A stretch of DNA of 64,000 nt, taken from Cycas panzhihuaensis. Lineage: Eukaryota > Plantae > Cycadophyta. Position numbers and translations under genes: made by a program. Below the pieces are notes generated by a model. It did no database searches. It was not told where the DNA came from and saw only the letters and a program-made list of their open reading frames with translations. The stretch spans positions 86,745,741-86,809,740 of the forward strand of contig CM041465.1 in the NCBI GenBank assembly GCA_023213395.1. Reading direction: 5' to 3'. Positions 1 to 64,000 of the stretch are shown here, in pieces; position 1 is the stretch's first letter; each line of letters begins with the position of its first letter.

Positions 1-1165
1 GAAAAAGTAAGGAAGCCTCGTCGATAGTTCCCCTACGACACCAACCGCGGTAAAGAGTGCAAGGTGGGTAAAAAAGGATTGTGAGAAAAGAGAAGAGTTT
101 GCTACACTGGCCATCTTAGTTCTAGGAGCACCTCTTCCTACCCTATCTTCTCGCTCACCCTTCTAACCCTTTCCCTAAAGAAGGAAAAAGGGAAAAAGGA
201 AAGGTTACGCATACTCTGTTGCTTGCGGATTACTTGTCTTTCTCATTAGGGAAAGAAACTGCCATTTTGTATGTGTAGGCATTAATCCTACTAGTGGAGC
301 AATTTCCTACCTCTGGTGTATTCCATTCACCTTTTCTTGTATGACCCTCACATCTATTAGGGTAAGGGTACAAAGGGTTACGAGCTCCTCTATCACTACC
401 TTTTGTTTTCTACCCATGCACTACTAGGGTAGCTTGCACTAGTTGTTGCATTCTCTTTGTACGATTTCCAACTTTCTTGGTTCCTTTGCTTTTATTAACA
501 TTTGTAAAAGAAAAGAGAGAGAGGCAAGAATCAAAAGAGAGTGTTATTGTTATTTTCCTTCTCCTTTTAATTCATGATAAATCAGAAATAGCAACACTTA
601 ATAACACCACCCTATTCATCATAAAACAAAACAAAAGATATCTTTCATAACGCCCCACACACCCAGCTATCCGCCTAGGGCATTGGCACCTTGGGAGCAT
701 CCTCCTCAAGGTGCTCCTTTTTGGTAAGGCATCGTCTTGCCCTACCTGCATTTAGGAGTTAGTCTTTTTCCACCCAACCTCCTCTTTGCACCCTCACTAT
801 CCACCATTCCTTTCTTGTATATAGGTACCCTTTTCTCCATTAGGGTCTACCTCCTATGTTCCCTCTTTCTTGGGAAAGGTGCCTTTCATCTCAACTCTCC
901 TTCCTCGACCATTCAAGATAGGAGGGTCCCTTTGAGGCTACTCGACAAATTGAGGGAGCCCCTTACCCATCTTAAATCCGAGAAGATGCTCACCATAAGG
1001 GAAGGTTTGTGTGCCATTTGTGGGTCTTTGAACCTGCGTTTCGATGTACAGACGCCCTTTATGGGTAATCATTTCTTTTGCTTCTAAGGATCCTTTAGCC
1101 CTGTAATTGTCGATTGTATAGGCTTGATCCCCTTGCATCCGATGACCTCCCAGAGGTGCACTTCT
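1..1165 (+). mobile_element. Fragment of Tat-type LTR retrotransposon pre-pol leader (homologous to 55330-56140 on minus strand)
   Basis: Shared blocks with reverse complement of 55330-56140: GTAAGGAAGCC..ACACCAACC, GCCTAGGG, and conceptual peptides IGT..TIQD and LNLRFDVQTP vs LNSRFNARTP; cut off at ~1165 by a Copia gag piece. Confidence 0.6.
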
Positions 1166-1450
1166 AGGTATAAAGCTCTGGTTTCATTCTTTATTTCATA
1201 TAGATCCTTCAGTATTTATTATGATTCTACTAATGTTATTTTGCCTTGTAAATGTATAATTAGTTCATCTACAACAAACAAACTAATAATTATGAGTGCT
1301 TCTCAATCTTTATCCTCCTAGTCTTCCACATCTTTGGATGTTATTGTTGAAGCCATAAAGGATGTACCAACAGTCATTCCAGTAGTCATTGCAACTTGAG
1401 GAGCTATCTAAATAAGCTTCAATTCTTTGCCTTCAATAATTTTCATTCAT
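1165..1450 (-). pseudogene. Ty1/copia gag (UBN2-like) remnant
   Basis: Minus translation ..KDVED*EDKD*EALIIISLFVVDELIIHLQGKITLVES**ILKDLYEIKNETRALYL fits the Copia gag N-terminal pattern; in-frame stops. Confidence 0.65.
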
Positions 1451-4400
1451 TTTTACCTAATTTTTACCATTTAACTTTTGTAACTTAGATAGAATGTCAC
1501 TAGCTATATTTACACTCAATATAATGGGGGGGGGGGGATGCAATAAAATCATAATCACAAGCATGATTTTATATGAATATTCAGAGGTTGCAAGGTTTGC
1601 TTATAAATATAAGCTCAATTTATGAAATAATAACTCAAAATATGATTACTACAACTTGAATTTTAAAAACAATGGTCAAACATCAAAGATATAGTGATTA
1701 GCACCTTTTAGACATAAAGTTGCTTTCATAATATAACCGTGAGCCAAAAAAATAAAGGTGCAAGCCCCTAACTTTATGAAAATTAACTTAATTTCATTAT
1801 TCTAAAGTTATAAACTATATAACATAGAAATATTTATTAAAAAGTTAATTTTATTAAAAAAAAAAAATATTTAACCATCAAAAACTCATATGCGCGGTCC
1901 TGGAGGTTGATGTTTTCACTAGAGTCAAATAGAGATGATAATTAACAAATAAACAATTATTTATGGGGTTTATAAACATGATCTATACAATTTTTGCCTC
2001 AAACAAGAGGAAAATTGATTACAGATGGAGAAAAAATGAGTTGAAATTTAGTTTTGAAACCACCCTCCTTTTTTAGTTTCCAAAATCAAAATTAGGGTAA
2101 AAAATATTGTTTTTGAAATAGTACTTACTATAAAATTGATATTAGACGAGTTTAGAACAATCCCACTGACTTAAAAACTGCAAAAACATTGAGTTCAAAA
2201 AAGCCCTCATGTCTCAAAATCACCCAACCATCAAAAACATCTAATTTATTCTTTGAGAAACTATGGGTTTGTATATCATCTATAAAAATTTACAAGAAAT
2301 ACACTAGACTGTAGCTATAATGCCTCGCTAAGAGTCTGTTTCATTACAAGAAATGGAAATTAAATCTACTAAACAAAACTCTTACTATAATGCCATGTTA
2401 CAAAAACTGGGACTGCATTGTAAATTAAAGTAGGAGTAATGAGAATGATTTGATTGCAATAAAATGGATGAAATAATAATTTTTATTATATCACCTATAA
2501 CACATGCCCAAAGCTCCTGCAAAGTCTCCACTACAATCACCCTTCAAACACATAGTTTGAATTTTTTCAAAGAGCATTTATTCACTTCTCGATTTATGGA
2601 GAGAATCAAGGAGTTAGGGAAGTTACGTAGAGTAACTAATCCTCTCACTAGTTAATCTAACGTAAAGTGTATTGTAAGCATTACACTTTATTAATGAAAT
2701 ATACATTACTTTATCAATCATGGCACTTATTTACTATTGTTGTGCACTTGTAGCATATCTCATATCTTAATATCGTAAATAAGTAAGACTAGTTCTTAAA
2801 ATAGGTTAACATGGAGTTTAATTTATGATAGCAAGAATCATATGTATGCACTTAACACTATGTTTAAAGGTGCACTAAGATTAATAATCTGCACGATGAT
2901 TGATATTACATTAGCAATAGGATTAATGATATTAGTGAAGGGTTAATAGAGACAATTATAAAGGGTTAAGCCAATTTCTCATACAAATAAGGCTCCCTCT
3001 TTTGTACAAAGGGTAATCAATTACCAATATTAATACCTATATTCTTCATTAAAGAATAATTATTAATTTACATGGGTTTCTTCATGTTTATTTAGTCTTT
3101 ATTACACATGCTTATGAATCAGTGGCTAACAGATGTCGAGTTTGTTATAAGTGCTATCAATTAGTGATCTTAAGCCAAATCAATCTATGTTTGGGTTTCC
3201 AAGCATTTTTCAGCCTACATCAAATAAATCCATTGAAATTTTAGCTCATGCATTTTATTAAAAATATCTAATATTGATGTAGTGGTTATTCTTGGGGTTA
3301 TGTTAGATGTCTTAAGTTCTAAGGGGTATTCTTTTCCCCCTTTTTGTTATCATTATATAACTTTATTTAACGCTTCATTTTGATGGGTTCATGTATATTA
3401 AGTATAAATGTATATATTAAACTCTAATCAAGTTTATTTAATTGGGGGTTGAGTGGTCTTGTCCGTTCTTTTTGCAATGAATCAAACAAACCCAAGCCCC
3501 TTAATCAATGCATAAATATTTTCCTTGTTCAATGAAATAATTTACATTTTAGGAATAAATCACTAATATTCCCCTTCTTTATCATTCTCCTTTGTGTCAT
3601 TATTCTCCCCCTTCATATTTGAGAGTTAGGCACCTATTAACTTACAAGAAATATTAGAGAATGGAGAATTATTTTGAGAGAAAGATGTAAGGAAGAAGGG
3701 ATCTTTAATAACTAGAGCAATCCTAGGTACTCCATTAAACTTTATTCAATATAAAAAATAATGTGATATTGATTCTATATATAATGATTAAATTAGTTGC
3801 TCTCTAAATCTTTCTTTTTCTTTTTGGTAAGTACACATGCCACCTTGTCATGAATAGTCATTGAATTTCACTATTCATATTCTTACTTCACACGGAGTAA
3901 ACTATTACCTTGTAATGTTTCATTACGAAATTTGCAAATTGTTATGTGACAAATGTATAGTTGTAGGATTCATTTTTTATAATGAAAGAAATACATCTTA
4001 ATAATCATCCCATTGCTAAGTCGTCATTTGTCCATTTACCTTATTGACTAGCATTATGTTATATATACTAGTCACTTATTTATTAAATTTACTATTTGGA
4101 TCCCTGCTCAATGACTTTATCTTGTTCTTAATCCTCAACTCCTTCTAGTCCGTACATAGTAATGGTGTTCTAAACTATTTTTGCTCAATGCTCTTAACTT
4201 GTTTATCCTAGATTTGTGATCATTATTGGCCCCTAATTTGACCCTGATCAATCCCTAGTAAGGATGTTTGCTCTATTCCAATCTACATCTGTTATGATGA
4301 ATCCTTAACATAATTGCCCATCAAATGGCACCCAATCACCTGTATTGATCATCCTTCTATTAGCAACTCATTTGATAACTAGAGCATGTTTTTGTTTTTC

Positions 4401-5339
4401 CTGTCCATGTTTTAAAAGACGTGCTAGTTGCCATGCTCTAAACCTACCACTATGTTTTAGGCTATAATGTCATATGAATGTAAACTCTAGAAGTGTAGAG
4501 ATTGAAAATCGTCAATTATAAGCACAATAATACATCATTCCTAATTATATAAACCACTATTAAAGTTCTTTACACCAACTAATTGCATTGAATTATAGAC
4601 TTCAATTGGAACTTATTTCAAAAATATTATTTGGCAAGATGTGTAATTTACAAATATGCAATTTATTATATGGCTCTCAAATTTATTTCGAAATTAGAAC
4701 TAGCTATAATAGCTCGAAAAAGGTTTCATAAAGTTATGATTAAATAACTAGTATGCAATATCTCTAACCCTTTTTCTTATTCTTTACATTTAAAATTTAT
4801 GAAACCTCTTATTGAAATTTGAATGCTAGGTTATTGATGTTATGGTTGTCATTATGATTATGGTTATAATTCATCTGTCAAAGATCTATACCCCTTTACT
4901 TTGTAATATTCCCATAATATAATTGTTTTAAGTATATTGTTTTAGAAATAAGGGTATGGTTTAGTAATAATAACTAGTATTGATGCATTATATGATTCCA
5001 ATAATTATATGCCCAATATGTCTTATCACAGCCTACTGATATTTACATGTTGATGAATTAAAGAATAAATAATGTTCATTAGCAATTAACTGATGTATGA
5101 AATATGGTTGAAATGGATTGAATGATAACAACTAAATATAGGTAATGGACTATTAAGCATGTTTGAGCTACAAATAATGTTTATCTATATAGTTTCATAA
5201 AGAGATAGTGGAACAAAAATCCATCATAAATCATATACATAATAAAATCCTCACTAAATCTATGTTTATCTTTATTAATAGAGAATAGCCATACCTCTCT
5301 ATCCTCTAATATAGGTTATATTAGTTTATTAAAGGTGGA

Positions 5340-5560
5340 GAAGCATATAGAGTATTCAATTACATAGGTGGTCAATGATGAAATGAGGGAAGTTGAATAA
5401 ATCATAAAAGAATTGGAATTTGGTGTGGGTTTATGCAAGGAGTCTACGTCCTCCCTTTGGCATTGTTTGGAATGATTATGGGTCAGGAATGGTTAATAAA
5501 ACATTATGTTAAGATAAACAATGCCAAAAAAGAGATGTAAGCTGAGTGAGTTATTTTTAA
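5340..5560 (+). pseudogene. Ty3/gypsy aspartic protease C-terminal remnant
   Basis: ..VYVLPLALFGMIMGQEWLIKHYVKINNAKK resembles the 'D+ILG++WL++H' retropepsin tail. Confidence 0.45.
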
Positions 5561-5902
5561 GGGCTTATTTTTGGAGGTCTAATAGAATGCTTGAATGTGG
5601 AGTAAATGAAATGAACGGAAGGGGAGAGGAAATGAAGAGGGGAGCAGTGGAGTTGGTGCCATGAAATGGACAAAGTGTCAAGGAGCTAGAAGAAGAGGAA
5701 TGGCAAAACCAAAAGGGGGAGCTCTTCTTTTGATTTTGTAGGTACACTTAAGTCATTGGGCAATCTGCATGGGTTCAATGATCTTTTATAACAAGGGAAT
5801 CAAGGAGACTGCATCTAAGGGTTATCGTTGAGCTAAAGAAATTGTGTAAGGTTATTACAATGGATAGGGGTCAAGAGGCCAAGGTTAAGGCTATTTTTGG
5901 GA

Positions 5903-6410
5903 ATGGGTAATTCGTTTGGATGCTTTACTTATGGGGAACACCCGGTCTCTATTGTGAGAGATTGGGATTTGGTTAACACTCACACATTATTGGATTTCAA
6001 TACTTGTTTAGTAAAGTATTCGACCTTTGGTGGGCTTACTTTGCCTCTTCATTTCACAGTTGCTAAATGGCACAATGAGATTGTGTGCTTGTTGCTCGAG
6101 CATGTAGCCGATGTGAATTCTATGAATCATCGTGGCTAGATAAATTGCTATAAACTTGTTGATATGGACACTGGGAGGTCATGCAAACTCTTCTTCTGTT
6201 GAAAGAAAATGACATATGAGCAGATTACCTCAGTGGTAGGACAACCTTATATTTTGCAGTAGTAAATGATCATACAAGATGCATCATACTTGTGGTTGCA
6301 AACTTTGTACCTAGTGTCCCTTATTAATTGAGTCTGACTCTAGCTTTTGACAATAAGAAGTTTACAACATAGCGATGTCACCTCGATGTAAAAGTTAGAA
6401 TATGACAGGC
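5903..6410 (+). pseudogene. XBAT33: Processed pseudogene (5' part) of ankyrin-repeat RING E3 ligase, XBAT33/XBOS33-like
   Basis: MGNSFGC..GE..VS..RD.D......[36 protein letters not shown], then after a stop/frameshift [36 protein letters not shown]; closely follows the XBAT33 N-terminus; continuous with no introns; stops and frameshift present. Confidence 0.88.
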
Positions 6411-6909
6411 CACCTAGTTACGATTTTTTTTCAATGGTATAGGGTCTAGCCCATGGAGAAAATGGTAATGAGACCAAGTTGTCCTGTTCTAATTTTTACA
6501 ATGGAATGATTGTGTTCTATTGTAAAAAATTGAATGGGATAGGGACACAATGGGCCAAAGTAAAAGTGGCTAAAAAAAGGGCCAATCACCAAAAGTTGAT
6601 CAATAATAGTGTAAAAAAATGGTACAATAGTATAAAAAAGGAATTGAAAGTGCTCATGAAAGCGCTCAAGGGTGTCTCTGGATATGGGGGACCCAAGTGA
6701 ACAAGCAATAAATGCCATTGACCATGGTTAGGATTGTCACAAGCTAATAAAAATAGGTGCATGCATCATCACACCACAAGCAAGATCAAGCAGCATATAC
6801 AAGCACATAATCATGAAAATAAATAGTAAAGCTTTAAACAAAAGCAATAATGCATACCTAACTTACCTGTATGATCGATGATTGTTGGATTGCCAGATGG
6901 TGGGAAGCA
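6410..6909 (-). repeat. Partial 3' LTR of element C
   Basis: Begins TGCTTCCCACCATCTGG directly after PPT CCAAGGGGTAAA (6910-6921); aligns with ~17720-18188. Confidence 0.75.
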
Positions 6910-7079
6910 TTTACCCCTTGGTAGCATGACCTCCCTAGATATATGTTGTGGGATGGTGAATGTTATCAACAATGCTCGTGAATATATGCATGCATATTGC
7001 TTGGCAAAGGGAATGACAAATGCATGTGAAAGCGATTTAGAATCCTAATCTCAACAACAAACTCGAGAACCATCCTGTG

Positions 7080-7480
7080 AGAGATGACGCTTTAAGATAT
7101 GGGCCACTAATTGGCCGACCTCGATATTTTGTTCTCATGGAACATGGTGAACTATAACAGATAAGAACTGAGCCAAAAGGGATCTTGCCAAGTTGGCAAG
7201 GGAACATAATTAGGGATAACGAACCTGATAAACTTGTGTGAGCTGACAAATGAATAGTTGCAAGTCAGAAACCAAGACAATAGGACCAAAATGAATGCAA
7301 AGTGCGTTAGTTAGGGCTTTAATGATAACAGTATACTTGGTTACATTATTAGTAACCGTCGAAATGTATATTCTGACACTAATCAAAACACAATCGCTTG
7401 GTCACAAATGTTCCAAGCGATAGTAGATGGGTTGGAGCTACCATGACTTCCTCCATATGTGTAGAGTAGTAACAACATGG
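7080..7480 (-). pseudogene. Additional (archaeal-type) RNase H, aRH, of element C
   Basis: LLYTYGGSHGSSNPSTIAWNICD..TNNVTKYTVIIKALTNAL..VSDLQLFICQLTQVYQV..VHHVP*EQNIEVGQLV; collinear with aRH of A and B. Confidence 0.75.
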
Positions 7481-7639
7481 AGAAAATAATGGTCAAGTTA
7501 GTTGCAACCATTTAATAAGATTTCAATAAGTGAACCTACAAACCCTCATTGCACATACACATTACCGGTAGCTTTCTTCATAAAATATAGGTTCTTAAGA
7601 GATTAGCAAGTTTTGCATCTTATAGACCCAACACGTTAG

Positions 7640-8518
7640 TGCTCTCTCATGGACAAACCATCTACTACACCAACTTATGCCACAAAACCCTCATCCTCAA
7701 TCATGATCACTTCATCACGTGGCAGAGAGAATAATAGCCTACCTGACATATCACTGGCTTTACCATGGCAATCATGCCTACTTCAAAAGCCCCATTCTCA
7801 ATCTCACATACAACACTTACATGTATATTGGCAAGATATGCATATAATAGTCTAAAAATGAATAAAACAACACCAAACCTTTGTGGAATTCAAAATAACT
7901 GCAATACCTACGCTTTTGGTTAGATTTCAATGCTCATGCCCCAACATACTCAAGGTACCTTGCAAAACCATGGTTCGAAAGCATCACAACCTACAATAAA
8001 TCTTCACCTGATAAACAAACTACGCTCTTTATTTAGTCACAAACAGACATATGTAAATAAGTTCTAAATCAAAACATTAAGATGTGGACACACTCATTAT
8101 CTTACAACCTAACTGGGGTCAAATCAGGTTCTAATAAACCTAACTCTAATACCACTTATTAGAAATATATAATAGGTCCAAGACTATATAACATCACTAC
8201 TATAAAATATAAAGAAATATGCATGCCTAAGATCAAGACTATGAATTATTGCGCTATATAAGTGAATAAATAAAGAATAAATATGGACAAACACATAACA
8301 CAATATGCTTGTAAGAAATAATCGCTTCCAAATTATATTATGATAAACTAATACATATTTATAACACACCACTCAATGGCTATCTAATCCCATATTAGGA
8401 ACCACTTGGTTAACCAATGACCTACAACATTAAGAAGTGTATGCACTATGACCCCTTAGTACACATCAAATGGATAATTACAATAATTTAATAATCATAG
8501 GTTTGACATTACCCAACA
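7640..8518 (-). mobile_element. Truncated LTR element nested in C (LTR 8157-8518, PBS-Met 8142-8154)
   Basis: LTR starts TGTTGGGT; followed by TGGTATTAGAGTT (tRNAiMet PBS-like); left boundary approximate. Confidence 0.6.
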
Positions 8519-8604
8519 AAATTAAGTAAATTCCAAATTGTAGTTTAGTTTTGAGTATATTTATAAGTGATTTGATATCTGACTAATGTTATGGTGATTT
8601 GCAG

Positions 8605-10230
8605 GTGATATTGGTCGTGACTAACAGGGAGTATATCGGACCAACCATGTTTGGCCTGACCACAGGAATAGGAGCCACAATGTAGTAAATTCTGAGGCAT
8701 TACGAATTATATCAGTTGGTCAACTCACAGCAATATTGTCATACCAACTATTGTTGGTGGATGTCGTGTCCCATTAGGACCAAGCAAGGCAAGTATTTCA
8801 CTTGCCTCAAATAGGTGATGGAGATATTCAACGAATATTAGGAGTATCGTATATAAGGGCAATGTCAGAGCTGGGAGCCTTACCCAACAATGATGAGGTG
8901 TATACAACAGTAGCCATATATTTCTATGACAACAAAGAGTGGGATTAGCAAGGGATTAACCTTCCTACACACTTAAGATCACAGACAAGTTCCGCAAGTG
9001 TGGAAGCTCATAGTATGTGCAATCTTATTTTGAGTAATGATGTGACACATTTACTCAATATTCCTTGGAGGTTGGTTTGATTGCGTGTCACGATGTAAGG
9101 CTAGGAAAAGGTTTAACTAAGCCAGCTTGATTCACTATAATTTGACATGGCAACTAGATAAGATCAGGGACATTGGCTTAAGGGGGCTCCCATACTACTC
9201 CCTTATGTAGCATTGATTTTTTAATTACTACATGGGAGGGCATCCCCACACAAGGCCACAACCTATAATAATCGATGACCCATTGATCCATAGGTGGCTT
9301 GCTAGTTTTAGGGGCATGGGACCAGTTAGGGTATTTATGCTAGCTCGTTCGATGATCTCACAGTATAAAGGTTTATACGGGACTCTTACACAAGGGTCTA
9401 CTAGGACTTAGATGAAGAAAAACTTGCAAATGTTGAATGTAGGGGCATAGTAATGCCCCCAGAATAGATCGAGGCAACAAAGGAGGTTCCAATAGTTGTA
9501 GAGGGATTTGAACCAGAGTAAGGGCTAAAGAAGTGTCTAATTGGAGACGTGGAAGGAGAGAAGTAAGCAACAGTAGGAGGTGTTGATGACGCCAAGGGTA
9601 TACTCTCAACCTACACCCTTCCTTTCACATACATGATAAAGTTTAGCTTTATATTTATATTTATATTTATATTTATGTTGGTTTCACATGATATTCAGAT
9701 TGATCCTTTTCTTTATATTATGGTGCAGAGTTGGAGTGCTTCACAGGTGTCTTCATGAAGACAGTGTCAGACTTATTGCTACCTCAAGTGTACAAGGAGG
9801 GCCAACTTTTCATAAAGGGCACAGGACTGTCGACACTAGCCTGCCCACACATAGGAATATTCACACCCCTTATGAGGGCCCTCGAGATGTGGGGGGTAAA
9901 TAGGATGCCCATTGCCTAGCTTCAAGGCCAAGTAACCCCAATGGCAAAGCTGATATAAGTGATACCCAAGGTAAAGGTACAAATAGTTACACTACAAACC
10001 TGAATATAGAACATGACAAACAACAGAGACTAGTTGATCAAGGAGGGGGATTGAGTGTGTGTCTCTTAACAGTGAATGGTTGAGATTATAGCAACTAGAT
10101 CATTGCGTACACATACACCATCACAGAGGACGACTGAGAGACAACAGAGACGAGACAAGGTGAACCAAGTAAGCCTATTGAGATGATCTTGCATGGAGGG
10201 TAAAGGATCCCCCGAGGAAGGGGAATCCTA
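8605..10230 (+). pseudogene. Antisense plant mobile domain (PMD) gene of element C
   Basis: LLVDVVSH*DQARQVFHLPQIGDGDIQRILG matches the PMD motif; acceptor TTGCAG|GTG at 8604; second exon after GTGCAG at 9728. Confidence 0.7.
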
Positions 10231-10909
10231 GAGAGGATGAGAGGGGGATCCATGATCTAGGTATTTTGTACCATTTTGAGAGAGGTAAGCATGTTCCATA
10301 AGGGTGAGATGAGAGAATGATGGTTCATTAAGCATTATATATCTCCTCACATAACCACGAGCTCCCTTGACATATGGCCTCACCATTTTTGCTGATGTAT
10401 ATGTATTGATAGGATGTTGACTTGAGCTCCCCATTAGTTTGACGTGTTTTATGTTATGGTCATGGAAATGTAATATGTTTTAAGTTTACATTAGATATAT
10501 AGATATATGGATATACATATATGTGTACCACATGGATAGCTAGTAGTGTAACAAATCAATGATCATCATGCATTTTGTTTTATCACATATCAGAGATGAT
10601 TTTATTTATAAAGTTGTACTAAGCCTACATTTGTAATGGGATATATCTCTTTATTTATTTTGTTTTACATAGGTGCATTTATGCACATTTTATATTAGAG
10701 CCACAAGGAGTACCCTACAAAACTAGCAAAATAAAAGTACCAATAGTATGGCAAACTACATTAACATGGAGTGTAATTCGCCCAAGGGACATGCCCAAAA
10801 GGGAAGGAGGCCATGTAGATCCATGGCTACTTACATCTCCTAATATATAATTTTTTATAGATTATTATTCTATTTATGTCTTTTTTATTTGGGGTGATGT
10901 GCCTTGGTA

Positions 10910-11010
10910 ACAAATGTAGTATTTGTTAAGGAATTGGCCATTTCGAGGGTGTGCTACTTGGGTTGGTTGCCATGTAGGCCAACCACCCTCCCACATTGTG
11001 ACGGGCATTA
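10910..11010 (-). pseudogene. Integrase C-terminal tail remnant in element C
   Basis: MWEG..AHPRNGQFLNKYY is similar to WVGP..AINGRFLKKFYV at the end of element A integrase. Confidence 0.55.
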
Positions 11011-11699
11011 AAAGTTGTTAGGATGTTATCATGTGTCGTAATTATGCAAGTGACAATGGTCGTGGCGCAATGCCACTACCTACTATTAAAGTAAGAAGTG
11101 TTATGGTTAGGGACTTAGCAATGTTGAGTAATTGGACAAGGCTCCAATTGTTTTATAAATAATTCTGCTCCAACGCTGATTTATCGCCAACTTGGGGGAG
11201 GGAAAGGAGTAAATCAAGGTTAGCATCATGGCCCAAATCTATGAGTTGTTGGGATTATTCACGATAGTCATCCTAGTGTGGAAGCCCAATGGACTAAAAA
11301 AGATCTGTCGATGGTGAATGATGAGTATTAAAAATGTCCCATATAGAGTTAAAGGGAGGATCTCCGAAAATAAGCTCCATCACCTGAAATAGAACCAATA
11401 TTAGGGTTAAGTATGAGAAAGGGTCAAGGCAAGGAGTCTTGTGCAAGGGTGGGGGGAGTGGTATCCCCAACATGATTAAATATATTTATGGTTTGCACAA
11501 GGGCATCCTCATCACCAAACTCATGATCATTAAGGATACCCACATATGTATAGTGCCACACACCTATAGGTACAAAGTGAATCATGTCTAACTTGAGAAG
11601 AGATGGGCCATGGTCAAACTTGGGTCTTTCATCCTAGAACGAAGAACCTAATTCTTCCTTGTTCTTCTCATTATTAAAACTGGCTTGTATGGGTCATTG

Positions 11700-12290
11700 G
11701 GGGTCAGATTGGCTCCACTCATGGTATCGTATGGTATGAATCTTTCCATTATAAACAAATTTGAGTTGTCCCCAAGGATTGGAACAAATAGCCTCCATTT
11801 GGTTAAACCATGGCGTCCCTAGAAGGAGGTTTTAATCCACGTCAATATCCAAGACAATAATCTCAGTGGGGACAATTTTATCCTTAAGGGCAAGGGCAAT
11901 GATGACCATCCCTAAGTGGGCCTTGGAGAATCCATTATATCCTCAATAAAAGGCTCAAGGGCATTAATGCCCAACTCTTTGAGCATGCGGGCAAGCAGGG
12001 CATTAATAGATGGTCTGTTATAAAAAACCATCCTTTATAGGACATAATTAGGAGTTTCAATACTAATAAAGAAGGGGAAGAGGAGTTGGCACTCTGTCTT
12101 CTCCGAGGAAGGGGCTTCCTCTGGGTCAATTCACAAAAGAGGTTTAGTTGATTGTTTAACAAAAATAGAACTGACCTCACAAGGTCCCAACGCATTCAAG
12201 AGTAGCTGTCATTGATCAGGGCAACTTTATAAAACGCCCATCATGGACATGCTAGTAGAGACAGACTGAAGCTCCTCGATAATGGACAAG
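11700..12290 (-). pseudogene. Aspartic protease of element C
   Basis: LSIIEELQSV..QLLLNAL pre-protease motif and DKIVPTEIIVLDIDVD*NLLLGTPWFNQMEAICSNPWGQLKFVYNG; collinear with element A protease. Confidence 0.75.
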
Positions 12291-13029
12291 GGCTTCCCTT
12301 TACAAGTAGGTTAGGGGAGCACCCTCCTCATGCTGTAACGACTAAGATGAATAAGGATAACCTTGGGGAACATAGGGATCGCGATAGGTTGAGGGTTAAG
12401 AGAGGAAGTGTCAGCTTCCCAAGCTGCGTGAACTCAGGTAACAGTGGGTGGGCAATAATACGCTTACCCTTTGCATTATAATGTTCAACAACTTCTCCCA
12501 ATTCAGTGGATTAGGCCTTTGCCAAAGGCTAATATTGCTCTTATTATGCAACACTTGGTTGAAAAGTGGCAATGTGGGTCTATAGGGATTTGCCCTTAAC
12601 CTTTGATGCCCAAGACTTAGAACCACCATGATGTTGAGGGAAGGGATCCTTATAGATTTGTTGATCAAGGTTGGGCCTCAATGTTAGAGGTGTAGAAGGC
12701 TCTTAAAGAGGTAGAAGCTTTGGGTGTTGAGTCCAATGTTGATCGTCATCATGGGCATAACTCTAATGGACCCAACTCCACTTCTTCACAACACGGGGAG
12801 CATCTCCCTTGTTACCCTTAAGCTGAGAAGGTTGTTGGGTAGTTTGATGAATAGGTCAATGGTTTTGTTGACTTTGAAGTTACAAATTACACCTTTCAGT
12901 GGCTTAAGTTGTAGCTTGAGGTCCCAAATTGTTCTTTCGAATGAGTGAATGACAAAAGTAAGGGAATTTATAATCTTATCGATGGTACCAACATGGAGTT
13001 TAATCCTTTAGGTTGGGTAGAAGCTTCAC

Positions 13030-13560
13030 GTCTCTAGGTTGGTTTGGTGAACTTCTTGATTATCATCTGGATCTTAATAGACTCAGAGGCAAGGTATTTA
13101 CTTACCACACTCTCATATGTGGTGGCACCCATTTTGAGCACTTCCACGTGTACCTTAGGACGAAGGGCATTAATAAAAATATCTCGCTTCAGCTCTTTAG
13201 ACAATGTGGCCTTAGAAGAATAAAGGAGGTCATGGAAGTGCCTAACAAGATCCTTGTTAAGCTCATTAGGACCTTGTTTAAGGGAGAGGAGGGTCTTAGC
13301 CCCCACTCTCGAAAGGTCTAGACACGTCAAAATAGCTGACAAAAGTGTCAACTAGTTGTTGGAAGGTGTGAATAGAATGTGGGGGTTGACAATAAAACCA
13401 TTTAAGAGTATCCCTATGGACGGAGTGCAAGAATAACTTCATCATAATATCATAGGGTAGGTAATCCATACATGCCATGGTAAAAGCTTTAACATGGTTC
13501 GTAGGATCTTGTTGAGTTGTCCCAACAACTTAGGAACTTGAGGTGGATGGGGTGACAAGT
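13030..13560 (-). pseudogene. Retrotransposon gag (Retrotrans_gag) of element C
   Basis: MMKLFLHSVHRDTLKWFYCQPPHSIHTFQQLVDTFVSYF..LLSLKQGPNE..DLVRHF..IFINALRP (ORFs 13296-13478, 13034-13351). Confidence 0.85.
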
Positions 13561-15114
13561 TGGTCCTGAGCACGTCGAGGGACAATGAACTACTCATATA
13601 GCCAACGTACAAGCATGTTGTAGGTTGGGCCCATGATTCCATAGGTCAAAGTTATAATTAATAAGGACATTGGCCTTCGATAGCACCATAGAGGTGAGGC
13701 CCCTGATGGTAGGCTTGATATTGTCGAACGGGTTGAAGGATTGCCCCCAACTAGAGGTGGGTTGGCTGCATGAGGTATATTTCTTTTACACCTAGGGTTC
13801 CTAGGGAAATAGGTGTAGGTAAGAGGGGTTTGATCAACCTAAGTAGGTGTTTACCATGCATTAATAGTGGTTTGGGCTTGGTGAGGCATTCCCCTTTACA
13901 CTGGAGTTTCTTAATAGAAAATCATGTTCAAAGGTGTAGGAGAAGGATAAACATAGGGATGTTGAAGTGGGATTTGACCATATAGGCCCCCAAATGGAAG
14001 GGCTATCCCATATGGATGAAGCAAATTCGCATTGTATATGTGATAAGGTTGAGGCCTGACATACCCCCACTTTTTGGATATGTAGCCAACTAAGACATAT
14101 GGGGTAGGAGTACACCCCACCACAGTTTGAGTAGATTGTGGGATAAGACTTGCCATACCCCCAACAATAAATTGTTGGGGTATTGAATGAGGTGGAATAA
14201 TAGGATTTGCCCAAACCCCAAAAGGTTGGGTGATGGATGAGTGAAGTTCCAAAGTCGATAGGACAGGTGGGGTAAAATATAAGGGTAGGATCAATCTCAC
14301 ATTAGTTAAGGTAGGGGTTGATGTTGCAACTATAGCTTGAGGGGACGACATAGCGACTTGCATGGCTACCTCCTGTTGGGATTGAGATACAAATGGAGGT
14401 ACACTTGGACCGGCACTTATGACATTAAACATATGAGTGATCCAAGAAAAGTTAGGAGTAGAAGATGTTGAACCCAAAGAAAGCCCATTAAAGCATGCCT
14501 TCAATGAGGTAATGATCTTAAAGGACTTCTTCAAGGTATGAATAAGTTAGAGATATGATATGGCTACGCGTCATAGATCCTACTAGGATGTGTAGGCCAA
14601 TGGCTCAGATGAAGACATAATAAACTGCACTTGGGTGGTTCCAATAATATGTGTAGGGGATCCTACCAGATTTTGATAAATTGAATCAAGCTTGCGTGGT
14701 GGGTAAGATCTATATACTCCAATAGGGTGGTGTGGAGGAAAGGCATAAGCATCTTTGACTTTTTAGGACCACTCAGGTGTTTGGGTAGCAAAGGGGTCAA
14801 TGACTCAAAGTTGATGGGATTGCTCCACCATCGAGGTATACTTGATGGGTGAAGAGCCAAGGGATAAGGATCCAAGGGAGGAAGGCCTTGTAATCTTCGA
14901 GAATATCAAGGCATACAAGGGACTACCCTCAAAAGTAAGAGGCAAGATCAAACAAAGGGGTGCACTTGTCACCTTAGGAAGCAAACAAGATGGCAAGCAA
15001 TACTTACAAACTCAATAAGGCCGCACCAAATGAGCCACCCTAAAGTGAAGATTGAAGTGTAATATACGAGAGAAGGCTAATGGTATACCACCAACCTCCC
15101 AACTGGCAAGTTCC

Positions 15115-15128
15115 TAATAAGGTCACCA
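15115..15128 (-). other. Primer binding site of element C (TGGTGACC.., tRNA-Arg-like)
   Basis: Follows LTR end ..CAGGTTACA after a 5-nt gap; TGGCGAC-type PBS is typical of Tat/Ogre. Confidence 0.65.
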
Positions 15129-15133
15129 GAAAT

Positions 15134-18100
15134 TGTAACCTGTGAGAGAGGATGACCTCTCATACAACTCTACAAAATATCCAAGGTAAAGGAGATTCTT
15201 GCCCAATAAGGGAGAGAGCAAACTCTCTCGTAGACACTGTGTACTACTTGGACACAATCACAAAGGCAAAAACAATAGTCTAGGTCGAACAAGGGGTCAA
15301 AAGGAGAAATCAAAACACACGGTTATAATGTGGTTATATGCTTATTTGATTTCAATGCAAACAATACTCAACCTAAATTAAATGTACACCTAAGAGCTTG
15401 CAAGTTTGGAGACTCACACTAGATGCAACCCCTGTACCCTCTTTAGTCTCACTAACAAACACACCTATAAGATGCAAGTATCTTGTTTTACTTTTTTTTC
15501 TCGGTTCCCTAATTAGGATTATATGAACAAAGAGAAAAGAAAGGGACAAGCAAACTAACGTATGCACAAACAAACATAAAAGCAAGCGCTCCCTCTTTTG
15601 TTAATCTTTTCATTTTCTTTTGCTTCTATTTTTTAAGAAATAAGGGGGGGCAAAAGAAGTGTTCCACTCTCCTCCCTCTCACTTGTTCTTCTCTTTCTTT
15701 TCAAAATAGAAGTAGCAAAGAAAAACAGGGGTAAGAAATAAAGAAATTTGGAGAAGCACTTTCCTTTATTTGTTTCGTCTCTTTGAGGTAAACAAAGGAA
15801 GGTAAGAGAAATAGCCTTGTTCTTTCTGTTTTCTTGTTTTTATAATAAAGTGGATTGAAGTATAAAAGGGCCTTCTAGGCCTAAAATTGTCTTTGCTAAT
15901 TCTTTTTTAAATTAAAGATAAAATAAAAACAAATGAAAAGAAAGGGGCAAAGAGGGGTACTTTGAAATACGCTTACAACCTCAATGAAGAGTTGCCCTTC
16001 CCTCCAATGTTTCTTTCTTATAAAGCCAACTTGGTGGATGAGTTATCAAACGCCATACAAGAATGCAAAGAGAAGGAAAAAAACATCTATAGAAAATTTG
16101 ACAACATTTCGGTCTACCGAATGGACTTATGACAAAAAATAATTTCTTATTATTCTATTAATGCAGACTTTGCTAGTTTGAATGTGCCGATAGACAAAGT
16201 TGTATAAACGCAATTCAAGTAGTAGACATTATCATTGTTTATGCAACATCGACAAGAGGACCACCACCTGCCTCGTGTGCTAGTGCACACAAAGGGGACT
16301 TAGCACCGAATAACACTTATAAAAGTAGCACTTTATCTTTGTTGCCCAATGCCAACATGTTAACAAACAAGTATTTAATAAGAGAGTATTTTCCTTTCCC
16401 TTTTTTTCTCAGTTTTTTAATTTTTATTTACTTCTGTAACATGGCATAGAGTAAATATTCATGCACAAAGTCAATTAGAGGTGCTTATTGGCATAATGAA
16501 AATGCAAGAAATTGATAAAAAGGGGATTAGAAAGGTAATATCTTGAGGAACAATGTCAAAAGTTTTTGCAATCTTCCCTTCTCCATACACAACTCTCGAC
16601 CTCAATGAAATAACAAATATGCACTCAAAAGATTTTAAGTGAATTCCGACAACATAACAACTAGTCCAATCGCTTTCTGATGATTTTTTTAAAAAAAATC
16701 TTAAAAGACTTCAAATTGCTAGAAAACATGAGTTGAGATGAAGTATATCTTGAAGTATCTCATGGGGAATATTAAGTAAAATTTTCTCTACCCTATAAGC
16801 ACCAAACAATTTTAAAAAATAGAGAGAGAGAGAGAGGGAGAGAAAAGAAGAGGAGAAAATGAAGTTCCAAGTTTTATGTTCCCACTACCCACAAATAAAA
16901 GCCTTGAAAAGCTCCTTTTACCTGCCAGGTTAACTACAATAAAGCATCTATATCTATCTATCTATCTATCTATCTATAACAAGGAAAAAAAATAAATTAT
17001 GAATAATATTTAAATAAACTAGTTTATCAACAAAAATAAATGGAAAATAAAAGGATGAACCTCAAAAATAGCAAACATGTCACCAATCAAAGGGCCCTAA
17101 AACACCAACCAAACACCCCAAAAGAGCTCTTAAGCACATCCAAGGTGGAAAATTGGTATGCAAACATGTAGCAAAGAGGAAAATGTAATAAGAACAATAA
17201 TTAATTAAATGAGCCAAATGACTATGAAAATGCATACATCTCATGAACATCAATCACGATGTGAAAGAGATTCTAAAAAACTTTTGGCAACAATTCAACA
17301 ACATAACAATGCAAAAATTTTCCTCCCCTTTCTCGTGGAAAGTGAAAGGTATGAATAAATTTGTCAAGGGGTTGCCTTAGTGGGTTAAGGGCTCATGGTT
17401 TCTATGAAACCATAAATGTACATCTAGTCCATGGAATTGAATGTGTGTAAAATCCAATGTGGTAAAGCCAACAATTGAAATACAAAACCATGGATTTGGG
17501 AGTGGTTTTTAAAAATTATGTAAAGCTTAGGACCTGCAACAATAAATTTTGGATACCTCCTATTATAGGTGCAATTAATTTGAATGGCTCAAAATGGAAG
17601 AAATGGCCTTTATTTTGAAGCGAATGCTACCTGCGATTTTGCAATGGGTTGATGTTGCCCCATTGTAAAAAATAAAATCAAAGAGACCATACCATTGTGA
17701 TTTTTTTAATAGTATAAGGTCTACCCCGTTAAGAAAATAACATGAAGACAGAGCCATAATGTGACAATTTTTACAATGGGACGAGTGTGTTCCACTGTAA
17801 AAAAAAATAGAATGGGGCAGAGAACACAATAGGACAGAGCAAAAGTGGCTAAAAAAGGCGTCAATGACCAATAATTAATTAACATTAATGAAAAAAAGGG
17901 AAAAATAGTCCCAAAAAGGGGGTGGAAGTGCTCATGAAAGTACTTAAAAGGTTCTCTGAATATAAGGGACCCAAGTGAACAAGCAATAAATGCCACTGAG
18001 CATAATTAGGATCATCATAAAGTAATAAAAGTGAGCACACTTATCATCACATCACAAGTAAGATCAAGTAGCATTTACAAGCATATAATCATAAAAATAA

Positions 18101-18188
18101 ATAATCAAATTATAAATAAAAGCAATGAATGCATACTTAACTCACTTGTATGATCGATGAGTGTTGAATTCCTAGATGGTAGGAAATT
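15134..18188 (-). repeat. 5' LTR of element C (~3 kb)
   Basis: Ends ..GGTTACA before the PBS; its start aligns with the start of the 3' LTR at 6909. Confidence 0.7.
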
Positions 18189-18189
18189 G

Positions 18190-20692
18190 ATACATTCAAC
18201 AAAAACTTTTACTTTCAAACCATCTCTTTTCCTATCAAGCTTGGGTTTCTCTAAGTGCCAATCTGATATATTCTTACTTAATTATTTATCCTTCTTTATA
18301 ACTATTCAAACTTAACCTCATCAATGAGTACAGTGGGATAGAGTAGACAAAAAATCTTTTGAAAATTATTTGGCAAAAGATTATAAATTACTTGGCTATT
18401 TGTGTTAATGATAATTCTCTCTCCCAGATTGAGGTACTGGAAAAGTAGGCAAACCAACTTGGGGCAAGGAAAAACTAGAAGAACAAAATCTATATATGTC
18501 AAGCCACTTTGCCATAGATCACTTTTAACATCCCTATTTGCTTTAAAAGTCTTCCAAGCCTGCATTTTGCAACTAGTACCAGTGTTATCAATCATTAACA
18601 TTATTGTAAATATTTCTATATACTTTAGAATTGTGAAGAGAGTACAATTCAACTTCATAGGTTCTTCAAAGACTCCCTCTAGGAAATGTTATGTTCTTCA
18701 CTATTGTTTATGTCATGAATGATGCAAAGAATGAAGAAGAAAAAATTTGTTAATCTAGCACTCAACAAAGTTGCCACCTTAAACGCTTAAATTTTAATTA
18801 ACCATTTAATCCTTTATCAAATCCCAATTTAATGCATCGTCAAACTACCAGATAATCTTGATTTATCATAGTAGCTTATAACAATTTTGCAAATGTTTAA
18901 ATCTAATAGCCAATGTTACTTTGCACCTTCACTAGCAACATTACCTCCTTAGATTGTAGCAACAAAATAATCTCTATTGATGGCAATTGGGCCAATTAAA
19001 TCAAAGGAGGGCATGGCATACATAATAATACTAGAAGGATTAAAGTATTCACATAATTGAGATTGCACAGTCATACCTCCTATTTTAACAAAAACTAAAA
19101 GTACATACTTTGAAGTAGAAATTGAGCCATTATAGGTTTCTATGGATAATGACATCGACATATTATTCCATAGCCTCTTAAGGAGTTGAGGTCCAACCAT
19201 ATTTAAAGTGGTTATTGGGTCACAAAATGCATCCACCTTCTGCCATGAATTATTTACAAAGATCTATACTAGAATGTAAAGACAAGTATTGATTTTGACC
19301 ATCTTTTTTAATATCTTTAACTCTTCTCCTAATGGTGGTAGTACTAATGAGTCAAGACTAATTATTGCAACATTTAGAATCACCTTCTGCCATGAATTAT
19401 TTACAAAGATCTATACTAGAATGTAAAGACAAGTCTTGATTTTGACCATCTTTTTTAATATCTTTAACTCTTCTCCTAATGGTGGTAGTACTAATGAGTC
19501 AAGACTAATTATTGCAACATTTAGAATAGACCATTTCAAACTTGTTCATTTCAATGGTTTAATTAGTGTCACTTGTGACCAATTCTTTGGAATAAATGGC
19601 ACATCTGTCGATTTCAATTGCTTCTTTGACCTCATTAGGAAAAAATAACACAAAATATCTTATGCTCATGAGGGGAGGGAGCATCTAATAGCTCATCGCT
19701 AAACTCTTTTGTCTTCAATGAGAATGTATAAATGTACAATTCACTATCACAACTGTCAATTCTATCAATTAATTGACAATCTTAAGTGGATTTCTACTAT
19801 TTTTTTTGTTTTAAGGTAAATATATATCATTAAATCAAAAAACCAATTGCAATACAATATGGGTGATGTGTTCATTAGGTCAATGGGCACATCAACTTAT
19901 TTCCAACAAGTGGTGCCTTTCTTCAACCATACCTTTGGCTGTATCATTGATTAGCTCTTGAGTGGCTTTCTTAATAGTCAAAAATATTTTAACTTTGTTT
20001 AATGCCTTACGAGGGCAATTTCTAGCATAATGCCCTTTTTGGGAAATAAATAAAACAACAATCTTTTAGGACTAACCTAGAATCAGATTTATGTTTCTTG
20101 AGATAGTAATACCTTAGAAAAGGTCTTCTTGGATTGGACACTCTTTGAAGTCGACCTTTTATAATGTTTCTTGGGACAACTCTTGGCAAAGCAAGGAAAA
20201 AATTCTTTGTGGCATTTTTTACTAAGAAGTGTAGTAGGTTGTTGTGTTTTTATTGCCAATAAAGCTATTTAATTTCTACCTGCACTTGTTAATAATATTA
20301 ACAAAAAAATCATCAATGTTTATATTGACTTTTCATATCTTATAGTTTTAGATTTCACAAATTATTTGGAAGACTCATTGGAAATCTAATTTTGCCATGA
20401 GGACCATGATGTAATAATGACTTCTAAATTTCCATTTAAATAATCATTAACATAAGACTCAAATTAATTTAAATCTTGTCAAGCAATTATATAACATATT
20501 TTTTTAAATAAGAAAGATATGAACCGGTTGGTAATCAATAGTACTACTACATAAAGACCAAAGTTCACCACTTGACCTTTTTTACTATACTTCCACTAGT
20601 CCACTATTGATAAACAAAACCAATCATTTGTCTTTTGACATATATACAAATATGTGACCATTTGTGAGATTAACATCTTACTGAAAATTTTA
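18190..20692 (-). mobile_element. Endogenous caulimovirid, 3' part (capsid Zn knuckle, aspartic protease, RNase H tail, ORF2-like region)
   Basis: CCFI..QKGHYARNCPRK knuckle ~20010-20065; LYILV*IFVNNSWQKVDAFCD protease ~18950-19300; KFKRLRWQL ~18765-18800; very AT-rich, K-rich codons. Confidence 0.6.
19234..19527. repeat. 147-bp tandem duplication
   Basis: 19234-19380 and 19381-19527 are identical except for one substitution seen (GTATT/GTCTT). Confidence 0.95.
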
Positions 20693-21057
20693 TGAAGGAA
20701 TAAAAATGATGGAGACAGAGCATAGCGTAATCAAATAATCAAAATATTATAACTTAAACACAATAAACCTTTGTATTCAATCCATGTTTGAGTAAGTACA
20801 TAGTAAATTTCTAATATAGACGTTGTCTAAAGATACCAGGGTTACACACCCCTCCAAATATATTATTTGGAAAATGAAAGAAACTTCTCAACCCCTAAAA
20901 TTCAAACAACAATAAAATATTACATAACTCAAAAACTTAATTCAAATCAACTTTAACCTTACATGACTTACCTTCACATGTATACTCTCACATGTGTGAA
21001 AGGTGGGAATGGGGTATGCACTCACATGTGTAAAAGGTGGGAGTGAGATGATAATCA

Positions 21058-21792
21058 TTAAACCCCAACATTCTTTCCCTTAATGGCCATCACGAATAAC
21101 TTTGTCTTCTTTTTAAACTTGCGCAATTTGAATTTGAAAAAAACTTTAAATATTTGTCTTTTAGTTTGATCATTATTAATTCGGCTCATCATTTTAACAA
21201 AGTGTGTCTCTTTACCATTGAGTAGTTCAAAAAATCTCCAATTAAATGTAGTTTGATTTGAATAAAGGTGAACGGATGCAACTCTAATTTTATCTTCTAG
21301 AACTTTGACTTTGTCTTCTGAAGTCTTTGTGTTGTAAGTAACTATCATATCATAAGATTTCTCCCCCTCAAATGGATGATCAACTTCTCGTGCAATAAAA
21401 TGATCATGCATTTGACTTGAATTTTCCTCCCTGGTCTTTCTATCACAATTAACCCGCTCTGGCACCTGTCTTACATACTCAATAATATAAATGTTAAATT
21501 CATTTACATTGATAGTTTCTCCTCCATAAATGGAATCCAAAATGTCCCATACTGATTTGGGAGTTGTCATTTCACAAACTTTAGAAAAAATATTATCATC
21601 TATAGTGCAAAATAGTAAGGATAAGACTTCATTATCTTTTTTAATATCTTCTTTAATATTAAAATCATATCCATCTTGTAAGTATTTCCAAAGATCATTT
21701 GTAATAAAATAATTTTACATTGTTTTATACCAATGTGAAAAATTATGGTCATCAAATATAGAGAATTGTATTTTATTTAGATTGATTGTCAT
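21058..21792 (-). pseudogene. Copia gag (DUF4219/UBN2-like) remnant
   Basis: FDDHNFSHWYKTM*NYFITNDLWKYLQDG..KKDNEVLSLLFCTIDDNIFSKVCEMTTPKSVWDILDSIYGG. Confidence 0.8.
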
Positions 21793-24027
21793 TTGTATAG
21801 AAACTTTACTACATAATAAAAAATGATGAACTTTTTGCACTTCTCAACAAAATGTGTGCATTTAGAAGGAATCAAAGAACTTAGTAAATCAATAAACTTA
21901 TATAATTTCAAATATACTCTTTGAAAGAACTATGCAAATAATCACAATGCCCTTAAAAGTAAAAAATGTCTTTGAAAAGTAAAACATATTATCGACTAGA
22001 TGCAACTTTTATAAGTGCAACAAGTGAATAAACTCTTTAATAATGATAAATAGAAAAAATGTTTTTGATAAGTGTATGTCTTTAGAATATACTTTAAAAT
22101 ATGTCTTTTAGATATACTTTGAAATATAATGAATATATGAGCAAATTTGGAAAGTAGCTAAGATCTTTTAAACATGCATATCTGAAATAAATGTTTAGAT
22201 AAAGAATAATAGAATAAAATTCTAAGCTTTTTTATTTTTCAAATAAATAAGCACTCAATTTGAACAAAGAACAACTTTCTTTTTCAATGCAAAAAATCTT
22301 TTTATCTTGATGAAGATACATATAATGTTAAAAATCTAAAATATATATGTATATTTTCACTTTAGAAATATCAAAGATGAAAAAGAAACTTCCAACAAAA
22401 AACAAATTGTACTCATTTTAAGTTGTAGGACCAGTTGGCTTGTCACTTGCTTTAGATGTATGTGATTAATTTCTGCTACAAATCAACTTAAAAAATGCTA
22501 TATGAAAGTCAAATGAAAGCCTTAAACATATATTATAAGTTATCAATAAGAAATAAAATAAAGAACTCCTTAAAAAATGTTTAGAAAACAAGCATGTTGA
22601 AATATCTTAAATGCTCAAATTGAGCTGCGTCAAAATTGTACTAAACAATGTCAAAATAAGATAAAATTACACCAATCTGAAGATCAATGAAATATCTATT
22701 TAACGAAACTAACCGTTTTGAAAACATGTTCCTGCAAATCAAGATTTAATGTACCAAAGATGTAGTCGTCCTTTTGAGGCTTAATGGAATCTTAAAGCTC
22801 AAAATATTATAAAATGCTAGTAAAAAATTTGTAGAAGAATGTAAAATGATCAAATATAGTTTAGAAAGCTGCTTAATATATTTTTCAGTTAAAAACTTTG
22901 AGAAATAATGTATAAAAATATGCAATAATGATAAATTGAAAGTTGTTATATACGTCAACTTTGATAGCTTAGAGCACATGCAAAATAGATTCAAAATGAA
23001 ATAAAAATAACTTAAAATTATAGATCTCTAAAAAACCTTTTACCAGAATCAGACGATATTCAATTCTAAGCTATGAAACTCAAGATATTAAAAAAACTGT
23101 AAAAAAGTGTCATGCCAAGGTTAATAATATAAACAACAAAATTAAGGTCAACTTTGACATACTCAAACCTATAAGATAATTAGTCAAATCAAGCAAAAGA
23201 TACCTTCAGGCAGTAGTGCTCTGAATCAGGATTCTAACGAATCTTACAGTTTAGAAATCTGATTTCCGATTGAAGAGATACAATTGAAAATATAAGTAGA
23301 ACTCTTTATGTAAATATGTTAAAAAACACTAAAATATCACCTTCACAGATTAAAATAATGATTAAAACAAATCCTAAAAAATAAAATGAGTAGATGGTGA
23401 TGAAGTTTGCTGAAAATACATTGATGCGGAGTAGATTCGGATAAAAAATAATCTCTCGGTGATAAAGTATAATCTGATAAAAAAATAATTTTGCAATAAT
23501 AACTCAAAAGGCGTTGAAAAAAATAATTGACTTTCAACTGATTAGAAACAGGTCAAATTAGCTCTGAATATGGCAAATAACCAGTCGAAATTATACCTCA
23601 AAAAATTCTAGACTCAACGGGACAGGTTTCATCAAAATCTAATACTCCAATCAAGAGATATAGCAAAAATTAGCCAGGTACCTTATGTTTTAATGAAAAA
23701 TTAAAAAAAATAAAAAGAAAAATAATTGTAAAATTAAGAGGCCCCTTTAGCAATGAGCCAAAAGGTCACATAGAAGAGGTAGGTGACCGGGAGCTTAAGA
23801 CTAAAGGGGGTTGGTACCCTTTACACGCAGATTTCAAATTATATACAATATAATTTAATTTTTAAAAACTTTATAAAAAAACAAAAAATGAAATATGACG
23901 AAATAATCACCTGATAACCGACGACTAACAGAAGAAGAAATTTGATCGACAAAACTGGCGACGGCGGTTGTTGAATGATGATTTGGTGGAGAATGCTTCA
24001 GAGCTACGACTGCAGTATCTCTTCTAG

Positions 24028-24205
24028 TTTTCCACGAAGAGAGTAATTGCAGATTGAAAAGCTCGACGCCCAACTCCACGGGAATCGTTCCCATCAAATG
24101 GTTGTCGTACAAACCCAATTCGAAGATAGCAGTGCAGTTGGAGAGGGGCAGTGGAATGTGTCCGCTCAGATGATTCTCGGTAATCCAAAGGGACTGTAGA
24201 TAGAA
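24028..24205 (-). pseudogene. Captured fragment of LRR receptor-like kinase/protein ectodomain
   Basis: LQSLWITENHLSGHIPLPLSNCTAIFELGLYDNHLMGTIPVELGVELFNLQLL equals two plant extracellular LRR units (LxxLxLxxNxLSGxIP). Confidence 0.85.
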
Positions 24206-24959
24206 TGGCGTGCCTTGCATCTGTTTTTCACCGTAGCAGTAGTTGCCAAGATGTTGGACGTACCATATAAGTTCTGTGTCTCGCGTATGTATTTCATCGA
24301 TGAGTACCGTATATTCAACACTCTCTCACAGGCATCAAACGTCAGATGATCGAAGCTCATGCATTCGCAGAGAGTATGTAAGGATTTCGTTTAGTATTGG
24401 TGGGACACAGTATGCTTTGACGATGAATTGCTATATATGTGTTGTGTGTGGTATTTATGGTGCAATGACTGTTTGTGTGACACTTGTATCGTCTCTTTTG
24501 ATGCAGTTGGGTTACAGATGCAGAATTAGTTTAACTATCAGAATCACGTTTGTATCGTAAGTATTCCGTAACAAATTATATATGATATTCCAATACCATT
24601 GAAAAAGATAAAATGTTTAACTCAAGGGAAGGTGCGGCAGGCTATGATCACTGAAACCTAGACTTCAATGCCCTCAATCTGAGGCTTGCGATGCTTTCCA
24701 CGATTATCGAATGCAGTCATTAGATCAGTCGCATTTGAAGGCCAGCCTCCAGGTGATAATGAATAGTTGATATATGGCCTGGCCTATTCTCAGTCACAAA
24801 CCCGGGATGTCGTACTTCAAATAATTCAATAATAAGGTGAAGGCCCCTGTGGGAGTTAGGGCTCAGCGATGGCAAGCGACCAAGTCAAATCATAAAAGCA
24901 AAGGAATCAGGGGGAGACAGACGAGTTCAAGGGTTTGGATTATAAGAGGATTTACGGTA

Positions 24960-25180
24960 ACATGCAGAAGAAAGAGTCCAAAACACTATTTCAAACGCAC
25001 AGGCAAGCACTGTACGCTGCCTAGATTACTTTAAAAAATAAAATTAAGAGGATGAAGAACATCAACGGGGTGAAGGCCAAGGACATGTTCATGTGGATTC
25101 CTGTTAATGAAATTTTTGTTGACGATAAAATTTCTGCTAAGATTCACTTCAAGAGCATTGTCGACCTTTCTAGGTCGTAA
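24960..25180 (+). pseudogene. Captured fragment of a DUF538-family gene
   Basis: QKKESKHYFKRTGKH..(frameshift)..RMKNINGVKAKDMFMWIPVNEIFVDDKISAKIHFKSIVDLSRS matches the DUF538 C-terminal pattern. Confidence 0.75.
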
Positions 25181-26376
25181 GAATTACAAACAAACACGAT
25201 TGATTCACACAAATATGTATAGAAATATATATAAAGATATAAATATCAGATCCAAATCAAACACAATAGACGATTCCAAATCTTATAAATATATTAAAGA
25301 AGATATATCAAATAAATAAGAAATATATATATATAGTTATATCTGAATAGAAAAAATATGAAGAACCTAGTAATGCAGTTGTAACAGGTTTGTAGCAGAT
25401 TGACTTCCGATGACAAGATCTTCTTCCACACAAGGCGAAATTTCGAACCGATTTCTCTAGTAGACAGATGGGCTTGATAGGATTCCAACAAGCAATCATA
25501 TGCAACAATTTTGCCAGATTTTTTCAGTGGGCAGATCAGCTTGTCAAGATTCCAACAAGCAGTCATATGCAACAGTTTTGCCAGATGTATGAGGAGCTAG
25601 ATCACATAAACAGTTATCAACTAACCATTTGCCAAAATATGAAAAAAATAGTGAATAGACAATAAAACCTGTAGTATAACTTCTGCAGGAACTTTTAAAA
25701 TTTGAATATGCACCAAATATTACATAGATCTTAAAAAAATATTGAATAAATAGACAAAATACACCAGAAATTGTCAAATATTTAACAAAATATGTAAAAC
25801 TTGTTAATAAAACTTCGTAGAGTGATAAAATCTTGAATATTTGCTGATTGCAACTGTGCTCTTGCACAAATCTATGAAAATATGTGTTATTTTACAAAAA
25901 TAAATCAAGAATAATTAGATCTCTGATAAAAAATAATACAAGAAGTTGCTAATAAACTTTACAAAAAAGGAATATAACCAATATTGGTTTGTTGTAAATA
26001 GATCTGCTTCAGATGTTAATGAGTCTTCTTTATTCTAAAAAAAAAAACTTCAAATGAAGGTACAACAGGCTAACAATATAAACTCTAATACCAAATGAAG
26101 AAGTAAAAATGATGGAGACAAAGCAGAGCATAATCAAATAATCAAAATATTGTAACATAAACACAATAAGCCCTTGTATTCAATCCATCTGTGAGTGAGT
26201 ACATAGCAAATTTCCAATATAAGCGGTGTCGAAAAACACCAAGATTACACACCCCTCCAAATATATAATTTGGGGGAAGAGGGAAACTCCTCAACACCTA
26301 AAATTCAAACAACAATAAAATATTACATAACTTAACAACTTAACTCAAATCAACTTTAACCTTACCTGACTTACCT

Positions 26377-26473
26377 TCACATGTGTGAAAAGTGGGAGTG
26401 GAGTGTGCACTCACATGTGTGAAAAGTGGAAGTGGAGTGTGCACTCACATGTGTGAAAAGTGGGAGTGGAGTG
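26377..26473. repeat. 34-bp tandem repeat (~3 copies) in LTR U3 with CACATGTG core
   Basis: TCACATGTGTGAAAAGTGGGAGTGGAGTGTGCAC repeated; about two copies in the sister LTR at ~20987-21048. Confidence 0.9.
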
Positions 26474-26492
26474 ATGATCATTAACCCCAACA

Positions 26493-27590
26493 ATTTAAAC
26501 ACTTCCAATCCAATTTTAAAGAGAATCGACAAGATTTTATAAATCATCCAAATCTAGGGTAAAGCCATTAACACTTACTAAGAATAATTTAAGGCCAAGC
26601 TTAAAATAAATTCTGTCATGTTGGATTTTTTCTTTTAAATCAACATTATTTATGTTATTTTTTGTAGCAAATTTAGAAAAGACTTTCAAGGTTCTTCAAC
26701 ATCTGAGAGTAAAGCTAGATCAAGTTCTGCTAAAATCGAAAAAAATGGTTTTTTAATCTAAAACTCATTATAAAAGTTAAAAGAAGGTTTTCCTTGCTCT
26801 TTCTTTACTCTTGTTTCTTTTGAAGAAGTAATGTTAAATTAGCTTTAATAGCAACTAATTGAGTTTCTAATTGATCTTAATTTCTTTTTGCATGGCTCTT
26901 CCAATTAGATAAATAATTTAGTTGTCTTGGAGCTAAGGTTATTGATCTAGCTCCATTGTTATCTTTTCAATAAGAAAAGTATGATCAATGCCACTTTAAT
27001 CAATCCCTCTCTCTTACGAGGCCATCTACCACCATTCAAATTCAATTTTCTTTTATTTCTTCTTGAAAGATGCTCAAATATTTTCAACATATGACCTATG
27101 TCTTTTGGAATAAAAATGTGTTCATAATCACCAAACTAAAAAGTAACTAGAGGGGATTGGTGTGGATGTTGCCTCTTTTACAACTTACAAAACGTCCCCT
27201 AGTTGTTGTACTTACTAGTATCTTCAACTTAGATTTTCTACAAATGAATAATGACATTTTTTACTTTTTCAAAGGACTTGAAAGCTTTAATTTTTGCCAC
27301 AAAAAATAATTCTAATAAACATATTTGAAAGCCTTCCCTCACTTTTAAATGTTTTTTAACTTCTTTTACTTAAAAGCAAGATCACAAAATTAAAAGAGAA
27401 TCTACATACATTGCTTTTCTTCAAAGTAAATAGATTCCACTAAAACAAGCTATCTTCTTTGGTAAGAATCTATATTTCTTCAATACTAATAGAATGTATG
27501 TGCAACAATCAATTATATTGCTACATAGTAAAACTCAACATGCAACCTCCCCTCCTCAGAAACAAAGGAGCAACTCTAATACCAAAGTGC
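26493..27590 (-). mobile_element. Endogenous caulimovirid, 5' part (tRNAMet PBS 27572-27584 and movement-protein-like N-terminus)
   Basis: TGGTATTAGAGTT not preceded by an LTR end; downstream SIEEI*ILTKEDSLF*WNLFTLKKSNV resembles a florendovirus-type ORF1 start; joins 20692 once the Copia insertion is removed. Confidence 0.5.
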
Positions 27591-28399
27591 CCACATTTCT
27601 GCTACTAATGCCCAAGTAGGCCTCTTAATCAACATGTCAACTGAACATTAATCCCAAACGTTTCTTTACTCATTATGGCCCATTGGCTAAAAGGGACACA
27701 ATCCCTTTGCCAAGTAATTCTTAATGGTTTTCTTGCAAATGTCTTTACATTGTATCATTGGTTACACCCCCACCCCTAAAAAAGAATATATATATATATA
27801 TGTATTTAAATAATTTAAAAACCTTAACAATATTTTTTCTTTAATTAGCACAAATATTCTTGTGAACCTACACTCAAAGTGAAATATACTACTCAAATTT
27901 TGCACAACTCATGACAACCTTCTAAATGAAATAATACAAACCTAAGTCATAAACAACACCTACTTTCAAGACATGCTTGTGCCATCATGGAAAACAACAC
28001 CAAAGTCCATGCTTTATATATGTTCCAAAACTCTTTCAACTAAATTTATAATATTTATCACCTTTTAATTCTTGTTCTAAATGGCCACTTATTAAATTTT
28101 CCTAACCTATGAGACCTTTTTTATTAATGAGAAAGGGTTGGATTATACCAATTTGGTATATTCTCATAAACCATAAGCAAACTAAAAAAAAACTATTGTT
28201 TAAATGCTCTAAACCCTCACTTGGTATTTAATATGTATTTATCACTTTTGATCCCTTTTTTTAGGTTAAAATATGTCATTAAATTATAAAATCAAATGCA
28301 ATATAAGAGGTTAAAGAGCCCATTTATTAAATAGATCTACTCACTCAATCTTTTTTACATGCAGTGGACACAAAATTGCAAAATTAGTATGGAGATTTT

Positions 28400-31300
28400 T
28401 CTTAAAGTTTTTTATAGAGAGAAGTAAAGCAAGTATTGTGGGATAACCATAACTGCACTTCCTTCTTTATGTTACCCAAAAATTTGATTAAAAAATAGAA
28501 CTACTTTTTAAAAATATGTTGTGGTATGAATTTTCCAGAGAAGAAGAAGCCATAAGTTTATCAAGTGACGACAAGTCGCAAACCAACCATATGTCGTTGT
28601 CCAACTCCCTTTAATTAGCCAAAAATAAAGAGGTAGATGACCAATTCGAATTTCGGTGAAGCCTCGATCCATATTTAAAATCTCGAAGGCAGTTTGCCAG
28701 ATCTCCTAGATTAGAGGACAATGCCACCAAATATGATCGAAGTTGTCATTGTGAGCACCACACACAAGACAAAATGACTGACGATTCATATTCCATTGGT
28801 CCCACGTGTCCTAAAAAATGAAGGCCTTATGCAAAATTCTCTAGTGAAGCACATTATGTTTAGGTTACTCTTTCTTCCACCATATCCATCCCCATTCAAC
28901 TTGAAGTTGGACTTGTCAATATTGTTGATTATGTAACAAGTAGTAGAATTCTGAAGACTCGAACACTCAACCCCTGGAAAGAACCTTGAGTCCTTCCTCC
29001 TCCTCTAGATCCTTTGAGGCGACAAGAGGGTCCATTTGCCGCATTAAAAAATTGAGTCTACCAGCATTCTGCAAGAGCAAAGGTTTAGGCTGAAAATTAA
29101 TCCCCATCACAAGTTCAACAAAATCCTTCCACCAACACTAATTAAAGTCCTAGAACTAAGCAACAGTAAGCCAATTATGAGAACTAAAGAACTAAGCTAA
29201 AGGAGTGAAATCCTCCTGATTGACTAGCAAAGAAAACCCTCGAGGAAACCATTTGTCTGTCCAAAAATTAACTTGAAGACCTGTTGATCCTGAAGAATAT
29301 ATAGTGTTATAGTGGAGATTGTCCAAGCTACCACCATGTGATTCCAAATCATGGATCCTTTGTTTAGATGGTTGGGAGCTGTCAATTGCTCTTTAGTCGA
29401 AAGCGCCAAACAATACTTCCTCCTAATAATGCAGGTCCATTTATCGTTTCCTTTGTTCCATAAGTTCCACAATCGCTTTGCCGCTCTCACATTTGCCATG
29501 ATAAAAGGGTCTTTGAGACTAAGGCCACCTCGACCCTTGTGATTAGACACTGTGCTCCACTTCACTGGGCAATAGGACTTCGCTTCCGTTGACCAAGGTT
29601 TCTAGAAGAATCTTTAGCCGAAAGCGCTAAACAATACTTCCTCCTAATAATGCAGATCCATTTATCGTTTTCTCTGTTCCATAAGTCCCACAAACGCTTT
29701 ACGCCTCTCACCTTTGCCATGATAAAAGGGTCTTTGAGATCAAGGCCACCTCGACCCTTATGATTAGACATTATGCTCTACTTCACTAGGCAATAGGACT
29801 TCGCTTTCGTTCTAGAGAAATCTAATGAACAAACATCGAATTACTAATAACACAACTTTGAGAGCTTGAATGATGGACATTAGGTAATTAGGCATTTGGG
29901 ACATGGCCAATTCTATTAGACTCCGTTAAGAGATCTAGTTATCCAAGCGTTTAACTTCTTCTTGATTTTTAAAATATAAGAATGCCAATCAGCAATTTTT
30001 AGTCTAGAGAGGCCCATATGGATAACTAGGTATTTGAAAATCGTAGATCTAGGGGCGATTGGAACTCCCAAGGTTGTCACCAAAGTGGATCAGTGCTCTA
30101 TATCTATTTCGTTGAAAATAATAGTGCATTTATTGTGATTAATCTTCATCTCTATTGTGAGAACAAAAAAACTAAACACTTAACTCTAGATGTTGATTTC
30201 TATATACGAAGGATAGCCTAATAATGTGGTATCATCTCCAAAGATCTGGTGCATTGTGGCCTTTGTTCCATCAATAGAAACCCCTTAGAGAAGACCCATA
30301 GATTGGAGCCAAACTAATAGAGAAGAGAGGTCGTTTATGGCAATCACGAAAAAATAAGAAAATATGGGCATCCATTGCAAATTCCTCTGCTAGTATAAAT
30401 GAGGCAATCGATTAAGCTATTGATTCTTATGGCCATTGAAACCGAAGAGATCATGGCTTTGAACAAACTAATATGATCTTTTTGTAATCCCTTTCAAAAA
30501 GGGATAACTAAAAGAAAGTCCCATTCCACTATGTCATAAGCCTTATTAATGTCCAATTTAAGTAGGGCTATTTGTTGCCTTTTTGTATGTACAGTATAAA
30601 GAGCCTCAATAATCACTGTTATATTGTCTACTATACGACAACCTTTTATGAAGGTTGTTTGATTTTCATTCACAACCTGAGGAAGAAACTCTCTGAGCCA
30701 ATTAGCTAAGACTTTGGCTATTATCTTATACACAATGTTGCTAAAGCTTAAGGGTCTCCATTGATGAATGGACAAAGTACCACTTTTAAGGATCAAAGAG
30801 ACCATGGTTACGTTGATAGCTGAATGCGTTTTACCCATACAACGAAGCTCTTCTGCTCCTGCTAAAAGTTGAGGCATCTCATCAGAGTCTATAGCCAATA
30901 GGAGCTCCACAGGCATTCCATCTGAACCTGAAGATTTACCTATGGAAAGCTTCATCATGATTTTGTGTATTTTCCTCCTTGATAATCAGTCTCTTGAGAG
31001 TCATTTAGATTTTTGCTACACTCAAGGATAAGATTCACCTTAGAAAGAATGATTTGAGTGGCTTTGGCCCTAACAATAGAGAAGCCTTTAGTGGTCCACA
31101 ATTTGTCGAAGTGATGAAAAATCTTCCCTTGAATTTTTTGTTGCGAATATGTGGTCTCTGCAAGAGAGACATGCAAGCACTTAAGAGGCTATTGATCTTG
31201 AAATGTTTTAGCATAGTGATTGAAATTTTTTTAATTCTAGTCAGAGTGCAACTTCCATTGAATATTGGACCAACCTCTTCATTTTTCTGCTTCTTGTTTT

Positions 31301-34300
31301 TGCATTAAAAGAAATTGGTCATTCAAGTCAATAAGTTTTAATTAGAGATTGGGCAAACCTTTTCCTTCTTCAAATTCCTTTTAGATAACACGAATTGTAA
31401 TCAACAAAGATTCCCTTCGTTCCTCAAATTGGCATTTATGATTTTTACTAAACATCTTGATGTAAGATTTGAGACCCTTCATAAACGTCGTCCACCAAGC
31501 ACTAGGGTTGTTTAAACCATCTGGGTTGGTATACAATTCCTCCCACCATTGTTACAAGCCAATTCTAAAGTCCTCCAATTTACGCAAACTTATGTTGAAT
31601 TTGAAAATTGTCTTCCCTTTGGTAGAGGAGCCAACCCCAGTGGAAAATTAAATTTTGATGGGTATATGATTAAATATCATGGCTGCATTTAACGAGATAC
31701 ATTGGTATTGATCAATGAGTTGGCTAAGGGAATTTGATATGCATACTACATCCAATCTTTCAACTATACAACTGCTACCCTGCCTATTGTTGGTCCAAGT
31801 AAAATTCAGAGGCCCCTTCCAAAGAAGCTTGGAAAGACCTAGGGCATCTTTAAGATTGGCAAAAGATGAATTATCTCTTTGATAAGGCCTTTTGAATTTA
31901 TTACTTGATTTTTCATTAGGGTATTCCACAAAGTTGAAATCCCCCAATACTAACATGTGGTCCTAATCTGGCTAATTGTTATTTAGAGCTTCTGCCAAAA
32001 CTTGCCACGAATCGCGCTTGACACTAGCATTAATAGAGGCATAGACCCCAATGACCCAACAAACGAATTGATCCTTTTCCATTTTCAAACATAGCCAATC
32101 CTAAAAAGGCCTCTCAATATATTGAAGCATCTTCCATTGGCTATTCTATTAGAATACAAAGCCCTCCAACAGGTTAAATTAGAAAAATTGCTTTCCATTG
32201 AGCCAACAGCCAGATACTACGGATAGTGCACTACATATCACTTTCAGACACTATGAGTTTCTAACATAACCAAAAAATGAGAATGATGTTGTCGAACTAA
32301 ACGTTTTAGCTTTGCATTTGCGAAAGTGGGGAAGACCAATACCCCTAATGTTCTAGGTCATTCTTAAAAAGTTTTTTTTGTCCATTTGATTAGAAAGAAT
32401 TGATGCAAGCTAGAGATTTAAATCAAATGCGATGCGGAGTATCTTCATTATTGGGCATACGTTGTTATAATCGATAGTCATTCACCTTTGGAGATCTTGA
32501 CCATTGGGTTTTTGAAACATGATCCAAAGATTCTACTTCTTCTATAAGTATATCAACTGAGTTGTCTCGAGGGAGCCCTGACATAGGGGTTACATCCATT
32601 TCAGAGGTATGCCTTTGGATCAATGAAGCAATGTTCAACATTTTCTTAAGTTGATCTCTAGAATCATTGAAATCTGCATGTGGATCCTATGCACTCGCAA
32701 GGTGACCTTTTTCTTTGTTTCATGAACGACTAGTTACTAGAGTCCATCTTTCTTCTTCTCTTGCTTGACGCAGAGCTATGTTTTGCTTATGAGTATTCAT
32801 TTCAGTATGAATTTGCAAAATTTCCTCATTATTAATAGAGTTGTTCCCTATCAAATATTGCTCCTCCTTGCTTACCTTATTACTAACTAGCTGGAAAGTG
32901 GGCCTTTGGTCTAGAATGACTTCATCTCTCCAAGGATCTAAAGTATGAGGCGCTTGAAATACATGACAAAATTTATACACATGTCCAATGTTATGACATG
33001 CAATGCATCTGAACAAGACTCTTTCATAGCCTAGATTAATTTTGATTCACCTATTTGCAACTTTAATAAATAAGTGTTCTTTAAGCAATTCAATTATACC
33101 TAACTCAACGCACACTTTGGCCACCCCCCTGGTAGTGTGCTTTAAGGTGTTCGAGTCTAACTTAATAACCTTACCCAACATTGAGCCAATTTTGACTAAA
33201 CGTTCCCATTCTTTAAACTCATCAAACAAGAACGGTAATGGATCCAAACTGGGATTTTTAACAACTCTAGGTTATTCGAATCAAACATAGAAGACCATCG
33301 TTGAAGGGCTAGATTCGAGTCTCACATGAACCAGGGACCTTCGTATAAAACCTTATCCAAATCTATTGTGTTTGAGAAGAAAATATTGAAAAAAGCATTC
33401 CCCTTTAGTTCAAATGCAACCTTGCTAGAAAGAATAGGTGTCCACATTGCTTTCGCCCATTCTTCAAGAGACCATATGAGAGGATATAGGCTGTTAAATT
33501 TGCCAATAATTCCATGTAGATGCTTTCAATGTGTCCTCAATAGAAAAGGTAATGCCATTTGTTTCATAATCCACCATTCTCATTAATGTGGTTATGAGGT
33601 CCTCATCTGTAACGTTGTTCTGGTTCTCAAATTTTAGAACCTAGGCTTGAGATGCCAGTGCAAGAGGATTGAGGAGGAAGAAGTCACAAACTTCATTGAG
33701 AAGATTATTCTGTTGCATGACTGATAAACTAAGTTGTGTATTTCCTTTTATGGCAATCCTAAGGGATTCTTAGGCCTAAATTGATTAGGGCCTCAAATCC
33801 TACCTATTATTTTGTATTGGAGCAAAGCCTACCTCCATTGGGATTAAAGACTAGAGAAAACCAAAGAAGAAAAAAAAAAACTGATAGTAAGAAAATTTTT
33901 AAAGGGGTCAACAATACTTACCTATAATCCAAGGACTTTGGTTGCAAATCTAAGCGAAAAATACACATGCAAACTCTAATATCGACAAGCAACAACATTC
34001 AACTTAGATAAGAGGAGGAAAAGCTAAAGCATTGATACAAAGCCTGGTCTCCTAACCAAGAAACTCGGTTGCAAATCAATGAGAAAACGTCTCGTACAAG
34101 CACATGCAATAGTATGCAACCCATGACGCAGAGAGTGAGATCTGAAGGAACTATTTTGGCTCTGATTGATTAAGAAAATATTCTTCCAATAAGATTCAAC
34201 AATATCATATTCAACGCTACCCACAAGATGCTCAAATCATGCTCGGACTAAAAACTACCCACCCACACTCACTTCCAAACATCCATACCCAAATAAGACA

Positions 34301-34400
34301 AGTCAGGGCCGCTAAAGATCTCCTCTATGCCCAACATAGAGACAGCATGACCTAGGATGTTGTCGTAGCAATTACACAATGGCAACCGGATTAACTAAGA
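28400..34400 (-). mobile_element. Decayed full-length L1-type LINE (ORF1 DUF4283 + CCHC knuckle; ORF2 endonuclease, RT, C-terminal Zn finger)
   Basis: ORF1 IGSMLGKVIKLD..AKVCVE and CIACHNIGHVYKFC; EN VLGDFN..FTWTNN..ERLD; RT KSSGSDG..WRPLSFSNIVYKIIAKVLAN..LKLDINKAYD; GGLSLKD; CLVCGAHNDNFDHIWWHCP; ends approximate. Confidence 0.9.
29390..29810. repeat. ~200-bp direct duplication inside LINE ORF2
   Basis: 29390-29590 and 29611-29810 align with scattered substitutions. Confidence 0.9.
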
Positions 34401-35461
34401 AATCCTAATGGACTTTTGCGATTTCTCTTCTCTGTCGCTCCTTCCCAATCAAAAAAATACAAGCCAAGTGTTATCCTTATAAAGTACACACTTTGATCTA
34501 AATTCAAAATTTATCATGTCCTTTAAACATTTATGAGCCCAATTCCCTTCATCCCCAAACATCAATAATAAAATTCATATCTAGCAAAATAAAAAAATCA
34601 TAGCTAGCAAATTATCAACTCATGCAACTTCAAGCATTTTATTCCCTTTTTTCTTTTTTTATGGGTAATGTTTAATAAATGTGGGGCTTTAAAATAAGAC
34701 CTCAAGCCATTTACAAAATCTGTCAGATCGACTTTTTAAATCTGCCATGACAAGCCCATAACCTAGCTTCAAATAAAACCACACCTACTGCATCTACTAG
34801 ACCCGCCCCCCCAACCATGATGGCTAGCTAACTGCATCAAATTGCCTATTTGCCACACCAATCCCAATAGCCGACTTAGACTCCCTACCAATGTTTATGC
34901 CTTCCAAGTCTTTCCTAACCAAATCCGTAGTCTCATCGAGGATCATACCCCTCCAAACCTTTTTTCAAACCTTACATTTCTTCAAGGCTTATCTTCCTTT
35001 ACTTAAAAGATATATCAACAAAAAAGCCCCTTTATCAAAGATCAAAATTTTTACATCCATATTCAAATTAAATTCAAACACCCAATAACTTCTACTTGTT
35101 TTTACAACTCCTATATTACTCTCTACAATTTTTATTTGTTATAAAATTTATTTTAACTTCGAGCCTTGTCAAGATAAGATTTTACCCTATACCACTCAAT
35201 CACTAATTATTACCAACCGAATTAAAAACTGGTATTAAAGAAAATAGCCAAATAATAACAAGAAGTCAAAAGAAAATAAACACCTCATCTATTTCTATTA
35301 CCAATTTTAATATTATAATTAAAAGTCAAACGTTGGGATACATCGGTAGGTATCTATCCTACAATGTTGAAATCCCAAGTCCAACCCCCTAAGGAATTAT
35401 AAGGAAGAGTTAGATGAAAGGGTGACAAATCCCAACAAACAAAGAAACGATTCCATCTGTT

Positions 35462-35464
<3 letters not shown>

Positions 35465-35498
<34 letters not shown>
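35465..35498. repeat. (TA)n microsatellite
   Basis: Direct reading. Confidence 0.95.
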
Positions 35499-35501
<3 letters not shown>

Positions 35502-38250
35502 CTTGAAAAGAACGAATATTTTTCAAGCACATCCTTCAAAAGAGAAGATTTTATCATAACACCCAAATAGAAGAAATATTTAGAAACACATTAACAAAGA
35601 AAAAGGATATACCCCACTCTTCCTATAGAGAAGGGGAAATGTCAATCCTTTGAAGCATATGAATTTTGCAATAAAGAATCCATCACAAAACCGCTCAACC
35701 CTCCCTTCCTTAGACTTTCAAAAGGATAAAAGAAACAAGTCAATCCCATATCATCTTCAACATTCATTCATTTATCTTTATCAAAATCTAATGCCTAAGG
35801 AACAAGTCAATCCCATTCAATCCTCAAAATTCAATCATTCATTTACCTTTATCAAAATCTAGTGCCAATAATTCTACACTTTCATTTGCTTAAACACCTA
35901 TTAAATGATGTTATGCTAGAAGGAGTGATTGCACACTTCCATTTGCTATAATGCCTACTAAATGATGTTATACAACAATGGTGAAATTACATATTTAAAT
36001 TTGTTTCAAAGCTTTTGACTAAGCAAATCATATATATTCTATTTATGGCAATTTATTAGAACATTGATGGGTATAACTTTAGAAGTCTAGCCCTTTTGTA
36101 TCACAACAAGTTCAAGTTAGGAACAAAAATAGTGAGGTAAAACTAATAATTACAACACCAAATGATCCAATTGTAATGTGTACTCAGAAATCTCCTCCAT
36201 GGATGAATCAATAAAAGCATTGGACTAGTACCAAAATGAAGCAGTCCAACATTTCTTCTGCAATTTACCATGCACATCAAAAAATTAAACAAGACTAGGC
36301 ACTTCAAACTCAAAACTTCACAATAACCAAGGCAATAAATTTTATGGTCCACAAAATGTTTAATATAATTTTTTTGAATTAAAACACATTTTACATTTGA
36401 AAAAGAGTCTTTATAATTACATCTTTCCCCCTATTTGGCTGGTATCTAAGAGATCTAGGACGAATGTTGAATTGCACAACCTATTACAAACTAATGGTTA
36501 AGAGTTTCAAAACTTATGCCTTCTCGCTTTGCATGCTACATTTGTTCTGATTTAGCTTACTGATTCATCATTTCCTCAAGCTAAGTGTATCAATGAGATA
36601 TAAATGAACTCCCTCTGAGAGTCTGAATATAAGACTTTGATTTCTGTATTCTTGCACTTCGTCGTGATTCTATAGGCACGATGATAAGAAATAAATACTT
36701 TCAAAGTTAACCATGGATAAAACCCTGATACATAACAGCCAACTTTTGTGCCAGACAGTAGGAAGAGATCCATTTTTCTCAGAAACCTAGCTGGCACTAG
36801 CATATTTGTAAAGGTGCAGAACAACCCAACTCAGACCTGTACAGAATACCAAAGTCTTCCATGCAGTCTACACAGAATGGAAAATACCAGCATATTTGGA
36901 CTCGCTAATCAAACACTAGCCACAACAGAAGCAGGACTCATTCCCTTGGCATACAGAAGCTTACAACCTATAAAAATTCTCTAGCCTTGGAGCAACTGCC
37001 ATAAGGAAAATGGCTATGTTAATCCATCGAGGCAGCAAATGCAACATACATTTCCGAAGAGGAACACCCTTCTGTACAAGATTCACATAACAGAAAATTT
37101 CATATGCAACAAACCATGATACATTTTTAGGTATGTGTTCTGTGTTATAGATGATCGATTGCTTGAACAGTTCAACAGACTTACTGAAAAGCAATCCGCT
37201 AATCTCAATCCCTTGTTAGCACCTTCTGATTAAGGCTCATAAATTAGTATTTGCTGAAATCAGAATGTACAGAAACACACACCCAAACTGATTCTCTCTT
37301 AAGTCAAGTGAATTTCTCATTGGCTGAGAGGAATCGATCTAAACAAAATCAAAACTAAAACCAAATATTTACACTCAAGAAAATAATGGCCATTCAAAAA
37401 TAGCAGGCAAATAAAATTAAAGAAACAAATAAAAGAATTCAAACGTAATAATCCACTCTAAATACTACTGCATGTTTAAATGCAGCTGAGTGCATGAAAA
37501 CCATATACATCGACTAACTGGGATAAGCCGAAACCCTGCCCTCGGAAAAAGAAATCCAACTCTAACCTGGCAGACTTGGCCTGAATCCCAATATAGTATT
37601 ACATCCTAGTACCATCGAAAGTAAAGATGCAACTTGGCACATAAAAATTGTGTACACGCACTACCTGCGATCAACTGGAACCCTACTCTAAAATGCCCAA
37701 CCCTAGCTTGCAAACTTAGTCTTGGTTGGTATGCAGGCAAACACAAACATGGTTAGTCTCTAGCGTATTATTCCAGAAAAAACCGCAAATACACGTTAGA
37801 AAAACAACCCTCTAGAAATAACAATAGAAATTTTTTAAAAAACCTGAAATAATGTCTAGCGCCTAAGTCTTCAGAAAATAATAATTTACAAAATCCTTCT
37901 TAAATAGTAGAAAGAAATTTCTGGAAATAGGAAAAGCTAAAACCTGGAATAACAAACACACTACCCATCCTGAAACGATGCATACGTACTGCATACAAGA
38001 CATGACACAAAATCTTAACAAAAGACTATCACATTAAACCCATAACGAGAGCAACTACAGATCTAAAAGACATGGCCTAAGAAAATCTACTACAGATCAA
38101 AAGAACCCCCTCTACTTTCACAGATCACAAACTGAAAAAAACTACATTTATCGTGTACTGCGAAAAACTAAAGCCAGTAAAACATGACGTATATTTCCTA
38201 CCTTGTTCAACAGGAGAAATGGAATCGTGAATGCGGAAAGAAAAGGGATG

Positions 38251-38373
38251 CGTAGCGAAAGCAACGGGTTTGGGCGGTACAGGCAAAACTTGCATTCCTC
38301 AGATCACGATGTTACCGAGTTAAAGAATTGAGTCTTTCCCTTTCCGCCCAAACCAGAAAGCCCCCAGACTACA
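38251..38373 (-). ncRNA. MIR482: MIR482/2118-family precursor (hairpin 2); predicted 22-nt miRNA UUUUGCCUGUACCGCCCAAACC (38267-38288)
   Basis: Arms GGUUUGGGCGGAAAGGGAAAGACU / AGUUUUGCCUGUACCGCCCAAACC pair; upper stem AUUCUUUA/UGAGGAAU and lower stems GGGGGC/GCUUUC and GUAGU/GCUAC rely on G-U pairs that only work on the minus strand; complement reads GLGGTGKT (NB-ARC P-loop). Confidence 0.85.
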
Positions 38374-38461
38374 GAGACAGCCCTTCTCAAAATCCACAGA
38401 AACCCTCTGCCATGAAATCATCCGACGGAAAGGAAGACAGAGCGTGCAGATTTAAATCGGA

Positions 38462-38540
38462 TGTGTGGGGAAGGCCATGGAAATGGGAGGCATAAGAAAG
38501 ACTTCCTTCTGCTCCCATTCCCCATGACTGCAGACCACAT
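38462..38540 (-). ncRNA. MIR482: MIR482-like hairpin 1 with almost no loop; predicted miRNA UCUUUCUUAUGCCUCCCAUUUC (38480-38501)
   Basis: GUCAUGGGGAAUGGGAGCAGAAGGAAG immediately followed by UCUUUCUUAUGCCUCCCAUUUCCAUGGC; 3' arm is close to the canonical miR482 consensus and antisense to GMGGIGKT codons. Confidence 0.7.
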
Positions 38541-38553
38541 GCCACAACAACCC

Positions 38554-38564
38554 ACTACTTAAAC
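38554..38564 (-). promoter_or_regulatory. Possible TATA-like element of the pri-MIR482 transcript
   Basis: TTTAAGTAG just upstream of hairpin 1; candidate first-exon donor AAG|GTAGGA at ~38201. Confidence 0.3.
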
Positions 38565-40222
38565 CCTTCTCCTGCAAAGACTACCCTTCACTTTTCCTAT
38601 TCACATGTAAACCTAATCTTCGTCTTTTCTCGACCTAAGCTCGGTTTTTTATTTTAAATTATTTTACCAATTCAGGGTGTCCACGACTTTACGTTTCTAA
38701 GTTTGTTTAGTTTGTCAAAAGTAAACATGTACAACATGTATAGTCGGTGGAGTGGTACGATTTTAAAGGTGAAGGAAGCATTAGATGTGATTAAACCATT
38801 CCTTAAATTTAAATGCGTGTTCAACACATTCGCCCCCAAATGTCTCCCTGTTCAAAACATTTACAAAAGCACAAGATACATATGAAAGACTAGTAAATGA
38901 ATTCTTTATATAATAAAGATATGTTCATGGAACTTTTCAATTTAGAGTTTTAAAAAAATACAAATATGTACTAAAAATAAGGTGTAGGAGGTGGTTGTTA
39001 TGGCATGTAGCTTGAATGAAACCATTTTTAAGTGACCATAACATGTTGCATGCAAATTTAAAGAGTGTTTCTCCATTTTAATCTATATTTATTGAATTTG
39101 TGCTAAGTAATTGTCATGATACATTATTATATTAATGTGAGTTATGGTTTAAAAAATGGGGTTTTACATTATCAATTCTTATAAGAGAATAAAGAAAATA
39201 TATAATTATTAAGAGAGTATAAATTTATATTAATATAATTGTAACTAATACTAGAGAATATAATGTAATACCATAAAATTTTGGTTGTTGTGCATGAGGC
39301 ACCAAGCTAAATCTTTTGTTGTAAGGTAGTTCATCTAATGTTGTAGTAATGCCCTACACTTTTCTTTTGCCTTTATGGAGGAATGGAGAATTTCTCAGAG
39401 CATAAAAGTCTTAAAAGGAGTGTGGTTTAGCCATATTCTAGGGTGGAATGACCTTTCCCCAAGATATCGTATTGGTGTTAATGACTGATATCAATTGGTT
39501 CTTGAGGTTATTAGGTGGTTTAAAGTTTTAAGAGACCATACAAAGGTTGTGATGCTTAGTGTTAGTGCTTTGGCTTCAAAGCTTCCACCCAAAATTAGGT
39601 TCATGGCCTTGTTATCTATTCAAGTTAGAGGATCGTGGTCCAAATGGAACATGGATTTAAAGCTAGGGTTGTGCACTCTTACACCAACATTGCTTAGGGG
39701 TGGGCTTTGTTATCTTTATATTCCTTCCTTGGGATCGAGTTGTGGGTCTACTTGGCTTGGCTTCTACTTATAAAATCCTAGTGGGTAGAGTCCTCTCTTT
39801 GCCACTTAGGGCTTTTCCTCTTAAGATTAAATTTTGCGCCTAGCTTGCTTGTCTCTAAAGAGTCTGGTGGAGGAGTTTTAAGGTGTTGAGTGGCTATTTT
39901 TTTACCATAATAGCTTATGGATTACTATGAAAAGATGCATGGTATTGAATGAATATTTTTTTTTATTTATGGTTCTCTTATGGTGATTTTGATTTTGACT
40001 ATTAGTGATTTTTAGTGATTGTGTGGTGGTTTTATCAAGTTATGTGTGGTACTTAGTGCCATGGTGTGGTGGCAAATCTTATGGGGCTGGGTGAGTTCCT
40101 TAGATGATAAGCATAACTAACTAGGTTTAGCTTTGTCCCTTAGTAAAAGTAAGTCCCTTACTGCTTAGATATGGCTATTCAGGGTTTGTGCTCTTCTTTA
40201 GCTATTAATGAAAGCGAGTCTC

Positions 40223-42995
40223 TATTATAGGCCAAACCCTATAACCACAATAATAAGAGAGCAAAGCAAGAAGATTACTAGAAGATGAAAAAACCACCAA
40301 AAAGAGAACCAAAAGGGGCATGGAAGTGAACCCTAATAGATTATATTCAGAACATATGAAGATACCTTATATAAGATGGGGGCATTACATTTATAAGAGG
40401 ACCACCCTATTCTATCGCTAATTTACCTAATCCTATATTTCTATTATTATTAAATACTCATAACTTATCCTTCTTAACCCTTAACCTCCTAACATATTGC
40501 ATGTGGTATAGGACCATTACATACCCTCTCCCCTTAGATGCTTTGCCCTCAAAGCATTCTAATACCAAAAATAGATGTATCTACCACGTGTCGCTGCTAA
40601 TATGTCATAGGTAGTGGTTTAATCAAGGTGATGATAAGCAAATACTATTATTATAGATATTGTTATTGAGAAAAGATGCATAAGTCCATGTAGATAGTGA
40701 TGTGGTCTTAAAAAGAGTGACTCCTTCATTTGACTATAAGTACCAAATAAATGTAGGCCCATGGTGTAGTAATATAAGAACCCACAAAAATAAGAATCTA
40801 GATGCTCTTGCAACCTAAATGATGATGGAGTTAACTTGATGTTTATACTTTCAAGTAAAGAGATTTCATCATGTAGATTCAAAGTAAAAGTTATCTCATC
40901 TTCTTTTGCTTCCTCTTATTTTGCATCTCCTTCTAGATGGATTCTTTGGTTAGGAATGAGTGCTTCAATATATTGATGAAGTACAAAAATGAAGAGGTCC
41001 AAATTTAGCCTATAGGTATTTTAGCACCACTCTCATGCCCACGATTAAAGGGACCTTCTAATTGTTGAATACCCAAGCAAAGCTTGTGATATTTCGTCAA
41101 GTCAAGTTCTTCAAAGTATGTAAGCATAGATGCAAGCTAGTCATAAAAAATGATAAAATCATTAAGATTAAAATAAGATAGCTTAATCCCACTTTCTTTG
41201 TCATTGAAGTGATCATGGTCTTGCACATCTTTTTTTGTGGAAGCTTTAATAGCTAGGGAAGCTCTTGTTTCCCTTTAAAGTTCTATTTTGAATGATGCCT
41301 AATCTGGCTTTGGGTGTAAGAGACACCATTACCAAGTTGTTCAACGAAGGTCCCATTGCAAGAATGCCATAACAAATATGATCTTAGCATAGTCCTACTT
41401 AAAGTAATAAACTATAGAGTAATCTTTAAAGAATTCTTCAACAGTGGCAACCCAGTAGTAAAGTTGAATGTAGTCATCCATCCCAAGGTAAGTGAGCTCG
41501 AGGCCATCATTGTAGTAAAAAAATAATTGTTCATAGACATAGTACTAAACAAGAAAACCCTTTTTTTCATAGGATGTAAGTGAATTCCTATAAGCCCTTA
41601 AGTCCATTTGTCTTCTTCTTTTTTTTTCTCCTGAGGAGACGTCTATAGCTAGTTAGCCCCTTGAATATTGTAGCCTTAAGAGTGATAACATGCAAGCTAA
41701 AGTTTAATCTGCTAAAAAAATTATAAAAATTACATTAAAAAAATGGCGCATAGCCATAAAACTTGGCTTCAAACATTGCATTACTATCTACTATAAAAAA
41801 TGTCCAAAGTATGTCATATCATAGTCTAAATTAAAGCCCTCAAAGTAAAGAATTCAAGGGAATAAACGACACCTCAACCCGACACCCTAGTAAAAATTTA
41901 TAGAGGAAATACTGACAGTAGGTCATGAAAAAATAAAAATTAGGCCATAAGCCCCTTTTATAAATGCTATTAGTCACTTCATATAACCAATTTAAGGGGC
42001 ATGTGGACTTCATACCACTTTCTAAAATTCTTTAATATGATAATCTAATGTTAAAAAATATTAGAATATGAAAAATTTAATTTCATTATTGGATTTTAAC
42101 ATTGCACATCATGCACTTACGGTGACTCCCATGCATATTCTAAGCATTAAAAAGATCTAAAAACCACATGACTAAGGTTTTTTACTCTTATGAATCCAAT
42201 GGCAACATTTGTTTTTGTAGAAAATGACCATAGAATAAGAAAAATATAGTTGGTAGGTGCCCAATACTTGCCAAAATTACCCAACAAGCTGCCAAAACCA
42301 CCCAACACATTGCCAGGGTTTAAAACTGAACTCTCAGGTCTCTATAAGCAATTATAAAGTTGCAACACCTTCATTAATGACTATAATCATGCTTGGAGAG
42401 ACAAAACAATAGTTGGGAGACATCCAACCATCATTTGAAGCTATTGAACCCTAGATTAAGTGCCCAACAATGATGTGCACCTTATAACAAACAAGCAGAT
42501 CACAAAACTAGTGCCCAACATTGTTTGACAACTCAGATCTGCCATGAAATAGTCCACACAAGTAATTTAACAATATACAACCACAACCATTTATCTTCAC
42601 ACCTCTATATTTTTCTCCAGATTATAAATGGAAGGAATTTCATCACCTAAACTTGGTTGCATCATAACTTCATTGCCTAACAACCCCACAACTTAATGTT
42701 TATCACATGTAATAATATGCCAATAGGCATAACAATGACCTAGCTACAAAATAGGTTTCAAACCAACAACATAATTTTAAAAAACACTAAATAAGCTCAC
42801 TACACATCGAACCTTATGGCTCTAATACCACTTGTTACATGCCAAACCTTATAACCACAATAATAAGAGAGCAAAGTACGAAGATTACTAGAAGACGGAA
42901 AGACCACCAAAAAGAGAACCAAAAGGGACACCAAAGTGAACCTTAATAGATTATATTCAAAGCATATAAAGATACCTTATATAAGATGGGGTGTC
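40223..42995 (-). mobile_element. Non-autonomous gypsy (chromovirus-like) LTR element
   Basis: 3' LTR 40223-40521 after PPT AAGGGGAGAGGGTA; partial 5' LTR 42833-~42995 matches it; PBS TGGTATTAGAGC 42819-42830; very decayed gag-like interior. Confidence 0.75.
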
Positions 42996-43780
42996 CATGT
43001 TTAAGGAGGTTATTAATGAGTTGTGGTAATAGGTGCTTAGTAATTGATAATTTGATATTGAAGTCAAGCATGACTTGAATTAAACTTATGAGATGAAGGT
43101 GTTGTTTATACAATTGCTAGTTCATATGTGGTAATTAAGTTAAGATTGTTGTAGTGGTGGCCAAGCATTTTAATTAGTATTTAAATTAGTCATGGCTCAT
43201 AATTAGTAGTGGTGGTACATTGGATCTATGGTGATAGTGTTAGATTACCATGCTTCTAATTTTGTGGAGAGTCATATTGGTAGCCTACTCAGCTCGTATA
43301 GTTTTGACATGTACTAATCATGACCCTTATGGTTGGATGATGGTTAGTGTTTCTTAGATATGGACCAGCTTATATTGATTTAAGTGGATTGACCTTTCAT
43401 TTACATTACTATAAAGGATCAATTTATGTTATCTAATTAGTAATATCTAACCAACGACATTAATGTTGACTTTGTTTTATTATTTATGATCAAATTAATA
43501 TTAATATTCTTACATGATTTAGTGGTAGGTATGATAACTTCTTTATTGTAAATCAATAGAAGAGTATATCTTTATTTGGTCAACAATTGTAACTTTAATA
43601 GTGATCAATATTACCTTTTATAAGTGAAGGATCATTATTTGGCATTATCATTATTGAGTTTATCAAAGGTTAGCACATGGATTACATATATTTATTTGGT
43701 GTTATTTATGAATATTTGACCATTTTAGAAGTATAATATACTTAGTCAATCTAGAGTAATCGTTAGGTTGGCAAATGTCA

Positions 43781-44230
43781 TTTTTTTTTTTTGATAAGAT
43801 AAAATTGAATTATGAGTGGGTCTGAAATAGGATCCCACAACCTACTACATTAATATGCTTTAGGTTTCCAAGTCAAAGATGACCGTGACATCCCCATGGT
43901 CTAGGTAGAAGAATTAGATTGCCAGGACAAGCCCCTCGGCTAGCTACTTCGGACCATTTCCTTCTCTACCAGAACCATAAGATCCCCAGGAAAGTCATGC
44001 CTCCACACAACGCCTTCCTTATGCCTCACCCCCCAGTTTACCAAAAAGTCAGTAACTTTATTATCTTCTCTCAGTGTGTGTCTTATACAGACTTGTTCTA
44101 GTCCCTTAATACTCTCCTTCGCGTCATTAATTATGGATTGGAATCTCTAGTCTGGGAGGGCCACATATTTCAGTGAATTTATGACCACCTCTGAGTCTCC
44201 CTCAATTACCAGTCATTGAATGCCTCCTTC
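43781..44230 (-). mobile_element. 5'-truncated LINE (RNase H-like C-terminus, poly(A), 16-bp TSD)
   Basis: VIEGDSEVVINSL..HTLREDNKVTDFLV; poly(T) at 43781-43792; TSD AGGTTGGCAAATGTCA (43765-43780) / AGGTTGGCCAATGTCA (44231-44246). Confidence 0.85.
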
Positions 44231-44492
44231 AGGTTGGCCAATGTCAATTTGACCTATACTATACATAAACATTTAACTCTTCTAGAGATTGTGGCAACCT
44301 TAGCTCAGCCTAAAATAATTAATGGGTTGGCAATGGCATTTAAATTAGTGACCTACTAGGAATTAGTACACTAATATGCTTTGCCAATACTTATGATTAA
44401 TGGTTAGATAATGATTTAGTTAGTTTAGTAGCACTCTAGTCTATCGAGATCAACTAATTTTGGTTAATGAAAAGCCATTAGAATAATGCCCA

Positions 44493-44945
44493 TGTTAGGG
44501 CTCATATCTGCCTTGGGTTGATTACCTACATTGGGGTGATAACCTAAGATTGGCAGAAATATTTTGATAACTCTACATTAGATCCTAATCACATTTCGCC
44601 ATACTTTATCAGATTTTAGAGATAACTTATCTAGCATTTGTCAATGCCAGTCAATGGTGCACTTTGAGTGGTGTGCCACATCCCACTCAAGTCCTACTTA
44701 TTTATTCATGGGGTCTAAAGATCCTTGTGTTCATCAACACCACCACTCTTATAGGTTGATGGTTAACTCATTCTACATTCTCATTCTATTCCCTTTATTC
44801 CTTGATTCCATCATTTAGTATTAGAGCTCTATTCAAGCATTTAGAGTCATCTTCCCAGGTTGTAGAAGCCATCATTCAGAATCCAAGTTAGATATTAAGC
44901 CCTCAAAGCCATGTTTTAAGGGCTTTATACTCCCTTCAAATAAAC
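44493..44945 (+). mobile_element. Truncated LTR element (LTR 44493-44813 plus PBS-like 44816-44827)
   Basis: TGTTAGGG...CCATCA followed by TT and TAGTATTAGAGC. Confidence 0.55.
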
Positions 44946-46832
44946 CTTTGGAAGCCCAAGGGAAGCACGGAGGAGGAAGAGGTAGGGAGAGAAGGGGGCT
45001 ACCCTTGAGGAGAAGGCTCGCTGGGTACAGAACCCGCCTTTGCTTTGGAAGGCTCACTCCCCTTGGAAGCCTCTTCCTCACTACCTCCTTGGAGAAACCA
45101 GGGAAGAGCTGGAAGGAAATAGTGAGCAAATAAGAAAGAGAGGGTTTGCCTCCCATTTACAATAGAAAAAACTAAAGAAAGAAAGTGTAGAAAGTATACA
45201 AACAACTTTTACAAAAATTTAAAAGAGGGAAAGTAAAGTAAAATAAAGGATGATGAGTACCTACTATGGATAGATCAGTGGTAGATCTGCCTGGAAAATA
45301 AGAGAGAAAGGTAGGCCTTATGGGGTTTACAAGTGAAACCCCAAAGGAGCAACAAACTGAAGACAAAACTAGAATAAGATAAAAGATCTATACTTGACAG
45401 AGTACTTGGAGTGTGTCCTTCCTTTAGTTAGCCACGTTGCGGGCACCTCTTTGCGGATCTGGTCGCTAGAGGATTGGCATCAGGCTGGAAAGTTAATGTA
45501 TTAGGTCTGTATTGTTACAGAGCATTTATGTAGAAAGGTTTCAAGAGTGAGTAAGAGAGAGAGTTTTGTTTTTTAGAGTGGAAGAGGAAGAAATGAGGGC
45601 GTTTTTAGGTTTTTAAACCCAACCTTAGCTCAATTGAGTTATTAGGATTCAACTTGGGCCAGGAATACGTCTCTGCCACATGGTAATTTTACAATAAATG
45701 CAAAATTAGCCATAGTAGATTTTAAAAAATAATGTGTAATAGTCACCCCATGGTAAACTTCACAATACCACGAAGTTTATAGCGGTACCACGATCTTTAT
45801 CGTGGTGCGGTAGAAACATAAGAAAAAGGAAGCTTGGGAGCCCAGAAAAAGGGGTTACTTCAAGCCTAGAGGGACATGGCATTCTGTCCAGGTGGTAGGG
45901 GACAGTCATGGGACCAAAGAAACCTACGATAGGCAAAATACCAAAGGCAAGGAGCTCCCAAAAAGCTAATAAATAAATGAGGAGACACCAACCATGCATA
46001 GGTAAGGTGCTAAAGGTTGAAGTGTGCTAATGGGTGATGTGATTAGGTTACAGGGGCAAGCTGGTACTTGGGCATAATGTGGAGACATGGAGGAGGGTTG
46101 TGGAGTGCCATGGGATGCATATCCCTAAATCGTCATAAGTTAAAGTGGTATAATGCAACATAATCAAGCAACAAATGCATAATGGTCATGCAATGAACCA
46201 AACAATCATGTAATGTAAAAAAAATGCTTTAATTTACCTTTCTTAAAATTAACAAAGGTAAGGGATAGAAATATACCTGTACTTACCTGAGTCGACTTGC
46301 TTATGTCCATTCCTAGTAGCCGAGAAACACTACCCCCTTGGCAGTAGAGCCTCACTGCTCGGAAGTATAACGTGATAGCAAATACTGGCAACAAAATGTC
46401 AATAATGTATATATGTACAATAAATATGATAATGATATGAGCCAAGGGTGATAACAAGTGTCGTGGCAAGATGCATCGACAAGAAGATGAGAGAGAGACA
46501 ACATAGGGGATGCCTACGTATCACCCTGAGGTTGATGGGTACAGAAAACGGATGGGGGGATGCCCCCATCATATAAATGCAATACAAATAGTGGTGATGA
46601 TCCTGGACAGGATCAAATAGATGCTACAAATAGGACGTTATATACATAGGAGAACAAGGGAGATAAAGACTCTGTACTGGGGGCGGTACGAATGGTAAGG
46701 TGAGGAGAACAAACTTGGTGGTCACCATAGTTTAACCTCATTAGTGGTCAACTTTCAGAGGTATGAACAAATCGCAAGTTAGGAGAGTATGATGACCCAA
46801 AACCTATGTGCCAGAGTGATCAGATAGGTCCC

Positions 46833-47270
46833 TTAAGGAGGGCCATCAAGGAGGGGGAGGCGACACTCGAGGATGAGGTCAACGAGGTCGTCTACCTTAG
46901 CATTACGGTCTCGGGGGATATGATGGATATCAATAGAAGGGAAATATAATAAAAGAGACCTAGCGGTCGAGGCGAGGGCCCTTAAGTGTGGCAATGTACC
47001 TGGTAGACCTAGGTGAGGTGAGACACCACAACCTAAGAGTCGCAAAGGAGGATGATGAGTCCGAGGTGGAAGCAAAGCGTATCCATGAGGGCTGCAATAA
47101 CAACTATGTATTCAGCTTTGTTATTAGTGGCTTCAGGAAGGAAGACCCCGAAATATATGTACTCATATCCAGAGGAGTCGGAGAGGATCCACGTAGTGAT
47201 AGAAGAGCCTGGGTTGCCACGGCTTCCACCGTCGATAAAGATGAGAAAAGAGAAAACAACGACATGGTTG
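46833..47270 (-). pseudogene. aRH of element A
   Basis: IFIDGGSRGNPG..EATNNKAEY..LCDS*VVVSHL..IHHIPRDRNAKVDDLV (RNase HI D-E-D-D pattern). Confidence 0.88.
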
Positions 47271-48473
47271 ACGAGTAAAGAAAGGGACCAAAAAGAGGAG
47301 AAATAATTGTGAGATACTCATATGACTATGAATAAAGGTCGTAAAGGGTAGGAGGACCCAAGGAAGAGATTACCTAGGGATGAGGAGACCTACCTGGTAG
47401 ACGGGAGGAGATGTTAGTGAAAAAGGCTCCTTTGGGGTCCCAAAGGTTGCTAAATAAAGCAAAGCATGGTCCTGGGTGAGGGAGGCACTTTTCTTGGGAA
47501 CCCCAAAGGCTCAAATGGGTAGCGAAACTGGGTTCAAGATGATAGAATGAGCCAAATGAGTATAAACATGGGCATGTTTAGGACTGGTACAAAAATTGAG
47601 GTAGAAGGAGCCTCGCAAGAAACTGGAGGGGTCATCATAAATATTCCAAAGAGGTGGAAGTAGGAGGCCACGAAGGTGAAAGGGGGGATGGACCTAAAAG
47701 GCAAAGGTGGCATAGGGAAAGAGATGGTCACAAGGGCTATCATGGCAAGGTAAAAGGAGGAAGTACCTGTCGGGGCCCTAATCTATATAAGGAAAATTTG
47801 GTGAAAATAGAATTCATTTTCACAGGCTCACAATCAATCTGGAGCCCTTTTTCTTATGCAGTAAAGTGCCACCTAACTTCAGAGGCATGTAGAGAGAGAT
47901 TAGACCGTTGGATTAGATTGAGGAGACAGTTGATGGGATCAGAGCGATAAGATGGTCGTAGTGAAACCAAATCTAGTGAGTGGATCATCCCATACCCACT
48001 CCATTTCGTCACTTAAATTTAATGTGTTTTAATACTTTTTTAGAGTGATCCTTGGCCCCTTAAGGGCAAATTAGGACCTTCTAGAGCCTGATTTGGTCCC
48101 AGAGAGGGGGAGGACTAGGGTATTAGGTTGCCCTGGTTCTAGTGGGCCCGAGCAAGGTCTACTTAGACAAATTTTTTTTTTTTTTTTGGGCATTTCCCCC
48201 CCTTGCATGGGGGGTATGACTAGCCCTGCGACAAAATTCATGGTACCATAGAGTTTGCCATGGGGCTGCTAAGAGCACGCTGAAATCTCAATAGGGACCT
48301 AGTCAAACTCTATGGTACCGTAGAGTTTGATGTAGGATAGAGACAACCAAGCAGAAAAAAGAAGGAAAGGGGGCCAGAACAGCATCAAACTTAGCCCAAA
48401 GAGAGGGAGAAATAACCTAAGGGTAGGTAGGTAAATGCAGAGGTATTTTGACTGATTGTTGGGTGTTTTGCAG

Positions 48474-50420
48474 GCAGTTATCATGGTAGAAAACCACGAA
48501 AATATAGGGATGGCGATGATCAACTTTATTGAGATGATGCCTTAGGGAGATAGGCAGACTTTAGGGAGATGTGGATTATTAAAGATCATCAAGATGCCAC
48601 AGTATGCCTCGAACTAGCATCTCCTAGTTGTCATTGTCACCCATTAGGATTGTAGGTGGTATGTATTCCACCTCCTCCAAGTAGTGGACATCACTATCAC
48701 ACTAGGGGACATTCAGAGTATCCTGGGCATGCCAACGGGAGGAGCACTAGCATTACTAGGGGCATTGCCTAGCAATGATGTTGTACATAGGGAGGTATCC
48801 ATATATTTCACGGGCTAGGACGAGTGGGAGAGGCGTAGGATACCAGTTCAGACCATGGTTATATCACAGATTCCTCAGGTGAGGAAGTTGATTACATTGG
48901 GTATTCTATTCTAGATTTCCCAGAAACAGAACTACAGGGATATACGCAGTGGATGGATGGAGACAGTTAAGAGGTGTGAGGTCAGGGAGAGACTGGACTA
49001 GGCTACTCCAATAGCAACGAACATGGTTGCCCAACTATATGCTATCAAAGTGACAAGGAAAGGAAGATTCTCCTACAGTATGTTGATGCAGTGTTGGTTC
49101 TTTAATCACTTTGAGGCGGTAGCACCGCAAGAAGGACCACACCTCATCTTGGAATGGGCTCCCATAGTACATAGGTGGCAAACTCAGTTTAGGGGAATCG
49201 AGGACCAGGCTCACATCAGGCACTCAATGGAGGTGACATCACTAGACCTTTTTACCATGGTGGACTATACGGTAGATCCATATAGAGGGGTAAGGTGGGG
49301 TAGTGATGACGAGGTAGGAAGTGCCCCTGGAGACGGCGATGACGATGATGGTGGTGACAGAGGCGATGGGGCAGGCCCATCGGGAGTAGTAGGTGATGAG
49401 GCAGGTCCATCAGGGACCGTAGGAGGTGAGGCATGGCTCTCAAGAGTTGCAGGAGGAGAGGCAAGTCCATCAGGAGTTGTAAGGAGAGGTAGGCCACCTC
49501 ACACACTAGTGTAGAGACTAAGGGTGGTAGGCAAAGCTTTGGCAGTGGCAGCGGCATTAGTGATAAAGGGAGGAGGAGACATTCTGACAGGCTAGGCAAT
49601 AGGCGAGGTGGTAACCAAGGAGGAGGGGGTACCAACAGCCAAGGGAGGTCCCAAGGAGGAGATAATCGCCAAAACTGAGGAGTCGATTGTCCTAGGAGGT
49701 GAGACACTACCCTTTCTCATCACCCTACGACTATCAGGCATTTAGATAGTTTGCTTTGATTTAGTCTTGAGGTTTTGATATGCATATGGATATGTTGACT
49801 GATGCGTGATATGTTTGGCTTGGTAGGAGTAGCAGGGATGGCAAGGCTTATTAAGGTGATAGTCCGAGAGGTATTCCCCCAGGTCTACACGAAGGGGCAA
49901 CCTCCCATCCAGGTTGGAGAGGAACCACAATCGGTAGGGGCACATACCATGACATTCGCCTCACTAACTAGGGCTAGAGACATATGGGTAACAGAGTCCC
50001 AGGAGCACCAGGCAAGGATGGAACAGCTATAGGGAGAGTTGGACAGGACCCACAAGCAGAGAGACACCTTATGAGGTCGTGTCCAGGTAGTAGAGGCTCA
50101 GGGTAGAGGAGCAGATGGAGATGCAGAGGGCTATATTTGGATAGCCATGCTCGAGGAGCGACTCTGAGGAATAGAGGAGAGGCTCTAATGGGTCGAGGGA
50201 GAGAGGGATTGTGTCCAAGGGCGATACAATTAGTTGGTAGACTAGGTGGCATCAAGGTCATCGCAGAGCAGGACCCAGACATAGATGATAGTGGCGACCC
50301 TAAGGAGGCCTCAGGATGAGGGGATCGAGGCAGGGAGCTCCCAGCGGCGCAGGAGGAGCCTAAGAGGCATGTGATCTCTTGGGGAGAGATCATAGTGACC
50401 AGGAGATAACACTCCATGAG
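48474..50420 (+). pseudogene. Antisense spliced PMD gene of element A
   Basis: LLVVIVTH*DCRWYVFHL..ITITLGDIQSILGMP..LMQCWFFNHF; GPSG repeats; intron 49699-49826; coiled-coil-like next exon. Confidence 0.8.
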
Positions 50421-51188
50421 TAGAGGAGCGCCAGAGAGTAGGGTAGGATTAGTTTTGATTGGGAAAGCATCATACCTCTAGGGAGTCACCATATGTTACC
50501 ACATGATTGTACTCCTCCCTATAAGGATTCTAGCTTCCCATGAATGATGTCATGTATGATATATATGATATGATTCTTTATGTATATAGTGAGGGGCCAT
50601 TGGCATCCCATTTGATATATGATGATGCACTTTGTTGTATATTTTGTTTATATGTTTGTATGTATATAGATATAAGTGCACAAGTATGTGAAGGGTTATA
50701 TATGATGATGGTTTTGGCTTGTTGTTATATGGTTTTTGTTATTAGATCATATAGGTGATGCCTAGGCTTTTTTTCATGCAGGGCCATACTCATAGTGGGC
50801 ACACATGACCACCATGAGTGTAGGTGATAGGCACATATGAGGCTAAGAGATGGGGAGTCATACATGTCCATCAAAGGAGCATAGCGGGATATGCAAAAGA
50901 AGCATTGGCGAGAGAAAGTACAGGTACTCAAGTATGCAGTCCTAGTTGGGGTATGTTTTCAAACTTGGGAGTTGCACGAAACCATACACCCAACAAGAAA
51001 GAAGAGTTTCCCTTAGGAGGGAAGCACAAGGTATTACAAAAGAGGATAGAGAGATGAGAGAGCCACCCTAAACAAAAATTCCACCCATGGTTTGGGGGAA
51101 TAAAAATGCATTTAGAGTGGTAGTTTAGGCTCATTTCAGAGCAAGGAAAAAGAGGTGGTATGGCTAACCTATACAGGGGTAGAGGTAA

Positions 51189-54100
51189 TCACACGTAGAA
51201 TTTTTTCAGGAATCTTCCATTGATGGCTTTTGCAAATTTAAGGCCTTCCAAGGTTGCAATCCTGTAAGCACTGTTATGGAGGTCCTTGAGAACGACAAAG
51301 GGTCCAACCCACTTAGGTCCAAACTTAGACAAATGATCATGGAGATATTCTAGCTTGAGGACATGGTCTCTAGGATGCAAAGGACAAGGGCGAAGCCATT
51401 TGTCATATGTTCTTTGCACCCTAGCCTTAGAGGCTAGATTCACTTGGTATGCGATCGAGCGTTTCTCATCAAGGGCTTCAAGGTCTAAGAGATGAGCCTG
51501 ATGGAGAGACTCGTCATTGACAAGACCCCGAATGGAGACCTATAAAGAAGGGATCTCAACTTCAAGTGGGAGGACAACCTTTGTTCCATACACAAGGGAA
51601 AAAAGAGTCATCCCTATAGTTGTGCAGATGGATGTGCGATACGCCCATAAGGTAGAAGAGAGTTAAAGATGCCAATCCCTTTAGGATTAGGTAACAATTT
51701 TCTTTAAAATATTTATAAGGGTTTTGTTAAATGACTTTACTTAGCCATTGGCCTAAGGGTAATAAGGAGAGGAGAATTTGTGAGAAATCTTAAATTTCTC
51801 ACAAAGTTCATCTTTATTGTCTATGATCAAGACATCGGGGACCCCAAACCAACAAATGGTGTGCTAGTATATGAAGGTGGCTATCATCTTGCTAGAAGTG
51901 GAAGATAGAGGGACCACTTCTACCCATTTAGTAAAGTATTCTATTGCAGTTAAGATGAACTTATGCTGCGATGAGGAAGGGGGAGTTATGGCCCTAATGA
52001 GGTCTAGTCCCCATTGTGAGAAGGGTCAGGAAGAGATGATGGGATGTAAATCCTTAGAAGTCAAGTGGGTGATGTCGGCATTCTTTTGATACCGATGACA
52101 CCGCAGGGCATAAGCATAGGCATCCTTGAAAAGGGACGACCAATAATACCCCATACAAAGGATCCTTTGGGCCATGGATTGGCCCCAAAAATGACCCCTG
52201 CAAATTCCATGATGGCATTTGCAAAGTATTTGGCTCGCTTCATCGGGGTTGACACAGCGGAGAAGGATCCCATCAAAGGACCTCTTGTACAAAACTTCTC
52301 CCATAAGGAAATATTGTCTAACAGTCGCTTGAATACATGACCTAACCTTGATGCTTACTTCGGGACAATATTACTGCTTAATGAGGTATCACACAATGTC
52401 CCCATACCACTTGCTATCAGTGAGTGGATGAGGGGAGGAATTCTGAATAGCCAAGATGGGATCGTCGAGCAAGGAATCATCGATAGGAGTGTTAGAAAGG
52501 TTTGGGATAGGGGTATCGGTAAGTTATTCGGCAATTACCATCCATTTTTTTGATTTCCTGTTGACAATTTAGAGATCAAATTACTGAAGGAGGATGACCC
52601 ACTTGCTAGTTCTACTTGTCAGGTTAGATCAGGTTAATAAGTACCTCAAGGGATCATACTGCATGATCACCCGAGTAGTATTTATAAGTAAGTAGTGCAT
52701 GAACTTCTTAGTAGTGTATACCAAGGAGAGGCATTCCTTCTCAGTGGGAAGAATAGTTAAGTTCGACAGCCATGAGGGTGTGATTGATAAAGTAAATGGC
52801 CCTTTCAGTTCCTGAGTCATCCTCTGGGGCTAGCATGGCACCCAAAGATTCATTGGTAACTAAAGTATATAAGATGAAAGGCCTGTTAAAGAGAGGAGGC
52901 ATCAAAGTTGGGGCAGAATCAAGGGCTTCCTTGAGCTCCTCGAAGGCTTGTTGGGCCTTTGCAGACTAAATAAATGAGGCCCCTTTCTTTAACATGTTGG
53001 TAAGGGGCTTCACATTTATGATAAAATTCACCAAGAAATGCCTAAGGAAACCTAACCTACCCAAGAACGACTTGATTTATCATTGGGTTCTAGGAGGTGG
53101 CATGTCAAGGATGACCCTGACTTTATCGGGATCGATTTGAATACCTTGTTTTGAAATAAGGAATCCAAGGAGTTTGCCAACTGTCATAAGAAATACACAT
53201 TTGAGGGGGTTTAGATTTACGTGATGCTTGTGGTATCGTGTGAAGATGGCCCACAAATCGATAGGATGGTGGGCCCTAATGCATGAGAGGCCCATCATAT
53301 CATTTATAAAAACCTCTAAGGTTTTGTTGATAAGGTCATGAAAAACAAATTACATCATCCTTTAATAAGTGGCACCTGCATTCTAAAGCCCAAAGGGCAT
53401 CACTTTATAAGTGAAGGTACCTCAAGGTATAGTGAAGGCCATCTTATGACAGTCTTCAGGGGAGAGTTGTATTTGGTTATATTTTTAGAAGCCGTCCATC
53501 AAGGACATAACTTCAAAACCAACAGTTCGATGGATGATTTGATCGATAAAGGGGAGAGGAAAATTATCCTTAGGACATGCATTATTGATATCATGAAAAT
53601 CAATGCATATCCTAATTGTCCTGTTCTTTTTGGCAATGGGAATAATATCCGATACCCACTTGGGGTAGTTGATGGAAGTAATCAATCCTGCGTCTAGGAG
53701 TTTCTCAACTTCCATCTTGATGGCAGCTAAAAGTTTTGGATGAAGAGAGTGTTGCTTCTGCCACATAGGGCGAGCACCCAGAATAGTGGTGAGATTGTGG
53801 GTGATGATAGAAGGGCCTATCCCCTTCATATCAAAGTAGTCCCATGTGAAAACATCACAGAATTCCTAAAGTAGAAGGGTGTACTCCTTCATTTCATCAG
53901 GAGAACATTCTACTCCCACCTTTATAACTTTGTTGGGGACGAGGACGATGTCCCTAGTTGCCCCCATGCACATGGCATTCCCCTCCTCAAAGTGAAAGGG
54001 GGCTCGTTCAACAGGAGGGTGCGAAGGAGGAATTGGGTTCAGGTAGGCAAGAGGTGACCCAATGGCTAAGATCTTCTAGTGACCAAGCCTATGGTGACTA

Positions 54101-55330
54101 GGAGAGAAATTGGGCATGAAGCTCGCCAAATGCTCAAGCAAAGCCTCATCATTCTCAAAGTAGTCTACCCCATAGATAACCATACTTTGAGAAGACGAGG
54201 GGTGAGAGGTTGAAGGGACGATAAGCCGTAGTGATCGACCCACCACTCAATGTACTCGAGGAACTCTTCAGAAGAGTAAAAAAGAGACTCCTCATGATGG
54301 GTATCGAGAGGGTGCTCCACCCCATTGTTAGAGGGAGGTGATAGGGTGGAAGAAAAGATGGTAGGGGGAGATGCATAATAGGCAAGAGTAAGAACATATG
54401 ACCTAAGAGGAAAATGGGTCTCCTCAAAAGAAGGTATTTCAGGTGGAGGCCTAGAACAGAGAGAGCTTTCCCCATTAGTGTTTAGGAAGGAGATGGGATG
54501 AGGAAGATCCTCATCCTTGCCGTCAGACTCAACATCACTAAAAATAGTGAGATATCAGTAGCTCCCCACACCAATAGGGGCCAAGCAGATGAGATTTGAG
54601 GAAGAAGGGAAAGGACCCTCTTTTAGGCTGGATGAGCCAGGAGTATCGATTGAGCAAGCAAAAGCGTGGGCGGATGGGATCTTATCGCCCTTTGCCTTGT
54701 TGCAAGCTGCTTGACGAGGTTGACGAGATTGCTTGGTGGGAGGAGGCTCTCTAGAGACAACCTTTATTCACCCCTCATGGATGAATTTAAGTTGTCCCCA
54801 ATGGGATAAGCACATGACACCCATTTGGTCGATCCATGGGCATCCTAACAAAAGGTTATAGTCGATGTCAACATTGAGAACTATAATGTCAGTGAGGACA
54901 ATTTTATCCTTGAGAGTGAGTGGAATAGACACCGATCCTAAGGGTGTCTTTTCACTACCGCCGTAGCCTTGACATCACCATGGGACAGGCTTGAGGGCTA
55001 AAATGCCAAGATCTTGCATGATGCACAAGGGCATGGCATTAACATAAGAACCATTATCTATAATAGCCCTTTATAGAGTGTAGTCAGGTGTGTTAATTGT
55101 TATGGTAAAAGGATAGTGCCATTATTGTTTCCTTTCACCGGATGAGGTAAGATCTTTGGGATCAAAGGAGATGACAGGTCCATGACTTGGAGTGACATCC
55201 AAGGCATGAATGGATGCATTAACCAACCTTAAAGCTTCCAAAAGAAGGGTGCATTATTTAGGGTAGCTTCTCAAGATGTTGGAGCTGCGTCTGCGGGATG
55301 GTCACTATACTTGATAGGGATTGAGGTGGT
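51189..55330 (-). pseudogene. pol of element A: protease (~54760-55330), RT (~52990-53830), RNase H (~52500-52990), integrase (51189-~52340)
   Basis: AIIDNGS; WVSDIIPIAKKN..RICIDFHDINNACPKDNFPLPFID; LNPLKCVF..GKLLGF; TEKECLSLV; LYKRSFDGILLRC..HHGIC.GH..GYYW; KFGPKWVGPF..INGRFLKKFYV. Confidence 0.93.
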
Positions 55331-58300
55331 CAACAACTGAAGCTGGGGGGTATGAATGAAGACCTATAAGCAAAAGGGAACACCACACATGGTGTCCGTG
55401 CATTGAAGCGTGAGTTCAGGACCTGTGAATGGTGCCTAGCTACCTCGAAGTAGCTTTTAAGTCTGAGAGGGAAGACACACGCAGGGGTATCCTGGATGGT
55501 CTCAAAGAGGAAGGTCCTCCTACCTTTTGATGGCCGTAAGGGAAGAGGAGGAATCCTCAATAAAGAGGTTCCTATGACAAAGGAACACAAGATGAAAGGG
55601 TATAGGCAAAGGGCCTAGGATGAATGTAGATGGGCTTCCCTAGGCTAATTGGTCTAAGCAAATCTAACCAAGGGAAGGAGTAAAGAAAAAGGGCTAAAAG
55701 CTACTCTCTCTTTCTCTCTCTTTTTCATTCAACAATAAAAGGGCAAGAGAAAAAAGAACAAGCGTCTTGTATGCATTTAAGCAAGCAACTGAATGAAGTG
55801 CAACTATGGGTACTTTCAAGTTAGATTAGAGAAAGGGGAGGAATGGAGTCCTTACTATGCCCTCTTCCTATGAGGAACAAGCATATAACATACTTATGCA
55901 AAATAAATGTAAGTAGTTAATTTATTATCTTTTTTGCTTTTACGTGATTTATTAAACAAATGCAATAGATTTTAGATAAGAACAAAAAAAGGGGAAAGGG
56001 CGGATAGAGAGGGATGATGCGTACTTAGGAAGTGTAGCGATTGATGGAGAGCCTCACTTGTGTGCAACGTACACCCTCTCACCAATAGTTGGTGCGTGAC
56101 CAAGGTTGGTGTGGAAAATAGGGGCTTCCTTACCTTCCCCTTATAAAAGACAAAGCAAAATGGAAAAGCAAGGAAAGCAAGTAAACGTACCAAGAAGCAA
56201 GCAAAGAGAAAGAGAAAAGAAGGGTAAAGGCTTACCCGAAGTCAAACGTCCTTCCTCTTCACAGATGTTGCTTCAAACCTGCATCCACAAGAGTCTTTCC
56301 CTTCCAAGAAGGGGCTGCAAGAAACTATATATGCAAATATATAATATGAATGCTAAAATGTTATATTTTAGGTTATAGTAACTACTACTGAAAATAATTC
56401 TACTTTCTTCAAAGTAAAACCATGCATACCAAGTAAGAAGGGAAAGGGTAGCCTCAGGAAGGCAAAACCCTCAGCTAAAGGTTCTTCACATAGCTTCAAA
56501 GTACAACAAGGTAAGGGTTATGTGACAGTCTATGGATAACCAATAGGCATGGGGTTGAATGATGTAGGATGTAAGAGAGAAGCTTAGGTAACAGAGTCGC
56601 TCTGGACAGTGAACCGCCATGCAAGTCTCACCGAAGATCTGAATGGATATCAGGCAAGGTTAGGGGCATAGAGAAGGCCCAAAAGAAGGGCGTGCGAGCC
56701 TGGAATCATCGTAGCAAGGGTTACATATGCTGATATCTAGCGCAGGCTAGGATTCCACCCACTCCTAGTTAACTCAAGGAAAGCATGGACGTAAGAGAGG
56801 AAGGATGGGAAGGGGTTTGCCTTTGGGGAGTAGGTCTATCTAAGATAGATCCCACCTTACTTCCTTTGCCTAACCCTTGTGAGCCCTCTCCCGCAACTTT
56901 CTTAAAGAAAACCAGTAGAGAAATAGGATGGAAACCAAGGGATACAGAGCCAAACACAAGGAAAGACAATCCTTACTACAACCAAAGGGCAAAAGAGAAG
57001 GAAAATACACTTTGAAATAAGTTCTAATGGAATAAATACATATTAAATCATGAAAATAAGATAAAGGGTACCTACTGGGCTAAGTTTAGGGAAGATTTAC
57101 CCCTGCAACCAATGAAGGAGAGTAGGTCCTGGAGGGTGTTTCCCAAAGAGGAGTTGTAGAGGACACTTGCTGGGTGGAGTTGAGGAAGAACCAAAGAGAT
57201 CTTGCTTGGAAGTGCTTGGAGGAGGGTCTCCCACCATGAAACAGAGCTATTGTAGGCGGATCTTAAGCTAGAACAGTAGAAAACATAGAGTTGTAGGTGC
57301 ACCTGTGGAGGAGAGGAGGAAGAAAGCAGAAATACAGCAGTAAAATGTGACGTTTGAGAGCCAAGAGATGTGAAATGATAAACTTTTTGGGATTTATACT
57401 CATCTCAACCCTAATCGAGCGATTAGGGTGCAAATAGGGTCGAGTTGGTCCCTTGTCCACATGGTAATTCCGTGAAAACAATAAGAATTGCCATGGCAGA
57501 TTAAAAAACAAAGTGCAACAGTTGCACCGTAGTAAACTTTGTGGTATCGCTTAGTTTACAGCGGTGCGAGACTAGAATGCCAAAATGGTAATGGTTCAGG
57601 TTCTGGGAGCCCTAAAAGAGGTGTGGTAGGCCAAGGAGGGGGCTAGCCCTCCTGTCCAAGTGGCTGGGGATAGTCCAGGTGATGTGAGAACTAGACCAAA
57701 TGAGGCATCAGGGGTTAGAATTCCCAGAAAGGTCGTGATAGGGAAATAAGATTAGGGTATGAATGGGTCATACAAGTCAAGTGAGGCTTGAGGTGATGTG
57801 GAGGTGGCACGGAGGGTCGTAAGGTGCCATGGGGATGCCTACCTTATGGAAAGATAGGTCCCGCGGGTCATCATAGGCTAACAATATGATAAGCAGCATG
57901 ATCAAGCAATGGATATAAGGCGATCATACAAATGAAGTAATCAATTGTGCAATGAGGCAATGCTTCTATCTACCTTTCCAAAGAAACAATAAAAGTGAAA
58001 AGGGAGAAGCATAATTGTGCTTACCTAAGTCAACTTGTCTATATCCATTCCTGGTAGCTAGGAAACACTACCCCCTTGGCAGCAGAGCCTCGCCACTCAG
58101 AAGCATGGTGCGATGGCAAATGCTGGCAACAAACTGTCAGTAGCACATATATATATATATATATCGATCATGATCACAATAAAAGTCAAGGGTATCGATG
58201 AGTGTCATGGTGGAATGTATGGATATAAGGATAAGGGTGGAGACAACATAGGGGCTGCCTATGTGCCACCTGAAAATCGATTGGAAGCTATGACGGATGA

Positions 58301-58489
58301 GAGGGATGCCCCCATCGTAAGAGTGCAAAGAGAAATGCATGATGATATCAGGAGGAAAGGGTAAATGAGCAAACTTGATAGTCACTATAGTTTAACCTCA
58401 TTAGCGGCTAGCTTTCAGAGTTGTGAATGGATCACAGAGTGAGATGCAAGATGGCCCAAGACTTGGGCACAAGGTGACCAGACAAGTCT

Positions 58490-58925
58490 CTCAAGGGTGG
58501 TCAACAAGAAGAGGAAGGCAACACTTAAGGATGAGGTGAACGAGGTTGTCTACCTCAGCGTTGAGGGCCCGAGGGATGTGTCAGATGTTGACAGACTAAA
58601 AACCAGCTGAAAACCAGCCAATAGGGACGTAGCAGTTGAAGCGAGAGCTCTCACACATAGGCATCGCACTTGATAAACTTGGGTAAGATGGGACGCCACC
58701 ACCTGGGAGTCGCAAAGAAGAACAATAGATCTATGGTGAAAGCAGAGTGCATTAGTGAGGGCTTCAATAATGGCCATGTACTCAGCTTCGTTATTGGTGG
58801 CCTCGGGGAGGAAGATTCCGGAACATAAAAAATCATATCCGGAAGGGTCACAAAGAATCCATATGGCGGCAGAGGGATCAGGATTACCGCGGCTTCTGTC
58901 GTCGGTGAAAATGAAGAGAGTCATG
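58490..58925 (-). pseudogene. aRH of element B
   Basis: FIFTDDRSRGNPDP..EATNNEAEYMAIIEAL..LCDSQVVASHL. Confidence 0.9.
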
Positions 58926-59759
58926 GAGGAGAAAAGAAAGTGTCTCAGTAGAGAAAATGTATAATAGAGTTGGAGTCCAAGCAAAAGATGCTCGTATGGC
59001 TGGCAATGGTGGCCGTGAAGGGTAGGAGGACCTAGCAATGAGGTTACCCAAGGACAGGAGTAGGCTATCTGACCACTGGCAGAGAGCAGGCAGCGAAACG
59101 GGTACCCTGGGATGCCAAAGGTTACTTAAGAAAGCAAAGAGTGACCCTAAACGGGGGGAGCATTCCTTTTGGAGACCCCAGAGGCATGAACGGGTTGTAA
59201 AAACGAGTCTAGGATGGTGAAACGAGCCAAATGAGTATAAACTTAGGCATGCACGAGAGTAGCATGCAAAACGAGACCTAGTGAGTGGATCGTTGAAACC
59301 CTGTCCCATCTTGTGATTTAAAGTTCGTTGCTTTTTAATGCTTTTTAGTGTAGTTTTGGGCCCCATAAGGGCGAGAAATGATCTTCCGGAGTCCAAACTG
59401 GACCTAGAGAGAGGCGGGATTGGGGCATTAGGTAGCCCTGGGCCTAGTGGGCCTGGCTGTGGCTCGCTTTAGAAAATTTTTTGAGTTTTTTGGGTGGGAA
59501 ACCTCCCTTTTTGGGGTGATATTCAACGATGGTAGATTGTGGTGAAGCGATCTTTACCGTGGGGCCCCGATTACCATGGGACCCGTGTCAAACTTCGCAG
59601 TACCATGAAGTTTAGCATGGTGCGAAGGCAGAACTGATGAAAAATAAAGATGGGGGCCCAAGGGTCCCCAAATCTTAATTGAATGAGGCTGAGAGACAGT
59701 CCAGAGGATATGGGTATGAGTGTGAGTCAGGGTATGACTTGTTTCATGGTGTTTTACAG

Positions 59760-61620
59760 GTGGTGATTGCGGTAGAGAACCACGAGAATATAAGTATGGC
59801 CATGTTGAGTTTCATAGAGATGATGACTTGTGAGGACATGCAGATCTTGGCGAGGTATGGCCTAATGAAGGTCACAAGGACGCCTCAATACATGTCAGAC
59901 TAAAGGCTTTTAGTAGATATTGTATCTCATTGGGATAGACAGAGGTACATCTTCCATCTACCCTAAGTAGGAGGTGTATCTGTGACACTAGGTGATATTA
60001 GGAGGATACTGGAGGTATCGGTGACAGGGAGGCCAGTAATACTAGGAGCGTTGCCTAGCAATGAGGTAATACACAGAGAGGCCTTGGCATTCTTCACAGG
60101 CTTAGATAGGTGGGAGAGGAGAGGTATCCCTCTCCAGAGCATAATGATATCAGGGATTCCTCGTGTGAGGAAGTTGATCACATTATGCGTTTTGTTCTGG
60201 ATATCCCTGAAACAGAACTATAAGGACATACCGGGCGACTGAATGGATGGGGTACAGAGATGTGAGGCCAGGGAGAGATTGGATTGGGCTACCCTCATAG
60301 CGATGAACCTCGTCGCGTATCTAGATGCTATTCAGATAGCAGGGAAGGGTGGTTTATCGTATAATACCCTTCTACAATGCTAATTTTTTGACCATTCGAA
60401 GCAGTGGTGCCGACAGAGGGACCACACTCCATCTCAGAGTGGGCCCCCATGGTACATAAGTGGCAGACTAGATTCAGGGGGACCGAGGACCATGCACACA
60501 TCCGTCACTCAGTGGAGGCCATATCACTGGACCTCCTCACCATGACTGACAATATATCAGACCCATACAGAGTGGTGAGGTGGGACAACGATGATGAGGT
60601 AGGTGGGGCAGTAGTAGCCCCAGGAGATAATGGTAGAGATGGAGGTGACGGAGGTGATGGGGTTGTCCCATCACGAGCTGCAGAAGAGGCAGGTCCATCA
60701 GGGACCACGGGTGGAGAGGCAGGTCCGTCAGGGACCGCAGGAGGAGAGGTAGGTCCCTCAGGACCTGCGGAGGAGAGTAGGGACCCGGTGACACCAGCCT
60801 ATAGGTTGCAGATCGTGCAAAGATCTAGAGAGGTAGTGACACTAAAAGAGGAGAGGAGGGACGCCCTAGTAGCTGAGGCGGTGGCCGAGTAGGTACTAGA
60901 GGAGGAGGAGGTACTTGGCGGTGGAGTGCACAGGGTGAGAGGTCCACCTAAGTTAAGGAGCTGACGGCCGCACCAGGTGAGACATGACCTTCTCCTGTCA
61001 TCGTTTGATTGCCAGATGTATATATGTTATTTGATTTTGGTTTGACATGCTTATGGACATGTACAGACATGTGATGTGCTAGATTTGCAAGTATAGTAGA
61101 TATCCAAAGATTAGTGGAGGTGGTAGTCTAGGAGATGTTCCCCCAGGCCTATGCGGAGGGGCAACCTCCCATCTAGGCAGGTGACGAGCCCATATCGACA
61201 GGCGCCCATATGGCAGCATTTGCCCCATTGGTGAGGGCGAGAGATGTATGGATTACAGAGTCCCATGAGTACGAGGCATATGCGGGACGCCTTCAGGCAG
61301 AGCTAGATACAACTCGAGCTAAAAGGGATGCTCTACAGAGTCAGGTATAGGCACTAGAGGCCTAGGGAGGAGCCAGAGAGGATGCAGAGAGCCACATCCA
61401 ACTAACAGTGATGGAGGAGCATCTCCAGGGGATGGAGAAGAGGCTCCGCAGTGCAGAGTTTGATTGAGATCGTATCCAGGCCTGATACGATCAGTTGGTA
61501 GACGAGGTGGCCTCGAGATTATCGCAGAGCAGGACATATACTCATACAGCGGCGACGACCCCTAAGAGGGGCCTAGGAGGGATGTGGTCCCTAGGAGAGG
61601 GATCACATCGGCCAGGAGAT
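59760..61620 (+). pseudogene. Antisense spliced PMD gene of element B
   Basis: LLVDIVSHWDRQRYIFHLP*VGGVSVTLGDIRRILEV; GPSG repeats; donor CAG|GTGAGA at 60977. Confidence 0.8.
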
Positions 61621-62349
61621 GACGTCCCAGAGGTGAGGCAGTAGTAGAGTAGATTGCAGGAGTTTTTGTTTTAGATAGGGAAAAGCACGAACCTCCAGGG
61701 AGTCACTATATATAGTCACATGATTACACCCTCCCTACAAGGACTCTAGCTTCCCACGGATCATGTACCATGCCAGTTGTATGATACGGCATATGATTTT
61801 TGTTTTTATGTATATAGACAAGGTGATTGATACCCTATTTGATGTATGATAATGTGTATCATAATATGTGATGGATGATATGTATGTTTTTGTTTACATG
61901 TTTATGTATGTATGTGTATGAGGGTGCACAGATGCATGAGGATATGGTTGATGATGTTTTGAGTTGATCATTGTATGATTTTTGTGTTATGATATTTATT
62001 TGAGCTATGTACATTTCCTTTCATGCAGGGCCATATTCCTAGCAGAGGCACATACGATCACCATGAGTAGTGGTGATAGATACATGTGAGGCTAGGAGAT
62101 AGGGCAACACACATGTCCACATGGGAGCATAGCGGGATATGCAAAGGAAATGCCAATAGGAGGGGAGTGATGACACTCCAAAGCGTCATCCTAATTAGGG
62201 GCATTGCCGAAATAGGAGGATAAGGTTCCCAAAGGAATGGGAATAAGGGTTCCACGAGAGGAACTAAAAAGGAAGAAGAGAGCCACCCTAAGTCGTCATT
62301 CTGCCTGTGGCTAGAAGGACAAGCTTATGACGGTAGTTTAAGCTCATTT

Positions 62350-63447
62350 TAGAGCATGGAAGGAATTTCCTGTTAACGGCTTTCTCAAATTTAAGGCCCT
62401 CTAGGGTGGCAATCCTATATGCGTCATTATCGAGACTCTTGAGAATGGCAAAGGGATCGACCCATTTGGGTCTGAATTTGGTCAAGCAATCATGGAGATA
62501 TTCTAGCTTGAGGACATGGTCCCCAGGATACAAAGGACAAGAACGAAGGTGTTTATCATAAGTCCTTTGTGAGCGGGCTTTAGATGCGAGGTTAGCCTGG
62601 TAAGCGGCTAAACGTCTCTCATCCAAGGCTTCGAGGTCTAAGAGATGAGCCTGACAGATAGACTCCTCATCGATAAGACCTCGAAGAGAAACTCATAGAG
62701 AGGGGATCTCCACTTCCAATGGGAGTACTGCCTCAGCCCCGTAAACTAGGGAGAATGGAGTCATTCCCGTAGCAGCATGGATAAAGGTATGATAGGCCCA
62801 TAAGGCGGAAGGGAGCTGGGGGTGCCAATCTCTTTGAGATTGAGCAATGATTTTCTTTAAGATATTGATAAGAGTTTTATTGAATGATTTAACGTGACCA
62901 TTTTCCTTGGGGTAATAAGGGGAAGAGGTTTTATGAGAGATCTTGAATTTCTTATAAAGTTTGTCCATCTCCTTGTTACGAAAAGGGGTTCTATTGTCTA
63001 TAATCAAGACGTTGGGAATCCCAAAGTGGCAAATGATATGCTGGTAGACGAAAGTAGCTATCATCTTGCTAGGGGTAATAATCAAAGGAATAGCTTCTGC
63101 CTATTTTGTGAAGTATTCTATGGCAGTCAAGATGAACTTATGTTGTGACGAAGAGGGCAGTGATATGGTCCCAATGAGGTCTAAACCCGATTGGAACAAG
63201 GGCCATGGTGATACGATAGGATGACGAGCCTCAGAAGATACGTGGGAGATGTTGGCATGCTCTTAACATCGCCAACATCTCAAGGCATAGGCATGGGTGT
63301 CCTTGAAGAGAGATGGCCAATAGTAGCCCATATGAAGGATCCTCTGGGCTATGGATTGGCCCCCAAAGATACCCCCACAAATACTATGGTGGCATTTGTT
63401 AAATATCTAGTCTACTTCGTCGAAAGTGATGCAACAGAGAAGGATCC
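62350..63447 (-). pseudogene. Integrase of element B
   Basis: IICHFGIP..IIDN.TPF..SSPYYPKENG.V.SFNKTL..WAY.T....ATGMTPFSLVYGAEAVLPLEVEIPS. Confidence 0.92.
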
Positions 63448-64000
63448 TATTTCCCAGCTACTGGGAATGGACTCGAGATGCATCGACACAGGTTTGTTCA
63501 GGTATATTTTCTTACTTTTCTTGCCCATGCTTGATTGAGGTTATTTAGAGTAGGTTGATTGACATATGCATGCCTGCACGCATTGCTTTTCTACTTGCTC
63601 ATAATGCATGTGCCTACGGCACGCCTTCAGCCTATGACGACTCACAGCGGGGGCATCCCTCAGTGAATGCTACACCCCGTATGGCGCACAGCCACCCACG
63701 GTGTCTCCACGGTCCTCCGGGATGTTTCCGTCAGCTTTATTTGCTCTTGTTACAACATGTTGCCTATGTTGCAGTCCTTCCTATGTCTGATTTAATCCTT
63801 AGTTAGGACTCTTTGCATTGTTTTGGGTACTTGCCCTTGCACAGGCATTCCTCATCCTGATCGACTCATGTTTAGCCTCTGTTTTTGCCTCAAAACCTGA
63901 TATTTCTGCTCATTTTTCTCTTTTTTTGATTCCAGGCTTATACCGCGGTAAACTTAGCGGTACCACAAAGTTCTTGCAGATCTGAGAATTTACTGCAGAT
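63448..64000 (+). mobile_element. Start of LTR of a related Tat element 'D' inserted into the integrase of B
   Basis: TATTTCCCAGCTACTGGGAATGG matches the LTR start TGTTTCCTAGCTACCAGGAATGG of B in the opposite orientation; interrupts the ..GILLCC codons. Confidence 0.8.

What the first reader, a model, noticed from the sequence alone, without database searches (positions are those of the whole stretch)
6410..56562. Possible two-component Tat retrotransposon system: Gag+PR-only element (C) and Gag-less PR-RT-RH-INT element (A) with shared cis-signals and accessory genes
Seen: C runs PBS-gag-PR and then, within ~0.7 kb, reaches a vestigial integrase tail (PRNGQFLNKYY) with no RT/RH/INT core. A has a complete pol, but its pre-protease motif (..SVVDHL..LRSYPK*CTLLLEAL) is preceded by a pyrimidine tract/AG (CTTTTGCTTATAG ~55368) and >=1.2 kb of non-coding leader instead of gag. 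A separate, diverged copy of that same leader lies at 1-1165, so it looks like a family trait rather than a one-off deletion. Both types keep the same LTR start (TG(T/C)TTC), PPT (CCAAGGGG(G)TA), antisense PMD and aRH. Known: non-autonomous LTR elements borrow proteins in trans. Inference: two mutually dependent lineages, one supplying capsid and the other enzymes. Caveat: B is inserted upstream in A, so gag of A could lie outside the window behind a long intron/spacer, which would itself be unusual.
Basis: partly seen in the sequence, partly recalled or inferred. Interest (0 to 1): 0.8.

Follow-up and report, generated by a model that had tools for sequence, protein, structure and literature searches.

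The report
Gag-less high-copy Tat retrotransposon family
These are decayed plant jumping genes of the Tat group: one copy has all its copying enzymes but no capsid (gag) gene, likely like most of its abundant family, which would then have borrowed capsids from relatives, while a nearby capsid-only element is not shown to be its partner.

Summary
The anatomy is mostly real; the claimed partnership is not shown. A, B and C are old, decayed Tat elements built like gymnosperm TatIII (aRH after integrase, antisense PMD), so these accessory genes are lineage traits, not signs of pairing.

C has gag and protease but no RT, RH or integrase core. A has PR-RT-RH-INT but no gag. The LTR starting at 58067 ends at about 56603 and is followed by an Arg-type PBS-like motif and a 1.25 kb stop-rich leader. 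Paralogous contigs from four runs bridge that site and tile most of LTR, leader and protease. A gag-less, high-copy family that borrows Gag is therefore likely (about 0.55).

Caveats: this LTR is B-type, not the twin of A's 3' LTR, so the unit is a tandem or chimera with an unmapped junction. One 35-nt interval is unbridged in the listed contigs.

C is far diverged: about 60% DNA identity, a barely alignable LTR, no Arg-type PBS, and about 30-fold fewer matching contigs per kb. Complete TatIII elements are reported. Both halves have precedents (BARE-2; TR-GAG/Sabrina). A helper-free two-component system remains possible (about 0.15).

The parts
17696..18188 (-). C 5' LTR (part shared with the 3' copy; true end uncertain)
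   Evidence: 78% identical to 6419-6909, ts/tv 2.3, K2P 0.27
14750..17695 (-). C AT-rich 5' region, about 3 kb, no Arg-type PBS found
12300..14750 (-). C gag region, frameshifted; capsid core 13103-13514; outer limits by eye
   Evidence: profile E 1.1e-5; tblastn P0047 E 0.02
11457..12298 (-). C pre-protease motif, protease and start of the linker
   Evidence: score 260 against P0048
10913..10975 (-). C possible integrase-tail vestige (weak collinear hints up to about 11150)
   Evidence: peptide 42 against 23+-4, DNA not alignable
8682..9320 (+). C antisense PMD gene remnant
   Evidence: tblastx to A and B; 59% DNA identity to A; no Pfam hit
7108..7401 (-). C aRH
   Evidence: RVT_3 E 0.003; tblastn
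6419..6921 (-). C PPT (6910-6921) and 3' LTR from 6909, possibly truncated
44957..46341 (-). A PPT (46330-46341) and 3' LTR from 46329 (LTR2), cut off about 170 nt short against another element
46990..47260 (-). A aRH
   Evidence: RNase_H E 4e-6
48468..50450 (+). A antisense PMD gene with a likely second, helical exon (by eye)
   Evidence: PMD E 1.6e-6; tblastx to B
51192..55345 (-). A pol: pre-PR motif, PR, linker, RT, RH, INT; stops in about 2% of codons
55346..56588 (-). Non-coding leader in place of gag; donor-like motifs at 56235 and 56133, acceptor-like AG at 55365
   Evidence: paralog tiling
56589..56602 (-). Decayed tRNA-Arg-type PBS candidate directly after CA
   Evidence: 10 of 14 exact, 3 transitions, 1 transversion; 0.4 such CA-preceded hits expected per window (motif recalled). 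Nearly all paralog depth (31-60 contigs per run) differs from the window at the one transversion, towards the motif
56603..58067 (-). LTR1 (about 1465 nt): 3' LTR of B that also serves as the 5' LTR of the gag-less unit
   Evidence: 50 heterogeneous loose ends behind 58067 in X3; 61% identical to LTR2
58068..63447 (-). B 3' half: PPT, aRH (58600-58920), antisense PMD (59733-60892), INT (62345-63447)
63448..64000 (+). D: LTR of a related subfamily inserted in B's integrase in the opposite orientation
   Evidence: alignment 74-100 against a shuffle maximum of 45
1014..1086 (+). Short segment like the end of A's leader (the only supported part of the claimed 1-1165 copy)
   Evidence: 1 of 200 shuffles reach the score

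Best explanation
The unit at 58067-44957 reads LTR, likely PBS, non-coding leader, PR-RT-RH-INT, antisense PMD, aRH, PPT, LTR with no gag, and likely represents an old, high-copy gag-less TatIII-type family that would have been packaged by Gag supplied in trans. Shown: the domain content, the absence of gag between the LTR and the protease, and many paralogs along LTR, leader and PR. Inferred: (i) that the motif at 56602 is the PBS; (ii) that most family members share the gag-less layout; (iii) that Pol was made from a spliced RNA, because the leader has donor-like sites, there is an acceptor at 55365, and the first in-frame ATG lies downstream of the protease active site; (iv) that the Gag donor was a gag-bearing TatIII relative, complete or Gag-PR-only. 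C is likely a separate, more distant Gag-PR-only derivative (TR-GAG/Sabrina-like) that needed someone else's RT and INT. Nothing ties it specifically to A. The B-A tandem with one shared LTR is likely a local recombination product of two subfamilies.
For: No gag in the leader: the 19-sequence gag profile hits only C, and each sense frame has 17-23 stops. In those 19 relatives the capsid start lies 418-827 aa before the PR active site, while PBS to active site in A is only about 1.54 kb in all. A PBS-like motif follows CA at 56602, and Arg is the dominant TatIII primer, 64% of 39 elements. 38,258-42,221 contigs per run were laid on 54600-58200, with depth in all 30 bins. Listed paralog records at about 80-88% identity tile 55950-56838, including the LTR end and PBS. 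Further records and variant rows cover 55289-55699. Profile homology to pol starts at 55298 (tblastn 55301), inside the span 55289-55389 implied by the 55339 variant row, which holds 36-50 contigs per run (the span is set by the longest). A and B differ mostly at third codon positions (0.38-0.54 against 0.12-0.23 at second positions), so these enzymes evolved under selection. The first in-frame ATG is at 55034.
Against: LTR1 is not A's twin: 61% identity, 20% transversions and 3.6 gap openings per 100 nt, against 78%, 6.8% and 1.0 for C's pair. A junction between subfamilies must therefore lie somewhere between 56775 and the integrase. No listed record bridges 55255-55289. Loose ends sit before 55278 in X1 (5 contigs) and X2 (3). 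The AG microsatellite at 55701-55731 was masked and appears bridged by only 1-3 contigs in two of four runs. The SVVDHL motif is 8 residues from the conserved P against 4 in 39 of 39 relatives carrying the motif, and on its own it is not significant (27 against 21+-4). Contigs are short, so tiling is not a full-length copy, and the tool showed only 32 records out of about 162,000. The PBS sequence is recalled, not taken from a call. No RNA data exist for the splicing step.
Confidence: 0.55

Rival explanations
1. Gag was lost only in this copy. A deletion or recombination near 55255-55345, or at the microsatellite, joined a B-type LTR and leader to an A-type pol. The family is an ordinary complete TatIII.
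For: A subfamily junction is required. PR and RT have A-like stop density, 17 of 832 against 7 of 747 in B (p 0.10; all of A against B p 0.056). There is a 12-nt register anomaly, loose ends at 55278 and an unbridged 35-nt interval. TatIII elements are described with gag.
Against: Contigs carrying the 55339 variant run from the acceptor through SVVDHL into the start of pol homology in all four runs. The 55278 loose ends are few and short (median 22-26 nt), and by eye they resemble an LTR segment near 57200. No gag remnant is present in the leader.
Confidence: 0.2
2. An obligate two-component system: gag-less A-type and Gag-PR-only C-type elements complement each other, and no complete helper of the same age exists.
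For: Both layouts occur in one genome. C's integrase vestige, if real, is far more decayed than its PR, aRH or PMD, which suggests loss before this copy inserted. C's gag core has many paralogs (summed depth 1,270-2,040 against 3-27 in the flanks).
Against: C and A share only about 60% DNA in coding parts and little LTR. C has no Arg-type PBS. C matched about 30-fold fewer contigs per kb, 66% of them under 90% identity in X1 against 36% for the A stretch. C's junction and PMD bins are near single-copy depth (10-54), so a C-type family is not shown. In the wheat systems read, Gag-only partners go with a complete element.
Confidence: 0.15
3. Plain nesting: B has a 2.8 kb LTR ending at the CA near 55277 and inserted into A's pre-protease region. 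A's gag lies beyond the window, and the 'leader' is LTR.
For: B looks younger than A. There is a terminal-like CA at 55277 with loose ends there. A shallow profile began at 55280. The 1014-1086 look-alike fades shortly after.
Against: The PBS-like motif at 56602 would lie inside the LTR. The deeper profile and tblastn extend to 55298-55301, across 55277. The loose ends do not show the terminal base expected of an LTR end and are similar to each other between runs.
Confidence: 0.07

Closest known systems
TatIII / Tat lineage III / Tat H-I of gymnosperms (Neumann 2019 PMC6317226; Ustyantsev 2015 PMC4408406; Prokopeva 2026 PMC13468544)
   Same: aRH downstream of INT, antisense PMD eORF in the 3' part, PR at the 5' end of pol, Arg-type PBS, size about 13 kb
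   Different: A has no gag. aRH lies about 4 kb behind INT, beyond the PMD gene, as a separate ORF. No phylogenetic placement against TatIII references was possible.
BARE-2 of barley (passage in Wicker 2021 PMC9744471; Tanskanen 2007 seen as a title only)
   Same: Gag-defective, keeps the other genes, presumed to use Gag in trans
   Different: BARE-2 is Copia with a disrupted gag and a known complete helper (BARE-1). Here a Gypsy/Tat element lacks gag altogether and the helper is unidentified.
TR-GAG and semi-autonomous RLG_Sabrina_SA, RLG_WHAM, RLG_Quinta (PMC9744471, PMC5738225, PMC11302176, PMC13570524)
   Same: C keeps GAG and PR and lacks RT and INT
   Different: C also keeps PMD and aRH and is 11.8 kb. 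Those families go with a complete element (Wilma, Cereba), not with a gag-less one. A multi-copy C-type family is not shown.
Ogre (passage in Neumann 2019)
   Same: Tat clade, PMD eORF, splicing used for pol expression; best integrase hits (about 41% identity) are Ogre/Retand-type proteins with aRH
   Different: In Ogre the intron lies between GAG-PROT and RT and aRH lies between RH and INT. Here the predicted intron precedes PR.

Membership tests
TatIII | aRH downstream of INT | tested here: met
   RVT_3 or RNase_H hits 3' of INT in A and B, and at the same position in C; none between RH and INT
TatIII | Antisense PMD eORF in the 3' part | tested here: met
   PMD E 1.6e-6 (A) and 3.7e-5 (B), under the curated cut-off; C by similarity
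TatIII | PR at the 5' end of pol | tested here: met
   A: PR, linker and RT are collinear with one frameshift
TatIII | tRNA-Arg (or His) PBS | tested here: inconclusive
   Decayed match at 56602 to a recalled motif; none in C
TatIII | 5-bp target-site duplication | tested here: inconclusive
   C ends too decayed; A's 3' LTR is truncated; D's far end is outside the window
TatIII | RT/INT phylogeny inside the TatIII clade; gymnosperm host | not testable with these tools
   No named TatIII references were retrieved and no genome is held
TatIII (autonomous member) | gag between PBS and PR | tested here: not met
   A lacks it, so it is filed as TatIII-like and non-autonomous
TR-GAG / semi-autonomous GAG-Pro elements | GAG (with PR) present, RT and INT absent | tested here: met
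   C
TR-GAG / semi-autonomous GAG-Pro elements | Multi-copy family sharing the structure | tested here: inconclusive
   Junction bins at summed depth 15-54, with up to 7 contigs at listed sites
BARE-2-like gag-defective family | gag defective, pol kept, many copies | tested here: met
   (copy-level tiling by short contigs, not full-length copies)
BARE-2-like gag-defective family | Identified Gag donor sharing LTR and PBS | not testable with these tools
   C fails on LTR and PBS similarity; other donors could not be retrieved

The most novel reading that the evidence does not exclude
A major gymnosperm Tat lineage split its genome: a very abundant gag-less Pol-only family, with Pol made from a spliced RNA, and Gag-PR-only families replicate together with no complete element, a naturally bipartite LTR retrotransposon.
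Probability: 0.15. Interest if true: 0.8.

Novelty: new variant of a known kind. Interest (0 to 1): 0.5.

Why it matters
A high-copy Gypsy/Tat family with complete pol and no gag would extend the BARE-2 'life without Gag' case to clean gene loss in another superfamily. It raises a real mechanistic question: how Pol that is not fused to Gag enters the particle. Domain-based annotation would miscall such elements as autonomous with an 'undetected GAG'; Neumann 2019 reported 159 Ty3/gypsy elements without an identified GAG and attributed it to divergence. If complete helpers are absent, it would be a two-part retrotransposon, which my five searches of the open-access library did not find described.

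Tried and rejected
No host genome is held. Scans of viral contigs (one search used a wrong frame) and metagenome contigs found no relatives, so no full-length paralog was read. A search for longer relatives of A's PR found 0 of 1,327 candidates. The near-length search gave 2 of 125, both Logan proteins starting inside PR and so uninformative about the upstream region. The representative search with P0048 gave 893 hits (150 listed); the close ones are short fragments. No RNA holder was listed, which is no evidence on expression. Four look-ups of earlier findings were empty. Pfam did not recognise C's gag or either PR in single-frame pieces; several pieces were in the wrong frame, and the PMD pieces were redone. 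A PDB search with C's capsid piece was empty. The Atlas could not read the sequence. Paper searches for the PBS motif were uninformative. Rejected: B insertion at 56562 (bridged); LTR1 as A's own twin; 1-1165 as a full leader copy; PMD and aRH as evidence of partnership; summed depth as a guide to the LTR end (no step visible). The 89-95-codon open stretch at about 55620-55340 does not match C's gag.
Full report
SETTING. The window is a pile of old plant transposon remains. No genome is held. Twelve of 24 listed runs hold part of element C; six whole-genome runs from three coded organisms hold 33-40% of its words, so the insertion is old and shared between related organisms.

ELEMENT C. Its LTR copies (17696-18188 and 6419-6909) are 78% identical, K2P 0.27. 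A gag profile built from 19 relatives hits only 13514-13326 in the whole window (E 1.1e-5). The pre-PR motif is in the canonical register, followed by PR and the start of the linker. Six-frame Pfam finds only aRH, and tblastn with nine polyproteins finds no RT, RH or INT. A contig from X1 at 96.7% spans 10801-12177, so the gap is real. The integrase tail is borderline as a peptide (42 against 23+-4, maximum 43) and not alignable as DNA, while PR, aRH and PMD align to A or B at 59-62%. If it is a vestige, the loss predates this insertion. Paralogs at 80% or more are plentiful over gag (summed depth 1,270-2,040) and PR (270-2,360) but near single copy over the junction (15-54) and PMD (10-22). 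A C-type family is therefore possible but not shown. No Arg-type PBS was found in C, and its real LTR may be longer than the shared 490 nt.

ELEMENT A AND ITS 5' END. PR, RT, RH, INT, antisense PMD and aRH are present. The LTR begins at 58067, where 50 contigs of X3 run on into unrelated sequence. It aligns with A's 3' LTR down to 56775/44957. At 56603 a CA is followed by a decayed match to the tRNA-Arg-type PBS (motif recalled; 0.4 such hits expected per window). Nearly all paralog depth differs from the window at its one transversion, towards the motif. Arg is the main TatIII primer. The next 1.24 kb has 17-23 stops per sense frame, two donor-like sites and the acceptor-like AG at 55365, and no gag similarity. 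Pol homology starts at 55298.

PARALOGS OF A'S 5' END. Four runs each laid 38,258-42,221 contigs on this 3.6 kb, against 4,823-5,331 on C's 13.1 kb; only about 47% of each run was read, and depth is no copy number. Listed paralog records bridge 56563 and 56603 (records 22 and 28) and tile 55950-56838. Variant rows extend the cover to 55289-55699 and much of 55790-56020.

RESULTS AGAINST THIS READING. A and B are different subfamilies (third-position bias), and LTR1 is B-type: 61% identical to A's 3' LTR with many gaps. The unit is therefore a tandem or chimera with a junction somewhere upstream of A's integrase. Stop density in PR and RT resembles A more than B, though not significantly. Among the rows shown, 55255-55289 is unbridged, 3-5 short loose ends lie before 55278 in two runs, and the masked microsatellite is bridged by 1-3 contigs in two runs. 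SVVDHL is four codons out of the register kept by 39 of 39 relatives. These points keep a private deletion at about 0.2 and a long-LTR nesting at about 0.07. The claimed leader copy at 1-1165 is supported only for 73 nt.

MECHANISM. Inferred: the RNA starts in the LTR and is primed at the PBS. Pol would be translated after removal of a leader intron, since the first in-frame ATG (55034) lies past the protease active site; the start codon may also have decayed. The RNA and Pol would be packaged in particles made of Gag from another element. The donor is unidentified. C shares only the PPT, the first bases of the LTR and lineage-wide genes with A. It is about 60% identical in coding DNA and much less represented among paralogous contigs, so it is a poor candidate for a dedicated partner, though Gag-PR-only relatives of LTR1 type may exist.

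COMPARISON WITH PRINT. Post-integrase aRH with an antisense PMD defines gymnosperm lineage III: Ustyantsev 2015 (passages), Neumann 2019 (passages and one supplementary row) and Prokopeva 2026 (abstract, sections 4 and 16, passages). GAG-Pro-only families in a 'cooperative complex' with a complete element are described in wheat and barley (passages of PMC9744471, PMC5738225 and PMC11302176) and in sugar beet (passages of PMC13570524). A gag-disrupted family using another's Gag is BARE-2 (passage; the original paper was seen only as a title). Five searches found no description of a gag-less Tat family or of a helper-free gag/pol pair. The library lacks most subscription papers, and Neumann's per-element file was not seen.

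VERDICT. The anatomy is real; a gag-less high-copy TatIII-like family is likely; an ordinary Gag-PR-only derivative lies beside it; mutual dependence is unproven. New variant of a known kind, interest 0.5.

Noticed in passing
window 63448-64000 (+): LTR of a third related subfamily (57-60% identical to LTR1 and LTR2) inserted into B's integrase in the opposite orientation.
   Followed up: partly
window about 46285, 58023, 6866, 18145 (-): A donor-like AG/GT(A/G)AG motif is kept within the first 50 nt or so of the LTR in A, B and C, suggesting splicing tied to the 3' aRH ORF.
   Followed up: no
window 45700-45800, 57450-57570, 48230-48330, 59520-59630, 6490-6530: Clusters of short palindromic motifs occur in the LTRs upstream of a TATA-like box in LTR1 and again upstream of the antisense PMD gene; possible shared promoter elements.
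   Followed up: no
window about 7700-8560: High-copy segment inside C between aRH and PMD (summed depth up to 2,700) with a Met-type PBS-like motif at 8154; probably a nested insertion.
   Followed up: no
window 20692-26492: Copia-type element with 82-88% identical LTRs and a Retrotran_gag_2 hit at 21058-21714.
   Followed up: partly
window 40225-42991: Small LTR pair (157 nt, 90%) 2.6 kb apart with a Met-type PBS-like motif at 42830; TRIM-like.
   Followed up: no
window 44816 (+): Met-type PBS-like motif of another element whose internal region abuts the truncated end of A's 3' LTR.
   Followed up: partly
window 29224-30985 (-): LINE-like RT fragment (RVT_1 E 8e-13 at 30494-30985).
   Followed up: no
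window 23855-24325 (-) and about 6000-6300 (+): Host-gene-like fragments: leucine-rich repeat (weak Pfam hit) and an ankyrin-like stretch seen by eye only.
   Followed up: no
window 19234-19527: 147-nt tandem duplication at 99% identity amid otherwise old sequence; recent event or assembly duplication.
   Followed up: no
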